A program made the translations under genes and the position numbers. From Dehalococcoidia bacterium (lineage in GTDB: Bacteria > Chloroflexota > Dehalococcoidia > UBA2979): a stretch of 64,000 nucleotides of DNA. The notes beneath the pieces are model-generated. The model did not search any database. It was not told where the DNA came from and was given only the letters and a program-made list of their open reading frames with translations. The stretch lies in assembly GCA_965262725.1 (NCBI GenBank), contig OZ253555.1, positions 2,208,001 to 2,272,000 on the forward strand, given 5' to 3'. Shown in pieces: positions 1 to 64,000 of the stretch; positions within the stretch are counted from its first letter, which is position 1, and the number at the start of each line of letters is the position of its first letter.

Positions 1-283
1 CGAGCGCGCGCGACACCTCGTACGTGAAGTCGACGTGACCCGGCGTGTCGATGAGGTTGAGCTCGTAGCTGTTCCCGTCCGCGGCACGGAAGTCGAGGCG
101 CACGGCCTGCGCCTTGATGGTGATCCCCTTCTCGCGCTCGAGCTCCATCTGGTCGAGCAGCTGCTCGCGCATCTCACGGGCGGCGACCGCGCCCGTCCGC
201 TCCAGCATGCGGTCGGCGAGTGTCGACTTGCCGTGATCGATGTGCGCGACGATCGAAAAGTTGCGGATGCGCCTCTGCTCCAC
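1..283 (-). CDS. lepA: Elongation factor 4 / LepA GTPase, 5' part (runs off the window start)
   Basis: Not in the ORF track. Minus-strand translation from GTG at 283 gives [28 protein letters not shown]...ERERGITIK...[15 protein letters not shown], the LepA G-domain signature. Confidence 0.95.
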
Positions 284-333
284 GGGCCCATCGTAACCGG
301 CGGGGGAGCTGCGCGGTTTCGGGGCGTGCGCGA

Positions 334-357
334 CGAGGGGGCCGTGAGGCCCCCTCG
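334..357. terminator. GC-rich hairpin downstream of oppF, possible terminator
   Basis: CGAGGGGGCC-GTGA-GGCCCCCTCG is a perfect 10-bp stem; there is no clear U-tract. Confidence 0.4.
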
Positions 358-397
358 CTCTGCCGTCAGCCGGTCGCGGAGATGCCCGCGATCGCGA

Positions 398-1429
398 CTA
401 GACCCGGTGGCACGCCACCCAGTGCTCGGTCGCCACCTCTCGCCACTCCGGGATCTGCTCGTAGCAGGGGTCGATCGCGATGGGGCAGCGCGTGTTGAAG
501 ACGCAGCCCGGCGGGGGCCTCATCGGCGACGGCACGTCACCGGTGAGGATAATCCGCTCGCGCGCGCGCTCGATGACCGGGTCGGTGATCGGCACCGCCG
601 ACATCAGCGCCTTGGTGTAGGGGTGCAGCGGGTTCTTGTAGAGCTCGACGGAGCTCGCGAGCTCCATCATCTTCCCCAGGTACATGACTGCGACGCGGTC
701 GGAGATGTGCCGCACCACGGCCAGGTCGTGCGCGATGAAGAGATAGGTGAGGTTGAACTCCGACTGCAGATCCTCGAGCAGGTTGATCACTTGCGCCTGG
801 ATCGAGACGTCGAGCGCCGAGACCGGCTCGTCGCAGACGATGAAGTCGGGCTCCACCGCGAGCGCGCGCGCGATGCCGATGCGCTGCCGCTGGCCCCCCG
901 AGAACTCGTGCGGGAAGCGGCGCGCGAAGTACGGGTTGAGCCCCACCGCGTTGAGCAGGTACGAGACGCGGTCACGCCGCTCAGCCCCCTTGTAGAGACC
1001 GTGGATCGTCATCGGCTCGGAGACGATGTCCTGCACGCTCATGCGCGGGTTCAGCGAGGAATACGGATCCTGGAAGACCATCTGCATGCGCCGGCGGAAG
1101 CGGCGCAGCGCCGAGCCCTTGAGCTCGGTGAGCTCGTTGCCGTCGAGCTTGACCGATCCCTCGGTCGGCCGGACCAGCTGGAGGATGCTGCGCCCGGTCG
1201 TCGACTTCCCGCATCCCGACTCGCCCACGAGTCCCAGCGTCTCGCCGCGCTTCACGAAGAAGTCGATACCGTCGACGGCGCGGATGTCCGCCACCTTGCG
1301 CTGGAAGAGGCCGGCCGTGACGGGGAAGTAAACGCGCAGCCCCTCGACGCTCAGCAGGTGGTCGGGTGCTTCGGCGCCGCCGGAGCGCTCGGCGACGGCG
1401 GTGTCTGTGTTCTCGCTGGTCATGGCCAC
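398..1429 (-). CDS. oppF: Oligopeptide/dipeptide ABC transporter ATP-binding subunit (OppF/DppF-like)
   Basis: Walker [10 protein letters not shown], signature FSGGQRQR, Walker [11 protein letters not shown]-terminal HPYT and CxFxxRC motifs. Confidence 0.92.
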
Positions 1430-1432
1430 TCC

Positions 1433-2470
1433 CTACGCCGTCGCGACCACGCGGGCGGACTCGGCCGCAGCCGCGGAGAGGTCCCGGGTCTTTTCGTCCG
1501 TCCGCGGATCTCGCCAGCAGGCGGCGAAGTGCCCGCCCGCCTTCTCCTCGAGCGGGGGCGCCTCATCCTCGCACTTGTCGATAACCCAGTCGCAGCGCGG
1601 CGCGAAGGGGCACCCGGGGATGGCTGCGATGAGCAGCGGGGGCTGCCCCTCCAGCGTGGCGAGCCGCTCGTGCTCGATCGCGTCGAGGCGCGGCACCGAG
1701 CGGAGCAGGCCCACTGTGTAGGGATGCCGCGGTTCGTGAAAGATGTCGACGACCGTGCCGGTCTCGATGATCTTGCCGGCGTACATGACGTTGACGTTGT
1801 CGACGTAGCGCGCGACGACGCCGAGGTTGTGCGTGATCAGCACCACGGCGGTCCCGAGCTCGCGCGCAAGGCGCGCGATGATGTCGAGGATCTGCGCCTG
1901 GATGGTGACGTCGAGCGCGGTCGTCGGCTCATCTGCGAGCAGGAGCTTCGGGTTGCAGGCGAGCGCCATCGCGATCATGGCGCGCTGACGCATGCCGCCC
2001 GAGAACTGGTGCGGGTAGTCGTCGATACGCTCCACGGCGTCGGGGATGCCGACCATCTCGAGAAGCTCGACGGCGCGCGCCCGGGACTCCGCCTCCTCCA
2101 GCCCCATGTGGAGCCGGATAACCTCGATGATCTGGTTGCCGATGGTGAGAACCGGGTTCAGGGAGGTCATCGGCTCCTGGAAGACCATCGCGATGCGGTT
2201 GCCGCGGATGTGCCTCATCTCCGCGTTGGAGATCTTCAGCAGGTCCTGTCCCTCGAAGAGGATCTCGCCGTCGACGATGCGCCCCGGCGGGTTGGGGATC
2301 AGGCGCAGGATCGAGAGCGCCGTCACGGACTTGCCGCAACCCGACTCGCCCACCAGCCCGAGCGTCTGCCCCTCCTCGAGGTCCCAGGTCACGCCGTCGA
2401 CGGCACGAACGGTCCCGTCCTCCGTGAAGAAGTAGGTGCGCAGGTCGTTGATCTCGAGCAGCTTGGCCAT
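1433..2470 (-). CDS. oppD: Oligopeptide/dipeptide ABC transporter ATP-binding subunit (OppD/DppD-like)
   Basis: Start revised to ATG 2470 (MAKLLEINDLRTYF) because the longer ORF overlaps a tRNA. Motifs [33 protein letters not shown]. Confidence 0.92.
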   Translation of the reverse strand: MAKLLEINDLRTYFFTEDGTVRAVDGVTWDLEEGQTLGLVGESGCGKSVTALSILRLIPNPPGRIVDGEILFEGQDLLKISNAEMRHIRGNRIAMVFQEPMTSLNPVLTIGNQIIEVIRLHMGLEEAESRARAVELLEMVGIPDAVERIDDYPHQFSGGMRQRAMIAMALACNPKLLLADEPTTALDVTIQAQILDIIARLARELGTAVVLITHNLGVVARYVDNVNVMYAGKIIETGTVVDIFHEPRHPYTVGLLRSVPRLDAIEHERLATLEGQPPLLIAAIPGCPFAPRCDWVIDKCEDEAPPLEEKAGGHFAACWRDPRTDEKTRDLSAAAAESARVVATA

Positions 2471-2567
2471 CAGTCCCCCTCTTGGGCGATCTCCCGCGTC
2501 CCCTGCACCCCGCACTCGGCCGCCAGTGCCGACCGCTCGCTCATGCTCTCCCGCGAACTCTGCGAGG

Positions 2568-2652
2568 TGGTGGGGAAGAGGAGATTCGAACTCCCACGCC
2601 TCGCGGCACATGATCCTAAATCATGCTCGTCTACCGGTTCCGACACTTCCCC
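2568..2652 (-). tRNA. tRNA-Leu(TAG)
   Basis: GGGGAAGTGTCGGAACCGGTAGACGAGCATGATTTAGGATCATG...GGGAGTTCGAATCTCCTCTTCCCCACCA: anticodon TAG, long variable arm, encoded CCA. Confidence 0.95.
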
Positions 2653-2707
2653 TCGACACCGTTCCCACGGCTACGGGAGCCCGCGCTCGGCCGCGGCCCG
2701 GTGCGTT

Positions 2708-2783
<76 letters not shown>

Positions 2784-2883
2784 GCCTCGACTCTACTCCG
2801 CCGCACCGCTCGGCGTCACGGCCTGCGTGGCCGCGACCCGTGCCGACGCGACATCGGCGTTCTTCCGGCCGCTCGGCGGCGGG

Positions 2884-2913
2884 ACCGTATCAGGCGAATT
2901 CGCGGGGTGTCAA
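2884..2913 (-). promoter_or_regulatory. Putative sigma70 promoter upstream of tRNA-Lys/tRNA-Leu
   Basis: Minus strand reads TTGACA-18 nt-TACGGT. The -35 element sits between two ATTCGCGGGGT direct repeats. Confidence 0.5.
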
Positions 2914-3117
2914 CGATTCGCGGGGTTGCCAGTGTTCCCCTCCGGACGCTGGGGAAGGTCATTCCCCACCCTCCGGGAGTGAGGGCCGGGGCCTCCCAGG
3001 GCGTGCAGCCGGGACGGGGCGCCGGCAGCGCTCTGCGAGATGGCTCCGCCGGGCACGGAACCCTGCGGGGACGGCGGCGGCTCCCTCAGGGGATCCCCCG
3101 CGCAACCGCCTTCGGAT

Positions 3118-3771
3118 TCAGTAGAGGTGTGGCTGGACGTAGGAGGCGATCGAGAGCTCCAGGTCGAGGATGACCTGGGACATCGCCTGGCTGATGAGGT
3201 CGAGCTTCCGCACCTGCTCGATGCGCGCGGAGACGTTCTCCAACTCCTGCCGGGAGAGTAGCCGGTCGAAGATCCCGCACGCATGGGCCAGGGCAATGAT
3301 CACGACGTCCCGTGGATCCGGGATCGCGTCGCTGAACAGCACCTCCATGATGCGCAGCTTGACCTCGCGCTCGGCCTCGCCCTGGAGCAACGGATAGCGC
3401 CTCGACCGGAAGACCCAGAGGAAGCGCTCCTCGCGCTCCTCCAGGATCCCGTGGTCCACCAGCCGGACGAGCGCCTCCTGGCGGACCTCGTCGGCGCGGT
3501 TCGCCGTGCGCTGCACCCAGAAGCGGGCGTCGCCGCCCTCGTGCGATCCGATGTCGGCGAGCGTGGGGTCGAGCAGGCTGTCGCCCAGGGGCGTCGCGTC
3601 CAGAACGATCAGCCGGTCGAGGTCGGTGTCGATCCGGTTCTCGAGCGCTAGATCCATCAGCACGCCGCCGGCGAGCGCGTAGTCCAGGGAGGCGCGGGGG
3701 ACGCGCGCGAAGGTCCCGTCCGTGTCGTCGAGCAACAGCAGGATGATCTCCTCGGCGAATCTGAGTTTGAT
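3118..3771 (-). CDS. GPP34 / GOLPH3-Vps74 family protein
   Basis: (I)KLRFAEEIILLLLDD...ALAGGVLMDLALENRI...LVDHGILEEREERFLWVFRSRRYP resembles bacterial GPP34 proteins. The family-like N-terminus extends upstream of the TTG at 3735 to an ATC at 3771. Confidence 0.8.
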   Translation of the reverse strand: MKLRFAEEIILLLLDDTDGTFARVPRASLDYALAGGVLMDLALENRIDTDLDRLIVLDATPLGDSLLDPTLADIGSHEGGDARFWVQRTANRADEVRQEALVRLVDHGILEEREERFLWVFRSRRYPLLQGEAEREVKLRIMEVLFSDAIPDPRDVVIIALAHACGIFDRLLSRQELENVSARIEQVRKLDLISQAMSQVILDLELSIASYVQPHLY

Positions 3772-3823
3772 CGTCCCCTGCCTTCCACGCTCTCGCCGTT
3801 CGTGCCAACCGTTATGTCGACCG

Positions 3824-3900
3824 TGGTGGGCGATAGTGGATTCGAACCACTGACCTCTGCGATGTCAACGCAGCGCTCTAACCAACTGAGCTAACCGCCC
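3824..3900 (-). tRNA. tRNA-Val(GAC)
   Basis: GGGCGGTTAGCTCAGTTGGTTAGAGCGCTGCGTTGACATCGCAGAGGTCAGTGGTTCGAATCCACTATCGCCCACCA. Confidence 0.96.
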
Positions 3901-4024
3901 ACGCCGACGGCGCGAGCGTAGCACGGGCTTGCTGCGAGCGGTGCAGCCCCGAGCCCGGTCCGGAGCCCCGGCAGCGGCTGCTGCGGGCGGTCCCCGTCAC
4001 CGGAAATGGCGGTACCATGGCGGG

Positions 4025-4100
4025 CCGCGGGACCGCGTCCGGCGGAGCCCTGCGCGGCAGGCGTGGTGGTCCCTCCCGCCAGCGCGCGGGAGTTGTTCTG
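4025..4100 (+). promoter_or_regulatory. Structured leader or attenuator upstream of thrS (degenerate T-box-like)
   Basis: GGTGGTCCC (one mismatch to the T-box GGTGGTACC) is followed by the hairpin CTCCCGC-CAGCGC-GCGGGAG and TTGTTCT. No clear specifier loop. Confidence 0.35.
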
Positions 4101-4163
4101 CCTCCGCCGGCACGGCGGGCGGCGGGGCGCTCGTCGGCGGCCCGGGGTGAGGGGAGCGGTGCG

Positions 4164-5963
4164 ATGGCCGGAGTTGCCGCGCGGGCGCGGAGCGGGGAGG
4201 ACGAGGATCGCCCCGCTCCGCAGGCGGCGGAGCGGCTCTCGCGGATGCGCCACTCCGCCGCCCACGTACTGGCCGAGGCGGTGCTCGAGCGCTTCCCGGA
4301 GGGGAAGTACGCGATAGGGCCGCCCATCGAGCACGGCTTCTACTACGACTTCGAGCTGCCGCGCCCGCTCACGCCCGAGGACCTTCAGGTCCTCGAGAGG
4401 CGGATGCGCAGGACCGTGAAGGCCAACGTCCCCATCGAAGGGCGCCAGATCTCGAAGGACGAGGCGCGCGCCCTCTTCGCCGGCCAGCCCTACAAGCTCG
4501 AGCTCATCGACGAGATCGAGGGCGAGACGGTCGGCCACTTCCGCCACGCGGAGTTCGACGATCTCTGTCGCGGCGGACACACCGAGCGCACCGGGCAGCT
4601 GGGGGCGTTCCGGCTCGACCGCGTCGCCGGTGCGTACTGGCGGGGCGACGAGCGCAACACGATGCTGCAGCGCATCTACGGCCTGCTCTTCGAGACGCCG
4701 GAGGAGCTCGACGCCCACCTCGAGGCCAGGGAGGAGGCGGAGCGCCGCGATCACCGGCGCCTCGGCCGGGAACTCGACCTCTTTCACCTCGACCCCGTCT
4801 CCCCGGGCTCGCCGTTCTATCACCCGCGCGGGACCGTGCTCTACAACGGCCTCGTCGACTACATGCGGGACCTCTACGTCGAGTACGGTTACCAGGAGGT
4901 CATCACGCCGCAGCTCTTCGTGGCGGACCTCTGGAAGACCTCCGGGCACTACCAGAACTTCGCCGAGGACATGTTCCTCTTCGGCGAGGGGGGCTCGGAG
5001 CTCGGCATCAAGCCGATGAACTGCCCCGGTCACTGCCACTACTACCGAACGCGCCTCTACTCCTACCGCGAGCTGCCGCTTCGCCTCGCCGAGTTCTCCC
5101 GGCTCCACCGCAACGAGCGCTCGGGCGTTCTCTCCGGGCTGACGAGGGTCCGCTCCTTCGCGCAGGACGACGCGCACATCTACTGCACGCCGGAGCAGTT
5201 CGAGGGCGAGGTGCGCTCCGTCTTCGAGATGAGCGAGCGCGTCTACTCTGATCTCGGGCTCGGGGACGCGCACATACGGCTCGCGACGATGCCCGAGGAG
5301 AAATACATCGGCGAGCCCGCCGACTGGGAGCGCGCCGAGAGGCTGCTGGAGGCGGCAATTCGGGGCGCGGGCAAGGAGTTCGAGCTGGCACCCGGCGAGG
5401 GCGCCTTCTACGGCCCCAAGATCGAGTTCCATTTCCGGGACGCCCTCGGACGCTCGTGGCAGCTCGGCACGCTTCAGGTGGATCTCGGCATGCCCGCGCG
5501 CTTCGGCCTCACCTACATCGCGGCCGACGGCGCCGAGCATGAGCCGGTGATGCTGCACCGCGCGATCCTCGGCTCGCTCGAGCGCTTCCTTGCCATCTAT
5601 GTCGAGCACACGGCCGGAGAGTTCCCGCTCTGGCTCGCGCCGGTGCAGGCAGTCGTGATTCCCATCGCCGATCGGCACGCCGCGTACGCCGAGGAGGTGC
5701 GAACCGCGCTCGCTCGCCGGCGGCTGCGCACCGAGGTCGACAGCTCGAACAGCCGCATGAACGCAAAGATCCGCGGGGCGCAGCTCCAGAAGATCCCCTA
5801 CATGCTCGTGGTCGGCGACCGTGAGGCGGAGGCGCGCGCCGTCGCCGTCCGCGTCCGGGGCGGTGGGAACCTGGGCGCGCTCCCCCTCGAGGAGGTCGTG
5901 GGGCGCCTCGCCGGGGAGCGCGACACCCGCGCTCTCAAGGGGCTCGGAGCAGCCGCGCCGTAG
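4164..5963 (+). CDS. thrS: Threonine--tRNA ligase (short form without N-terminal TGS domain)
   Basis: HSAAHVLAEAV, DLCRGGH, RDHRRLG, KPMNCPGH, RVRSFAQDDAH, GAFYGPKI, WLAPVQ. ATG 4164 follows GGGGAG. Confidence 0.96.
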   Translation: MAGVAARARSGEDEDRPAPQAAERLSRMRHSAAHVLAEAVLERFPEGKYAIGPPIEHGFYYDFELPRPLTPEDLQVLERRMRRTVKANVPIEGRQISKDEARALFAGQPYKLELIDEIEGETVGHFRHAEFDDLCRGGHTERTGQLGAFRLDRVAGAYWRGDERNTMLQRIYGLLFETPEELDAHLEAREEAERRDHRRLGRELDLFHLDPVSPGSPFYHPRGTVLYNGLVDYMRDLYVEYGYQEVITPQLFVADLWKTSGHYQNFAEDMFLFGEGGSELGIKPMNCPGHCHYYRTRLYSYRELPLRLAEFSRLHRNERSGVLSGLTRVRSFAQDDAHIYCTPEQFEGEVRSVFEMSERVYSDLGLGDAHIRLATMPEEKYIGEPADWERAERLLEAAIRGAGKEFELAPGEGAFYGPKIEFHFRDALGRSWQLGTLQVDLGMPARFGLTYIAADGAEHEPVMLHRAILGSLERFLAIYVEHTAGEFPLWLAPVQAVVIPIADRHAAYAEEVRTALARRRLRTEVDSSNSRMNAKIRGAQLQKIPYMLVVGDREAEARAVAVRVRGGGNLGALPLEEVVGRLAGERDTRALKGLGAAAP

Positions 5964-6040
5964 GGGCGCCCGACCGCGCTCCGCGGTTGCCCGCGCAGGG
6001 GTGCCGTGGCAGTCTGGCGCGTCGCTTCAGGGGGGTCCGC

Positions 6041-7615
6041 GTGTATTTCCGGCGGCTGCTCATAGCCAACCGCGGTGAGATCGCGCTTCGCGTCCAGCGC
6101 ACGTGCCGCGAGCTCGGGATCGAGACGGTCGCCATCTACTCCGAGGCAGACCGCAACTCCCTGCACGTGCGCAACGCCGACGTCGCCGTCTGCGTGGGCC
6201 CGGGACCGGCTGCCGAGTCCTACCTCGTGATCGAGAAGGTGATCGCGGCGGCGAAGGAGACAGGAGCCGACGCGATCCACCCCGGCTACGGCTTCCTCTC
6301 CGAGAACGCCGACTTCGCCGACGCCTGCGAGAAGGCCGGCCTCGCCTTCGTCGGCCCGCCCGGCTCCGCCATGCGGCAGCTGGGCGGCAAGGTCTCCGCC
6401 CGTCGGCTGATGGAGGAGGCGGGCGTCCCGATCGTCCCCGGGGCGAACGACATCGACCCCTCCGACCTGGCGCTCGCTCGCGCCGAGGCGGAGCGCGTCG
6501 GGTTCCCGCTCCTGGTGAAGGCCTCCGCCGGCGGCGGCGGGCGCGGCATCCGCCAGGTCGACGAGCCCGGGCAGTTGGCCGCAGCGATGGATCTCTCCGC
6601 GTCGGAGGCGCGCTCCTCCTTCGGCGACGCGACGATCTTCCTCGAGCGCTACGTGCAGCGGGCGCGCCACATCGAGGTGCAGGTGATGGCCGACTCGCAC
6701 GGAACGGTCCACGCCTACGGCGAGCGCGAGTGCTCCGTGCAGCGCCGCCACCAGAAGCTCGTGGAGGAGGCGCCGTCGCCCGTCGTGACGGCCGAGCTGC
6801 GCGCCCGGCTCTGCGACGCGGCGATCGCCGCCGTCAGGAGCTGCGGCTACCAGAACGCCGGCACGGTCGAGTTCCTGCTCGACGAGGACACCGGGGAGTT
6901 CTTCTTCCTCGAGGTGAACGCGCGCCTGCAGGTGGAGCATCCCGTCACGGAGCTCGTCTACGGGCTCGACCTGGTCGCGCAGCAGCTCGCGGTGGCGGCG
7001 GGCGAGGCGCTGCCTCCCGCCCTCTCGGACGGACCGCCGGAGCCGCGTGGCTGGGCCATCGAGTGCCGCATCAACGGCGAGGATCCCTACGAGAACTTCG
7101 TTCCGTCGCTCGGTCTGGTCCATCACGTCGAGGCGCCGCTCGGCCCGGGCGTGCGCTTCGACTCGATGCTCTTCGATGGACTCGACGTCCCCGTCTACTA
7201 TGACTCGCTGCTCGGCAAGCTGATCGTGTGGGCAGAGGATCGCCCGCTCGCCCTGGCCCGCATGCGGCGCGCACTCGACGACCTGCTCGTGACGGGCATT
7301 GTGACCAACGCGCCGTTCCATCGCGCGCTGATGGAGCACCCCGACTTCATCACGGGCGCCGTGCACACGAAGTGGCTCGAGAGCTCCTTCGTGATGCCGC
7401 CGCTGCCCGCGGAGGATCCCCGCGAGCGGATCGCGCTCATCGCCGGCGCCATCGCCTCCGAGCTTGCGGCGGCGCGCCGCCAGGGTGGTGGGCCCGGCGC
7501 GGCGGGTCCCACCACCAGTCGCTGGCTGCGCGCGGCGCGCTCCCGCGCGAGCGGGCTCCCGATCCGCACGGCGGCCTCGGGCTGGCGCCGCGCCGGCCGT
7601 CGGCGGGCGGGCTAG
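6041..7615 (+). CDS. accC: Biotin carboxylase subunit of an acyl-CoA carboxylase
   Basis: LIANRGEIA, HPGYGFLSEN, GGGGRGIR, ERECSVQRRHQK, EVNARLQVEHPVTE, YYDSLLGKLI. Start GTG 6041. Confidence 0.9.
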   Translation: MYFRRLLIANRGEIALRVQRTCRELGIETVAIYSEADRNSLHVRNADVAVCVGPGPAAESYLVIEKVIAAAKETGADAIHPGYGFLSENADFADACEKAGLAFVGPPGSAMRQLGGKVSARRLMEEAGVPIVPGANDIDPSDLALARAEAERVGFPLLVKASAGGGGRGIRQVDEPGQLAAAMDLSASEARSSFGDATIFLERYVQRARHIEVQVMADSHGTVHAYGERECSVQRRHQKLVEEAPSPVVTAELRARLCDAAIAAVRSCGYQNAGTVEFLLDEDTGEFFFLEVNARLQVEHPVTELVYGLDLVAQQLAVAAGEALPPALSDGPPEPRGWAIECRINGEDPYENFVPSLGLVHHVEAPLGPGVRFDSMLFDGLDVPVYYDSLLGKLIVWAEDRPLALARMRRALDDLLVTGIVTNAPFHRALMEHPDFITGAVHTKWLESSFVMPPLPAEDPRERIALIAGAIASELAAARRQGGGPGAAGPTTSRWLRAARSRASGLPIRTAASGWRRAGRRRAG

Positions 7616-7619
7616 CGCG

Positions 7620-8135
<516 letters not shown>

Positions 8136-8188
8136 CCGTCGGCTGCGCAGCGCCGGGGCACCTCCTCGACCCGATCCGGTCCCAGCGA

Positions 8189-8197
8189 TGCTAGAAT
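8189..8197 (+). promoter_or_regulatory. Extended -10 promoter element for infC-rpmI-rplT
   Basis: TGcTAGAAT about 70 nt upstream of infC. Confidence 0.5.
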
Positions 8198-8266
8198 GCC
8201 GGTTCGCGGCTCAGGTGGCCGCCGGGGTGCTGCGCCTGCAGGGGAGGCGCGAGACGGGAGTCGTCG

Positions 8267-8827
8267 ATCGCCAAAGATCTCCGCATCAATGAGCAAATCC
8301 AGGTACCGCAAGTCCGCTTGATCCGCGGCGACGACCAGATCGGGATCCTGCCCATCAGGGAGGCACTCCAGATCGCAGTCGAGGCGGATCTCGACCTGGT
8401 CGAGGTGGCGCCGACCGCCGACCCGCCCGTCTGCCGGATCATGGACTACGGCCGTTTCAAGTACGAGCAGAGAAAGCGCGAGCGCGAATCCAGGCGCGCC
8501 TCCAAGCACGTCGAGTTGCGCGAAGTACGTATGAAAGTGAAGATCGGGCAGCACGATGTCGACTTCAAGGCGCGCACCGCGTTGAAACTGCTCAACGCCG
8601 GCGACAAGGTGAAGGTCTCGGTGATGTTCCGGGCGCGGGAAATCACGCACCCGGAGATCGGTGAGCAACTCCTCCGGCGCTTCTTCGAGCAGGTGAGCGA
8701 GTACGCGAGCATCGAGCGCCAGCCCACGATGGAGGGGCGCATCATGTCGATGACGCTCGAGGGCGCGCGCAGGCGTCCCGACGAGGCGTCCGCCAAGGAG
8801 TCTGTCGAGGTCGGGGCGGCGACCTAG
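8267..8827 (+). CDS. infC: Translation initiation factor IF-3 (ATC start)
   Basis: ATC-GCC-AAA-GAT-CTC-CGC-ATC-AAT-GAG gives (M)AKDLRINEQI, 6 nt after GGGAG. DLVEVAP...PPVCRIMDYGRFKYE, GDKVKVSVMFRARE. Confidence 0.95.
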   Translation: MAKDLRINEQIQVPQVRLIRGDDQIGILPIREALQIAVEADLDLVEVAPTADPPVCRIMDYGRFKYEQRKRERESRRASKHVELREVRMKVKIGQHDVDFKARTALKLLNAGDKVKVSVMFRAREITHPEIGEQLLRRFFEQVSEYASIERQPTMEGRIMSMTLEGARRRPDEASAKESVEVGAAT

Positions 8828-8863
8828 GTCGCCGCGGGAGCAGCAGGGGTCGGGGGCGGCGAC

Positions 8864-9070
8864 GTGCCGAAAATGAAGACGCACCGGGGGCTCGCGAAGC
8901 GCGTCAAGGTGACCGGCACGGGACGCGTCCTGGTGATGGGGCATCACCGCAACAACAAGCGCATGAAGAAGCGCGCGGAGAAGCTCTACGCGCTGCGCGG
9001 GATGCATCCCGTCAACGCCACGCACCAGAAGCGGATGAAGCGTCTGCTCCCGTACCACCGCATCGGGTAG
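8864..9070 (+). CDS. rpmI: 50S ribosomal protein L35
   Basis: MPKMKTHRGLAKRVKVTGTG; lies between infC and rplT. Confidence 0.93.
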   Translation: MPKMKTHRGLAKRVKVTGTGRVLVMGHHRNNKRMKKRAEKLYALRGMHPVNATHQKRMKRLLPYHRIG

Positions 9071-9113
9071 CGCGGCCTCCCGGAGGCCGGACCCAGATGG
9101 ATAGGGGCCCGAG

Positions 9114-9470
9114 ATGACCCGAGCACGGAACGTCCCGGCACGCCACGCGCGCCGCCGCCGCGTCCTTGAGAAGACCTCCGGCCAGGCCGGGCGCCGCCAC
9201 CGGACATACCGCGTCGCGAACGAAGCGATGCTCCACTCACTTCGCTACGCCTGGGCGCACCGCCGCCTCCGCAAGCGCGACTTCCGCAGGCTCTGGATCG
9301 TCCGCATCAACGCCGCCGCCCGCCTGCATGACCTGACGTATGCCCGGCTGATGCACGGGCTGCACCGCGCCGGCATCGAAGTCGACCGGAAGATGCTGGC
9401 CGACCTCGCGGTGCGCGAGCCGGACGCCTTCGGGCGCCTCGCCGATCGCGCCCGAGCCGCGCTCCCCTAG
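9114..9470 (+). CDS. rplT: 50S ribosomal protein L20
   Basis: RKRDFRRLWIVRINAAAR...IEVDRKMLADLAV. Confidence 0.95.
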   Translation: MTRARNVPARHARRRRVLEKTSGQAGRRHRTYRVANEAMLHSLRYAWAHRRLRKRDFRRLWIVRINAAARLHDLTYARLMHGLHRAGIEVDRKMLADLAVREPDAFGRLADRARAALP

Positions 9471-9545
9471 GCTCGCGCCGCCCGGGCTCCGCCCCGACCC
9501 CGCTCCCCCCGACCGGGGATGCTCACCCTCGTCCGGGTGCGCCGC

Positions 9546-11981
9546 CTACCTCTGGCGAGCGCCGAATTCCCCGGTGAGGAGACTCACGATGTGCTCCTGC
9601 TCGACCCGGGCGTCCTCGCCGGTGAGCGTCCGGTCCGGGGCCTGGTAGCGGATGGAGAACGCGAGCGAGCGCGTCCCCTCCGGCACCTGCTCCCCCGTGT
9701 AGACGTCGAAGATGCGCGCCTCTGCAACGAGCGGCGAGCGCGCGATCGCGGCGCGCAGCGCCTCCGCCGGGACGGAGAGCGGAGCGATCACGGCCAGATC
9801 CTGCTCCACTGCGGGGAAGCGCGAGATGGGGCGTGCGAGGCGGCGGCTCGCCACGTGCGGTAGCAGGCGGGGGAGATCGATCTCGAACATCATCACCGGC
9901 TGCTCGATGTCGAAGGCGGAGAGCACCCGGGGGTGGACCTCGCCCAGCACGCCAACCTCGGCGCCCCCGACGACGAGGCGCGCCGTCCGCCCGGCGAGCA
10001 TGGCGGGGTCCTCGGCCGGCTCGTAGGAGCACTCGACGCCCAGCTCGCCCAGCGCCGCCTCCAGCACGCCCTTCGCGTCGAAGAAGTCGAGCGGCTGCCC
10101 CGTGGGCATCCCCCAGCGATCGGCGGATGCTCCGGCAATCGCCCCGACCACCTGCTCGCGCTCGTCGGGCAGGGGGCCGTCCGAGATCCGCTCGCGAGCC
10201 ACGTAGACGCGTGCCGCCTCGAAGATCGCGACCTCGAGGAGGCCGGCGCGCAGGTTGCGGGCCACCGTCTCGAGCAGCGCGTGGCGGAGCGTCGGACGCA
10301 TCAGTTCGCGTTCCGCCGAGAGCGTGTTGGCGAGGCGGAGCGGCGCCCTCCGTCGGATCTCCTCCTCCGGGAGCACGCGCGCCAGCACCTCCTCCGTCGT
10401 CAGGGAGTAGTTGATTACCTCGCGCAGCCCCGCCGCCGCGAGCGCGTCGCGCAGCCGCTCCCGCAGCTCCACCAGGGGCTGCGGCTCGTGCGGGGGAACG
10501 CGTCCGCGGATGGTCGTGGCGGGCAGCCGGTCGTAGCCGGCGAGGCGCACCACCTCCTCCGCGACGTCGTCGGCTATGGCAATGTCGGTGCGCCACCACG
10601 GGGGGCGGACCACGAAGCTCCCGGGCGTGTGGTGGACCTCGAAGCCGAGTGCCTTGAGCCACGCCTCCACCTCTCCGTCCTCGAGCGTCAGCCCCGTCAC
10701 GGTGTCGAGGCGCCGGTGGCTCACCTCGATCGGCGGCCGCTCGGGCGGGCTCGGATAGACGTCGACGGCGCCGGGCCGGGGTTGCCCCCCGGCGACCTCC
10801 TGGAGGAGGCGGACCGCCCGCCGTGCTCCCGGGCCGGCGAGCTCGGGCGAGAGCCCGCGCTCGAACCGCGTCGACGACTCGGAACGCAGGGCGAGCCGCA
10901 TCGAGGTGGTGCGGATGCTGGAGGGCTGGAAGCGCGCCGCCTCGAGCAGGATCCGCGTGGTCGACTCGGTGACCTCGGTGTCGGAACCCCCCATCACGCC
11001 GGCGAGCGCGACGGGACCTGCTGAGTCGGCGATCACGAGCATCCCGGCCGAGAGCTCGCGCTCCTCGCCGTCGAGCGTCAGCAACCGCTCGCCGGGGCGT
11101 GCCGCGCGCACTTCGATGCGGGGCACGCCGCCACCGGCCCGCTTCTCGAGGCGGTCGAGGTCGAAGGCGTGGAGCGGCTGCCCGAGCTCCATCAATACGT
11201 AGTTGGTGACGTCGACGACGTTGGAGATCGGCCGCATTCCGGCCGCGCTCAGCCGTTCCTGCATCCAGCGCGGCGAGGGGGCGACCTCGACGTCTTCGAT
11301 CACCGCGCCGATGTAGCGCGAGCAGAGATCAGGGTCGGCGATGGCGATCGAGACGGCCTCCGAGGCCGGCTCTCCGGCCTCCGGGTGTTCCTCGGGCGGG
11401 AGTCTCAGCGCCCCGCCCTCGATGGCCGCAACCTCGCGCGCGATCCCGACCATGCTCATCAGGTCGCCGCGGTTCGGCCAGACGTGGATGTCGAGCACTA
11501 CGTCGCCCAGGTAGTCGGCGAGCGGTCGTCCGACCGGCGCGTTCTCCGGCAGCTCCACGATGCCCTCGTGCTCGTCGGAGAGGCCGAGCTCGCGCTCCGA
11601 GAGCACCATGCCGGCTGACTCGACGCCCCGGATCGTGGCACGGGAGAGCACGGCCGGCTCGCCGGTGCGGCCGTCCCGGATGCGCGCCCCCTCCCGGGCG
11701 AAGGCGACGCGCTGTCCCTCGCGCAGGTTGGGGGCACCGCAGATCACCCGCAGGGGCTCCGCCGCGCCGTCGTCGACCGTGGCGAGCCTGAGGCGGTCGG
11801 CGCGCGGGTGCGCCTCGACGGAGAGGATGCGGCCGACCCGCACGAGCTCCCGATCCCAGTCGCCCCCGACGCGCGACAGGCCCTCGACCTCGGCGGAGGC
11901 CATGGTGAGGCGCCGCGAGAACGCCTCGACGTCGTCGGGCACGTCCACGTACTCCTGGAGCCACTTCAGTGAGACCAGCAT
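9546..11981 (-). CDS. pheT: Phenylalanine--tRNA ligase beta subunit
   Basis: MLVSLKWLQEYV, HPRADRL, PNRGDLMSMVGIARE, NVVDVTNYVLMELGQPLHAFD, C-terminal SLAFSIRYQAPDRTLT. Confidence 0.96.
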   Translation of the reverse strand: MLVSLKWLQEYVDVPDDVEAFSRRLTMASAEVEGLSRVGGDWDRELVRVGRILSVEAHPRADRLRLATVDDGAAEPLRVICGAPNLREGQRVAFAREGARIRDGRTGEPAVLSRATIRGVESAGMVLSERELGLSDEHEGIVELPENAPVGRPLADYLGDVVLDIHVWPNRGDLMSMVGIAREVAAIEGGALRLPPEEHPEAGEPASEAVSIAIADPDLCSRYIGAVIEDVEVAPSPRWMQERLSAAGMRPISNVVDVTNYVLMELGQPLHAFDLDRLEKRAGGGVPRIEVRAARPGERLLTLDGEERELSAGMLVIADSAGPVALAGVMGGSDTEVTESTTRILLEAARFQPSSIRTTSMRLALRSESSTRFERGLSPELAGPGARRAVRLLQEVAGGQPRPGAVDVYPSPPERPPIEVSHRRLDTVTGLTLEDGEVEAWLKALGFEVHHTPGSFVVRPPWWRTDIAIADDVAEEVVRLAGYDRLPATTIRGRVPPHEPQPLVELRERLRDALAAAGLREVINYSLTTEEVLARVLPEEEIRRRAPLRLANTLSAERELMRPTLRHALLETVARNLRAGLLEVAIFEAARVYVARERISDGPLPDEREQVVGAIAGASADRWGMPTGQPLDFFDAKGVLEAALGELGVECSYEPAEDPAMLAGRTARLVVGGAEVGVLGEVHPRVLSAFDIEQPVMMFEIDLPRLLPHVASRRLARPISRFPAVEQDLAVIAPLSVPAEALRAAIARSPLVAEARIFDVYTGEQVPEGTRSLAFSIRYQAPDRTLTGEDARVEQEHIVSLLTGEFGARQR

Positions 11982-12039
11982 CGTCGCTCCTCGGCGTGCG
12001 CACCGGCGGCGCCCCGCGGCGCAGCCGGCGTGTAGGGCC

Positions 12040-13086
12040 TCAGAACTGGCTGAGGAACCGCAGGTCGTTCTGGTAGAAGTGGCGGATGTCCTCCACGCCG
12101 TGGCGCAGCATGGCGATCCGCTCGACGCCCATGCCGGCGGCGAAGCCGGTGTAGCGCTCGGTGTCGTAGCCCGCGGCCTCGAGGATCTCTGGGTGCACCA
12201 TCCCGGCGCCCATGATCTCGAGCCAGCGGCCGCCGCGGCAGACGGTGCAGGCGGAGTCGGTGCCGTCGCAGGCGAAGCAGTCGACGGCGAGCTCGACGCC
12301 GGGCTCGACGAAGGGGAAGTAGCTGTTGCGCAGGAGCACCTGGCGCTCGGAGCCGAAGATCTGGCGCGCGAACTCCCAGAGCGTGCCCTTGAGATCGGCC
12401 ATCGAGATGCCCTCGTCGACGGCGAGCACCTCCACCTGCTGCATCATCCACTCGTGCGTGGCGTCGGTCGCCTCGTAGCGGTAGCAGCGCCCGGGAACGA
12501 CGATCCGGATCGGCGGCTCGTGGCGCTCCATGAAGCGGATCTGCATCGGGCTGGTGTGGGTGCGGAGCAGGAGCCGCCCGGCCCCGCTCGCCTCCTCGTC
12601 GAACCAGAAGGTGTCCCACATGTCGCGCGCGGGGTGGTCCTCGGGGATGCGCAGCCGGTCGAAGTTGTAGCGATCGAGCTCGACCTCCGGACCCTCGACC
12701 GAGGCGAAGCCCATCCGCGCGAAGACGGAGAGGATCTCGCGCAGGGTCTGCGTGATCGGGTGGAGTCCCCCTTTCGGGCGCGCCCGTCCCGGGAGGGAGA
12801 CGTCGAGCGAGCCCTCGGCGAGGGCGGCGAGCGAGCGCTCGGAGAGCTCCAGGCGGCGCCCCTCGAGCGCCTCCTCGAGCGCCACCTTGGCGTGGTTGGC
12901 CGCCTGCCCGAGCTCGCGCCTGAGCTCCGGCGGCTGGTCGCGGAGCGAGCGGAGGATCGCGGTCAGCCGACCGGATCGCCCGAGAACCCGCGTGCGCCAC
13001 TCCTCGAGCGCCCGCTCGTCCGCGGCGCCCGCGAGCGCCGCGCGCTCCTCGGCGAGGGCGGACTCCACCTCCTCGACGCTGCTCAT
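12040..13086 (-). CDS. pheS: Phenylalanine--tRNA ligase alpha subunit
   Basis: GGLHPIT, HPARDMWDTF, LLRTHTSPMQIR, YFPFVEPGVE, GFAAGMGVERIAML. Confidence 0.96.
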   Translation of the reverse strand: MSSVEEVESALAEERAALAGAADERALEEWRTRVLGRSGRLTAILRSLRDQPPELRRELGQAANHAKVALEEALEGRRLELSERSLAALAEGSLDVSLPGRARPKGGLHPITQTLREILSVFARMGFASVEGPEVELDRYNFDRLRIPEDHPARDMWDTFWFDEEASGAGRLLLRTHTSPMQIRFMERHEPPIRIVVPGRCYRYEATDATHEWMMQQVEVLAVDEGISMADLKGTLWEFARQIFGSERQVLLRNSYFPFVEPGVELAVDCFACDGTDSACTVCRGGRWLEIMGAGMVHPEILEAAGYDTERYTGFAAGMGVERIAMLRHGVEDIRHFYQNDLRFLSQF

Positions 13087-13149
13087 GGGGTCGAGTCTAT
13101 GGGCGGGTGCTGCTCATGGGCTACTCTCGGCGGGTGCGGGAGGGCCTGG

Positions 13150-13700
13150 GTGTCGGCGAAGTGGCACGGTGAGGTCGAGCTTCCCTGGGAGCAGTCGGAG
13201 GCGCTCCGCGAGGAGATCCACGCCTTCATCGCCGGCGAGCGCGGCGAGCGCGCCTGCTTCCTCACAACACTTCGCCGCGACGGCCGGCCCCTGACCCGAC
13301 CGGTCAACGCCCTGGTCACCGACTGGAGCGTCGAGACCGTGACCCAGGACATCCAGTACAAGACGGGCCACGTGCGCGCCAACCCGGTCGTCTCGTACCT
13401 CTGGGTGAGCGCGGAGAGTCGGCCCGGATTCCGCGTGCACGCGCCGCGCTCCGTCTTCCTGGAGGGCCGCGCGCGGCTCCTCGAGCACCCGGCCTCCGTC
13501 GAGGAATTCTTTCGGCGTCGCGTCGCGTCGCGCGGGGCGGGCGCCCCGAGGGGGCGGCGCACCAAGGCGATCCCGACTACCGCCGCTTCCTGATCCGGAC
13601 GCGCCCCGTCTACGTGCGCGCCGAGAGATTCGCCGAGCTCTCGCGCCCCGCGGTCCTGCGCGACTTCCCCGCAGCGGCGCTCGACGCGGGAGGCGAGTAG
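13150..13700 (+). pseudogene. Pyridoxamine-5'-phosphate-oxidase-like (split-barrel flavin-binding) protein, frameshifted near 13550
   Basis: CFLTTLRRDGRPLTRPV...KTGHVRANPVVSYLW...SVFLEGRARL, then a stop at 13593. Another frame continues HQGDPDYRRFLIRTRPVYVRAE... to TAG 13700. Confidence 0.6.
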
Positions 13701-13784
13701 CGGCCGTTTGACAGGCACGGCGTCGCGCGTCGAGCATCGGCGCGCCGCCCGGCACATGGGGGCGGCCCGCGGGGAGGGGGTGTG

Positions 13785-14033
13785 ATGGCGATCCGCGGCT
13801 ACGTTCTGGTCGAGACCGAGGTGGGGCGCACGCAGGCGGTGGGGATGGAGCTCCGGCGCCTCACGTCCCAGGCGGCGAAGGTGCTCGCCGTCGACACCGT
13901 GACCGGGCCCTTCGACGTGATCATGCAGCTTGAGGCGGAGGACCTCGACCGCCTCGGCAAGTGCATCACCGACGAGGTCCAGCAGATCGACGGCATCCAG
14001 CGCACCACCACCTGCCTCGCCGTCAACCTCTGA
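13785..14033 (+). CDS. Lrp/AsnC ligand-binding-domain protein (no HTH)
   Basis: IRGYVLVETEVG...VTGPFDVIMQLEAEDL...VQQIDGIQRTTTCLAV. Confidence 0.85.
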   Translation: MAIRGYVLVETEVGRTQAVGMELRRLTSQAAKVLAVDTVTGPFDVIMQLEAEDLDRLGKCITDEVQQIDGIQRTTTCLAVNL

Positions 14034-14086
14034 TCGCGAGTCCTGAGCGGTCCCGGCGCCCGCGCCGGGGCGGGAGGATCGGGGCG

Positions 14087-14239
14087 ATGAGCATCAGCGA
14101 CACGCGCGGATTCCTCTACTGGCTCGCGAGGTTGCTCGGCGACGTCAACGCCGTGAAGCGCGGGCGCGTCGGGCGGCGCATCGCGCGGCGCGCCGCCGGG
14201 AAGGCGACCGGCCGGGGTCTCGGCAAGCTCTTCAAGTAG
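14087..14239 (+). CDS. Small basic protein, 50 aa
   Basis: MSISDTRGFLYWLARLLGDVNAVKRGRVGRRIARRAAGKATGRGLGKLFK, with GGAGG SD and host-like codon usage. Confidence 0.7.
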   Translation: MSISDTRGFLYWLARLLGDVNAVKRGRVGRRIARRAAGKATGRGLGKLFK

Positions 14240-14275
14240 CCCCCGCTCCCGCCCCCGCGCGGGGCACGGGAGGGC

Positions 14276-15781
14276 TCACGGCAAGCGCCGGCTCAGGAAC
14301 TCCGCCTGCGGAAAGCCGTCGGGCGTCCAGCCGAAGCCGTCGAGATCGGCGCGCAGCGCGGCGAGGAAGCCCGGCTGCGCCAGCTGGGCGTTCGGCGCAT
14401 CCGCCACGATCCGTCGCTCGGCCTCGTGGACGAGGCTCTCGCGCGCTTCGGGATCCGGCTCCCCCTCTATCGCGTCGACGAACCTCGTGACCTCCTCGTT
14501 CTCGTACTGACCGCAGTTGATGAGCCCCATCGGCCCCGGGTAGTAGTCGTGGACGAGCGCGTAGTAGGGGTCCGGTACCTGGTGCATGCTCTCGTAGAGC
14601 AGCATCGGGTAGGCGCGGTGATAGCGCGCTCCCGCCCAGAAGGTGGCGCCGTCCATCGGCTCGAGCGCCGCGTTGACCCCGACCTCGCGTAGCGCCTCGG
14701 CGACCAGGCGCGCCGCCCGCCGGTGCGTCTCCGACGACGCGCCGAAGAAGAGCGCCGTCTCAAGGCCCGCCCCGTGCCCGGCCGCCCCGAGCAGCTCGCG
14801 CGCGCGCGGGGGGTCATAGTGGTACGGCCACCCCGCCTCGGAGGCCATCGGCGTGGTGCCGGCGAGGGGCCCCCGCCACGGCCACGCGGTCCCGAAATAG
14901 ACCTCGTCCAGGATGCGCTCGTAGGGAATGGCGTAGGCGACTGCCTGGCGCACCACTCGGCTGTCGAACGGCGCCCGGCGGCAGTTCATCATCAGCATGA
15001 GATGCGCGCCCGAGGGGGCGTGGCTGACGCGGACGCCGCCCGAGCCGTCGAGGAGTTCCCGCTCCCAGGGGTCGATGCGCGGGAGCAGGTCGACCTCGCC
15101 CGCCAGCAGCAGCTCCCGCCGCCTCTGTGCTCCAGGCACGAAGAGCACGCGCACGGTCGCGAACGCCGGCTCGGACTCGCCGTTGGCGACCAGCACCGCC
15201 TCCTTCCAGGGGGAGAGCGACTCCAGGCGGTAGGCGCCGTAGCCGGCGGCGTTGCGGACGAGCCAGCCGCTCGCCCAGGGGTCGTCGGCGCTGGCGTGGC
15301 GCCGTGCCTCGACCGAGTCGATGATCGCGGGCGTCGCGCGCGTGAACTGCTGCAGCAGCGACGGATTCGCGGCGCGCGGGCGGAACTCGACCTCGTGGCT
15401 CCCGATCGCCTCCACTGCCTCCGGGTCCCAGATCGAGCCGATGCGCGCAACCCATTTCCCGACATCGCGGAGCGCGATCGCTCGCTGCCAGCTCCACACC
15501 ACGTCCTCGGAGGTGAGCTCGTGGCCCGCGGCCGAGCGGACGCCGCGCCTCAGCGTTACCAGGTAGCGTCGCCCTCCGTCGAGCGCCTGCCAGCCTTCCG
15601 CCAGCTCGGGAACGAGCCGCGGCGGATCGGGGATGAGCTCGCCGGTGGGGCCCTCCACCAGCGGGTAGCGCGCGAGGCGGCGATAGCAGAGGCGGTTCAG
15701 CAAGCCGTCGAGGCCCCGTGCCTCCGCGTCGAGGCCGGTCGGCCCGGGTGGGACGGCGATCCGCAGCTCGCTACCACTCAT
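14276..15781 (-). CDS. Family-5 (Opp/Dpp-like) solute-binding protein without signal peptide
   Basis: PELAEGW...LRRGVRSAAGHELTSEDVVWSW, PFDSRVVRQAVAYAIPY, C-terminal REALVHEAERRIVADAP-like helix. Confidence 0.8.
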   Translation of the reverse strand: MSGSELRIAVPPGPTGLDAEARGLDGLLNRLCYRRLARYPLVEGPTGELIPDPPRLVPELAEGWQALDGGRRYLVTLRRGVRSAAGHELTSEDVVWSWQRAIALRDVGKWVARIGSIWDPEAVEAIGSHEVEFRPRAANPSLLQQFTRATPAIIDSVEARRHASADDPWASGWLVRNAAGYGAYRLESLSPWKEAVLVANGESEPAFATVRVLFVPGAQRRRELLLAGEVDLLPRIDPWERELLDGSGGVRVSHAPSGAHLMLMMNCRRAPFDSRVVRQAVAYAIPYERILDEVYFGTAWPWRGPLAGTTPMASEAGWPYHYDPPRARELLGAAGHGAGLETALFFGASSETHRRAARLVAEALREVGVNAALEPMDGATFWAGARYHRAYPMLLYESMHQVPDPYYALVHDYYPGPMGLINCGQYENEEVTRFVDAIEGEPDPEARESLVHEAERRIVADAPNAQLAQPGFLAALRADLDGFGWTPDGFPQAEFLSRRLP

Positions 15782-15903
15782 GGTCTGCCCCCTCCGCCGC
15801 CGTGCCTGGGGGAGATGCTACCCGCCGGGGCGCTCCCCGCGGGCCGGCCGCCGTGCCCGGCGCCGACGGCCCCCGCTCGCGGGCTACGCTCTAGACTGAG
15901 GGC

Positions 15904-17226
15904 ATGGTCGCCGGCCCGGAACGCGCCGCCACGCCCGCGATGATCTCCGTGGAGGAGGCTCGCGCGCGCATCCTCCACGGGATCGCACCCCTCGAGGCGG
16001 TCGAGGTCCCGCTGCTGGAGGCGCTCGGACAGACGCTGGCCGGAGAGGTGCGCTCCTCCCTGGACATCCCGCCCCTGCCCAACACCGGCATGGACGGCTA
16101 CGCGGTGCGCGCCGTCGACACCGAGGGCGCCACGCCGGCCTCGCCTCGCAAGCTCCGCATCACCGGCTACCTCGCTGCGGGCGGCGTCTATGAGGGGAGC
16201 GTCGGACCCGGCGAGGCGGTGCGGATCATGACCGGCGCGCCCATCCCCGCCGGCGCCGATGCCGTCGTCCCCTTCGAGGAGACCGACGAGCAGGAGCAGA
16301 CCGCGCCCTGGCGGGAGGGCCCGCGCCGCGGCGTCCGCATCGACGTGGAGGCGCGGCCGGGCGCGAACGTGCGGCCGGCCGCGGAGGATGTGCGCGCCGG
16401 CGAGGTCGTGCTGACGTCCGGCACGGTGATCGGGGAGTCGCAGGTGGGCGTGCTCGCCTCGCTCGGGTTGGCGGAGGTGCGTGTCGTGCGCCGGCCGCGC
16501 GTCGCCATCCTCTCCACCGGCGACGAGCTCGTGCGGCCCGGCGAGCCGCTCCGGCCGGGCGCCATCTACGATGCCAACGCGTTCTCGCTCGCCGCGCAGG
16601 TGCTCGCCGCGGGGGGGACGCCCCGGATCCTGGACGTGGCGCGCGACACGACGGAGGCGTTGACCGCGCGCATCCACGAGGGTCTCCGCGACGCCGATCT
16701 CCTCGTCACGTCGGCGGGCGTCTCGCGCGGCGACTTCGACATCGTCAAGGAGGTGCTCGCGCGCGAGGGAGAGATCGGGTTCTGGACGGTCCGGATGCGG
16801 CCCGGGAAGCCCCTCGCCTTCGGGTCGTTCACGGTGAGGGGAGCCGGCGCCGAGCGCCGCGTGCCGCACCTGGGGCTTCCCGGGAACCCCGTCTCCGCGA
16901 TGATGACCTTCGAGCTCTTCGGGCGGGCGGTGCTCTACACGATGCTCGGGCGGGATGACTGGGAGCGCCCGCGTGTGCGCGCGACGGCAGCCGAGCGTAT
17001 TGACAATCCCGACGGCAGGCGCGTCTACGCCCGCGCCGTGATCGCGCGCGACGGGGGAAAGGGGCGCTACGTGGCGCGGCTCACGGGGCCGCAGGGCTCG
17101 GGCGTCCTGACGTCGATGGCGCTCGCCAACGGCTACGCCGTCTGCCCCGAGGACCGCCCCGCGGTCGAGCCCGGGGAGGAGTGCGAGGTGCTGCTGGTCG
17201 GCCCGGTCGAGGGGCCCGCCGACTGA
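15904..17226 (+). CDS. moeA: Molybdopterin molybdenumtransferase
   Basis: PPLPNTGMDGYAVR, RIMTGAPIPAGADAVV, STGDEL, SAGVSRGDFD, MRPGKPL, GLPGNPVS. Confidence 0.95.
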   Translation: MVAGPERAATPAMISVEEARARILHGIAPLEAVEVPLLEALGQTLAGEVRSSLDIPPLPNTGMDGYAVRAVDTEGATPASPRKLRITGYLAAGGVYEGSVGPGEAVRIMTGAPIPAGADAVVPFEETDEQEQTAPWREGPRRGVRIDVEARPGANVRPAAEDVRAGEVVLTSGTVIGESQVGVLASLGLAEVRVVRRPRVAILSTGDELVRPGEPLRPGAIYDANAFSLAAQVLAAGGTPRILDVARDTTEALTARIHEGLRDADLLVTSAGVSRGDFDIVKEVLAREGEIGFWTVRMRPGKPLAFGSFTVRGAGAERRVPHLGLPGNPVSAMMTFELFGRAVLYTMLGRDDWERPRVRATAAERIDNPDGRRVYARAVIARDGGKGRYVARLTGPQGSGVLTSMALANGYAVCPEDRPAVEPGEECEVLLVGPVEGPAD

Positions 17227-17789
17227 GCGCCGCCGCGCGCGCGCCCTCCGGCCCGGCGCTCGTGCTCATCGCCGGCGTCTCCGGCCCCGAGAAGACGCTG
17301 CTCGTCGTCTCCTTGACCGAGGAGCTGCGCCGCCTCGGCCACCGAGTCGGCCGCGCCGAGGCGCGCGGGGACGTGCTCGTGGTGGCGCTCGCGTCGGGCG
17401 GGCGCGTCACCGCCGCGCCGCCGGCCGACCCGCGCGCATGGCCCGACGCGCTCGGCCGCCTCGCGCGGAGCCTCGATCCGCAGCTCGAGCTCCTGCTCGT
17501 CGAGGGCCCGGAGAGGCGCGACACCGACGAACTCCCGGTCGTCGAAGTCGTGGTGCCGCGCGGGGCTTCGACGACGGCCCCCGGGACGCTGCTGGCAGCA
17601 GCATCGGGCGCCGACTCGGCCCGGGATCTCGCGGTGCTCGTCGAGCGGCGCGTGCTCGGAGGCGCGGCCGGGCGCTCGCTCGACGCGGCGGTCGGGCGGC
17701 GACGCGCCCGCCGACCCCTCGGCCGGGCATTGGGCGGGGCGCTACATCGCGCACTCGCGGTGCTCGGCCGCGTGGGGCGGCGTGGCTAG
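17223..17789 (+). CDS. Divergent MobB-like P-loop protein
   Basis: LVLIAGVSGPEKTLLVVSLTEELRRLGHRVG and LLLVEG match the MobB pattern, with an altered Walker A. Probable CTG start overlapping the moeA stop (CTGA). Confidence 0.5.
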   Translation: MSAAARAPSGPALVLIAGVSGPEKTLLVVSLTEELRRLGHRVGRAEARGDVLVVALASGGRVTAAPPADPRAWPDALGRLARSLDPQLELLLVEGPERRDTDELPVVEVVVPRGASTTAPGTLLAAASGADSARDLAVLVERRVLGGAAGRSLDAAVGRRRARRPLGRALGGALHRALAVLGRVGRRG

Positions 17790-18034
17790 AGCGACGCACT
17801 CAGCAGGAGAGCCCGTCCGCTCGCCTCATCCGGCTCAACCGCTCCATGGACGGCCGGGCTCGTGTGCGGACCAATCTGCCTTCCGAGAGCCATGTGGGCC
17901 GGGCGGCTTCTCCGTCGTGCTGGGCGGCATCCGTGAGCGCCGCGGCAGCGCCGACCGTGTACTCGGGGATCCCTCCACCACGCCGCGCCGTGGCCGGTGT
18001 CGCCGTCCCGACGGTGGGCCGCCCAGGTTCGAAG

Positions 18035-18328
18035 CTAGTACAGCACCTCGAAGCCCACCAGGCCGTTCTCCGGCTCCTCCCACCGGTACTCGACATCGTC
18101 GACGACGGCGAGAGGTGGTCCCTCGCGGAGGCGCTCGACGAAGCGGCGCAGCGTGGGCTCGTCGCCCTCGGCGACCACCTCGACGGAGCGCCCGTCCGCG
18201 AGATTGCGGGCGTAGCCCGAGATCTGCAGCCGGGTCGCCTCCTCGACGCAAAAGGCGCGATAGCCGACGCGCTGCACGCGTCCGAGCGCGCGTCCGACGA
18301 GGCGCCTGCGGGGGCCGCCCGGGCTCAC
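18035..18328 (-). CDS. acyP: Acylphosphatase
   Basis: GRVQRVGYRAF...GYARNLADGRSVEVVAEG. Confidence 0.9.
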   Translation of the reverse strand: MSPGGPRRRLVGRALGRVQRVGYRAFCVEEATRLQISGYARNLADGRSVEVVAEGDEPTLRRFVERLREGPPLAVVDDVEYRWEEPENGLVGFEVLY

Positions 18329-20010
18329 GTGGCCGTGCCGCTCGCAAGCCCGCGCACCACGTCCTCGACCAGCCGGGCGGGGACATCGTCGCGCACGACC
18401 GTCCGGCCCGGCTGCTCCAGGAGGACGAAGCGCTGCTGTCCGGAGACGATCTTCTTGTCGTAGCGCATCGCCTCGAGCACCGCCTCCGGGTCGATGCGGG
18501 GGCAGGCGACCGGGAGGCCGAAGGCGCGCAGGATCTCGTCGTGGCGGCGCGACTCGCTGGAATCCAGGAGTCCCATCCGCTCGGCGATGCGGGCCGCGCC
18601 GACCATGCCGACGGCCACGGCCTCGCCGTGCAGGAACTCCTCGTAGCCCCCGGCCGCCTCCACGCCGTGCCCGATCGTGTGGCCGTAGTTGAGGATGGCC
18701 CGCACGCCCGACTCGTGCGGGTCGCTCGAGACGACGAGCGCCTTCGCCCTCACCGAGCGACCGATGATCGACGCGAGGAACGACGGATCGGCGGTGCCGC
18801 CCGCGAGTTCGGCGGCGTGCTGCTCGAGCTCGTCGAGAAGCGCCGTGTCGAGGATCAGGGCGTGCTTGATCACCTCGGCGAAGCCCTCGACGAGCGCCCG
18901 GTGCGGGAGCGTCGCGAGGGTCTCGGTGTCGGCTATGACGCCCCTCGGCTGGTGGAAGGTGCCGATGAGGTTCTTCCCCTGCGGGAGGTCGACGGCGACC
19001 TTGCCGCCCACCGAGGCGTCGGTCATCGCGAGCACCGAGGTCGGCAGGTGGACCAGCGGCATGCCGCGCAGGTAGGTCGAGGCGACGTAGCCGGCGAGAT
19101 CGCCGACCATCCCGCCGCCGAGCGCGAGCACCGTGTCGCCGCGCTCGGCCCGCTGCTCGGCGAGCCAGCCGTAGATCTCGGCCGCGACCGAGAGCTGCTT
19201 GGAGCGCTCCCCCGCCGGCACGATATAGGAGGCGCCGGCGATGCCGGCGTCGTCGAGAATCTGCGTCACCCGCCGCCCGTGAAGTCCGATCACGTCGGCG
19301 TCGGAGATGATGAGCACGCGCCCGGAGAGGCCGAGCATCCGAAGGCGGTCCGGGAGGCGCTCAAGCTCGCCCGGTCCGACCCACACCGGGTAGCGCTCGC
19401 GGACGGTATCGACGACCGCGGTCGGGGCCCGCGCCGGCGCCTCCGCCCCGAGGCGAGCGCGCCGGCGCTCATCACCGAGCGCCGCCTGGGAGCGCTCCGC
19501 CCACAGCACGAGGATCCGCGAGGCGACCTCCTCGGGCGAGAGCACCTGCGCCGGGATCCAGGCGTCGGCGTGGGCGTAGAAGGGCCGTCGCTCCTCGTCG
19601 AGATCGAGGAGGCGCCGCTCCACGTTGCCGCCGAGCAGCGGGCGCTCGCTCGCGTCGGGCGATTGCCGGAGACGCTCCGCGATCGCGTGCGGCGTCGCGT
19701 CCAGGTGGCAGAGGAAGCCGTGCTCTCCGAGCGCGCGCCGGGCGCGCGCGGAGAGGAAGGTACCGCCGCCGGTCGCGATCACCGCCGGCACCTGCCGCGC
19801 CGCCTCCACGACGACGCGCTCCTCGATGCGGCGGAACGCCGCCTCGCGCCCCGAGACGATGAGCTGTGCGGGCGTCCGACCCTCGCGCTCCGTGATGAGA
19901 TCGTCGGTGTCGAGGAGCGGCCAACCGAGGCGCTCCGCGAGCGCCGCCCCGACTGAGGACTTCCCGACTCCCGAGAGGCCAACGAGGACGATCTGCCGCG
20001 AGGCGCTCAT
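18325..20010 (-). CDS. aroB: Fused shikimate kinase / 3-dehydroquinate synthase (AroK-AroB)
   Basis: N-terminal GLSGVGKS...DTD...ATGGG; C-terminal GGGMVGDLAGY, DASVGGK, LNYGHTIGH, HGEAVAVG. Confidence 0.93.
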   Translation of the reverse strand: MSASRQIVLVGLSGVGKSSVGAALAERLGWPLLDTDDLITEREGRTPAQLIVSGREAAFRRIEERVVVEAARQVPAVIATGGGTFLSARARRALGEHGFLCHLDATPHAIAERLRQSPDASERPLLGGNVERRLLDLDEERRPFYAHADAWIPAQVLSPEEVASRILVLWAERSQAALGDERRRARLGAEAPARAPTAVVDTVRERYPVWVGPGELERLPDRLRMLGLSGRVLIISDADVIGLHGRRVTQILDDAGIAGASYIVPAGERSKQLSVAAEIYGWLAEQRAERGDTVLALGGGMVGDLAGYVASTYLRGMPLVHLPTSVLAMTDASVGGKVAVDLPQGKNLIGTFHQPRGVIADTETLATLPHRALVEGFAEVIKHALILDTALLDELEQHAAELAGGTADPSFLASIIGRSVRAKALVVSSDPHESGVRAILNYGHTIGHGVEAAGGYEEFLHGEAVAVGMVGAARIAERMGLLDSSESRRHDEILRAFGLPVACPRIDPEAVLEAMRYDKKIVSGQQRFVLLEQPGRTVVRDDVPARLVEDVVRGLASGTAT

Positions 20011-21245
20011 TCGGCGGGATCCTCCGCTGCGCCGGCGCCGGCCGCCTCAGCGGACGGCCCTCCGGACGCGCTCGCGCGGCGCGGCCCCACGCTCTTCCGG
20101 AAGGCGGCGTGGTTGCGCCGGAGTTCATCCATGTGGTCGCCCCCGAACTTCTCGATCACCGCCCCGGCGAGCACGATCGCGAGCATCGCCTCCCCGATCA
20201 CCGCGGCCGCCGGCACCACGCAGGCGTCGGAGCGCTCGTAGAACGAGGTCGCCTCCTCCCCCGTGTGGAGGTCCGCCGTCGGCATTCGGCGCGGCACGGT
20301 CGATATCGGCTTGATGGCGGCGCGCACGAGCAGATCCTCCCCGTTCGTCATCCCGCCCTCGAGGCCGCCCGCGTGGTTGCTCGCCCGCCGCCACGGGCGA
20401 TCCGACCAGCTGTGGCTCGGCAGGATCACGTCCTGCGCCTCGGATCCGGGCAACGACGCCACCGTCCATGCATCGCCGATCTCGACCCCCTTAACAGCGT
20501 TGATGGAGAGGAACGCCTGCCCGATACGGCCGTCGAGGCGCCGGTCCCACTGCACGTGGCTGCCGAGGCCGAGCGGGAGGCCCTGCGCCCGCACCTCGAA
20601 GACGCCGCCCAGGGTGTCGTGCTCCGCCTTCGCCTGATCGATGGCCGCGATCATCGCCGCCTCGACGGCACCGTCGGCGACCCGCACCGGGGATCGCTCG
20701 ACAGCCTCCCAGTCGACCTCCTGCGGCGCCTCCCACAGGACACTGCCTATCGAGCGCACGTGGGAGCGCACCGCCACGCCGAGCTCCTGAAGCAGCGCGC
20801 GCGCCACCGCTCCGACGGCGACGCGCGCCGCGGTCTCGCGCGCGCTCGCCCGCTCGAGGATGGGGCGCACGTCGTCGAAGCCGTACTTCTGCGTGCCGGC
20901 GAGGTCTGCATGCCCGGGTCGGAGCAGCGTGACCGGGTCCACTCGCTCATCGACCTCGTCGACCGCCATCCGCACGCGCCAGTTGGCGTTGGCGTGGTCG
21001 GCGTTGCCGATCCAGAGCGCGATCGGCGATCCGATGCTCTTCCCGTGGCGGACGCCGGAGGTGATCTCCGCGCGGTCGCGCTCGATCTGCTGCCGCTTGC
21101 CGCGGCCGTAGCCCTGCTGCCTGCGGGCGAGGTCGCGCGCGATCCCCTCCTCCGAGAGCTGCAGCCCGGCCGGGATGCCCTCGATGACCGCGGTGAGCCC
21201 CCGGCCGTGGGACTCGCCGGCGGTCAGGAAGCGGAGCGCGCTCAT
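20007..21245 (-). CDS. aroC: Chorismate synthase
   Basis: MSALRFLTAGESHG, RPGHADL, ERASARETAARVA, AIKPISTV, ERSDAC. Confidence 0.96.
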   Translation of the reverse strand: MSALRFLTAGESHGRGLTAVIEGIPAGLQLSEEGIARDLARRQQGYGRGKRQQIERDRAEITSGVRHGKSIGSPIALWIGNADHANANWRVRMAVDEVDERVDPVTLLRPGHADLAGTQKYGFDDVRPILERASARETAARVAVGAVARALLQELGVAVRSHVRSIGSVLWEAPQEVDWEAVERSPVRVADGAVEAAMIAAIDQAKAEHDTLGGVFEVRAQGLPLGLGSHVQWDRRLDGRIGQAFLSINAVKGVEIGDAWTVASLPGSEAQDVILPSHSWSDRPWRRASNHAGGLEGGMTNGEDLLVRAAIKPISTVPRRMPTADLHTGEEATSFYERSDACVVPAAAVIGEAMLAIVLAGAVIEKFGGDHMDELRRNHAAFRKSVGPRRASASGGPSAEAAGAGAAEDPAE

Positions 21246-22060
21246 CGCCGCGCCTCCCCGCCCCGGGCGGCCGTGCCGCCCGGCCGTCCCGCCGCGTCGG
21301 GAGGCGCGGCCGCCACGGGCGGAGTCGCGGGCTCTTCGCTCCCGGAAGCACCGAGCGTGATGCCATCGCCCGGGGCGATCAGCGCGCCCAGTTCGGGATC
21401 GAGGTCGCGGCCCGGCGCCGCCTCGCGCGTGCGCCACGTGGCGAGCACCCCGGCGGGATCCTGATCGGGCGCGGCGGCGGGGGACGCCCCATCGCTCGCC
21501 TCGTCCTCCGCGGTCGCTTCCGGGGCCGAGGCGTGCGGATCGAGCTCCCACCGCGCCGACCAGTCGACGGTCGCCGCCTGTTCTCGCGTCGTGCGCGTGG
21601 TGAGGAGCGCGCGCGTCCGGGTCGCCCCCGAGGCGTCGCGGTAGCGCTCCCAGACGTCGATTTGCACCTCTGAGAAGCGGACGTGCGGGATCTCGTAGAG
21701 CAGCCGCTCCACCATGCGCAACGCGACGCGCCTGCCGACCACGAGCGGGCCGCCGAGCTCGCGGCGCTCGCCCGAGACGACGCGCACGTCGCCGTCGGCG
21801 AGAAGCGAGGCGCGCACGCGGTCACGATCCGCCGCGACGAGCTCGGCGGAGGCGAGCGCTGCCCAGTCCGAGGACGGCATCCCCTTCGGAGGGCGCATCT
21901 CCCGCCACGACTCGAAGGCGGCCTCGAGCGCCTCCCGGAGCACGTCGAGGTCGCCCGAGGCGATGCGCTCGCGCCAGGCGCGCGCGGTGAAGGTCCCCTG
22001 CAGCACGAGGCAGCCGAGGAAGACGCCGGTTGCCACCACGATCAGGACGCCAATCTCCAC
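21242..22060 (-). CDS. Hypothetical protein with N-terminal membrane anchor
   Basis: Hydrophobic MEIGVLIVVATGVFLGCLVL followed by a globular-looking region; its stop overlaps the aroC start. Confidence 0.7.
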   Translation of the reverse strand: MEIGVLIVVATGVFLGCLVLQGTFTARAWRERIASGDLDVLREALEAAFESWREMRPPKGMPSSDWAALASAELVAADRDRVRASLLADGDVRVVSGERRELGGPLVVGRRVALRMVERLLYEIPHVRFSEVQIDVWERYRDASGATRTRALLTTRTTREQAATVDWSARWELDPHASAPEATAEDEASDGASPAAAPDQDPAGVLATWRTREAAPGRDLDPELGALIAPGDGITLGASGSEEPATPPVAAAPPDAAGRPGGTAARGGEARR

Positions 22061-22079
22061 CTCGCGCCCTTCCGGTTTG

Positions 22080-22931
22080 CTACCGGCCTCTGACCGCGGC
22101 GCGGGCCGCGTCGAACATCACCCCGAGGGGTGGCTCGAAGCCGGTCCACAGCCGGAACGAGACCGCGCCCTGATGCACGAGCATCGAGAGCCCGCCGACG
22201 GCGCGCGCCCCGCCGCGCGACGCCTCCTCGAGGAAGGGCGTCCACTCCGGGGTGTAGACGGAATCGAACGCCACCTGCCCGGGACGGAACGCCGAGCGTG
22301 GGAGCGGGCTCCTGGTCTCGTCGGGGCCGTGCCGCATGCCGAGCGGCGTGCAGTGTATCACCAGGGAGGCCTCGTACAGGGCGGCGCGGAGCTCGCCCGA
22401 GGCCTCGTCGAGGGGGCAGGTCGAGAGCGTGAGCACCTCCCCGGCGAGCGAGCGCAGTTCCTCGCCGCGCTCCGGAGTGCGGTTCGCCACCATCACGTCC
22501 GCGGCGCCGAGAGCCGAGAGCGCGATCACGGCTGCGCGCGCCGCGCCGCCGGCCCCGAGCAGGACGACGTGCTCTCCCTCGACCCGGATGCCGGCCTCCT
22601 GCCAGGCGCCACGGAGCCCCGCCACGTCGGTGTTGGAGGCCTCGAGGAGACCCCCGGCGTTGACCACGGTGTTGACCGCGCCCACGCGCTCGGCCGCCCC
22701 ATCCGGGCGGTCGAGGAGCGGGAGTATCGTGACCTTGTGCGGCACGGTGACGTTGGCGCCCAGCAGATCGCCGCCGCGCAGGCGCTCCACGGCCAGAAGC
22801 AGCTCGGAGGGGGGCACGTCCCACGCCTCGTAGCGGATGTCGAGGCCCGAGGCCTCGAAGGCCGCCTGTTGGAACGCCGGCGAGATCGAGTGCGCTACCG
22901 GATGGCCGAGGAGAGCGACGCGCCTCGTCAC
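22080..22931 (-). CDS. aroE: Shikimate dehydrogenase
   Basis: GHPVAHSISP, GANVTVPHK, GAVNT, NTDVAG, LGAGGAARA, GLSMLVHQG. Confidence 0.95.
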   Translation of the reverse strand: MTRRVALLGHPVAHSISPAFQQAAFEASGLDIRYEAWDVPPSELLLAVERLRGGDLLGANVTVPHKVTILPLLDRPDGAAERVGAVNTVVNAGGLLEASNTDVAGLRGAWQEAGIRVEGEHVVLLGAGGAARAAVIALSALGAADVMVANRTPERGEELRSLAGEVLTLSTCPLDEASGELRAALYEASLVIHCTPLGMRHGPDETRSPLPRSAFRPGQVAFDSVYTPEWTPFLEEASRGGARAVGGLSMLVHQGAVSFRLWTGFEPPLGVMFDAARAAVRGR

Positions 22932-22936
22932 GGGGG

Positions 22937-24070
22937 CTACTCGCAGGCCGCGCGGTAGCGCACGACGTTCGCGATGTGCTCGTCGAGCGTCTCCGCGAAG
23001 AGGTGGCTGACACCGTCGCAGGAGGGGTTCGCCACGAAGTAGAGGAGCTCCGTCTCGGGTGCATCGACCATCGCGCGGATCGCGGCGGCCCCCGGCTGGG
23101 CTATGGGCCCGGGTGGAAGGCCCGAGACGCGGTAGGTGTTGTAGGGCGAGTCGACGTCGAGGTCATCGATGGTGAGCTCCTCCTTCCACCAGCCGTAGAG
23201 CTCGACGCTCTCTTGAGTCGCGATCGAGTACTGCACGGTGGGATCGGCCTGGAGCGGGATCCCCCCCTGGAGGCGGTTCAGGAAGACCGAGGCGATGAGC
23301 GGGTACTCGTCCTCCAGGGCCCCCTCGCGCTCGACTATCGAGGCGAGCGTCAGGAGCTCGTGGAGGGAGAGGCCGCTGGCGTCCGCCTCCCGGATCAGCC
23401 CGGGCGTGACGACATCCGCGAGCGCGTCGAGCATCGCCTGGACCAGCGACTCCGCGCTCTGGGCGTCGGCGAGCGCGTAGCTCTGGGCTGCCAGGTAGCC
23501 CTCGAGCGTCGCGCCCTCGGGGCGCGCGACGAGGAGGGGATGGCTGCGGGGACCCTGGCGTACGGCGTCCCACTGGGCCGCGGTCACGACGCCCTCGGCG
23601 ACGCAGCCGGGCGGCGCCTCGTCGTCGCCGTCGACCAGGAGCTCGCCGAGCTGCTCCAGGCGCAGCCCCGCGGGCACGCAGACCACGACCTCGCTCGGAA
23701 CGCCGGCGCGGAGGCGCCGGATCAGCTCCCCGGCCGGCGTGGGGCGCGGCAGCGTATAGCGGCCCGCCTGGAGCTCCGGGGCGGCGCGCTGGTAGTCGAG
23801 CAGGAGCAGGAAGGCCCGTGCGTCGGTGAGCACGCCCGCGTCGACGGCGAGCTGGGCGATGCCGCCGGCTCCGGCTCCCTGCGGCACCACGAGCTCGCTC
23901 TCGCCCACGGCGGGGCGCACGGCGACCGCGGCCGTTCCGGTCCGTTCGTGGAGCGCGGCGGCGGCCGCTTCCGGCGTTCCGTCGAGCAGCATGCGGGCGC
24001 CGACGCCGACCAGGCCCGCGTAGAGCAGGAGCGCCGCGAGCACGAGCGTGAGCGGATCACGCGCTCGCAT
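22937..24070 (-). CDS. mltG: Endolytic transglycosylase MltG (YceG)
   Basis: N-terminal TM helix, LASIVERE, IASVFLNRL, LQADPTVQY, SPYNTY, GLPPGPIAQPG. Confidence 0.92.
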   Translation of the reverse strand: MRARDPLTLVLAALLLYAGLVGVGARMLLDGTPEAAAAALHERTGTAAVAVRPAVGESELVVPQGAGAGGIAQLAVDAGVLTDARAFLLLLDYQRAAPELQAGRYTLPRPTPAGELIRRLRAGVPSEVVVCVPAGLRLEQLGELLVDGDDEAPPGCVAEGVVTAAQWDAVRQGPRSHPLLVARPEGATLEGYLAAQSYALADAQSAESLVQAMLDALADVVTPGLIREADASGLSLHELLTLASIVEREGALEDEYPLIASVFLNRLQGGIPLQADPTVQYSIATQESVELYGWWKEELTIDDLDVDSPYNTYRVSGLPPGPIAQPGAAAIRAMVDAPETELLYFVANPSCDGVSHLFAETLDEHIANVVRYRAACE

Positions 24071-24500
24071 CGTCGGCTCTCGCGTCGCCCCCTGCAGAAG
24101 GGTCGCGGCGTGCGTCCAGGAAGCGCTGCAGGATCATCGCCGCCGCGATGTCGTCCGAAGGCCGCTTCCGCCGGGAGGCTGGCCTCCCGGTCGTGCGCAG
24201 TGCCTCCTCCGCCGCCCAGGTCGTGAGCCGCTCGTCTGCGTACTCGACCGGGAGGCCGAGAGCGGCGAGCCGCGTGCCGAGGCGGCGCGCCGCCCGGGCC
24301 GCCTCGCCCTCCGAGCCGCCGAGCGTGAGCGGCAGACCCACCACGATGCCGCCGGCCTGCTCGCGGGCGGCGGTGGCGCGGACGGCGGGGAAAGCGGCGG
24401 AAGCAGGCACCACCTCGAGCGGGACGGCGAGCCGCTCGTCGTCGTCGCAAATCGCGAGCCCCACTCGCTCGCTGCCGGGGTCGACCCCGATCCAGCGCAT
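24057..24500 (-). CDS. ruvX: Pre-16S rRNA nuclease / Holliday junction resolvase-like YqgF
   Basis: MRWIGVDPGSERVGLAICD, IVVGLP, DERLTT, DDIAAAMILQRFLD. Confidence 0.92.
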   Translation of the reverse strand: MRWIGVDPGSERVGLAICDDDERLAVPLEVVPASAAFPAVRATAAREQAGGIVVGLPLTLGGSEGEAARAARRLGTRLAALGLPVEYADERLTTWAAEEALRTTGRPASRRKRPSDDIAAAMILQRFLDARRDPSAGGDARADDASA

Positions 24501-26383
24501 CAGCGAAGCCGCGCCCGGCCCCGCGTGTCGGACCCCGCACGCGCGAGCAGCGGCGTGGGCTCGCCGCCATTCGGGCTCCGGCTCTCCTCGCCGTCCCCGT
24601 CCGGAGAGGCCTCCTCCGGCTCCGCCTCGCCCTCCTCCTGCGGCTCCTCGAGCATCCCGGCGAAGTCGATCGCGATGCGCTCGGCGCGGCGCGGCATCCA
24701 GCGCCAGGGCACCCACTCCGGCTCGAGCGTTACCCGGGGCGCCTCCTCAAGGCCGAGACGCTCGACCAGCCTCGCGGCGGCCACGCTCGGCTCGACGCCC
24801 GTGAGCTCGGCGCGCAGGGGATCGAGGTCGGGGACGGCGTGGACGCGTCCTTCCACCATGATGACGACGCCGCCGCCCGCTCCCTCCGGGGCGGCGGCGA
24901 GCGTAGCGGAGACCGTGTCGTGGAGGAGCGCGACGCCGTCGGGGAGGGCCTCCTCGATCAGAAGCCGGCCGTAGGCCTCGGCAGTGGCGACGGTGACGGC
25001 GAGCCCCGAGGCGAGCGCGGTGTAGTCCATGAGGAAGACATCGGTCGCCTCGCCGAGCAGCGACTCCGGCCGCTCTGTCAGGATCACGACGCCCACCGTC
25101 TCCTCGAGCAGGGTCGCCTCCTCGGAGGCGTCGCGCAGCGCCCGCGTCGCGGCCCGGGCGAGCACCGCCCGGGCGAGCTCGCGGAGGCGGTCCACGTCCT
25201 CCTGCGCGACCGCCGGGACCAGTATGTTGGTGCCGCCGTCGGCGGCGACCGGGTTGATCACGGTGAGCGAGGCTGGCAGCTCCGTGCCGAGCACGCCGAT
25301 CTCCCCGGGGGCGACGTTGCCGTCGACGCCGGAGAACTCCGCTGCTGCGCCCACGTCGACCGATTCGCCGGGGGGCACCACGACCGGCTCGTCGGTGAGG
25401 AAGGCCGTCCCGGAGTCCGTCCGGGCCACCGTGTCCGCTGGCAGATCGATGTGGGCGTCGCTCGCGTTCGCGAAGCGCAGGATCGTGGTGGCGCGGTCGT
25501 CGCCGATCTCGGTCTCGCCGGTCGGCACGGTGGCGAGCGTCGCCGAGATCTCGCGCTCGACGCTCTCCGCGGGGACGATGGCGAGCGAGATGTCAGGCGC
25601 CTCGATCAGGGGCTGTGGCCGGACCTGCGCCGAGCGGCTGATGGGCTCGCTCGCCGGCACGATCACTATGCGCGCCGAGGGCAGCTGGTAGCACGCTGCG
25701 ACACCGGCGAGCGCGACCGCGGCGAGGAGGAACAAGCCGCGGAGCGACGAGCCGAGTCGCGGCTTGGGGATGGTGAAGACGCGCGCGCCGAGGCGCAGGC
25801 GCCACGGCCCGCGGCGTAGTCCACGCGGCGAGCGCGCTGCTCGCAGCCCGTTGGCGCGCGCGTGCGCGCGCACGTCGCCGCGCGAGGAGACAACGCCGAG
25901 CGCGGTTCCCCTCCTCCGGACGTGGGCGGCGACGTGCGCCCACGCCGCCGCCGACCGGAGCGCGCGCGCGCCCCGCGGCACCAGCAACATGATGTCGGGC
26001 TCGGTCGCAGTGTCGATTCGGCCGGTCACCGCCAGCCAGTCGTCGTCGCGGCGGGCAACGATCGTGGCGACCGGGATGGCCTCCCGCCGGCCGCGGTCGC
26101 GCCGGGGACGGGCCGTCCGGGCGGGCCGCTCCCGCCGCTCCCGGGAGGGGCGCCTGGTGACGAGCGCCCGCGCCGCGGTGCCGAGGCGCCGCAGGCCTGC
26201 TGCGGCTGTCCCGGCGAGTCGCCGTGCGCCGGCGCCTGCCGCCCGTCCCAGCCGACCGCAGGCCCGGCTGGCGCCCCCAGCGAGCGCGCCGCCCCTCGCG
26301 GCGATTCGCTCGCCGATGAGGCGCAGCCGTCCCGAGGCCGCTCCGGACGGCGGGCGGGAATTTCCGGGCCGATCCGGCGACAT
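24500..26383 (-). CDS. Membrane-anchored baseplate J/gp47-like domain protein
   Basis: Basic N-terminal region and one TM helix (LFLLAAVALAGVAA), then LPADTVART...FLTDEPVVVP...GVDGNVAPGEI...TVINPVAADGG, a pattern typical of baseplate-J-like domains. Confidence 0.65.
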   Translation of the reverse strand: MSPDRPGNSRPPSGAASGRLRLIGERIAARGGALAGGASRACGRLGRAAGAGARRLAGTAAAGLRRLGTAARALVTRRPSRERRERPARTARPRRDRGRREAIPVATIVARRDDDWLAVTGRIDTATEPDIMLLVPRGARALRSAAAWAHVAAHVRRRGTALGVVSSRGDVRAHARANGLRAARSPRGLRRGPWRLRLGARVFTIPKPRLGSSLRGLFLLAAVALAGVAACYQLPSARIVIVPASEPISRSAQVRPQPLIEAPDISLAIVPAESVEREISATLATVPTGETEIGDDRATTILRFANASDAHIDLPADTVARTDSGTAFLTDEPVVVPPGESVDVGAAAEFSGVDGNVAPGEIGVLGTELPASLTVINPVAADGGTNILVPAVAQEDVDRLRELARAVLARAATRALRDASEEATLLEETVGVVILTERPESLLGEATDVFLMDYTALASGLAVTVATAEAYGRLLIEEALPDGVALLHDTVSATLAAAPEGAGGGVVIMVEGRVHAVPDLDPLRAELTGVEPSVAAARLVERLGLEEAPRVTLEPEWVPWRWMPRRAERIAIDFAGMLEEPQEEGEAEPEEASPDGDGEESRSPNGGEPTPLLARAGSDTRGRARLR

Positions 26384-26389
26384 GGCGCC

Positions 26390-29122
26390 CTAGTCCTCGC
26401 CCAGCAGGCGAGCCCGCGCTGCCTCCGCGGCGGCCTCGAGCGCCGGCTCGATGGCGGCGGCGTCCCGGCCGCCGGCCTGCGCCATCCGGGGGCGTCCACC
26501 TCCGCCTCCGCCGGCGCGCGCCGCGGCGACCCGCACCAGCTCATCGGCGCGGAGTCCTCGCGAGACGGCGGCCTCCGTTGCTGCGGCGACGAAGATGGGG
26601 CGTCCACCCGCTTCGGCGGCGAGTGCGACGAAACCGACCTCCCCGAGGCGACCGCATACGGCCTCGGCCAGGGCGCGCAGCGCCTCCTGCGACTCCGACT
26701 CCACCCGCGCGACGACGAGGTGCGCGCCGTCTCGCTCCTCCGCCTCGGCGGCGAGCCGCGAGGCGATCTCGGCGCTCTCGCTGCGCGCCCGCTGCCTGGC
26801 CCGCCTCCGCTCCTCGGCGAGCTGCTCCTCGAGCGCCGCGACCCGCGCCCGGAGCTCCTCCGGTCGCGAGCGAAAGTGCTGGACGAGTTCCGCGACGATG
26901 TCGACGCGCTCCTCGAGATAGCGCTCGGCCTCGGGGCCGGTCAGCGCCTCGATGCGCCGCAGCCCGGAGCCGATGCTCGCGTCGCTCACGATCGCGAAGC
27001 TGCCGATGCGGCCCGTCGAGGGGAGGTGCGTCCCGCCGCAGAGCTCGCTGCTCCAGCAGCCGTGCTCGTGTCGTGCGTTGTGCACGTGCGGGTCGCAGTA
27101 CTCCACGACCCGCACGTCGGTTGCGTAGCGGTCCTCGAAGAAGGCGATGGCTCCGCGCTCGATCGCCTGCTCGTAGGGGAGCTCGAGGATCTGGCTCGGG
27201 ATGTCGTTGCGCACCCGCTCGTTGACCATCCGCTGCACCGCGCGCAGCGACTCGGGCTCGGGCGCCTCCGGCAGCGTGTAGTCGAAGCGCAGCCGATCGG
27301 GCGCCACGAGCGACCCGCTCTGCCGCACCTGCGTACCGAGCACCGAGCGGAGCGCCGAGTGCAAGAGGTGCGTCGCCGTGTGGTTGCGCTGGCAGCCCGC
27401 GCGCCATCCAGAGGCGACGATCGTTCTCGCCTGGTCCCCCACGGCGATCTCGCCCTCGAGCACCTCGCCGCGGTGCACGATCGCCTCGGCGAGGCGCTGG
27501 GTGTCGTCGACCCGGAAACGGGCCGTCCCCTCCGTCGCGTCCGCGACCGCGATCTCGCCGCGGTCGCCGACCTGGCCGCCGCCCTCGGGGTAGAAGCTCG
27601 TCGCGTCGAGCACGAGCTCGCCCCGCTCGCCGGAGCGGAGCCGATCGCGGGCGGCGCCACGGGCGCCGTCCTCCCCCCCGGCCTGAAGCCCGATCACGGC
27701 GCCGCGCCCCTCGGTCGTCTCGTAGCCGATGAAGCGCGACTGCAGGCCGAGCGCGGCGTAGCGCTGCTCGGAGTCGCAGATGGCGACGGCGCCCTCGCCG
27801 GCGGCGCGCGATCGCTCGCGCTGCGCCGCCATCTCCTCTTCGAAGCCCGCCTCGTCGATCCGAAGTCCCCGCGACGACGCCACCTCGCGGGTGAGCTCCG
27901 GGGGGAGCCCGTGCGTGTCGTAGAGGACGAACATCTCCCGGCCCGGCAGGAGCCGAGCGCCCGCGCCCTCCGGGGCGCGCTCGATCAGCTGCTCGAGGCG
28001 CTCGAGCCCGCGCGTGAGGGTCGAGCGGAAGCGCGCCTCCTCCGCCTCGACGATGCGCCGGATGAAGGCCGCCTGCTCGCCGAGCTCCGGGTAGGCGGCG
28101 CCGGCCGTCTCGATCGCGCGGGCGACGAGCGGCTCGAAGAGCTCCGCACCCGGCGCGATCGTGTGGCCGAAGTAGATCGCACGCCGGATCATGCGGCGCA
28201 GCACGTAGCCGCGCCCGTCGTTCCCCGGCAGCACGCCGTCGGAGACGAGGAAGGCTGCGGCGCGAGCGTGCTCGGTGATTGCGCGAAGCGCCCGCGCCCC
28301 CGCCGGATCGCCCTCCGCGTCGTAGGGGCGGCGGGTGAGGCGCTCCGCCTCCGCGAGGAGCCCCCTGAGCTCGTCGGTCTCGTAGACGGTCCTCACGCCG
28401 GCCAGCACCGCCGCCACGCGCTCGAGGCCGGCGCCGGTGTCGATGTTCTGCGCGGGGAGCGGCGTCCTCTCGCCGCTCTCGTCCTGGAAATAGGTCATGA
28501 AGACGAGGTTCCAGACCTCGAGGAAGCGCCCGCAGCCGACATCGGGGTGGCACTCTCCCGTGTCGCACGATGCGCAGCCCTCGGTCTCGCCCCAGTCGTA
28601 GTGGAGCTCCGAGCAGGGTCCGCACGGCCCCACGTCGCCCGAGTACCAGTAGTTCCCCTGCTCCGCGGTGTAGCGGAGGATCCGCTTCTCGGGGATCCCG
28701 CGCTCCCGCCACAGCGCGAACGCCTCGTCGTCGTCGGTGTAGACGGTCGCCCACAGCCGCGCGGCCGGGATCCCGAGCGCTGTGGTCATGAACTCCCAGG
28801 CCCACGCCACCGCGTCCTGCTTGAAGTAGTCGCCGACCGAGAAGTTGCCCAGCATCTCGAAGAAGGTGAGGTGGGACTCGTCGCCCACGTCCTCGACGTC
28901 GGTCGTGCGGAAGCACTTCTGGATCGAGGTCAGCCGGGGCGCCGGCGGTTCCTCCAGCCCCATGAAGTAGGGCCGCAGCTGCACCATCCCGGCGGTCGTG
29001 AAGAGCAGGGTCGGGTCGCCGTGCGGGATGAGCGAGGAGGAGGGGATGCGGCGGTGGCCGCGCGCCTCGAAGTAGCGGAGGAAGGCCCCCCTGAGGCCCT
29101 CAACGGTCGTCGGCGCCGGCAT
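26390..29122 (-). CDS. alaS: Alanine--tRNA ligase
   Basis: DPTLLFTTAGMV, HLTFFEMLGNFS, GPCGPCSE, IDTGAGLER, NHTATHLLH, ELCGGTH, GGGGRPRMAQAGG. Start ATG 29122. Confidence 0.97.
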   Translation of the reverse strand: MPAPTTVEGLRGAFLRYFEARGHRRIPSSSLIPHGDPTLLFTTAGMVQLRPYFMGLEEPPAPRLTSIQKCFRTTDVEDVGDESHLTFFEMLGNFSVGDYFKQDAVAWAWEFMTTALGIPAARLWATVYTDDDEAFALWRERGIPEKRILRYTAEQGNYWYSGDVGPCGPCSELHYDWGETEGCASCDTGECHPDVGCGRFLEVWNLVFMTYFQDESGERTPLPAQNIDTGAGLERVAAVLAGVRTVYETDELRGLLAEAERLTRRPYDAEGDPAGARALRAITEHARAAAFLVSDGVLPGNDGRGYVLRRMIRRAIYFGHTIAPGAELFEPLVARAIETAGAAYPELGEQAAFIRRIVEAEEARFRSTLTRGLERLEQLIERAPEGAGARLLPGREMFVLYDTHGLPPELTREVASSRGLRIDEAGFEEEMAAQRERSRAAGEGAVAICDSEQRYAALGLQSRFIGYETTEGRGAVIGLQAGGEDGARGAARDRLRSGERGELVLDATSFYPEGGGQVGDRGEIAVADATEGTARFRVDDTQRLAEAIVHRGEVLEGEIAVGDQARTIVASGWRAGCQRNHTATHLLHSALRSVLGTQVRQSGSLVAPDRLRFDYTLPEAPEPESLRAVQRMVNERVRNDIPSQILELPYEQAIERGAIAFFEDRYATDVRVVEYCDPHVHNARHEHGCWSSELCGGTHLPSTGRIGSFAIVSDASIGSGLRRIEALTGPEAERYLEERVDIVAELVQHFRSRPEELRARVAALEEQLAEERRRARQRARSESAEIASRLAAEAEERDGAHLVVARVESESQEALRALAEAVCGRLGEVGFVALAAEAGGRPIFVAAATEAAVSRGLRADELVRVAAARAGGGGGGRPRMAQAGGRDAAAIEPALEAAAEAARARLLGED

Positions 29123-29313
29123 CGAGCCACCCCCCGCAACACCGGCCCATTGTGGGGGAGAGCCACCGAAGCTGCACACGCGCCGACGCGCCTCCCGGCG
29201 CTCCGGAGTCGCCGGGAGGTGCGCACGATGTAGTATGAGCGGCCGCTCGCGGCGCAGGGAGAACCGCCGCGAGCGAGGCCTCGCGCGAGGCCTCGCGCCG
29301 AGAGGAGACCCCC

Positions 29314-30777
29314 CTGAGCGCCGACGCCGGGGGCGCACCGGGGCCTCCCCGCCCCGGGGGATCCGTCGACGAGTGGAGTGCCGTCGTGCTGGCGGCCGGG
29401 CGCGGGACGCGCATGCGCTCCGCCCGGCCCAAGGTGCTCCACCCGGTGGCCGGCCGCCCGATGGTGCAGCTCGTCTGCGACGCCGCGCAGGACGCCGGGC
29501 TTCAGCGCATCGTCGTCGTGGCATCGCCCGACGCGCGCGATCAGGTGGCCGAAGCGCTGTCCGAAGGCGGCGTAGCCGGCCCGGGCGCAGCCCGGCCGAC
29601 GATCGCCGAGCAGTCCGAGCAGCTCGGGACCGGCCACGCGGCGCTCTGCGCCAGGGAGGTGGCCGCGGGCGCCCGACACGTCCTCATCACCTACGGCGAC
29701 CTCCCCCTGCTGACCGCCCCGACGCTCGCGGAGCTGATGGAGCGCCACCTCTCGACCGGGGCTACCCTGACCTTCCTCACCGCGCGCCTCGACGACCCGA
29801 CCGGCTACGGCCGCGTCATGCGGGCCGGCGGCCGCGTGCGGGGAATCGTCGAGGAGAGCGAGACAGACGAGGCCACGCGCGGGGAGCACGAGGTCAACGC
29901 GGGCCTCTACGCGGCGCGCGCGGACTGGCTGTGGCCGACGCTCGCGGCGCTCACACCGGGGCCGCGCGGCGAGATCTACCTCACCGATCTCGTCGCCCGC
30001 GCGGTGTCGGAGGGGGTGGGCGTCGAAACGTCGGCCCTCGAGGATCCCTCCGAGGCGCAGCAGGTGAACACGCGTGTCGAGCTCGCCTCGGCCGAGCAGG
30101 CGCTCCGCGACCGCGTGAGGCGCCACCTCATGGAGTCGGGCGTCACGCTGGTGGATCCCGCATCGACCTTTGTCGATGTCGGCGTGGAGGTCGAGGCGGA
30201 CTGCACGATCCAGCCCGGCGTGCACCTCTCCGGCGCAACCCGCATCGGCGCGGGCACCGAGATCGGACCCCACGCCGTGCTGCGAGACATGCGAGTCGGT
30301 GAGCGCTGCCGCGTGGAGGGCGCGACGCTGCGCTCCTCGACGCTCGGTGACGAGGTCGAGGTGGGGCCCTACTGCGTCGTACGGCCGGGCTGCGTTCTCG
30401 CTGAGCGCGTGCACCTCGGCAGCTACGCCGAGCTCAAGAATGCGCAGGTCGGCGCTCGCTCGCAGATCGGTCACTTCTCGTACATCGGCGACAGCGTGGT
30501 CGGCTCCGGCGTGAACATCGGAGCCGGCGTCGTCACGGCGAACTACGATGGATCCCGCAAGCAGGTGACGCGGATCGGCGACGGTGCCTTCATCGGTAGC
30601 GACACGACGCTCGTCGCGCCTGTTACCGTCGGGGCCGGCGCGTACACCGGCGCCGGCGCGGTGGTTGTCCGCGACGTAGCGCCGGGTGAACGCGTGGCCG
30701 GCGTTCCGGCGCGCGTGCTGGGACGCCGCAGAAGCGGCGGGCGCGGGAAGCGCCCCGCCGAGGAGGAGGAGGTCTGA
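29314..30777 (+). CDS. glmU: Bifunctional UDP-GlcNAc pyrophosphorylase / glucosamine-1-P acetyltransferase
   Basis: AVVLAAGRGTRMRS..PKVLH, QLGTGHA, YGDLPLL, GEIYLTD, hexapeptide repeats, NIGAGVVTANYDG. Probable CTG start at 29314, 6 nt after AGGAG. Confidence 0.93.
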   Translation: MSADAGGAPGPPRPGGSVDEWSAVVLAAGRGTRMRSARPKVLHPVAGRPMVQLVCDAAQDAGLQRIVVVASPDARDQVAEALSEGGVAGPGAARPTIAEQSEQLGTGHAALCAREVAAGARHVLITYGDLPLLTAPTLAELMERHLSTGATLTFLTARLDDPTGYGRVMRAGGRVRGIVEESETDEATRGEHEVNAGLYAARADWLWPTLAALTPGPRGEIYLTDLVARAVSEGVGVETSALEDPSEAQQVNTRVELASAEQALRDRVRRHLMESGVTLVDPASTFVDVGVEVEADCTIQPGVHLSGATRIGAGTEIGPHAVLRDMRVGERCRVEGATLRSSTLGDEVEVGPYCVVRPGCVLAERVHLGSYAELKNAQVGARSQIGHFSYIGDSVVGSGVNIGAGVVTANYDGSRKQVTRIGDGAFIGSDTTLVAPVTVGAGAYTGAGAVVVRDVAPGERVAGVPARVLGRRRSGGRGKRPAEEEEV

Positions 30778-30816
30778 GGCCGACCGGCGGCTCATCCCGC
30801 CGGGCGGTAACCGGTT

Positions 30817-32115
30817 TTGGATACGAGATCGCTGCTGGCTATCCTCCTCCTCGTCCTCGCCGGCGTGGTGCTGGCCGTGGTGGCAGCGTCCGAGGCCTCC
30901 GTCTCGGCGCTCGGGCGTCTTCGCTCGCGCCCATCCGACGACAACGACCTGCACGCCCGCCTGCGCGGCTACGTGCGCCAGCGCCACCGCATCCTGCGAT
31001 CGCTCTCCGCGGCAAGCAGCGTGGGGATCGTGATCGTCACCACCGCCATCACCGTGCTCGTGCTCGGCGGCTCCCGGCTCGACGGTGCCGAGATGCTGGG
31101 AGTGGTCGTGCTCGCCGCAGCCAGCGCCGTCGTCCTCCGGCAGAGCGCGCGGATGTTCGCGCTCCAGGGACCGGAGGCGGCGGCTCTCCGCCTCGCCGGC
31201 CTCATCCGGCTCATCGACCTCGTCTTCGGCGCCGTGGCGTGGGGCGGCTCGCTTCCCGCGCGGCTCGTGCTCAGGCTCATCGGCCGCGATCCCGAGCGCG
31301 GCGATCCCACGCCGGCGCAGGAGCTCCTGGACCTGCTCGAGCTGGAGGAAGAGTCGGACGCGCTCGCCGAGGAGCGCCGCATGATGCGAGGCATCCTCGA
31401 GATGGGCGAGCAAAGCGTGCGCGAGATTATGTCAGCTCGCACCGACCTCACGGCGGTCTCGACGGATGCATCCATCGGGGACGCGATGCGGTTGGTCTCG
31501 GACACGGGATTCAGCCGCATCCCGCTCTATGAGGAGGACATCGACCACATCGTTGGCGTGGTCTACGCGAAAGATCTGATTGCCTACCTCCAGCGGGGCG
31601 ACGTGGCGCCGGCCCTGCGCGACGTGGCGCGCCCACCGTACTTCGTGCCCGAGACGAAGCGCGCGAACGAGCTCCTCGCCGACCTCAGGCGCGAGCAGGT
31701 GCACATGGCGATAGCGGTCGACGAATACGGCGGAACGGCGGGCGTGGTCACGGTCGAGGACCTGGTGGAGGAGATCGTCGGCGAGATCTCGGACGAGCAC
31801 GACACCGACGAAATCGAGGTCGAGCGCACCTCGGACCACGAGGCCCTGGTCGACGCGCGGCTCTCGATCGACGATCTCAACGAGCTCTTCGGGACCGAGA
31901 TCGAGCTCGAGGACGTCGACTCGGTGGGCGGCCTCGTAGTCTCGCGACTGGGCCGGCTCGCGGTTCCGGGAGATCAGGTCGCGACCGACGACGCCGCCCT
32001 TGAGCTGCAGGTGCTCTCGATCCTGGGCCGGCGTATCAAGCAGGTGCGCGTGACGCGCGCTCAGCGGACGGGCGAGCACGCCGGCGCCGGCGAGTCCGGA
32101 GCGGCCGAGCGCTGA
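30817..32115 (+). CDS. CNNM/CBS/CorC-domain (hemolysin-family) membrane protein
   Basis: N-terminal TM helices, [41 protein letters not shown]. Confidence 0.9.
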
Positions 32116-32275
32116 TCGCCGCGCGGCCGGCGTCCCGGCCGCCCCGCGCCCGGGACGCCCGATCTCCCCGGAGCAGGGTTCGCGCCGCGCCTCGACTGAG
32201 CAACGTTGCGCATTCGGGCTCCGGGGCCAAATGTAGGAACGACGCACGGGGGCATGCGGGAGAGGCGCAGGGCGC

Positions 32276-35188
32276 GTGAGTGAAGAAGCGGCCCAGGAGC
32301 AGTCGAGCACGCCGGCTGGCGGGAGCCGCCGACGTTCCGCCGCGCGCGCCGCGGGCTCGGGGACACGCCTCGTGATCGTGGAGTCGCCTACGAAGGCACG
32401 CACGGTCGGGGGCTTCCTTGGCCCGGGCTACGTCGTCGAGTCCTCGGTCGGCCACATCCGTGACCTCCCATCGGAGGCGGCCCAGGTGCCGGAGGGTGTG
32501 ACCGGCGAGGCGAGGCGGCTCGGCGTCGACGTCGAGAACGAGTTCGCGCCGGTCTATGTCATCCCCCCCGGCAAGAGGCAGCAGGTCGCGAAGCTCCGGA
32601 GGCTCCTGCGCGACGCTGACGAGCTCTACCTCGCGACCGACGAGGACCGCGAGGGCGAATCGATTGCGTGGCACCTGCGCGAGGTACTGAAGCCGCGCGT
32701 GCCCGTGCGTCGCATGGTCTTCCACGAGATCACGCGCCCGGCCATCGAGGAGGCACTGGGCTCGCCACGTCAAGTCGACGAGGAGCTGGTCGAGGCACAG
32801 GAGGCGCGCCGCATCCTGGACCGCCTCGTCGGCTGGGAGATCTCGCCCCTGCTCTGGAAGAAGGTGCGCCGGGGTCTCTCCGCCGGACGCGTGCAGTCGG
32901 TCGCGACGCGCATCACAGTCGACCGCGAGCGCGAGCGGATGCGCTTCGTCCGCGGCAGCTACTGGGGCGTCGAGGCGTCGCTCGCACCCCGGGAGGAGCC
33001 GGAGGCGGGGGCGCCGCGCACCGTGCTCTCCCGTCTCGTGGAGATCGGGGGGCGCCGCGTGGCGGTGGGCCGCGACTTCGACGCGGCGACCGGGCGGCTC
33101 GCTCCCGGTGCCGCGATCACGCTCCTCGACGGCGAGCGCGCGAGCGCGCTGTCCGCATGGCTCAAGCAGGGTGATCGCCCCGGGAGCGTGCCGGGCCCCC
33201 GCCTGCGGGTGGTCGACGCCTCCAATCCCCCCCGCGGCGCCTCACTTCGCGTCGCCACGGTGGCCGAGCGCCCCTACACGCAGCGCCCGCCCGCTCCCTT
33301 CGTCACGTCGACGCTCCAGCAGGAGGCCTCGCGGAAGCTCCGTTTCACGGCGCAGCGCACGATGCACGCCGCGCAGCAGCTCTACGAGAACGGCTACATC
33401 ACGTACATGCGCACGGATTCGACGCAGCTCTCGGATGAGGCGACCACCGGCCTGAGACGGCAGATCGGCCAGCTCTACGGCGAGGAGTACCTCCCGGACC
33501 GCCCGCGTCGCTACCAGGGCGGCGCCCGCCGCGCGCAGGAGGCCCACGAGGCGATCCGGCCTGCCGGGGAGATCCTGCGCACGCCGGAGGGCCTCGCGCG
33601 CGAGCTGTCGGCGCTCGGCCGGGATGCACGGGCGCTCTACGAGCTGGTGTGGAAGCGCTCCGTCGCCTCGCAGATGCGGGACGCGCGGGGCGTGCGCACG
33701 CGGGTGCGCCTGGAGGGGGAGGCGCCGGCGCCGTCCGGCGGAGCCGATGCACTGGTGTTCAACGCCTCGGGGAAGGTGATCCGCTTCCCGGGCTTCCTGC
33801 GCGCCTACGTGGAGGGCTCCGACGACCCGGAGGCCGAGCTCGAGGACCAGGAGCGGCTGCTGCCCCCACTCGCCGTGGGGCAGATCCTCGACGTGATCGA
33901 GGCAGAGGCGGCGGGTCACGAGACGCAGCCGCCCGCCCGCTACACTGAGGCGAGCCTTGTGCGCGAGCTCGAGGAGCGAGGCATCGGCCGCCCCTCCACC
34001 TACGCCTCGATCCTGCAGACCATCGAGGAGCGGGGCTACGTGCGGAGGCGCGGCACGCAGCTCGTCCCGACCTTCACGGCCTTCGCGGTCGTGCAGTTGC
34101 TCGAGCGCCACTTCGCCGAGCTGGTCGACCTCGAGTTCACCGCGCGCATGGAAGACGATCTCGACGCCGTCGCCGATGGGCGGCTCGACAGCGGGCCGTG
34201 GCTGCGCGCCCTGTACTACGGCCGGCCCCGGGGCGAGCTGAAGGGTGCAGAGAGCGCCGGTGGTGAGGGGACCTCTCTCTCCGAGGTCGGTCTGAAGGAA
34301 GCGATCGAGCGCGGCCTAGAGGCGATCGATGCGCGCGCCGTCTCCACGATCCCGCTCGGCGAGGACGACCAGGGTCGAGCGCTCTCGGTCCGCGTTGGCC
34401 GCTACGGCCCCTTCGTCGAGGCGGCCGGCGAGAACCTGCGCGCCGACGTCCCGGAGGACCTCGCACCCGACGAACTGACAGTGGAGCGGGCGAGCGAGCT
34501 GCTCGCCGCCAAGCCCGGAGCGGAGGCGCTCCTCGGCGTCGATTCCGAGAGCGGCGAGCCCGTCTACCTCCGGAGCGGTCGCTACGGGCCCTACGTCCAG
34601 ATCGGCGAGGATCCCGAGCGCGATGCGAAGGGGAGGATCCCCCGGAAGGCGGCGAAGCCGCGGCGCGCGAGCCTCTGGAAGGGGATGGTCCCGGAGATGC
34701 TGACGCTCGCGGAGGCGCGGGAGTTGCTCTCGTTCCCGAAGACCCTCGGGCATCACCCGGAGAGCGGCGCGCCCGTCATCGCCCTGGACGGCCCTCGTGG
34801 CCCCTACATCCGCGCCGGCGAGGAGAGCCGTAGTCTCAGGGACCACGACCACCTCCGTGAGATCACGCTGGAGGAGGCGCTCGCCATCCTCGGCGAGCCA
34901 CGGCGCGGCGGCCTGCGCGGGCGGCAGGGACCGCTCGCGGAACTCGGCGCCCACCCGGAGAGCGGCGCGCCGGTCGTCGTACGCGACGGTCGCTTCGGCC
35001 CCTACGTCACGGACGGCACTGTCAACGCTTCCCTGCCCCGCGGCACGGATCCCGCCTCGATCGATCTCGATACGGCCGTGGTGCTCCTGACCGCGCGCGA
35101 GCAGCGCATCCGCGCGGAGGGCGGCGAGCCGGGGAAACGCCCGCGGGCTCGAGGCGGCCGGCGGGCAGGCGGGGGCCGAAGCGGTTAG
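32276..35188 (+). CDS. topA: DNA topoisomerase I with C-terminal Toprim_C-type repeats
   Basis: LVIVESPTKA, ATDEDREGE, SAGRVQS, GYITYMRTDS, GIGRPSTYA, repeated GRYGPY/GRFGPY motifs. Confidence 0.96.
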   Translation: MSEEAAQEQSSTPAGGSRRRSAARAAGSGTRLVIVESPTKARTVGGFLGPGYVVESSVGHIRDLPSEAAQVPEGVTGEARRLGVDVENEFAPVYVIPPGKRQQVAKLRRLLRDADELYLATDEDREGESIAWHLREVLKPRVPVRRMVFHEITRPAIEEALGSPRQVDEELVEAQEARRILDRLVGWEISPLLWKKVRRGLSAGRVQSVATRITVDRERERMRFVRGSYWGVEASLAPREEPEAGAPRTVLSRLVEIGGRRVAVGRDFDAATGRLAPGAAITLLDGERASALSAWLKQGDRPGSVPGPRLRVVDASNPPRGASLRVATVAERPYTQRPPAPFVTSTLQQEASRKLRFTAQRTMHAAQQLYENGYITYMRTDSTQLSDEATTGLRRQIGQLYGEEYLPDRPRRYQGGARRAQEAHEAIRPAGEILRTPEGLARELSALGRDARALYELVWKRSVASQMRDARGVRTRVRLEGEAPAPSGGADALVFNASGKVIRFPGFLRAYVEGSDDPEAELEDQERLLPPLAVGQILDVIEAEAAGHETQPPARYTEASLVRELEERGIGRPSTYASILQTIEERGYVRRRGTQLVPTFTAFAVVQLLERHFAELVDLEFTARMEDDLDAVADGRLDSGPWLRALYYGRPRGELKGAESAGGEGTSLSEVGLKEAIERGLEAIDARAVSTIPLGEDDQGRALSVRVGRYGPFVEAAGENLRADVPEDLAPDELTVERASELLAAKPGAEALLGVDSESGEPVYLRSGRYGPYVQIGEDPERDAKGRIPRKAAKPRRASLWKGMVPEMLTLAEARELLSFPKTLGHHPESGAPVIALDGPRGPYIRAGEESRSLRDHDHLREITLEEALAILGEPRRGGLRGRQGPLAELGAHPESGAPVVVRDGRFGPYVTDGTVNASLPRGTDPASIDLDTAVVLLTAREQRIRAEGGEPGKRPRARGGRRAGGGRSG

Positions 35189-35191
35189 GAC

Positions 35192-35370
35192 CCCGGGACT
35201 ACATCTCCCACGGCTCCACGCTCACACGCAGGACTGGCGCCGTCACACCGAGCAGAGGCGCCCGACCCGCCGGCCGATCGGAGCCGCACCTGCCCTGAGG
35301 GACTGGTTCGAATGCGCCGCGCGCCGCGTGACCTCGTCGGGCACGTGCGGCCGGTGGGCGAGTTCCCGGG
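35192..35370 (+). ncRNA. Putative 6S-RNA-like long hairpin (strand uncertain)
   Basis: 179-nt intergenic rod with nested complementary blocks CCCGGGA/TCCCGGG, CCCAC/GTGGG, CACG/CGTG, an asymmetric internal bubble, then GTCAC/GTGAC and GGCGC/GCGCC. Confidence 0.45.
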
Positions 35371-35527
35371 CGTGAGGCGGGTCTCCCCCGATACGCCGTG
35401 AGCCCCGACCGAGTGGTGCCGCCGCCCGTCGCGCCTGCGAACGGCCGCCCGTCGCACGCTCCCTCCCGGTGCATCGGACGCGGTGATACGCTGGGAGGAG
35501 CGGGGTGGTGCAGGGGTCCTCTCGTCC

Positions 35528-36610
35528 ATGCCGTCCCAATCTGCGGGAAGCACTGCTCGCTCCGATCTCCGCGACCCGCATGAGGCGCTTGTACGCTACC
35601 TCGATGATCTGCGCTCCGTCCGCCGCCGATCCCCGCACACGCTCCGCAACTACCGCTCGGACATCGGTGGGTTCCTCGCCTACCTCGAGAGCGAGGGCGT
35701 GGGCTTCCTGGAGGCGGGGCGCAGCCACGGCCGCGGATACCTCGCCCTCCTGAGGGAACGCGAGATCGCTCCCGCTTCCGTCAAGCGCTGCGCCTCGACG
35801 ATTCGCAGCTTCTACGGCTGGCTCGACACGCACGATGTTCCGCTCGGCGCGCGCCGTGGCGACTCGATACTCCGGCTGCGCCACCCGAAGGCGCCGTCCA
35901 GACTTCCGCGCTTCCTCTCGGAGGAGGAGGCGGCTGCGCTGCTCGATGCACCGACCACGCGAGGGCCCAGCGCCGCATCCAAGGGGGAGGAGGGGGGTGA
36001 CGACGCGGAGTCCCTGCGCGACCACGCGATCCTGGAGCTGCTCTACGGCGCCGGGCTACGCGTGGCGGAGCTGGTGGGCTGCGATGTCCGGGATGTCGAC
36101 CTGGCGCAGCAGCACGTACGGGTCACCGGGAAGGGCGACCGCCCGCGCGTCGCGCTCTACGGCGCCCCCGCCCGCGCCGCGCTCGCCGGCTACCTGGAGA
36201 GGGGGCGGCCCGTGCTCGCCACCGGCGCGGAGCCGGCTCTCTTCCTCTCACGCACGGGCCGCCGGCTCTCGACTCGCTCGGTCCAGCGCATCGTGCGCCG
36301 CGCCGGGCTCAACGCCGGGATCGCCGCACGCGTGCACCCGCACCTCCTGCGCCACACGTTCGCGACGCACATGCTCGACAACGCGGCGGACCTGCGCGTC
36401 GTCCAGCACCTGCTCGGGCACTCGTCGCCCGACACGACGCAGGTCTACACGGCCGTCTCCCAGCGCGGGCAGGCATCGCTCGTGACCACCGCGCTCGCGC
36501 GAGCCCGCGAGCGCTCGACTCAGCGCGTGGGGCCCTCGCCCGCGCACGTCGGGGAGGAGAGCGCTGCCGAGGCGTCCGGCGGCGAGCCGAGAGCGGCCGC
36601 CGCCGACTGA
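35528..36610 (+). CDS. xerC: XerC/XerD-family tyrosine recombinase
   Basis: SPHTLRNYRSD, LLYGAGLRVAEL, GKGDRPR, HPHLLRHTFATH, LLGHSS..TTQVY; located after topA. Confidence 0.85.
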   Translation: MPSQSAGSTARSDLRDPHEALVRYLDDLRSVRRRSPHTLRNYRSDIGGFLAYLESEGVGFLEAGRSHGRGYLALLREREIAPASVKRCASTIRSFYGWLDTHDVPLGARRGDSILRLRHPKAPSRLPRFLSEEEAAALLDAPTTRGPSAASKGEEGGDDAESLRDHAILELLYGAGLRVAELVGCDVRDVDLAQQHVRVTGKGDRPRVALYGAPARAALAGYLERGRPVLATGAEPALFLSRTGRRLSTRSVQRIVRRAGLNAGIAARVHPHLLRHTFATHMLDNAADLRVVQHLLGHSSPDTTQVYTAVSQRGQASLVTTALARARERSTQRVGPSPAHVGEESAAEASGGEPRAAAAD

Positions 36611-36735
36611 ACGCCGGTCGCGCGCAGGCCGCTGGCACGTGCCGCACCCCGACCTCCCCGCGCTGCGGCCGGTAGAATCTGGAGGCTGCCCGGCACCGCG
36701 ACGCGGTGCGGGCCGACGGGAAGAGGTGGAGGCGG

Positions 36736-37200
36736 ATGCGCGTGCTCGTGCTGAACGGACCGAACCTGAACCTGCTCGGCAGTCGCGAGCCGCAGATCTA
36801 CGGCTCGGAGAGCCTCGACGATATCGAGGCCATCCTCCGCGATCGCGCGAATCAGCTCGGCATCGAGATCGACTGCGTGCAGTCCAATCACGAGGGCGCC
36901 CTGATCGACGCCATCCACGAGCACCGGGACTGGGACGGCGTCATCATCAATCCCGGCGCGCTCACCCACACGTCGATCGCGCTCGCCGACGCCCTCTCCG
37001 CGACCGGGCTCGCCGCGATCGAGGTGCATGTCTCCAACGTGCACGCGCGCGAGCGGTTCCGGCGTCACTCCTACATCGCCCCCGTGGCGTGGGGGCAGAT
37101 CACGGGATTCGGCTTCCGGGGCTACCGGGCGGCCCTGCACCTCCTCCACCAGCGGTGGACGGAGATGCAGGAGGAAGGCGAGGCGGAGAGCACCGCGTGA
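36736..37200 (+). CDS. aroQ: Type II 3-dehydroquinate dehydratase
   Basis: LNGPNLNLLGSREPQIYG, QSNHEG, INPGALTHTS, EVHVSNVHARE. Confidence 0.96.
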   Translation: MRVLVLNGPNLNLLGSREPQIYGSESLDDIEAILRDRANQLGIEIDCVQSNHEGALIDAIHEHRDWDGVIINPGALTHTSIALADALSATGLAAIEVHVSNVHARERFRRHSYIAPVAWGQITGFGFRGYRAALHLLHQRWTEMQEEGEAESTA

Positions 37201-38360
37201 GCAAGACCCCCGCGTCCCGGCCCGGGGCCGGGGGCACGCGCGTCGACCGCCTCCGTGCGCTGCTCGGCCGCGAGGGACTCGACGCTCTGCTCGTCACGTC
37301 GCCGGTCAACCGCCGCTGGCTCTCGGGCTTCACGGGCTCCGCCGGCACGCTGCTCGTCTCGAGTGGCTCCGCCCTGCTCGGCACCGACTTCCGCTACTGG
37401 GAGCAGGCAGAGGCGGAGGCGCCCTGCTTCGAGCTCGTGCGCGAGGGCGACCGCGGGACCGGCCCTCCGATCGAGCTCCTCGCCGGGCTCGGCGGGCGCG
37501 CCGTGGGCTTCGATCCGTGCGGGATCACCGTCGCGGAGCACGGCGAGTGGACGGGCGCGCTCGCGGAGCTGCTGGTGTCCGAGCGCCCCCGCCTGGTGCC
37601 GGCGCCGGGGCTGGTGGAGGAGCTTCGTCTGGTGAAGGAGCGAGGCGAGGTCGAGGCGCTCGAACGCGCCGCCTCACTCACCGACGCCTGCCTCGAGCAG
37701 GCCGTGGAGCTGGCGGTGCCGGGCACCACCGAGCGCGCGATCGCCTGGTCCATACAGCGCTACGCGATGGAGCACGGGGCCGACGGGCTCTCCTTCGACT
37801 CCATCGTGGCGGCGGGGCCGCACGCCGCGAGGCCGCACGCCCGGCCTCGAGACGTGCCGCTCGAGCGTGGGCAGCCGCTCGTGCTCGATCTCGGCGCTTC
37901 CGTGGACGGCTACTGCTCTGACCTCACGCGGACCATCGTGGTCGGCGGTCCGGACGCGGCCAGTCCGACCTTTCACCGGGTCTACGGCACCGTCCTTGCG
38001 GCGCAGATGCGGGCGCTCGAACGAATCGAGGCGGGGATGACAGGTGCTGAGGCGCACGACGTCGCCGCCTCCGTGATCGCCGAGGCGGGCTACGGGGAGA
38101 ACTTCGGCCACGGCCTCGGGCACGGCGTCGGCGTGGAGGTACACGAATCGCCCCGGCTCCGACCCGCATCGGATCATGTACTCGCCGACGGGCAGGTCAT
38201 GACGGTGGAGCCGGGCATCTACCTCGCGGGCTGGGGCGGAGTCCGCATCGAGGACATGTGCGTGATGGAGGGCGGACGCTTGCGGCCGCTCTCCAAGGCG
38301 GCGAAGCTCGACGGGGGCGCGCCGGGCCGGCGCCCGCGGGCGACGGGAGGCGGCGTGTGA
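37197..38360 (+). CDS. Xaa-Pro aminopeptidase (M24 family)
   Basis: TDFRY, DLGASVDGYCSDLTRT, HGLGHGVG.EVHE, TVEPGIY, GVRIED. Confidence 0.92.
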   Translation: MSKTPASRPGAGGTRVDRLRALLGREGLDALLVTSPVNRRWLSGFTGSAGTLLVSSGSALLGTDFRYWEQAEAEAPCFELVREGDRGTGPPIELLAGLGGRAVGFDPCGITVAEHGEWTGALAELLVSERPRLVPAPGLVEELRLVKERGEVEALERAASLTDACLEQAVELAVPGTTERAIAWSIQRYAMEHGADGLSFDSIVAAGPHAARPHARPRDVPLERGQPLVLDLGASVDGYCSDLTRTIVVGGPDAASPTFHRVYGTVLAAQMRALERIEAGMTGAEAHDVAASVIAEAGYGENFGHGLGHGVGVEVHESPRLRPASDHVLADGQVMTVEPGIYLAGWGGVRIEDMCVMEGGRLRPLSKAAKLDGGAPGRRPRATGGGV

Positions 38361-38920
38361 TCGGGACCGGGGAACTCAAGCGCGGCACCACCGTGGAGAT
38401 CGACGGGTCCCTCTATCAGGTTGTCGACGTCAACCACATCAAGACCAAGAAGTCCGCGGTCTACCGCACCAAGCTCCGCGACCTCCGCGCCGGGCACATC
38501 ATCGAGCGCACGTTCAACGCCAACGAGAAACTCGCTCCCGCGCGCGTCGAGCGCCGGCAAATGCAGTACCTCTACGGCCAGGACGAACTGCACACTTTCA
38601 TGAACACCGAGACCTACGATCAGGTCACCGTCGAGGCGCGCGTGATCGCGGGGGAACTCCCCTACGTGACCGAGGGTGCGATCGTGCAACTGCTGCTCTT
38701 CGGCGACGAGCCGCTCGCGCTCGAGCTCCCGGCCGCCGTCGAGCTCACCATCACCGAGTCCGACCCTGGCGTCAGGGGTGACACGGCGACCGGCGCGACC
38801 AAGCCCGCCACCCTGGAGACGGGGCTCGTGGTCCATGTGCCACTTTTCATCAACCCGGGCGACCGCGTGAAGGTCTCGACCGACGGCGGCCACTACCTCG
38901 AGCGCGTCCAGATCGCCTGA
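38357..38920 (+). CDS. efp: Elongation factor P
   Basis: MQYLY, FMNTETYDQ, PGVRGDTATGATKPATLETG, VPLFI. GTG start overlaps the peptidase stop. Confidence 0.93.
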   Translation: MIGTGELKRGTTVEIDGSLYQVVDVNHIKTKKSAVYRTKLRDLRAGHIIERTFNANEKLAPARVERRQMQYLYGQDELHTFMNTETYDQVTVEARVIAGELPYVTEGAIVQLLLFGDEPLALELPAAVELTITESDPGVRGDTATGATKPATLETGLVVHVPLFINPGDRVKVSTDGGHYLERVQIA

Positions 38921-38999
38921 GGGACGCTGGGCCGCCAGGCGAACGTGATGTGCTGTCGCGACGCCCGCGGAACCGTCCGCCCCTGCGCCGGAGGTTAGC

Positions 39000-40253
39000 G
39001 TGTCCGCGACGCCCGGAGCCCCGCCCCCTCCCCGGGGCAACCCCGAGGCCGTTCCCGTCGCCCGGCTGCTGCACGCGCTCCGCGGCGTGCTGGAGGCGGA
39101 TCAACGCTTCCGGGACGTCTGGGTCTCGGGGGAGGTGCTCAACCTCGTCCACGCGCGGTCGGGCCACATCTACTTCACGCTGACCGAGGGCGGCGCCGCG
39201 CTGCGCTGCGCGTTCTTCCGCAACCGCAACGTCGGGCAGGCCGACCGGCTGAAGGACGGGGCGGCCGTGCTCGCACACGGCTCAGTTTCGCTCTACGAGG
39301 AGCGCGGTGATCTCCAGTTCATCGTCGACTTCGTGCAACCGGCGGGCGCGGGCGCGGCCGCCGCCGAGTTTGAGCGCCGCCGCTCGCGCTTCGAGGCTGA
39401 GGGTCTTTTCGACCCGTCGCGCAAGCGGTCGCTCCCGCGCTTCCCGCGCCGGGTCGCCGTCGTGACGTCGCCGCAGGGCGCGGTCCTCCACGACGTGCGG
39501 ACCGTGCTCGGACGCCGCTGGCCGCTCGCGACGCTCCTCGTGCAGCCGACCTCCGTGCAGGGTGCCGAGGCGGCAGGGGAGATCGCCGCCGCGATCCGCG
39601 CCGCCGCAGAGCCCCGAGGGCGGGACGGCACCAGAATCGCCCCGCCTGAGGTCGTGATCGTCGCGCGTGGCGGGGGCGCCGCGGAGGATCTCTGGGCCTT
39701 CAACGATGAGTCGGTCGTCCGCGCGATCTTCGGATGCCCGGTCCCCGTCGTCTCCGCGGTGGGCCACGAGACCGACGTCACGCTCGCCGACCTCGTCGCT
39801 GATGTGCGTGCCCCGACGCCCTCCGCCGCCGCCGAGCTCGTCGCCCCCGATCGCGACGAGCTCCTGGATCGCGTCGCGCGCGAGCGGGCGAGGCTCGCCA
39901 CGACGCTCCTCGGAGTGCTCGGATTCCATCGCGCGCGCGTCCGCGAGCAGGGAGCGTCGCTTGCACGCGCGCTCCCGGACCGCGACCAGCGCCGCCTTCG
40001 CGTGCGGGCGGTGGCCGATGCGATGGCCCGCCACGTGGAGGCGCGGACCGCCTCCCATCGCGCCGGCGTCGGCCGGTTCGCGGAGCGGATCGCCGCCCTC
40101 TCGCCCCGGGGAACGCTCGGGCGGGGCTATGCGCTCGTCTCGCGCCCGGACGGGAGCGCCGTCGCCGACGCGGCCGACCTCTCCGAGGGAGAGCGCGTGC
40201 TGCTCAGGCTCCGCGACGGCGCCCGCGGCGCGCGTGTAGAGTCTCCTCCGTGA
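39000..40253 (+). CDS. xseA: Exodeoxyribonuclease VII large subunit
   Basis: VWVSGEV, SGHIYFTL, VVTSPQGAV, ARGGGAAEDLWAFNDE, SAVGHETD, APTPSAAAE. Confidence 0.95.
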   Translation: MSATPGAPPPPRGNPEAVPVARLLHALRGVLEADQRFRDVWVSGEVLNLVHARSGHIYFTLTEGGAALRCAFFRNRNVGQADRLKDGAAVLAHGSVSLYEERGDLQFIVDFVQPAGAGAAAAEFERRRSRFEAEGLFDPSRKRSLPRFPRRVAVVTSPQGAVLHDVRTVLGRRWPLATLLVQPTSVQGAEAAGEIAAAIRAAAEPRGRDGTRIAPPEVVIVARGGGAAEDLWAFNDESVVRAIFGCPVPVVSAVGHETDVTLADLVADVRAPTPSAAAELVAPDRDELLDRVARERARLATTLLGVLGFHRARVREQGASLARALPDRDQRRLRVRAVADAMARHVEARTASHRAGVGRFAERIAALSPRGTLGRGYALVSRPDGSAVADAADLSEGERVLLRLRDGARGARVESPP

Positions 40254-40561
40254 GCACCGATGCGCAGGAATCCGCCCCGGCCGCCGAGCACGGCGCGGGG
40301 CCCGACCCGGTTCCGGGCGCTGGCGACGGCGAGCCCTCCTTCGAGGCCCTCTACGAGCGGCTCGATCAGGTCGCCCAGGAACTCGGCGCGGGCGGCCTTT
40401 CTCTCGAGAAGTCGATCGCCCTCTACGAAGAGGGGATGAGACTCGCGGCGAGCTGTGAGCGCCTGCTCGATGGCGTCGAGCAGCGGATCGAGATGCTGCG
40501 CAAGGCCCGGGCGACGGGTGCAGCGGGACCGGGAGAGCCGCCTGGCGGAAGGCTCCTGTGA
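40250..40561 (+). CDS. xseB: Exodeoxyribonuclease VII small subunit
   Basis: SFEALYERL...LSLEKSIALYEEGMRL...EQRI. Confidence 0.92.
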   Translation: MSTDAQESAPAAEHGAGPDPVPGAGDGEPSFEALYERLDQVAQELGAGGLSLEKSIALYEEGMRLAASCERLLDGVEQRIEMLRKARATGAAGPGEPPGGRLL

Positions 40562-40568
40562 GGCGCGC

Positions 40569-41354
40569 GTGACCCTGCGCATCGGCTGGTTCACCACAGG
40601 GCGCGGAGAGGGATCGCGCGGTTTCTACCGCGCCACACGCGACGCGATCGGAGCCGGCGCGCTCTCGGCCGAGATTGCGGTGCTCTTCTGCAACCGCGAC
40701 CCCGGCGAGGTGCCGGCGACCGACGCGCTGCTTGAGGAGGTGCGTGCCGACGGCGTGCCGGTCGTGACGCGTTCCTCGGTGGCGTTCCGCCGGGCGCGCT
40801 GCGGCGAGCGCTCGCGCCCCGGCGAGCCACTCCCGGCCTGGCGCGCCGAGTACGACCGCGCCGTCCACGAGGCGCTGGCGGCGTACCCGTTCGAGGTCGG
40901 CGTGCTCGCCGGCTACATGCTGATCCTCACCGCGGAGTTCGTGGAGCAGCATGTGCTGCTCAACTTCCACCCCGCGCTTCCCACAGGCCCGATCGGCACC
41001 TGGCGCGAGGTGATCCGCGCGCTGATCCGCAGCCGCGCGACGGCGAGCGGCGTGATGATGCACCTCGTCATCCCGGAGGTCGACGCCGGTGCCGTCGCGA
41101 CCTTCTGCCGCTACACGCTGCGCGACGCGGGGCTCGATCCGCTGTGGCGGGAGCTCGAGCCCTCGATCGACGGGGCGACCGACCAGGAGCTGGAGGAGAG
41201 CCCGCTCTTCGGCGCGATTCGGGAGCGCGGCCTCAGGCACGAGGCGCCGCTCCTCGTCGCCACCCTGGGCGCCGTCGCCGACGGCCGCCTCCGCCTCGCG
41301 GGCGGGCGCCTGGAGGGCGCGCCGCTGGAGATCCCCGTGCCGACCCTCCCGTAG
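40569..41354 (+). CDS. PurN-like formyltransferase
   Basis: VLAGYMLIL, LLNFHPALP and HLVIPEVDAG carry the Asn/His/Asp formyltransferase triad. Confidence 0.8.
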   Translation: MTLRIGWFTTGRGEGSRGFYRATRDAIGAGALSAEIAVLFCNRDPGEVPATDALLEEVRADGVPVVTRSSVAFRRARCGERSRPGEPLPAWRAEYDRAVHEALAAYPFEVGVLAGYMLILTAEFVEQHVLLNFHPALPTGPIGTWREVIRALIRSRATASGVMMHLVIPEVDAGAVATFCRYTLRDAGLDPLWRELEPSIDGATDQELEESPLFGAIRERGLRHEAPLLVATLGAVADGRLRLAGGRLEGAPLEIPVPTLP

Positions 41355-41432
41355 GCCGGCGCGGCCCGGCGTCGGGCGCGATTGGGTACGCTGTCGCGAG
41401 GTCGCCCCTGCGGCTGATGAAGGGATCGTACC

Positions 41433-41753
41433 GTGAGCGAGCATCGACCCGTCCCCGCCGCGGCCCGCTTCGGGCGCGCGCTGGCGGCCCTGCCCGCGCG
41501 GGCGCCGGCGGGACGCCGCCGGCGGGCCCTCGCGCGCGCTTGGTGCAGGACCGCGCCGGCCGTCCAGGGCGCGCTCGCCGCCGTCGCTCTGACGCTTGCG
41601 GCCGAGCGCGTGCTGCGCGCTGCGGGGAGTGTCGTGCTCTCGGTTGTCTCCACCGCTCCGCGCGCGCGGCCGGCGGGCAGCCCCGGCACGAGCCGCCGTT
41701 CGCGCACGGTCGTCACCGAGATCACCATCCTCGAGCGGCGCGTCCGTCGATGA
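41433..41753 (+). CDS. Hypothetical protein
   Basis: Fills the gap between purN-like and rluB; has a hydrophobic central stretch and a C-terminal TVVTEITILERRVRR. Confidence 0.45.
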   Translation: MSEHRPVPAAARFGRALAALPARAPAGRRRRALARAWCRTAPAVQGALAAVALTLAAERVLRAAGSVVLSVVSTAPRARPAGSPGTSRRSRTVVTEITILERRVRR

Positions 41754-41820
41754 CCGGCCCGTGACCCGCAGGCGCTCTCCTCCCCCCGTCCCGCCCGCCG
41801 ACCCAGGCGGACGGGGCCCG

Positions 41821-42612
41821 GTGACCGCGGAGCCGCCACCGCAGGCGCCGGTCGACGGCGGGGCGCTCCGGGGCGAGCGCCTGCAGAAGGTCCTCGCCTC
41901 GCGCGGCGTCGCGAGTCGCCGGGCTGCTGAAGTCCTGATCGCGGCGGGACGCGTCACCGTCGACGGCCGCGTCGCGCGCCTCGGCGAGCGGGTCGACGCC
42001 GCGCGCCAGAGCGTCGCGGTCGATGGGCGGGCGATCGCCCGGGCGGCCCCGCCGCCTCGCACCCTGATGCTGAACAAGCCGCCCGGTGTCCTGGTCAGCA
42101 GGCGCGATGAGCATGGGCGGCGCACGGTCTACGATCTCCTGCCGGGGGCACCCCCCGGCCTGCGTTACGCCGGACGCCTCGATCGCGATAGTGAGGGGCT
42201 GCTCCTCCTCACAACGGACGGCAGGCTCGCCTTCCGCCTCGCGCACCCGCGCTACGGCGTCGAGAAGGTCTACGAGGTCACGGTCGACGGCGAGCCGTCA
42301 CCCGCCGCGCTCCAGGCGCTCCGGCGCGGCGTCCTGATCGAGGACGGACCGAGCGCGCCCGCCGGGGCGCGCCTCCTGGGTCGCCCGCGGGGCCCGGAGG
42401 GGCCGCGCCGCTCCCGCGTGCGGCTCGTGCTCCACGAGGGGCGGAAGCGCCAGGTCCGCCGCATGCTCCAGGCGGTCGGCCACCCCGTGAGGCGGCTCGT
42501 GCGCACGCGCGTCGGATCACTTGAGCTCGGAACGCTCCCGCCGGGCGCCGCGAGAGAGCTGACAGACGCCGAGCTCGGGGAGCTCTACGCGCTGGTCGGG
42601 CTCGCCCGCTGA
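41821..42612 (+). CDS. rluB: RsuA/RluB-family pseudouridine synthase
   Basis: S4 domain ERLQKVLASRGVASRRAAE, LNKPPG, GRLDRDSEGLLLLT, EGRKRQVRRM. Start may be 41761. Confidence 0.88.
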   Translation: MTAEPPPQAPVDGGALRGERLQKVLASRGVASRRAAEVLIAAGRVTVDGRVARLGERVDAARQSVAVDGRAIARAAPPPRTLMLNKPPGVLVSRRDEHGRRTVYDLLPGAPPGLRYAGRLDRDSEGLLLLTTDGRLAFRLAHPRYGVEKVYEVTVDGEPSPAALQALRRGVLIEDGPSAPAGARLLGRPRGPEGPRRSRVRLVLHEGRKRQVRRMLQAVGHPVRRLVRTRVGSLELGTLPPGAARELTDAELGELYALVGLAR

Positions 42613-42715
42613 GCGCGCCGGCGCGCCGGCAGCGGCTCTCCTTTGTGGACGGCCCGGCTCAGCCGCCCATATCATCGAACGCCCTGGCGAGAGTGCCCAT
42701 CGATGGGAGCGTTCT

Positions 42716-43459
42716 ATTCCGCCTGATCTCGGCGCGACCGAGTCCCTCAGGAGAAGCATCGCGATCGACGGTCCGCTCGCCTCCGGCAAGAGCGTGGTTG
42801 GGCGCGCCCTCGCCGAGGTTCTCGGTATCGGCTTCTTCGACACCGGGCTGATGTACCGCGCCTGCACGCTCGCCGTCGGCCGCGCCGGCGTCGACGCGGA
42901 GGCGGAGGGCGCCGTCGTCGAGCTCGTGTGCGCGCTTGATCTGGACATGCGGTGGCCCGATCCGGCCACGCCCGAGCTCCTGCTCGCGGGCGAGAACGTC
43001 ACGCCGCTGTTGCGGGATCCGGAGGTCGAGACCGCGGTTTCGCTGGTCTCGCGCATCCCCGACGTGCGAGACGAGATGGTAAAGCGCCAGCGGGCATTCG
43101 CGGCGCGCGCGCCGGTCGTGATGGCGGGCCGGGACATCGGCGCCCGCGTCCTCCGCGAGGCGCGGGCGAAGTTCTTCCTCGATGCATCGACCGAGGTGCG
43201 CGCGCGGCGGCGCCGCGGCGAGGAGCGTGAGGCGGGGCGCGCCAGCTCCTTCGAGGATGTCCTCTCACAGACGAGGCGACGGGACGAGCTCGACCAGACC
43301 GGGCAGCGCACGATTCGCCGCGAGCAGGTGGCGCCCGACGTGCTCATCATCGACACCGACGCGCTTGGCATCGACCAGGTCGTCGCGAGCTGCGTCCACG
43401 CCTACCGCGAGGCGAATGGCGAGGGCGCGGCCGGCCCGAGGCGGGCGGCGACGCAGTGA
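42716..43459 (+). CDS. cmk: Cytidylate kinase
   Basis: The P-loop SIAIDGPLASGKS lies upstream of the first canonical start (42794). FDTGLMYRA, MAGRDIG, RDELD. Probable ATT start at 42716 (or ATC 42758). Confidence 0.9.
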   Translation: MPPDLGATESLRRSIAIDGPLASGKSVVGRALAEVLGIGFFDTGLMYRACTLAVGRAGVDAEAEGAVVELVCALDLDMRWPDPATPELLLAGENVTPLLRDPEVETAVSLVSRIPDVRDEMVKRQRAFAARAPVVMAGRDIGARVLREARAKFFLDASTEVRARRRRGEEREAGRASSFEDVLSQTRRRDELDQTGQRTIRREQVAPDVLIIDTDALGIDQVVASCVHAYREANGEGAAGPRRAATQ

Positions 43460-44265
43460 GCAGTCCGTTCCATGCCCTCCTGCCCCGCATCGCGGCGGGC
43501 CGGCTCTCGCGCTGGGCCTTCCTCGTGGCGACGCTGCTCACGCGCGCGCTCTTCGGTGCCCTCGCCCGCGTCGACGTCCGGCACGGAGAGCGCGTACCGG
43601 ATGAGGGCCCGGTCGTGCTGATCGCCAATCACGTCAACCAGAGCGACCCTCTCATCCTGCTGGCCTACGCGCCGCGGCGGGCGCGTCCCCTGGCGAAGCG
43701 CGAGCTCTTCGAGTTGCCGCTCGTCGGGTGGTACTTCTGGCTCTACGGGGCGATCCCGGTGCGCCGCTACGCCGCCGACATGGGCGCCCTGCGCGCGGCC
43801 AGCGGCTACCTGAGGCGGGGCGAGGCCGTGCTCGTCTTCCCGGAGGGGACGCGTTCCCGCGACGGGCGGCTGCGCCCGGCCTTCCCCGGCGCCGCGACGG
43901 TGGCGCTGCTCTCGGGCGCGCCGCTGCTGCCGGTCGCGGTGAGCGGGACCCGCGGGCTCTCGGCCCGTGGGCTCCTCACCGGCTGGCTGCGCCGCCGGCG
44001 CCCGGAGATCCGCATCGAGTTCGGAGAGCCGCTCGACCCGCGCGCCGCGGCGCGCGCGGCGGCCGACGGCTCCGCAACCATCAAGTCCGGGGCCGTCGCG
44101 GAGGCGACCGACCGCGTCATGCGCGCCCTCGCCTCGCTTCTCGCCGAGGAGGCGCGCGGCGCCTACGCGGAACCCCGCAATGGCGGCGGGCCCGTCATCG
44201 CCCGCTCGCCCCAGCCGCAGCGGGAGAGCTCAGACGTTCCCGGCGGCTCTCCGAGCGGCGGATAG
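43456..44265 (+). CDS. plsC: 1-acyl-sn-glycerol-3-phosphate acyltransferase family
   Basis: NHVNQSD (HX4D), FPEGTRS. Confidence 0.85.
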   Translation: MSSPFHALLPRIAAGRLSRWAFLVATLLTRALFGALARVDVRHGERVPDEGPVVLIANHVNQSDPLILLAYAPRRARPLAKRELFELPLVGWYFWLYGAIPVRRYAADMGALRAASGYLRRGEAVLVFPEGTRSRDGRLRPAFPGAATVALLSGAPLLPVAVSGTRGLSARGLLTGWLRRRRPEIRIEFGEPLDPRAAARAAADGSATIKSGAVAEATDRVMRALASLLAEEARGAYAEPRNGGGPVIARSPQPQRESSDVPGGSPSGG

Positions 44266-44271
44266 ACGGCC

Positions 44272-46113
44272 GTGTGCGGCATCATCGCCTACACCGGAGC
44301 CCGCCCCGCCGGCCCGATCCTGCTCGAGGGCCTGCGCCATCTCGAGTACCGCGGCTACGACTCGGCCGGGATCGCGCTGGCGGTGGAGGGCCCGGAGCTC
44401 CACGTCGAGCGCGCGACCGGGAAGATCGAGGAGCTCGCGCGGCGCGTGCAGGGTCGTCTACCGCGCTCGCGCTGCGGTGTCGGTCACACTCGCTGGGCCA
44501 CGCATGGAGAGCCCTCCGAGCGCAACGCGCACCCCCTCACCGATCCGGAACGGCGCGTCGCGATCGTGCACAACGGCATCGTCGAGAACCACGAGGAGCT
44601 GCGCGCCTGTTTCGGCGACGGCGTGCCCTTCGCCTCCGACACCGACACGGAGGTGCTCGCGCACCTCATCGGGCAGGAGCTCGCGCGTGGCGTTGATGCG
44701 CTCGAGGCCGTGCGGCACGCCGCCGCAAAGGCGCGCGGCGCCTTCTCGGTCGTGGCGATGCCGCGCGACGAGCCGGGGCGGATGATCGCGGCCCGGGTCG
44801 GGAACGCCGGCGGCATCGTGGTTGGCCACGGGGACGGCGAACGGCTCCTCGCCTCCGACCTCGGGGCGCTCCTGCCGCACACCCGGCACGTCACCTTCCT
44901 CGAGCCCGGCGAACTCGCAGACGTCCGCCCGGGGAGCGTGCGCTACGTCGACGCCTCGGGCTCGGAGGTCGCGAAGCCGGTGGAGGAGCAGGCCTTCGAC
45001 CCTGTCGCGCTGGTGAAGGGGCGACACCGGCACTTCCTCGCGAAGGAGCTCCATGAGCAGCCCGACGCGATCCTCGACGTGCTGCGCGGCCGCTACCTCT
45101 TCGATCCGCCCCGCGTCGCGCTCGAGGGGATCCCCTTTAGTGAGGAGCGGGCGCGCGCGCTCCGCCGCGTGGTGCTGGTCGGCATGGGCACCTCGTTCGC
45201 CGCCTGCTCCGTGGGGCGCCACTACATCGAGCGCTTCGCTCGGCTCCCCGCCGAGGTCGACAATGCCTCCGAGTTCCGCTACCGGAGGCCCGTGCTGGAT
45301 CCGGAGACGCTCGTCATCTCCATCTCGCAATCCGGCGAGACCGCCGACACGCTCGCCGCGATGGACGAGGCGCGCCGGGCCGGGTGCCCGCAGATCACGG
45401 TCTGCAACACGCCTGGGGCGCAGGCGACGCGCATCGCCGACGGCACCGTGTACCTGCGCGCCGGGCCCGAGATCTCGGTGGCGAGCACGAAGTGCTTCAC
45501 CTCGTCGATCGTGGCGCTCCACGGCATCGCGCTCCACCTCGGCCGTCTCACCGGGCGGCTCGACGCGGCGCTGGGCGGGGAGCAGGTGCGGGCCGCGCTC
45601 CACCTCCCCGCGGCCGTCGGCGAGGCGCTCGACCTCGAGCCGCAGGTCTCGGGCATCGCCGAGCGCTACGCCCGCTACCAGAACTTCCTCTTCCTGGGGC
45701 GCGGCCTCTCCTACCCGATGGCGATGGAGGGGGCGCTCAAGCTCAAGGAGCTCTCCTACATCCACGCCGAGGGCTACCCCGCCGGCGAGATGAAGCACGG
45801 GCCCATCGCCCTTATCGACGAGTCGATGCCCACCGTGGCGATAGCGCTCCGCGACGAGGTCTTCGACAAGATGCGTTCCAACATCGAGCAGCTGCGCGTG
45901 AGGCGGGGGCCCGTGATCGCGATCGTGTCGGCGGGCGACCGCTCGCTCGACGGCCTCGTCGACGAGCGGATCGAACTCCCCGTCGTCGACCCGCTGCTCT
46001 CGCCTGTCGTCTCCGCCGTCCCGATGCAGCTCCTCGCGTACCACATAGCGCTCGAGCGCGGCGCCGATGTCGATCAGCCGCGCAACCTCGCCAAGACGGT
46101 GACGGTCGAGTAG
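44272..46113 (+). CDS. glmS: Glutamine--fructose-6-phosphate aminotransferase
   Basis: MCGII, LEYRGYDSAG, GHTRWATHG, SQSGETADT, PRNLAKTVTVE. Confidence 0.97.
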   Translation: MCGIIAYTGARPAGPILLEGLRHLEYRGYDSAGIALAVEGPELHVERATGKIEELARRVQGRLPRSRCGVGHTRWATHGEPSERNAHPLTDPERRVAIVHNGIVENHEELRACFGDGVPFASDTDTEVLAHLIGQELARGVDALEAVRHAAAKARGAFSVVAMPRDEPGRMIAARVGNAGGIVVGHGDGERLLASDLGALLPHTRHVTFLEPGELADVRPGSVRYVDASGSEVAKPVEEQAFDPVALVKGRHRHFLAKELHEQPDAILDVLRGRYLFDPPRVALEGIPFSEERARALRRVVLVGMGTSFAACSVGRHYIERFARLPAEVDNASEFRYRRPVLDPETLVISISQSGETADTLAAMDEARRAGCPQITVCNTPGAQATRIADGTVYLRAGPEISVASTKCFTSSIVALHGIALHLGRLTGRLDAALGGEQVRAALHLPAAVGEALDLEPQVSGIAERYARYQNFLFLGRGLSYPMAMEGALKLKELSYIHAEGYPAGEMKHGPIALIDESMPTVAIALRDEVFDKMRSNIEQLRVRRGPVIAIVSAGDRSLDGLVDERIELPVVDPLLSPVVSAVPMQLLAYHIALERGADVDQPRNLAKTVTVE

Positions 46114-46129
46114 GAGGCGGAGACCGGGC

Positions 46130-48907
46130 TTAGCGCCGACCGCGCTCCGGCCCGCTCACTCCGAGGGCGGCCTGCGCGGCCGCCAGGAGCGCGATCGGGA
46201 CGCGGTAGGGAGAGCAGGAGACGTAGTCGAGCCCGGCCCCGTGGAAGAACGCCACCGAGGGCGGGTTCCCCCCGTGCTCGCCGCAGATGCCGACCTTGAG
46301 CCCGGGCTTCGCGGCGCGGCCCCGCTCGATCCCGAGCTTCACCAGACCCCCCACACCCACCGTGTCGAGCTCCACGAACGGGTCGCGCGAGAGCACGCCT
46401 GTCTCGAGGTAGGTCGGCAGGAAGCGACCGGCGTCGTCGCGGGAGAGGCCGAAGGCCGTCTGCGTGAGGTCGTTCGTCCCGAAGGAGAAGAAGTCCGCGT
46501 GCTCAGCAATGAGATCGGCGACGAGGCAGGCGCGAGGGAGCTCGATCATGGTGCCGACCGTGACGTCGATGCGCCGCCCGGCGGCCGCCATGGTCTGCTC
46601 CGCCACCGCGATCACGCGTTCGCGGAGCACGGCGAGCTCCGCTTCCGTGCTCACGAGCGGGATCATGATCTCCGGGTGGACGTCGACCCCCTCGGCCTCG
46701 AGCGTGCACGCCGCCTCGATGATCGCCCGCACCTGCGTCTCGTAGATCTCGGGGTAGGTGATGGCGAGCCGGACGCCCCGGTGCCCGAGCATCGGGTTGG
46801 ACTCGCGCAGCGCGCCCACGCGCCGCGCGATCGCATCCGGTGAGCGCCCGAGCGCCGAGGCAAGCTCCTCCTGCTCCCTCCCCGCGCGCGGCAGGAACTC
46901 GTGGAGCGGCGGGTCGAGGAGCCGGATGGTGACCGGGTATCCGTCCATGGCGCGCAGGATCCCGACGAAGTCCTCGCGCTGCATCGGGAGAATGCGATCG
47001 AGCGCGGAGCGTCGCTCCGCCTCGTCCTCGGCCAGGATCATCTCCCGCACCGCGAGGATGCGATCCTCTCCGAAGAACATGTGCTCGGTGCGGCAGAGGC
47101 CTATCCCCTCGGCGCCGAATGCGCGCGCCCGCTCGGCGTCCTCCGGCGTGTCGGCGTTCGCCCGGACGCCCAGCCGGCGCCTCGTGTTCACCCACCCCAT
47201 CAGCCGCTCGTACTCGGGTGGGAAGGAGGCGTCGGCGAGCGGGACGGCACCCCGCATCACCTCGCCCGTGGAGCCGTCTATGGAGATGACATCGCCCGCG
47301 TGGATCTCCAGCGTCCCGCCATCCTCGACGGGGACCGTGAAGAGCTTGCGGCGGTAGTCGATGTGCAGGCCGGAGCAGCCGGAGACGCAGGGCGTCCCCA
47401 TCCCCCGCGCCACGACCGCGGCGTGCGAGGTCGTGCCGCCGCGGGCCGTCAGGATCCCGGCGGCGCTCGACATTCCCTCGATGTCCTCCGGGCTCGTCTC
47501 GTCACGCACCAGGATCGCGGCGTCGCCCCTCGCATGCGCCTCGACGGCCTGGGCCGGCGTGAAGACGGCGTAGCCGACCGCGGCCCCGGGCGAGGCGGCG
47601 AGCCCGCGTGCGATCACAGCGCGCGCGGCGCCGGGCCGGAAGACCTTGTGCAGGAGTTCGGCGAGCTGCTCCGGATCCTGGCGGCGTATCGCCTCCGCCT
47701 CGTCGATGCCTCCCTCGTCGACCATGTCGACGGCGCTGGCCACCATCGCGTAGCCGCTGCGTTTCGCGTTCCGCGTCTGCAGGATCCAGAGGCGGCCCTG
47801 CTGGATCGTGAATTCGATGTCCTGCATGTCGTGGAAGTGGTCCTCGAGGCGCGTCGCGGCGGCGGTGAGCTCGCCGAAGGCCTCGGGCATCGTCTCCTGA
47901 AGCGTCGGGCCTTCGCCCGGGGCGCGCTGGGCGGCGACTATCTTCTGCGGCGTCCTCACGCCGGCCACGACGTCCTCGCCCTGAGCGTTGACGAGGAACT
48001 CGCCGACCAGTCCCGGTGCCCCCGTGGCCGGATCCCGCGTGAAGCAGACGCCGGTCGCGCAGTCGCCGCCGAGGTTGCCGAACACCATCGACTGCACGGT
48101 GACAGCCGTCCCCCAGTCGGAGGGGTAGCCGTGAAGGTCGCGGTAGACGATCGCGCGCGGCGAGTTCCAGGAGGCGAAGACGGCGGCGATGGCGCCCCAG
48201 AGCTGCTCCGCAGGGTCGTCCGGGAACGAGCGACCGCTCTGCTGGCGGACGACCGCCTTGTACTGGGCGACGAGCTCGCGCAGGTCCTCCGCCGTGAGCC
48301 CGGTGTCGAGCTCGACGCCGCGGCGCCGCTTCATCGCCGCGAGCAGCTCCTCGAAGGGGTCCTTGCTCTCGCCCGAGGCGCGGCGCACGCCGAGCACGAC
48401 GTTCGCGTACATCTGTACGAAGCGGCGGTAGGAGTCGAAGGCGAAGCGCTCATCGCCCGAGGCGCGCGCGAGGCCGGCCACGGTCTCGTCGTTGAGGCCG
48501 AGGTTGAGCACGGTGTCCATCATCCCCGGCATCGAGACCCGCGCCCCGGAGCGAACGGAGAGGAGGAGCGGGCTCTCGGCGTCGCCGAAGCGCACACCCG
48601 CGATCGACTCGATGTGCTCGATGCCCTCAGCGACCTCCGCCGCGAGCCCGGACGGGTAGCTCTCGCCCCGGGCGTAGTAGGCGGCGCAGACCTCCGTCGT
48701 GATGGTGAATCCCGGCGGGACGGGAATGCCGATCCCGCTCATCTCGGCGAGTCCGGCCCCCTTGCCGCCGAGCAGATCGCGCATCGCAGCCGATCCCTCG
48801 GCCGCGCCCGCGCCGAAGCGATAGACGAGCTTCGGGGCCGCCCAGACGCGGTCGGTCCCGTCGGTGGGCCGGGGAGGAGCAGCGGGGCTCTTGGGGGTCG
48901 TGGCCAT
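46130..48907 (-). CDS. ppdK: Pyruvate, phosphate dikinase
   Basis: LLGGKGAGLAEM, SVRSGARVSMPGMMDT, GGTTSHAAVVAR, GIGLCRTEHMF, SFGTNDLTQ, GICGEHGG. Confidence 0.97.
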   Translation of the reverse strand: MATTPKSPAAPPRPTDGTDRVWAAPKLVYRFGAGAAEGSAAMRDLLGGKGAGLAEMSGIGIPVPPGFTITTEVCAAYYARGESYPSGLAAEVAEGIEHIESIAGVRFGDAESPLLLSVRSGARVSMPGMMDTVLNLGLNDETVAGLARASGDERFAFDSYRRFVQMYANVVLGVRRASGESKDPFEELLAAMKRRRGVELDTGLTAEDLRELVAQYKAVVRQQSGRSFPDDPAEQLWGAIAAVFASWNSPRAIVYRDLHGYPSDWGTAVTVQSMVFGNLGGDCATGVCFTRDPATGAPGLVGEFLVNAQGEDVVAGVRTPQKIVAAQRAPGEGPTLQETMPEAFGELTAAATRLEDHFHDMQDIEFTIQQGRLWILQTRNAKRSGYAMVASAVDMVDEGGIDEAEAIRRQDPEQLAELLHKVFRPGAARAVIARGLAASPGAAVGYAVFTPAQAVEAHARGDAAILVRDETSPEDIEGMSSAAGILTARGGTTSHAAVVARGMGTPCVSGCSGLHIDYRRKLFTVPVEDGGTLEIHAGDVISIDGSTGEVMRGAVPLADASFPPEYERLMGWVNTRRRLGVRANADTPEDAERARAFGAEGIGLCRTEHMFFGEDRILAVREMILAEDEAERRSALDRILPMQREDFVGILRAMDGYPVTIRLLDPPLHEFLPRAGREQEELASALGRSPDAIARRVGALRESNPMLGHRGVRLAITYPEIYETQVRAIIEAACTLEAEGVDVHPEIMIPLVSTEAELAVLRERVIAVAEQTMAAAGRRIDVTVGTMIELPRACLVADLIAEHADFFSFGTNDLTQTAFGLSRDDAGRFLPTYLETGVLSRDPFVELDTVGVGGLVKLGIERGRAAKPGLKVGICGEHGGNPPSVAFFHGAGLDYVSCSPYRVPIALLAAAQAALGVSGPERGRR

Positions 48908-49091
48908 CGGTCACCCTCCCGCACCGGCGCCCCGGGGGAGTGACGGGGAAGCGTGCGACGCGCGGGAGGGCCCGCGTGGCCGCGCCGTGCGACACCAAGT
49001 ATACGGGGCACCCGGCCTACCCGCCCGCTACGCGGAGCTCCCACCCGAGGGCGGCTTGCCGCGCGCACCGCCGCTGCGCACACTCGTCGCG

Positions 49092-50201
49092 ATGGCAGCG
49101 CAGCGAGCCGGCCGGGCGGGGGTCTCCGTCGAGACGCGTGTGCGGGCGTCGCTCGAGGCGCGCGAGGCAGCGCTCGCCCCGGGCGCCGCCCGGGAGGCGA
49201 CCTCGCGCGGGCGGGAGCGGCCGGAGCCGCCGTCGGCGCTGCGAGTCGCCTACCAGCTCGACCGCGACCGCATCATCCACACGCGCGCCTTTCGTCGTCT
49301 CACGCACAAGACCCAGGTCTTCATCGCCCCCGACTCCGACCACGTCGTGACCCGCATGACGCACACGATCGAGGTCCAGCAGATCGCACGGACGATCGCT
49401 CGCGCGCTCGGGCTCAACGAGGACCTCGCCGAGGCGATTGCGCTCGGGCACGACCTCGGGCACACGCCCTTCGGGCACGCGGGGGAGGAAATGCTCGCCT
49501 CGCTGCTGCCCGAGGGCTTCCGTCACAATGAGCAATCTCTGCGCATCGTCGACCGCCTTGAGAACGCCGGCCGCGGCCTGAACCTCTCGGCGGAGACCCG
49601 CGAGGGGATCCTCATGCACTCCAAGGTGCGCGAGTCGGTGGCGGCCGAGGCGTGGGGCACCGCCGCCACGCTCGAGGGCCAGATCGTGAAGCTGGCCGAC
49701 TCCATCGCGTACTTGAACCACGACATCGAGGACGCGATCCGAGCCGGACTGATCACGCCCAGCGAGCTCCCCGATCGGGCCGTGGCGACCCTGGGCGAGA
49801 CGCGATCGCACCGCCTCGATCGCCTCGTGCGCGACTGCGTCGCGAACTCGTGGGAGGCAGCGCAGGACCCGCCCGGTGGGGAGGGGCCGGCGGGCCGCAT
49901 CACCCTCTCCGAGGAGGCGCTCGAGGCCACCGACACGCTGCGCGACTTCATGTTCGAGCGGGTCTATCTCGTCGACGGCCAGCTTGATCGGGCGCAGCGC
50001 GGCCAGCGGGTCCTGGAGGCGCTCTTCCGACACTACGAGGTCCACCCGCGCGAGATTCCCGGATACGCCTTGCCCGCCGACCCGCCGAGGCGGCGCGCCG
50101 CCGACTACGTCTCGGGGATGACGGACGGCTATGCGATCAGGCGGGCCCACGATCTCGGACTCGAATCGGCGGCTGACTGGCGCGTGACAGAGCGCGCGTA
50201 G
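49092..50201 (+). CDS. dgt: Deoxyguanosinetriphosphate triphosphohydrolase-like HD protein
   Basis: DRDRIIHTRAFRRLTHKTQVF, TRMTHTIEV, GHDLGHTPFGHAGE, DYVSGMTD. Confidence 0.92.
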   Translation: MAAQRAGRAGVSVETRVRASLEAREAALAPGAAREATSRGRERPEPPSALRVAYQLDRDRIIHTRAFRRLTHKTQVFIAPDSDHVVTRMTHTIEVQQIARTIARALGLNEDLAEAIALGHDLGHTPFGHAGEEMLASLLPEGFRHNEQSLRIVDRLENAGRGLNLSAETREGILMHSKVRESVAAEAWGTAATLEGQIVKLADSIAYLNHDIEDAIRAGLITPSELPDRAVATLGETRSHRLDRLVRDCVANSWEAAQDPPGGEGPAGRITLSEEALEATDTLRDFMFERVYLVDGQLDRAQRGQRVLEALFRHYEVHPREIPGYALPADPPRRRAADYVSGMTDGYAIRRAHDLGLESAADWRVTERA

Positions 50202-50614
50202 GAGCTATTCCGTCGCCGGGAGGAGCAAGTGCCGGCGCCTCCTCCGACGGTCCTCGCGAAGTGCCGGTGCCCGCTTCGAATGCTGAATCCGACTGACACG
50301 CCGGGGACGACCCCGCAGATGTCACGGACGTGGTCCACACCCGACAGCCGCGTCCGCCGCCACGAACACCGCCATCACGCACAGGACGAGCCCGTTCCCG
50401 ATGATCCGCCCCGGCGTCCCGCGCGCCATGCTCCACCGGATCCCCAGCCTCAGCCGCGGTCGGGTCTCGGCACCCGTGCGGCCGCGTTCGCTCCTCTGCG
50501 GCCCGCGCCGCCCGCCCGCGTCCGTGACCGCTACAATCAAGGTGAAGGGGGCGGGGGCCCGAGAGGTAACCGACCACGCGACGCACCGTTCGAACGCCCA
50601 CGCTCGCCGGCATC

Positions 50615-51376
50615 ATGGTCGTGCTTGTCGCCGCCCTGACGCTTGCGGCGCTCGCGATCCTGGGTACGGAGGAGGAGCCACCGGTGGCCATCTCCGGCGC
50701 CGGAGCGGGTCAGGCGAGCGCGACGCCGGAAGCACGGACCCCTCGCGCGGCGGCGCACGTCACGACCAACCTCCGCCAGTCGCCTCACCCCGCCGCCGAC
50801 GTGGTGGCGGTAATCCCGGGGGGTCGCGAGGCGGAACTCCTGGGCCGGAGTGCAGACGGTGCGTGGGCGCAGCTCGCCTACCCTCCGGGCGGGGTCGAGG
50901 GGTGGGCTCCCCTCGCCTCGTTCGCGATCGCGGAGCGGGACATCGCCTCCGCGCCGGTGCGGGCCTCCGAGTCGGGATCGACGCAGCCTCCCGCCGCGGA
51001 GCGCACGCCGGCCGCCGGAACTCCGGGGCCGGACGCGCTCCCCGACCTCGCCGTCGTGAATGCTTTCCTGCTTCCCGACGGCCGGCTGACGGTCTCGGTG
51101 CGCAACGGCGGCGACGCCCCGCTCGAGCAGCAGCGGATCTCGCTGCGGGTCTCGAGCGCCGAGGGGGAGATCCTCGGGGTCCTGGAGATCGGTCCCACCT
51201 CGCTCGCTCCCGGCGCCGTGGCGACCGCGATCACGCCGGTCACCGTGCGCCGCACCGGCGTCTACATCCTCGAGCTCGATCGCCTCGACGCGATCGCCGA
51301 GTCGAGCGAGTTCAACAATCACTTCAGCCAGCTCTTCGTCGCTCCCGCCGCGCCGCAGGGGAACGGCGGCGGATGA
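50615..51376 (+). CDS. Exported protein with bacterial SH3-like and CARDB-like domains
   Basis: Hydrophobic N-terminus; NLRQSP...LLGRSADGAWAQL...VEGW (SH3-like); LPDLAV...VRNGG...IAESSEFNN (CARDB-like). The true start may be ACG 50576. TACAAT at 50532. Confidence 0.7.
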   Translation: MVVLVAALTLAALAILGTEEEPPVAISGAGAGQASATPEARTPRAAAHVTTNLRQSPHPAADVVAVIPGGREAELLGRSADGAWAQLAYPPGGVEGWAPLASFAIAERDIASAPVRASESGSTQPPAAERTPAAGTPGPDALPDLAVVNAFLLPDGRLTVSVRNGGDAPLEQQRISLRVSSAEGEILGVLEIGPTSLAPGAVATAITPVTVRRTGVYILELDRLDAIAESSEFNNHFSQLFVAPAAPQGNGGG

Positions 51377-51407
51377 GGGGAGACGCGCAGGTGGGAGGAA
51401 CGAGCGC

Positions 51408-51854
51408 GTGAGCGATCAGCCGCCCGACGCCGTCGCACGGACGCGCGCCCGCCTCACGCGCTCCCGCCAGAGCCTCCTCGCGGCGCTGGCCGGTGTGACC
51501 GAGGCCGACTTCCGGCGAGAGGTGGACGGCGAACTTCTGGTGGAGCGGCTGGCGAAGCTGGCGCGCCGGGAGCGCGCCGCAGTTGCGGCGGCTCGCCAGC
51601 TGCTGGCGGGAGCCGGCAGCTCGGACGACCTCTCGCCGGAAGTCGCGGCCTCCGGGGGCTCCACAACCCTGCCGCCACAGGCGATCCACGCGCTCGCCGG
51701 CGCGCGCCACCGTTCGCTCCGCCTGCTCGACGAGGTCGAGGCCTCGGAGCAAGCGGCGGCGGGCGAGCGGGCGCGTGATGCGGCGCTCGCGCTGCTCGAC
51801 GAAACCGCGGAGCGCGAGCAACGCGTCGCCGCGCTCATCGGCAGCGCGACCTGA
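51408..51854 (+). CDS. DinB-like four-helix protein (metal histidines not evident)
   Basis: LTRSRQSLLAALAGVTEADF...LAKLARRE...ETAEREQRVAALI follows the DinB_2 helix layout. Confidence 0.5.
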   Translation: MSDQPPDAVARTRARLTRSRQSLLAALAGVTEADFRREVDGELLVERLAKLARRERAAVAAARQLLAGAGSSDDLSPEVAASGGSTTLPPQAIHALAGARHRSLRLLDEVEASEQAAAGERARDAALALLDETAEREQRVAALIGSAT

Positions 51855-51976
51855 GCGGCCTGCCGGTACAGGGGAGACTCCCCAATGCCGGATCGCGCGC
51901 TGCCTCGACCAACCGCCGCGTAACGGATCGGCCGCCGCGGTGTCTATACATGTGAGGCCGTAAGCACAGGAGCCCG

Positions 51977-54019
51977 ATGAGCGCGATCGACGACGTGAAG
52001 GCGCGTCTCGACATCGTCGAGACAGTGAGTCGCTACGTGCCGGCGCTGAAGCGCGGCGGCCGCACCTTCAAGGCGGCGTGCCCCTTCCACACGGAGCGGA
52101 CGCCCTCGTTCATCGTCGACCCGACACGCGGTACCTGGCATTGCTTCGGGGCGTGCTCCACCGGTGGGGACGTCATCGAGTTTGTGCGCCGTATCGAGGG
52201 GCTCGAGTTTCGGGAGGCGCTGAAGCGCTGCGCGGATCTCGCCGGCGTGGAGCTGAGGCCCCCCTCCGCGCGGGAGCGCCGTCAGCGGGAGGAGCACGAG
52301 AGGCTGCTCTCGGCGAACGAGGCGGCCGCGCTCTTCTTCCAGGCCCAGCTCGACGGCCCGGACGGCGTCGCCGCGCTCGCCTACGCCGAGAGCCGGGGGA
52401 TCGACGCCGAGGCGCGCCGGGAGTGGCATCTCGGCTACGCCCCGGCGAGCTGGAGCGCGCTGCTCGACCACCTGCTGGCCCGCGGCTATACGGAGGAGGA
52501 GTTGGTCCGAGCCGGCCTCGCCGTCGAGAACGAGGGACCCTCCCGCGACGGCCGTGGCGCGCACGATCGCTTCCGGGACCGGCTCATCTTCCCGACCCGC
52601 GACGAGCGGGGCCGGCTGGTGGGCTTCGGCGCGCGCGCGCTCCGGGCCGAGGACGAGCCGAAGTACCTGAACACGCCGCAGACGCCGCTCTTCGACAAGA
52701 GCGGGACGCTCTACGGACTCGACCGCGCCCAGGAGGCGGCGCGCCGGAGCGGCCAGGCGATCGTCGTCGAGGGCTACATGGATGTGATCGCCGCGCACCA
52801 GTTCGGAATGAAGAACGTCGTCGCCTCGAACGGAACATCGATCACCGAGCGCCAGATGCGCCTGGTGAAGCGCTACACGCCGAACCTCGTGCTCGCGCTC
52901 GACGCCGACGTCGCGGGTTCCGAGGCGGCGCTCCGGGGCGTCGAGGTCGCGACTGGCGCCGCCGACCGCCAGCTCGTCGCCGGTGTCGACTGGCGGGGCC
53001 TGGTCTCGACGCAGGAGGTGCTCGACGCCGACATCCGGGTCGCCTCCCTCCCCGGGGGGGAGGACCCCGACTCGCTGCTGCGCGCCGATCCGGAGCGCTT
53101 CCGCGCGCTGATCGCAGGAGCCCTCCCGGTCGCCGACTACCTCTTCGAGGCGATCCCGGGAGCGGGCGACCTCACCGACCCGCGCGCGCGCTCGCGTGCC
53201 CTCACCGCGCTCGCGCCGACGGTGGCGGCGATGGCGGATCCCGTCGTCCGAGCGCATTATGTGCAGAGACTGGCTCGCATCGGCCGCGTCGACGAGCGCT
53301 ACGCGGCGCAGCTCGTCGCGCAGGCGCGCCGGGGCCGCGTGCGTCTCGTGGAGAGCAGCGAACGCTCGCCGCTCTCCCCACGCGACCGCGCCGGCCGCCG
53401 CGGACCGGGGCCGGCCCGCGCGCCGGCCCTCGACGGCGAGTCGCAGCTGCTGCGGCTGCTGCTGGGGAACGAAGCGTGCCGCGAGGCCGGAGAGGCGCTC
53501 GACGCCGACCTCTTCGAGGACTCCGAGAACCGGGCCCTCTATGAGGCGTGGCTCGAGCGTCCCGGGCTCGCCTCACAGCTCGATGAGCTCGAGGATGGGC
53601 CGCGCCAGAGGGCCGAGGCGCTCCTCGCGCGGCCGCTGCCGCCCCACCCGGCGGAGGAACTGGCCGCGATGGTGGCCGACATAGCGGGGCGGCAGCGGGA
53701 GCGCCGCCGACGGGAGCGGCTGAGGGAGCGCACGAACGAGGTGGCGGAGGAGCTCGTGACCGCGCGCCGGGCGGCGGCCGCGAGCGAGGCGGAGCGGGGC
53801 GGAGCCGGAGCGGAGCGCGAGAGCGGGCTGGAGCGAACGCCCAACGGGGTGGATGCTGAATCCGGCGCGGAGCAGGGTGCCTCGCAGCCGCCGGCGCTCG
53901 TCGACGAGCTCGCGGCCGAGCTCGAGGAACTGGTTGATCGCCAGCGGCGGCTGGCGCAGGGCGCCGGGGTCGAGATGGTGGAAGCGGGAACGACGGGGGA
54001 CGGGGGAGCGAGAGAGTGA
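51977..54019 (+). CDS. dnaG: DNA primase
   Basis: [11 protein letters not shown]...WHCFGAC zinc-binding domain, [18 protein letters not shown]. Confidence 0.96.
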
Positions 54020-55533
54020 CGCAGACCTACGAGCCGGCCGGTATGGAGGAGCTCCTCGAGAAGGGGCGCCGCAGCGGGCAGGTGACGGCTGAGGACGTGC
54101 TGGTGGCCTTCCCGCAGGCCGAGACGAGCCGTGAGCGGCTTTCCTCGGTGATCGCGCAGCTCTCCGAGAATGGCATCAGCGTCCGCATCGACTCGGGCGC
54201 GGGCCGTGAGGCGTCGAGCGTCGTCGACGCGGCGCGCCGCATCGTGGAGGACGCCGCCGGCATCGACGATCCGGTGCGGATGTACCTGCGCGAGATCGGC
54301 AAGGTCGCGCTGCTCACCGCCGCCGACGAGAAGCGACTCTCCAGGCACATCGAGGAGTGGCGTCACGTCGAGGAGATCGTCGACGCCTTCGAGGAGAGGC
54401 ACCAGCGCCCGCCCAGCTACGGCGAGATCCTCGCCGAGCTCCTGAGGCAGCTCTACCAGGACCGGCACGTCTACCAGGCAGTCGCCCGCCACCTGGGGCT
54501 CCCGCGTCAGCCGATCTCCGAGCGCATCGCCGAGTTCTCGTTCCGCGCTGCGCTCGACGGCAATCTCGACGAGGAGATGCAGCAGAAGCTGATGCGGGAG
54601 TTCTCGTGGGACGAGGAGCGCGCCAAGCTCGCGATGGTCCGGCTCTCGATCATCACGCACATCCTGCAGTCGCAGCACGTGCGCTGGGCGGGCTCGATCG
54701 CCGGCCGTGAATCGCGGACGCTGCCGCCGCCGCAGAAGCTTGGCGTCGAGCTCGAGGCGGCGCACGGGGGTGCGCTCCAGTACTACTTCGAGAAGCTCAT
54801 CTTCGACGGGCGTCGCTCCGAGCGTCAGCTGACGGAGGCGAACCTCCGCCTCGTGGTCTCGGTCGCGAAGAAGTACATCGGCCGCGGGATGTCGCTCCTC
54901 GACCTGATCCAGGAGGGCAATATCGGCCTGATCCGCGCGGTCGAGAAGTTCGACTACCGCAAGGGCTTCAAGTTCTCCACCTACGCGACCTGGTGGATCC
55001 GCCAGGCAATCACCCGGGCCATCGCCGACCAGGCGCGCACCATCCGCATCCCGGTGCACATGGTCGAGACCATCAACAAGCTCGTCCGCATCTCGCGCCG
55101 GCTGGTGCAAGAGTACGGTCGCGAGCCGACCTCCGAGGAGATCGGGCGTGAGCTCGAGCTCCCCTCGGAGCGCGTGCGCGAGATCCTCAAGGTCTCGCAG
55201 GAGCCGGTATCGCTCGAGACGCCTATCGGCGAAGAGGAGGATTCCCACCTCGGCGACTTCCTCCCCGACGAGTCGGCGCTGGAGCCGGCCGAGGCGGCCT
55301 CGCACCAGCTCCTCAAGGAGCAGGTGATGGAGGTTCTTTCCAGCCTCACACCGCGCGAGCGCAAGGTGCTGGAACTGCGCTTCGGGCTTGAGGATGGCCG
55401 CTCCCGCACGCTCGAGGAGGTGGGGCGGGAGTTCAATGTGACCAGGGAGCGCATCCGCCAGATCGAGGCGAAGGCGCTCCGCAAGTTGCGCCACCCGACG
55501 CGCTCGAAGAAGCTGCGCGACTACCTCGAGTAG
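54016..55533 (+). CDS. rpoD: Primary RNA polymerase sigma factor
   Basis: [60 protein letters not shown]. Confidence 0.96.
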
Positions 55534-55565
55534 ACACCGCGGAGCCGCCTGAGGGAGGGGGAGAG

Positions 55566-55802
55566 GTGCCGATCTACGAGTACCGATGCAAGAAGTGTGG
55601 GGAGCTCTTCGATCTGATGCGCCCCGTGTCGAAGGCCGACGCCCGCGCGCGGTGCACGAGCTGCCAGTCGACTGCGGTCAAGCGCCAGCTCTCTCGTTTT
55701 GCCGTCGTCGGCGGCGGCGACGACGCGGGCGGTGACAACGACCTCGACTTCGGCGGCGGCGGCGGCGGCGACGACTTTGGCGGTTTCGACGACGACTGGT
55801 AG
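55566..55802 (+). CDS. FmdB-family zinc-ribbon protein
   Basis: MPIYEYRCKKCG...CTSCQS with a Gly/Asp-rich tail. Confidence 0.88.
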   Translation: MPIYEYRCKKCGELFDLMRPVSKADARARCTSCQSTAVKRQLSRFAVVGGGDDAGGDNDLDFGGGGGGDDFGGFDDDW

Positions 55803-55905
55803 CAGGTGCGGGCCCTGACCGCGGCCTGCGCCTGCCGGGACCGGGATCGCCGGGCTCCCCGTCCCCTGATGGCCTGACCGCCTCTCCTCCCTCAGCCGGC
55901 CCCGG

Positions 55906-56844
55906 TCAGAGCGTTGGGCCCCGCTCCTCCGCCGGAGGCGGTTCGCCGCTCCCGGTCTGTTCGGTCTCCCCCGCCGCCGCCGGAGCCGATTCGTCGGTGC
56001 CGGCGCGGCCGGTCTCCCCCGCCATTGCCGGAGGCGGTTCGGCGCTTCCGGTCCGTTCGGTCTCCTCCGCTCCCGCCGTGCACCGCTCGTCGCTCGCGGC
56101 CGGGCCGGTCTCCGTCGTGTCCGACGCCGGTGGCGGCGTGATGACTCCGGCACGCCGTCGTCGCCGATCCACGTAGACGACGTAGCCGAGGCCGGTGGCG
56201 ACGAGCAGCATCGCTTCCACGATCGTGAGCAGCCCCACGCCGAGTGTCGCGTCGAACCAGAACCCCCGCGGGAACATCTGGATCAGGCGGTCGCGGTCGG
56301 GATCCAGCTTCCAGAGATCGTTCGAGAACGAGATCACGTGGAATTGGCGGAAGAGGTCGTCGAAGCCGGCCACCAGCGCCGTCGAGGCGAGCACGAGCAC
56401 GGCGACCGTGACGGCGCCGCCCAGCGCGACGAGCCGCGCGAGGTGCCGCATCGAGCGCTCCCGCGCCCAGAGGAAGACGATGGCGATGTAGCCGACGACG
56501 AAGATGAGCGAGAGCTCCTGCACGGAGAAGGCCCGTCCCATGAGCGCCTTCACGTCTCGCATGTGCAGCACCTCGCGCGGGTTGAAGAGCGCCTGCTCGC
56601 GCCCGTCGATCGCGACGCGGATGTCGAGCAGGTCACGGTCGTCCCGGAAGTAGAGGACGATGTCGCGCGCCGCGCGATCGAGATCCGTCCGGGTGACTCC
56701 TGTCCGTTCCTCTGCGCCGTAGCGGTCGAACGCGTAGCTGTAGACGGCGAGCGCGTTCGCCGCGATGCGCACGTTCGAGAGCACCAGGAAGAGCGGGAGC
56801 GCGACCAGGAAGAGGGCCGCCGCCACCCAGCGGGCGAGTACCAT
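55906..56844 (-). CDS. DUF1461 / TIGR01906-type integral membrane protein
   Basis: FNPREVLHMRDVK, FRQFHVISFSNDLW, LIQMFPRGFW and several TM helices. Start 56844 or 56853. Confidence 0.85.
   Translation of the reverse strand: MVLARWVAAALFLVALPLFLVLSNVRIAANALAVYSYAFDRYGAEERTGVTRTDLDRAARDIVLYFRDDRDLLDIRVAIDGREQALFNPREVLHMRDVKALMGRAFSVQELSLIFVVGYIAIVFLWARERSMRHLARLVALGGAVTVAVLVLASTALVAGFDDLFRQFHVISFSNDLWKLDPDRDRLIQMFPRGFWFDATLGVGLLTIVEAMLLVATGLGYVVYVDRRRRRAGVITPPPASDTTETGPAASDERCTAGAEETERTGSAEPPPAMAGETGRAGTDESAPAAAGETEQTGSGEPPPAEERGPTL
55931..56122. repeat. Four tandem 48-bp imperfect repeats in A-B-A-B order
   Basis: Units start at 55931, 55979, 56027 and 56075, each GCCG...CGGTCTCC. They encode 16-aa repeats in the membrane protein's C-terminal tail. 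Confidence 0.8.
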
Positions 56845-56912
56845 GGCGCTCATTCTATCGCCGGTGCGCCGCGTGGCGGCGCGGCGGCGCGGCCGCTCGT
56901 TATACTGCGCGC

Positions 56913-58022
56913 ATGGCCGCCGACGCCCCGCATCCGGCCCGCGAGCCCCGCCTCGACGCGCTCCTGGTGTTGCTCGGGCTGCCGGCCGAGCGCGTGCAGT
57001 CCTTTGATCCGCTGGCCCCCCGCTTCGACGCGGGGAGACCACTGCTCGTCCTTCCCGCAGCCTACGGGGGTGCGCGGACCCTCCTCGCCGAACGCTACCC
57101 GGCCGCACACCCCGCGCGCGTCGTGGTCGGGGGTGAGGCGAGGGAGTCGGCGGTGGGCCTCCTCCCCGACGGCGCCGGCGCCTGGCTCATCGCTCCGCTC
57201 GCACCTGAGGAGGACCATCCTTCTTTCGCGGCCCTCCGCTCGATCGTCGAGCGACTCTACGCCCCCGGCGGCTGCCCGTGGGATCGCGAGCAGACGCACG
57301 AGTCGCTGCGCCAGTACCTGCTGGAGGAGAGCTACGAGGTCGCCGAGGCCATCGACGAGGGCGACGTCAGCGCCCTGCGGGAGGAGCTTGGCGACCTGCT
57401 CGTTCAGATCCTGATGCACTGCGCGATGGCGCAAGAGGCATCCGAGTTCACGGTGGAGGAGGTCGTACGGGACGCCTCCCTGAAGATGATCAGGCGCCAC
57501 CCGCACGTCTTCGGCGACGAGAGCGCCCAGGACGCCGCATCGCTCGTCGCTCGCCGCTGGGACGAGATCAAGGCCGCGGAGCGCGCGGCCCGGGGTGAGG
57601 GCGGTCTGGGCGCGGCACTGGACGCGGTCCCCCGCGCGGCCCCGGCACTCCTACGCGCGGCGGCGCTCCAGGGGCGGGCCGAGCGTGCCGGTGCGTCGCG
57701 CCCACCCGCGCAGCCGGCTGAACGGGTGCGCGAGGCGCTCGAGGGGGCGGAGGCGGCCGGCTGGGCCGAGGCCGAGTCCCGCATCGGGGAGCTGCTGTGG
57801 GCAGTGGTGGCACTCGCCCGGGAGCACGACATCGATGCCGAGGCGGCGCTCCGCGCGAGCGCCGCGGCCTTTGTCGAGCAAGTAGCCGGGCAGCCCCGCG
57901 GGGACTCGGTGGACCGAACGGATTCGGCGCCTGCGAGCGCCGGGGCGGATGCTACACTCCCCGCACAGGTTCGTACCGGCGCCCCGGTCGGGCGCCCCAG
58001 CAAGGAACAGAGGAGCGAATGA
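56913..58022 (+). CDS. mazG: MazG-family nucleoside triphosphate pyrophosphohydrolase (YabN-like)
   Basis: GCPWDREQTHESL, EESYEVAEAI, EELGDLL, KMIRRHPHVF, WDEIK. Confidence 0.9.
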   Translation: MAADAPHPAREPRLDALLVLLGLPAERVQSFDPLAPRFDAGRPLLVLPAAYGGARTLLAERYPAAHPARVVVGGEARESAVGLLPDGAGAWLIAPLAPEEDHPSFAALRSIVERLYAPGGCPWDREQTHESLRQYLLEESYEVAEAIDEGDVSALREELGDLLVQILMHCAMAQEASEFTVEEVVRDASLKMIRRHPHVFGDESAQDAASLVARRWDEIKAAERAARGEGGLGAALDAVPRAAPALLRAAALQGRAERAGASRPPAQPAERVREALEGAEAAGWAEAESRIGELLWAVVALAREHDIDAEAALRASAAAFVEQVAGQPRGDSVDRTDSAPASAGADATLPAQVRTGAPVGRPSKEQRSE

Positions 58023-58606
58023 CCAGCCAGACCTCCGTCGTCACCCCCGAGCGCTTCGCCACTGGTCTCCCCGATTTCGGCTCGTGGATGGACGCGATCG
58101 AGCAGCGGAAGAACGAGTTCCAGCAGCACTACGACGAGTTCACCCCCGCCGAGGACGACCTGGCGGCGATCGCGGGGCTCGTCGAGCAGCACGGCGTGAA
58201 GGCGCTCGTGCTCGGCGAGGACTGGTGCCCGGACGTGTGGCGCGGCGTGCCGGTGATCGCCAAGGTCGCCGAGCGCACGGGGATGGAGTTGCGGCTCTTC
58301 AAGCGCGACGAGAACAAGGACATCATGGCCGAGTTCCTCAAGGATGGGGAGTTCGAGTCGATCCCGACCGTCGTCTTCTACGACCGGGAGCACCGCTACC
58401 TCGGCCACTGGATCGAGCGCGCCCAGGTCGCGAACCAGGAGATCGCCGAGATCCGGAACGAGGTCATGGCCGGCGCTCCGGCCGAGGGCCCGGAGCGCGA
58501 TCAGGCGATGGCCCGCTACCGAGCGGCGACGACGGAACGCGCCGGTCCCTGGCGGCACGCGCAGGTCACCGAGATTCGCGAGCTGCTGGCGGGCGAGCTC
58601 GGCTAG
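58019..58606 (+). CDS. Thioredoxin-fold protein (single-Cys WCPDV motif)
   Basis: LVLGEDWCPDV, FKRDEN, SIPTVVF; ATGA overlap with mazG. Confidence 0.85.
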   Translation: MTSQTSVVTPERFATGLPDFGSWMDAIEQRKNEFQQHYDEFTPAEDDLAAIAGLVEQHGVKALVLGEDWCPDVWRGVPVIAKVAERTGMELRLFKRDENKDIMAEFLKDGEFESIPTVVFYDREHRYLGHWIERAQVANQEIAEIRNEVMAGAPAEGPERDQAMARYRAATTERAGPWRHAQVTEIRELLAGELG

Positions 58607-58718
58607 GCACCTCGGCTCTCTCCCCCGATACGAGGATCATGCGGGGCGCGCCGGAGGCGCGCCCCGCTGGCGTTCGGCGCCAGCCCGTGCGGGCGATGCC
58701 ACTCTCGTGGATGCGGTG

Positions 58719-59480
58719 CTAGGTCCGGGCGTCCCCGTCCGGGTCGGCCCTCGCCGGGTCGGGCTCGCCGCCCGGCGGGGACGGCGTGCGGGGGAGGCGG
58801 TCCCCCGGGCGTCGCCTCGCCGCCGAGGCGGACTGGAGCGCGTCGCCGGCGGGTGCGGCCTGGGGCCGGTCGCCGCGAGTGGCCTCCGGGACGCGCGGGA
58901 CCGGTGGCGCCTCGCGGCCCGGTGCCGCGCGCTGCTGCTCGGCGCGCTCTGCTCCCCTCCGCGACGGGGGGGGAGCGCCATCGACGTCGCCGTCGCCGGC
59001 CGGAGGCGCCTCCCGCTCCGGCGCCGCCGGCCGCGGTCGGGGTGTCGCGCAATAGGGGCAGTTGCGCCACTGGTACGAGAGGAGTCGGCCGCAGGCGTCG
59101 CAGGGCACGCGCAGCTGCGTCCGGCAGTGCGCGCAGACCATGAAGTCGTCCTCCACCGGGCGGCGGCACCGCGGACACGCCGAGGCGGCGTGGAGCTCCG
59201 AGAGCATCGCCTCTTGCTCGAGCTGTCGGCTGTAGACATCCTCGAGCGTCTGGCGGGGCCTGAGCACGAAGTAGAGCGGGAGCCCCAGGATCGGGAACGC
59301 CAGCGCGATCGCGAGCGCCGTGAGATGAGAGATGACATCTCGTGTCCGCGAGCGGATGTCGCGGTAGACCCAGATCACGGAGACGGCCCAGATCAGGGCG
59401 CCGTAGCCGCCGACGATGAAAGCCGCGAGGCGGAGCGTCGACGCCATGTCGCCGCCGGGCCATCCGATGCCGATATCCAC
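58719..59480 (-). CDS. Membrane protein with double zinc ribbon
   Basis: WVYRDIRSRT plus TM helices, then CPRC, CAHC, CDAC, CPYC. Confidence 0.85.
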   Translation of the reverse strand: MDIGIGWPGGDMASTLRLAAFIVGGYGALIWAVSVIWVYRDIRSRTRDVISHLTALAIALAFPILGLPLYFVLRPRQTLEDVYSRQLEQEAMLSELHAASACPRCRRPVEDDFMVCAHCRTQLRVPCDACGRLLSYQWRNCPYCATPRPRPAAPEREAPPAGDGDVDGAPPPSRRGAERAEQQRAAPGREAPPVPRVPEATRGDRPQAAPAGDALQSASAARRRPGDRLPRTPSPPGGEPDPARADPDGDART

Positions 59481-59663
59481 CCTCGGGGGCCTCCATCCTC
59501 ACCGCGGCGTGATCAGGCTACCACGGGGCGGGGCGAGGCTCCCGGCCCCGCCGTCCTACTCCGGCGCACCGCGTCCGGGTGAAAACGGCGCCGGCCATCT
59601 CGCCGGGCCGGGGATGGTGCGAAGGGGCGCTACAATCGGCTCAGTCCCCGTGAGCGGAGCCCG

Positions 59664-61961
59664 ATGAGCGAGGGAATCGAGAGGGAAGCCGTGGTGCGGA
59701 CCGCCGCGGGCGAGGGTACCCTCGGCGGGGCGTCCCTGAACCCGGCGCAGCGCGACGCCGTCGAGGCGGAGGACGGGGCGGTCCTCATCCTCGCCGGACC
59801 AGGATCGGGCAAGACCCGCGTCATCGCCTACCGCATCGCCCACCTGGTCGGGACGCGCCGCGTTCCGCCGGAGCGCGTTCTCGCGGTCACCTTCACCAAC
59901 AAGGCGGCGCGCGAGATGCGCGAGCGCGTGGAGTTGCTGATCGGCGGCCGGGCGCGCTCCCTGACGCTCGGCACGTTCCACGCGGTCTGTGCCCGCATCC
60001 TGCGCCGCCGGGGCGTGGGCGTCGGCGTGCCGCCGGAGTTCCAGATCTACGACACCGACGACCAGCGCGCGCTCGTGCGGCGCATCGAAGGCGAGCTCCA
60101 GGTCGATCCGCGGCAGTTTCGTCCCGGCGCCGTGCTGGCGACGATTTCGGCCGCCAAGAACGGTCTCATCGGTCCCGAGGCCTACGCGCGTTCCGTCGGC
60201 AGCTACTACGAGGAGATCGTCGCCCGCGTCTACGCTCACTACGAGCACGCCCTGCGCCGCTGTGGAGCCGTCGACTTCGACGACCTGCTGCTGCTCGTCG
60301 TGAAGCTCCTCGACGAGGACCCGGAGGCGCTCCACGCCTACGCGGAGCGCTACCTGCACGTCCTGGTCGACGAGTTCCAGGACACCAACCTGGTGCAGTA
60401 TCGCCTCGCGCGGCAGCTGGCCTCGGTGCACGGCAACATCACCGCGGTCGGCGACCCGGATCAGGCGATCTACTCCTGGCGGGCCGCCGATGCACGCAAC
60501 CTCCAGTACTTCATGCGCGACTTCCCCGACGCGCGGCAGGTCCTCCTGGAGCAGAACTACCGCTCCACCGGCCGCATCCTCCGCGTCGCGCGCGCGGTGC
60601 TGGCGAGCGACGCGGAGCGCCCGGAGAAGGGGCTCTGGACGGAGAACGCCGAGGGCGAGCGGATCGCGCTGTGGGACTTCCGCGACGGGGAGGAGGAGGG
60701 GCGTGCCATCGGCATGGAGGTGCGCCGGCTGCTGCGCGAGGGGGGGCGCCGCCCCGCCGAGATCGCCGTGATGTACCGCACCAACGCGCAGTCGCGCACG
60801 ATTGAGGAGTCCTTCCTCGAAGGCGGCATCCCGTACCGCATCGTCGGCGGCACGCGCTTCTACGACCGGCGCGAGGTGCGCGACCTCCTCGCCTACCTGC
60901 GCCTCGTGCACAACGAGTCGGACGTGATGGCGTTTCGGCGCATCGCCAACGTGCCGGCGCGCGGCATCGGCGGACGGACCATCGAGGTGGTGACCCGGGC
61001 GGCCGCCGACCTCGGCATCTCCCCACTCCGGGCGGCGTCCCGAGTGGCGGCCGGCGAGCTCGACCCCGCGCTCCCGCCGGTGCGGGCCGACATCCGCCGC
61101 GCGCTCGGCGGCTTCGTCGCGACGATGGAGCGGCTGCGAAGCGCGAGCGACGCGCTTCCCGTCACCGGGCTGATCGAGACCATCCTCTCGGTGACGCGCT
61201 ACCGCGACGAGCTCGCGCGCATCGAGGACGGCGATCCGGAGCTCGCCGAGGCGCGCTGGGAGAACGTGCAGGAGCTGCTCGCCGTTGCTGGTGGCTACGA
61301 GGCGCTGGAGGAGGACGCCTCGCTCACCTCGTTCCTGGAAGACGTGTCGCTCGTCGCCGACGTGGACGACCCCGCCGCCGACATCCCCGACGCGGTGACG
61401 CTCACCACCCTTCACGCCGCGAAGGGGCTCGAGTATCCGGTCGTCTTCCTCGTGGGGCTTGAGGAGGGCCTGCTCCCGCACGTGCGCTCGCTCGATGATC
61501 CGGCGGAGCTGGCCGAGGAGCGCCGCCTTCTCTACGTGGGGGTGACACGCGCCAAGGAGCGGCTCTACCTCACGCACGCGCAGCGGAGATTCCGAAACGG
61601 CGCCTACCGCGCCGCCCCCCGCTGCCGCTTTGTCGAGAAGATCCCGGGTTCCGAGCTCGCGCGACCGTCGAGGAGCCAGCGCGGCGTCGCGGCTGGCGGC
61701 CCGGGCTGGGCCGCGACGCGCGCGCGGGTGCCGGAGCCCCGCGCCGCCTCGCGCGCCGCCGGCGACCGGGCAGGTGCGAGGACCACGCCCGCAGACCGGC
61801 CCGCGTACGCGCCGGGCGAGCGGGTCGCGCACGCGACCTTCGGCGAGGGCGTCGTCGTCTCCTGCGATGTGCTGCCCGGCGATCAGCAGGTCACCGTCGC
61901 GTTCGCGGGCCGGGGCGTGAAGAGGCTGCTCGTCTCCTACGCCCCGCTCTCGCGCCTCTAG
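59664..61961 (+). CDS. pcrA: UvrD/PcrA ATP-dependent DNA helicase
   Basis: AGPGSGKT, VTFTNKAAREM, VDEFQDTN, VGDPDQAIY, LEQNYRS, HAAKGLEY, EERRLLYVGVTRA, C-terminal Tudor-like domain. Confidence 0.95.
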   Translation: MSEGIEREAVVRTAAGEGTLGGASLNPAQRDAVEAEDGAVLILAGPGSGKTRVIAYRIAHLVGTRRVPPERVLAVTFTNKAAREMRERVELLIGGRARSLTLGTFHAVCARILRRRGVGVGVPPEFQIYDTDDQRALVRRIEGELQVDPRQFRPGAVLATISAAKNGLIGPEAYARSVGSYYEEIVARVYAHYEHALRRCGAVDFDDLLLLVVKLLDEDPEALHAYAERYLHVLVDEFQDTNLVQYRLARQLASVHGNITAVGDPDQAIYSWRAADARNLQYFMRDFPDARQVLLEQNYRSTGRILRVARAVLASDAERPEKGLWTENAEGERIALWDFRDGEEEGRAIGMEVRRLLREGGRRPAEIAVMYRTNAQSRTIEESFLEGGIPYRIVGGTRFYDRREVRDLLAYLRLVHNESDVMAFRRIANVPARGIGGRTIEVVTRAAADLGISPLRAASRVAAGELDPALPPVRADIRRALGGFVATMERLRSASDALPVTGLIETILSVTRYRDELARIEDGDPELAEARWENVQELLAVAGGYEALEEDASLTSFLEDVSLVADVDDPAADIPDAVTLTTLHAAKGLEYPVVFLVGLEEGLLPHVRSLDDPAELAEERRLLYVGVTRAKERLYLTHAQRRFRNGAYRAAPRCRFVEKIPGSELARPSRSQRGVAAGGPGWAATRARVPEPRAASRAAGDRAGARTTPADRPAYAPGERVAHATFGEGVVVSCDVLPGDQQVTVAFAGRGVKRLLVSYAPLSRL

Positions 61962-61985
61962 TCCGTCGGCGGGCGAGGGGCCGGC

Positions 61986-62867
61986 TCAGTCCCCGAGCAG
62001 CAGCGCCAGCGACTCGTCGTCGACCGAGGCCGCCATAAGCTCGCCGATGCGTTCGATCTTCGCCTCGCCCGCGAACGGCGCGCTGCCGAAGGTCCCCTCG
62101 ACGTCCCGGACGGTCTCGACGGTGCCCTCTGGGGCGAGCAGGAGCGTCGTGTCGCGCCCCGCGGCGGCGCGGTCGAGCAGGTAGGGGCTCGGCTCGGCGC
62201 CGCCGGAGAGCATGAGGCAGCTCACGCCGGTGCGGAGCGCGCCGAGCGCGATGTCGACCTTCTCGGCGCGCGTGATGACCGCCGTCCGCGGGCGCCGCTC
62301 GAAATAGGACACGTCGGTCGCGTCGTGGGAGATGGCGCCGACGAGAATGTGCTCGATGATCGCGGCATCGCCCTCGCGCGAGCGCGCCAGCACCCGGGCG
62401 CCGCTGGCCTCGATCAGGTACCCGACGGTGGGGGCGGCGAGAAGCCGGTCCTCGGGCACCCGCAGAGGCCCGGAGGCGCCGGGGAGGGCGCCCCTGCTCC
62501 GCGTTCGAACGAGCTCGCCTCCGGCCGGCGGATCCGCCTCGGCACCGTCCGGCGCGACGAGCAGCGCGCGCGCGCCGAGCCGGGCGGCGAGCTCGCCCAG
62601 GGCCGCGCCGGGGGGCGTCTCAACGACCAGGACGCCGCCCTTCTCGGGGGGCAGGGCGGCGAGCGCCTCGGGCGCGATCGGCGCGCCGCTGCCGTCGGCG
62701 AACTCGAGCGACGCGAAGAGCTCCGCGTCGGCACCCGCGCGCGGGTCGCCGGTCAGACGCTCCACACGAACCGAGCGGCCGGTCCGGGCGATGCGGCTCG
62801 CGAGGCCGACCGCGACGGTGCTTGCCCCCGCGCCGATGCCGACGCCCCCCACGAGCAGGATCGCCAT
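61986..62867 (-). CDS. DRTGG-domain protein (phosphotransacetylase N-terminal-like), divergent
   Basis: Degenerate P-loop GIGAGAST; HILVGAIS...TAVITRAEKVDIALGAL...CLMLSGG matches the DRTGG layout. Confidence 0.65.
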   Translation of the reverse strand: MAILLVGGVGIGAGASTVAVGLASRIARTGRSVRVERLTGDPRAGADAELFASLEFADGSGAPIAPEALAALPPEKGGVLVVETPPGAALGELAARLGARALLVAPDGAEADPPAGGELVRTRSRGALPGASGPLRVPEDRLLAAPTVGYLIEASGARVLARSREGDAAIIEHILVGAISHDATDVSYFERRPRTAVITRAEKVDIALGALRTGVSCLMLSGGAEPSPYLLDRAAAGRDTTLLLAPEGTVETVRDVEGTFGSAPFAGEAKIERIGELMAASVDDESLALLLGD

Positions 62868-63012
62868 CGCTCCTCCGAATCGGCTGCGGCCGCAGCGAGC
62901 CGTCCCGCCTGGAGCGGTCTCATCGGCCCGCCTCCGCGCCGGGGCCGAGTCTGACGAGGGCCGCCGCCGGTCGCAACCGCGTCCACCCGTTGCGGCGTGC
63001 GAGCGCCCGTGC

Positions 63013-63399
63013 TCAGCGCCCGGCGACGTTCCCTGCACCGGCCGGAACCCGGCGCGTGAAGAACTTGATCCGGTAACCGTCGGGCGCCGCGAGAGTCAGC
63101 GAGTGGGCCCAGGGCTCCTCGGCGACTGGCGGTAGCCCGGCGAGGCGGCCGGAGAGCTCCGCCCGGAGCGCGTGCACATCCGGCACCTCCATCGCCGCGC
63201 GCGTGCGCTCGTCGTCGGCCTCGGCCGCCGGGTCGTCGATGATCTCGATGCCCCAGTCACGCGTGCCGAAGCACACCCCGCGCCGCCCCTCCCCCGCGTA
63301 CTCGACGAAGACCGGCCAGCCGAGCACCTCGCCGTAGTAGCGGTAGCACTCGTCGAACCGGGACGTGCGGATCACGGTCCGCGTGCAGATCACATCCAT
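63013..63399 (-). CDS. VOC/glyoxalase-family protein
   Basis: YYGEVLGW, MEVPDV, EEPWAHSLTLAAPDGYRIKF. Confidence 0.8.
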   Translation of the reverse strand: MDVICTRTVIRTSRFDECYRYYGEVLGWPVFVEYAGEGRRGVCFGTRDWGIEIIDDPAAEADDERTRAAMEVPDVHALRAELSGRLAGLPPVAEEPWAHSLTLAAPDGYRIKFFTRRVPAGAGNVAGR

Positions 63400-63420
63400 C
63401 GAAAACCTCCGTGTCCCGTC

Positions 63421-64000
63421 CTAGGCCTCCGTGCCGTCGCCGCGCATGAAGTCAAGCACGGCCGCGACCCACGCGTCGGGTTGCTCGTCGACGATGTCGT
63501 GCGTGCCGCCCTCCAGCTCGACGTAGGGCAGATCCGGGCGAGCCTCGCGGGCGCGCTGGGTCGCGCGGTAGAGATCCTCCCCCGTGTTGGTCAGCAGCAG
63601 TGTGGGCACGGCGAGGTCACGCAGCGCTGCCTCGAGGTCGTACGTGAAGACCGGGATGTAGCCGTACCACTCCGTCTCGCGCACCTGCAGCATCTCGATC
63701 ACGCATCGCGTCATCGCACGCAGGTCGGTGTAGCCGGTCGTCACGCGGAGCCGGCGCTCCCACGGCTCCAGCAGGTGGCTGCCGTCCTCCCGGATCTCGG
63801 GCGCGCGCTCCGGGAGCCGCGCCAGGTAGCGAGCGCGCTGGTCGGCGCGGAAGAACGGGACGCCGTTGAGGATGAGCCGGGAGACGCGCTCGGGGTGGGA
63901 GCGGCCGAGCTCCGAGGCGGTCACGGCGCCGGTATGGTGCCCCAGCACCGTGGCACGCGGGACGTCGAGCGCGTCGAGGAGCGCGAGCGCCGCCCCGGCG
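63421..64000 (-). CDS. Alpha/beta-hydrolase-fold protein, 3' part (runs off the window end)
   Basis: LDALDV...VLGHHTGA...HPERVSRLILNG, VPTLLL, ELEGGTHDIVDEQPD. Confidence 0.8.
   Translation of the reverse strand, partial: AGAALALLDALDVPRATVLGHHTGAVTASELGRSHPERVSRLILNGVPFFRADQRARYLARLPERAPEIREDGSHLLEPWERRLRVTTGYTDLRAMTRCVIEMLQVRETEWYGYIPVFTYDLEAALRDLAVPTLLLTNTGEDLYRATQRAREARPDLPYVELEGGTHDIVDEQPDAWVAAVLDFMRGDGTEA

What the first reader, a model, noticed from the sequence alone, without database searches (positions are those of the whole stretch)
3118..50620. Repeated near-cognate start codons in core genes, well beyond infC
Seen in sequence: several genes have conserved N-terminal residues upstream of any in-frame ATG/GTG/TTG, and a near-cognate codon sits behind an SD. 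infC (ATC 8267), cmk (ATT 42716) and glmU (CTG 29314) each lie exactly 6 nt after GGGAG/AGGAG. Without these starts, Cmk loses its P-loop and GlmU most of its first beta-strand. Weaker cases are GPP34 (ATC 3771), mobB-like (CTG 17223, CTGA overlap) and the SH3/CARDB gene (ACG 50576, which would supply a basic signal-peptide n-region). Established: non-AUG starts on infC provide IF3 autoregulation. Inference: this lineage may have relaxed start-codon discrimination or an IF3-responsive set of genes. Its IF3 has FRARE in place of the usual FRGRE in the C-terminal domain.
Basis: partly seen in the sequence, partly recalled or inferred. Interest (0 to 1): 0.7.

Follow-up and report, generated by a model that had tools for sequence, protein, structure and literature searches.

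The report
Conserved non-AUG starts in core genes
Several housekeeping genes of this uncultured Chloroflexota bacterium really do begin at weak start codons (AUC, AUU, CUG, probably ACG) that related species have kept, a known but rare kind of translation start that gene callers get wrong.

Summary
infC (ATC 8267), cmk (ATT 42716), GPP34 (ATC 3771) and glmU (CTG 29314) have conserved protein sequence upstream of every in-frame ATG/GTG/TTG. The same near-cognate codon sits behind a Shine-Dalgarno motif in the other species of the genus. Independent assemblies from four studies show no frame-changing indel at glmU or cmk. The SH3/CARDB gene (ACG 50576) gains support: its ATG is not conserved and the 13-codon extension changes mostly synonymously. 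The mobB-like CTG 17223 is not supported; canonical GTG 17262 fits better.

A genome-wide census anchored on Pfam domains found more cases: typA and a phosphoribosyltransferase (ATC), and cysS, cobT and four others (CTG). That gives about 13 solid cases among 2862 predicted genes (about 0.5%, a lower bound). This is well above annotated norms, but it is not wholesale relaxation. A test for Shine-Dalgarno motifs before near-cognate codons shows no large excess.

IF3 carries FRARE in 19 of 19 genomes of the family and FRGRE in 11 of 11 from the other families of the class. The change lies in the published RFRGR start-codon motif. A causal link is untested, because the one comparator genome was full of frameshifts.

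The parts
8256..8269 (+). infC Shine-Dalgarno GGGAG (8256-8260), 6-nt spacer, ATC start (8267-8269)
   Evidence: One search gives the sequence. The first in-frame canonical codon, TTG 8318, lies inside the conserved VRLIRGD. The IF3_N domain starts 11 residues upstream of it. An Ile codon stands at this position in 30 of 30 relatives with a match; the codon was read in 29: 19 ATC, 9 ATA, 1 ATT.
8267..8827 (+). infC (IF3) coding region
   Evidence: Pfam IF3_N and IF3_C.
8627..8641 (+). IF3 motif FRARE; the Ala codon is 8633-8635, equivalent to G132 of E. coli 129-RFRGR-133
   Evidence: FRARE in 19 of 19 family genomes and FRGRE-type in 11 of 11 from other families of the class. G at this position in 79 of 82 diverse IF3. 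Motif function from PMC11775629.
42705..42718 (+). cmk Shine-Dalgarno GGGAG (42705-42709), 6-nt spacer, ATT start (42716-42718)
   Evidence: ATT in 4 and ATC in 1 of 5 genus members, each 6-7 nt after GGAG. Ten of 17 family orthologues have no canonical start within 30 codons of the P-loop. No indel in contigs from 4 studies.
42716..43459 (+). cmk (cytidylate kinase); P-loop GPLASGKS lies upstream of the first canonical GTG 42794
   Evidence: Pfam Cytidylate_kin starts 12 residues before GTG 42794. The public gene call P0001 is truncated.
29303..29316 (+). glmU Shine-Dalgarno AGGAG (29303-29307), 6-nt spacer, CTG start (29314-29316)
   Evidence: GAGAGGAGAC...CTG is identical in G000 and G001, and near-identical in G003. 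Other genera have ATG 15-30 codons before the same beta-strand. No difference in 4 runs before 29925.
29314..30777 (+). glmU coding region; internal GTG 29386 sits inside AVVLAAGRGTRM
   Evidence: Pfam NTP_transf_3, NTP_transferase.
3118..3771 (-). GPP34-family gene starting at ATC 3771-3769
   Evidence: Pfam GPP34 starts 7 residues upstream of the first canonical TTG 3735. ATC in 4 of 4 genus members. ATG at the same or adjacent position in G023, G008 and G009.
50561..51376 (+). SH3/CARDB-like secreted protein: GAGAGG 50561-50566, in-frame TAA 50567-50569, ACG 50576-50578 as probable start, ATG 50615 as the first canonical codon
   Evidence: The stop and ACG are conserved in 4 of 4 genus members. 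The ATG is replaced by CTG or CTC in the other three. Six of 9 variable codons in the extension are synonymous. SH3_3 and CARDB hits are weak and below the gathering score.
17181..17789 (+). mobB-like ORF after moeA: in-frame GTG 17181, CTG 17223 (CTGA overlap with the moeA stop), GTG 17262 as the likely real start
   Evidence: The stretch after CTG 17223 is not conserved. GTG 17262 aligns with the likely start of the G004 orthologue. No Pfam hit at E 0.01.

Best explanation
This genome is an uncultured Chloroflexota; sources name its relatives' Cmk proteins Dehalococcoidia or Chloroflexota. It carries a small, evolutionarily stable set of genes that start at near-cognate codons. In the window these are infC (AUC), cmk (AUU), GPP34 (AUC), glmU (CUG) and probably the SH3/CARDB gene (ACG). 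Elsewhere they include typA and a phosphoribosyltransferase (AUC), and cysS, cobT, an MFS transporter, a GGACT-family enzyme, a luciferase-like oxidoreductase and a DnaG-like gene (CUG).

Each sits 6-9 nt behind a GGAG-type Shine-Dalgarno motif. The likely mechanism is the ordinary one. The motif places the 30S subunit, fMet-tRNA pairs with two of the three bases, and IF3 disfavours the complex. The gene is then translated weakly and in inverse relation to IF3 activity. This is established for infC in E. coli and for the GTC start of sigR in Streptomyces.

Shown here: the reading frames, the conserved codons and motifs, and the absence of assembly error. Inferred: that initiation occurs at exactly these codons, and that it depends on IF3.
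For: - **Frames.** Pfam domains begin 7-50 residues upstream of the first in-frame ATG/GTG/TTG.
- **cmk.** The Ile codon is kept in 5 of 5 genus members (ATT x4, ATC x1). ATC or ATT sits behind GGAG(G) in at least six further genera.
- **cysS.** CTG-CTG lies 7 nt after GGAG in 5 of 5 genus members, with an in-frame stop 6 codons upstream in G000 and G004. CTG stands at the homologous position in most other family genera, and GTG stands there in G017 and G013.
- **typA.** ATC lies 6-7 nt after GGAG in G000, G003, G014 and G009.
- **GPP34.** ATC in 4 of 4 genus members, with ATG at the same place in three other genera.
- **glmU.** CTG in 3 of 4 genus members.
- **SH3/CARDB.** See the parts list.
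- **Assembly.** Contigs of 4 runs from 4 studies show no frame-changing indel at glmU or cmk.
- **Public annotation.** An NCBI record for a family member already begins Cmk at the Ile codon (P0023).
- **Precedents.** D. deserti dnaA ATC and rpsL CTG (PMC2830850, abstract and passages). Streptomyces sigR GTC repressed by IF3 (PMC5472188, abstract and section 10).
Against: No protein N-terminus or ribosome-profiling data exist for this organism, and no run on record as RNA was listed.

My choice among near-cognate codons within a gene used the presence of a Shine-Dalgarno motif. About 11% of all codons have such a motif by chance, so the exact start is firm only where relatives were examined.

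Seven of the genome-wide cases (cobT, GGACT, MFS, DnaG-like, luciferase-like, PRTase, APH) were not checked in relatives.

The genome does contain at least one split core gene, mreB. Isolated frameshifts therefore cannot be excluded for those unchecked cases.
Confidence: 0.78

Rival explanations
1. Lineage-level relaxed start-codon discrimination. The family-wide IF3 G-to-A change in the RFRGR motif weakens rejection of non-AUG codons, so near-cognate starts accumulate and persist in this family more than elsewhere.
For: FRARE in 19 of 19 family genomes against FRGRE-type in 11 of 11 from other families. G at this position in 79 of 82 diverse IF3. PMC11775629 (passages) reports that the motif lies close to the start codon, that swapping it relaxes AUG/GUG discrimination, and that R131P promotes non-AUG starts. 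cmk lacks a nearby canonical start in 10 of 17 family genomes against 1 of 10 outside. About 0.5% of genes here, against about 0.05% annotated in model genomes (81.8 + 13.8 + 4.35% canonical; 10.1101/063800, passages).
Against: Gly to Ala is conservative, and R131 and R133 are retained. The initiator tRNA keeps its three G-C pairs. The uS9 TKR tail is class-wide (29 of 30 genomes), not specific to the family. There is no large genome-wide excess of Shine-Dalgarno motifs before near-cognate codons: ATC 81 of 650, CTG 125 of 989, ATT 9 of 122, against 11.3% overall. The gene sample is biased because the genes were chosen for being non-canonical in G000. Related genomes are not independent. The comparator G024 was uninformative. 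Long-term retention of the same codon looks like selection rather than laxity.
Confidence: 0.15
2. Assembly or sequencing indels hide canonical starts that lie in another frame.
For: The genome is a single contig with a split mreB and split transposases. An out-of-frame ATG at 42703 lies just upstream of the cmk ATT.
Against: Contigs from 4 studies agree with the window at glmU. At cmk they differ only by a 3-nt in-frame insertion upstream of the start and by substitutions. Separately assembled genomes of the genus carry the same codons. ATG 42703 is ATC in the four other genus members.
Confidence: 0.03
3. The proteins start at the downstream canonical codons, and the upstream conservation reflects 5' UTR elements.
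For: GTG 29386 in glmU has its own GGAG 7 nt upstream in G000. ATG 50615 exists in G000. The promoter-like CTACAAT upstream of the SH3/CARDB gene is also conserved.
Against: Cmk and TypA would lose their P-loop or G1 motif. CysS would lose the conserved N-terminal strand. The GGAG before glmU's GTG comes from Trp-Ser codons and is absent in G001 and G003. ATG 50615 is absent in the 3 relatives. Changes in the extensions are mostly synonymous.
Confidence: 0.04

Closest known systems
infC AUU/AUC/AUA start with IF3 autoregulation (E. coli and most bacteria)
   Same: The window's infC starts at ATC behind GGGAG. An Ile codon stands there in 30 of 30 relatives with a match. The other genes share the same architecture of a strong Shine-Dalgarno motif plus a near-cognate codon.
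   Different: Here the architecture extends to cmk, cysS, typA, glmU and others. IF3 dependence is not tested for any of them.
Deinococcus deserti non-canonical starts (dnaA ATC, rpsL CTG, Deide_03051 CTG, infC ATA; PMC2830850, abstract and passages read)
   Same: A high-GC bacterium with a handful of conserved ATC or CTG starts in core genes. They were found because conserved N-termini lie upstream of canonical codons.
   Different: Different genes and a different phylum. Those starts have peptide evidence and these have none. No IF3 variant was reported there in the passages I read.
Streptomyces sigR GTC start repressed by IF3 (PMC5472188, abstract and section 10 read)
   Same: A regulatory use of a very weak start codon outside infC, with IF3 setting the expression level.
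   Different: One gene, with genetic proof. Here there are many genes, only comparative evidence, and no known regulatory logic.
Mycoplasma co-evolved initiation machinery (IF3 R131 to P/F/Y, uS9 SKR to TKR, initiator tRNA without three G-C pairs), as summarised in PMC11775629 (passage read; the primary paper was not read)
   Same: A natural change inside the IF3 RFRGR motif together with a uS9 TKR tail.
   Different: R131 is retained and the neighbouring G132 is changed instead. The initiator tRNA is canonical. TKR is class-wide and does not track FRARE.

Membership tests
Near-cognate (IF3-discriminated) bacterial start codon, infC type | Conserved coding sequence extends upstream of every in-frame ATG/GTG/TTG | tested here: met
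   Pfam domain starts lie 7-50 residues upstream of the first canonical codon for cmk, infC, GPP34, typA, cysS, cobT and others. For glmU the margin is only 2 residues, supported by orthologue N-extensions.
Near-cognate (IF3-discriminated) bacterial start codon, infC type | The same near-cognate codon is conserved at the homologous position in related genomes, or replaced there by a canonical start | tested here: met
   cmk, cysS, typA, GPP34, glmU, SH3/CARDB and infC. Not tested for cobT, MFS, GGACT, luciferase-like, PRTase, DnaG-like or APH.
Near-cognate (IF3-discriminated) bacterial start codon, infC type | Shine-Dalgarno motif at functional spacing | tested here: met
   GGAG-type motif 6-9 nt upstream in G000 and relatives. 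The genome's canonical starts show GGAG peaking at a 5-8 nt spacer. Within a single gene the choice of codon was guided by this motif.
Near-cognate (IF3-discriminated) bacterial start codon, infC type | Protein N-terminus maps to that codon and is initiated with fMet | not testable with these tools
   No proteomic or ribosome-profiling data; no run on record as RNA was listed.
Near-cognate (IF3-discriminated) bacterial start codon, infC type | Translation responds inversely to IF3 level or fidelity | not testable with these tools
   Needs a reporter or genetic experiment.
Lineage with relaxed initiation fidelity (mycoplasma type) | IF3 R131 replaced | tested here: not met
   The motif reads MFRARE. 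The Arg equivalent to R131 is kept and only G132 is changed, to A.
Lineage with relaxed initiation fidelity (mycoplasma type) | Initiator tRNA lacks the three G-C pairs of the anticodon stem | tested here: not met
   The tRNA-fMet at G000 1560810-1560884 has three consecutive G-C pairs and a 1:72 mismatch.
Lineage with relaxed initiation fidelity (mycoplasma type) | uS9 C-terminal SKR replaced by TKR | tested here: met
   uS9 ends in TKR. So do 29 of 30 genomes of the class, including those with FRGRE, so this does not discriminate.
Lineage with relaxed initiation fidelity (mycoplasma type) | Genome-wide rise in non-AUG/GUG/UUG starts compared with relatives that have standard IF3 | tested here: inconclusive
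   G000 has about 13 solid cases among 2862 predicted genes. For comparator G024 I sampled 1.2 Mb. It gave 31 domain-upstream cases, of which I judge 25 to be split genes or the programmed prfB shift: 21 by internal profile position and 4 on inspection. No case other than infC had a Shine-Dalgarno motif before a near-cognate codon.

The most novel reading that the evidence does not exclude
The Gly-to-Ala change fixed in the IF3 RFRGR motif of this Chloroflexota family lowers discrimination against AUC, AUU, CUG and ACG. That would have allowed about 1% of genes, including cmk, cysS, typA and glmU, to move to near-cognate starts and stay there. It would create a family-specific set of genes whose translation tracks IF3 activity.
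Probability: 0.15. Interest if true: 0.75.

Novelty: new member of a known kind. Interest (0 to 1): 0.5.

Why it matters
**Annotation.** Automatic gene callers truncate or over-extend these genes. The public call for this genome's cmk lacks its P-loop. Metabolic reconstructions of this uncultured lineage may therefore mis-score core functions.

**Biology.** Near-cognate starts kept across genera in cmk, cysS and typA suggest tuned low expression or coupling to IF3 in genes not previously known for it.

**Open question.** A rare, family-wide substitution lies inside the IF3 motif that contacts the start codon. It offers a natural variant for testing how that motif sets start-codon stringency.

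Tried and rejected
**Coding-potential start estimate.** I compared a codon-usage estimate of where coding begins with the first canonical codon. In 170 of 2862 genes the estimate lay at least 10 codons upstream. I rejected this as evidence: for genes with ATG plus a strong Shine-Dalgarno motif it overshoots by at least 10 codons in 60 of 606. I used it only as a pre-filter.

**Motif-before-codon tally.** No clear enrichment, so I use it as a bound on scale, not as support.

**Walker-A screen.** Two of 64 genes, cmk and typA; nothing new.

**CTGA-overlap census.** Nearly all cases are CTG followed directly by ATG (TGATG overlaps). Only cobT stands out, so CTGA coupling is not a recurrent theme.

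**Comparator genome G024.** Most of its cases were gene splits, so no rate could be derived.

**Other candidates.** Fic, GAF and APH have domains upstream of the first canonical start but no convincing near-cognate codon with a motif. I left them unresolved. An Aldedh hit with an implied N-terminus beyond an in-frame stop was discarded.

**Searches that gave nothing.**
- No RNA holder was listed among sequencing runs.
- A literature search for 'non-canonical start codons' with 'Chloroflexi' found 0 papers in the held library.

**A corrected recollection.** I recalled that infC362 is R131P. PMC7145577 (passages) gives infC362 as Y75N.
Full report
**What the window is.** The window is G000:C1:2208001-2272000 of a single-contig genome of 3.67 Mb with 70.6% G+C. 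The closest named IF3 record is an uncultured Chloroflexi MAG at 88% identity. Sources name the Cmk homologues Dehalococcoidia or Chloroflexota. The 30 relatives used below are G001-G004 (same genus), G005-G018 (same family, f1) and G019-G030 (other families of the class).

**The observation, case by case**

- **infC.** The frame is open from 8195. The first canonical codon, TTG 8318, lies inside conserved sequence. ATC 8267 follows GGGAG by 6 nt. All 30 relatives with a match have an Ile codon at this position. The codon was read in 29 of them: 19 ATC, 9 ATA and 1 ATT. This is the ordinary, well-known case.

- **cmk.**
  - The Cytidylate_kin domain begins 12 residues upstream of the first canonical GTG 42794, and ATT 42716 follows GGGAG by 6 nt.
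  - The five genus members carry ATT (4) or ATC (1) there, each 6-7 nt behind GGAG. Six further genera carry ATC or ATT behind GGAG(G).
  - Ten of 17 family orthologues have no canonical start within 30 codons of the P-loop, against 1 of 10 outside the family. That one is the error-prone G024.
  - In G010 the Shine-Dalgarno motif lies between an upstream ATG and the ATC, which favours the ATC there too.

- **glmU.**
  - CTG 29314 follows AGGAG by 6 nt. The stretch GAGAGGAGAC...CTG is kept in G000, G001 and G003, while G004 has GTG about 20 codons before the first strand.
  - Other family genera have ATG 15-30 codons upstream of the same strand, so an N-terminal extension is normal for this orthologue.
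  - The GGAG before internal GTG 29386 arises from Trp-Ser codons and is missing in G001 and G003.

- **GPP34.** ATC is present in 4 of 4 genus members at I-KLRFAEE. G023, G008 and G009 have ATG at the same or the adjacent codon.

- **SH3/CARDB.**
  - All four genus members keep an in-frame stop, then ACG two codons later. G000's ATG 50615 reads CTG, CTC and CTC in the others.
  - Of the 12 codons between ACG and that site, 9 vary, and 6 of those 9 vary only synonymously.
  - The extension supplies the basic residues of a signal-peptide n-region. This is moderate support for an ACG start.

- **mobB-like.**
  - In-frame GTG codons lie at 17181 and 17262. The peptide after CTG 17223 is not conserved: it is shorter in G003 and unrelated in G004.
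  - GTG 17262 aligns with the second codon of a CTG-CTG pair in G004. That orthologue has an intact GPPGSGKT and no canonical start. G000 therefore most likely uses GTG 17262.
  - Pfam gives no hit for this ORF at E 0.01.

**Not an artefact.** Contigs of four runs from four studies were laid on 29000-43500. At glmU they span 29000 to about 31780 with 0-3 differences and no gaps; the first difference is at 29925. At cmk the variant strains carry a 3-nt in-frame insertion behind 42675 and substitutions between 42681 and 42799. None touches the motif or the ATT. Several of the substitutions are synonymous in the proposed frame upstream of GTG 42794.

**How common is it in this genome?**

I built a simple codon-usage gene finder, which predicted 2862 genes. 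For each gene I asked whether a Pfam domain starts upstream of the first canonical in-frame start.

- *Evenly spaced sample.* I took 20 tiles of 20 kb, holding 296 predicted genes. Of these, 168 were informative and 139 had a Pfam hit. Three showed a domain starting upstream: typA (21 residues; ccGGAGacgATCATC) and two split genes, mreB and a transposase.
- *The window.* It gave 3 clear cases plus glmU among 29 genes with a Pfam hit.
- *Pre-filtered candidates.* A further 182 genes were screened, of which 120 had a Pfam hit. They added:
  - cobT: CTG overlapping the upstream stop.
  - A GGACT-family gene, an MFS transporter, a DnaG-like gene, a luciferase-like gene and cysS: all CTG, 6-8 nt after a GGAG-type motif.
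  - A phosphoribosyltransferase: ATC, 7 nt after GGAGG.
  - Unresolved: APH, Fic and GAF.
- *Follow-up in relatives.* cysS keeps CTG-CTG 7 nt after GGAG in 5 of 5 genus members, with an in-frame stop 6 codons upstream in G000 and G004. CTG stands at the homologous position in most family genera, and GTG stands there in two. typA has ATC in four genomes of three genera and ATG in most others.

In all there are about 13 solid cases (5 Ile codons, 7 CTG, 1 ACG), or about 0.5% of predicted genes. This is a lower bound, because the screen sees only genes whose N-terminal domain is in Pfam.

For scale, a survey of model genomes lists 81.8% ATG, 13.8% GTG and 4.35% TTG among annotated starts. It states that only infC and pcnB are confirmed non-canonical starts in E. 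coli (10.1101/063800, passages).

Against a large-scale phenomenon, the share of codons preceded by GGAG or GAGG is 12.5% for ATC (81 of 650), 12.6% for CTG (125 of 989) and 7.4% for ATT (9 of 122). The overall share is 11.3%.

The window holds 3 of the 14 screen hits in 1.7% of the genome. That is more than expected. However, the window came to me because of this feature, so I do not read anything into the clustering.

**IF3 and the rest of the machinery**

- FRARE (8627-8641) occurs in 19 of 19 family genomes. The 11 genomes from other families have FRGRE-type motifs.
- Among 82 diverse IF3 sequences the position is G in 79. One of the three exceptions is a same-genus relative.
- PMC11775629 (passages) describes 129-RFRGR-133 as lying close to the start codon. 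It reports that replacing the motif relaxes AUG/GUG discrimination and that R131P promotes non-AUG starts. It also notes that mycoplasmas combine R131 replacements with a uS9 TKR tail and unusual initiator tRNAs.
- Here R131 and R133 are kept. The initiator tRNA has three G-C pairs. The uS9 TKR tail occurs in 29 of 30 genomes of the class regardless of IF3 type.
- To compare rates I sampled 1.2 Mb of G024, which has FRGRE and 69.6% G+C.
  - Of its 31 cases with a domain starting upstream, I judge 25 to be gene splits or the programmed prfB shift. Twenty-one are splits by internal profile position; MetK, GatB, PriA and a P-type ATPase are splits on inspection.
  - Of the remaining six, only infC had a near-cognate codon behind a Shine-Dalgarno motif. 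Three had an out-of-frame ATG just upstream.
  - This hints at a lower rate but does not establish one.

**Interpretation.** The best-supported reading is a small, conserved set of near-cognate starts that work by the ordinary route of a Shine-Dalgarno motif and fMet-tRNA. They are weak by design and possibly sensitive to IF3. Precedents are infC, D. deserti dnaA and rpsL (PMC2830850), and Streptomyces sigR (PMC5472188). Retention of the same codon across genera argues for selection on a weak start, not for mere tolerance of one. The idea that the IF3 variant relaxes discrimination remains an attractive but untested lead.

**Practical consequence.** The public gene call for this cmk starts at GTG 42794 and lacks the P-loop. 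Other calls in the genus are truncated or over-extended. One NCBI record in the family already uses the Ile codon as its start.

Noticed in passing
G000:C1 about 1570249-1571321 (L112:6249-7321, minus strand): mreB is split into two overlapping ORFs. Pfam MreB_Mbl positions 2-120 and 121-325 fall in different frames, so this is either a frameshift in a core gene or a local assembly error.
   Followed up: no
G000:C1:613235-613639 (L311/L312): Ribosomal protein uS9 ends in TKR instead of the usual SKR. So do 29 of 30 genomes of the class; only G023 has SKR. PMC11775629 links TKR to unusual initiation in mycoplasmas.
   Followed up: partly
window 3827-3900 (minus strand): A tRNA gene ends only about 55 nt upstream of the GPP34 ATC start, so this gene's 5' UTR and promoter space is very short, or it is co-transcribed with the tRNA.
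   Followed up: no
L342-L401 (G024:C1:1-1200000): This single-contig relative has many core genes split mid-domain (rpoC, gidA, topA, metK, gatB, priA, methylmalonyl-CoA mutase and others). This is typical of uncorrected indel errors, so it is unsuitable for start-site or pseudogene statistics.
   Followed up: partly
G000:C1:766623-767294 and 3572927-3573583: There are two CysRS paralogues of about 43% identity. Only the first has the CTG start. The relatives also carry both copies.
   Followed up: no
window 50521-50566: A CTACAAT box (-10-like) followed by a G-rich leader and GAGAGG is conserved upstream of the SH3/CARDB gene in all four genus members. It is a likely promoter with a short 5' UTR.
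   Followed up: no
G004:C5:49770-50010 (L436): The mobB-like orthologue of G004 has an intact Walker A (GPPGSGKT) but no in-frame ATG/GTG/TTG between the moeA stop and the P-loop. A CTG-CTG pair 9 nt after GGGGAG is its likely start. The G000 and G003 copies have degenerate P-loops.
   Followed up: partly
window 42703-42726: A 7-codon out-of-frame ATG mini-ORF overlaps the cmk ATT start in G000. Its ATG reads ATC in the four other genus members, so it is not conserved.
   Followed up: yes
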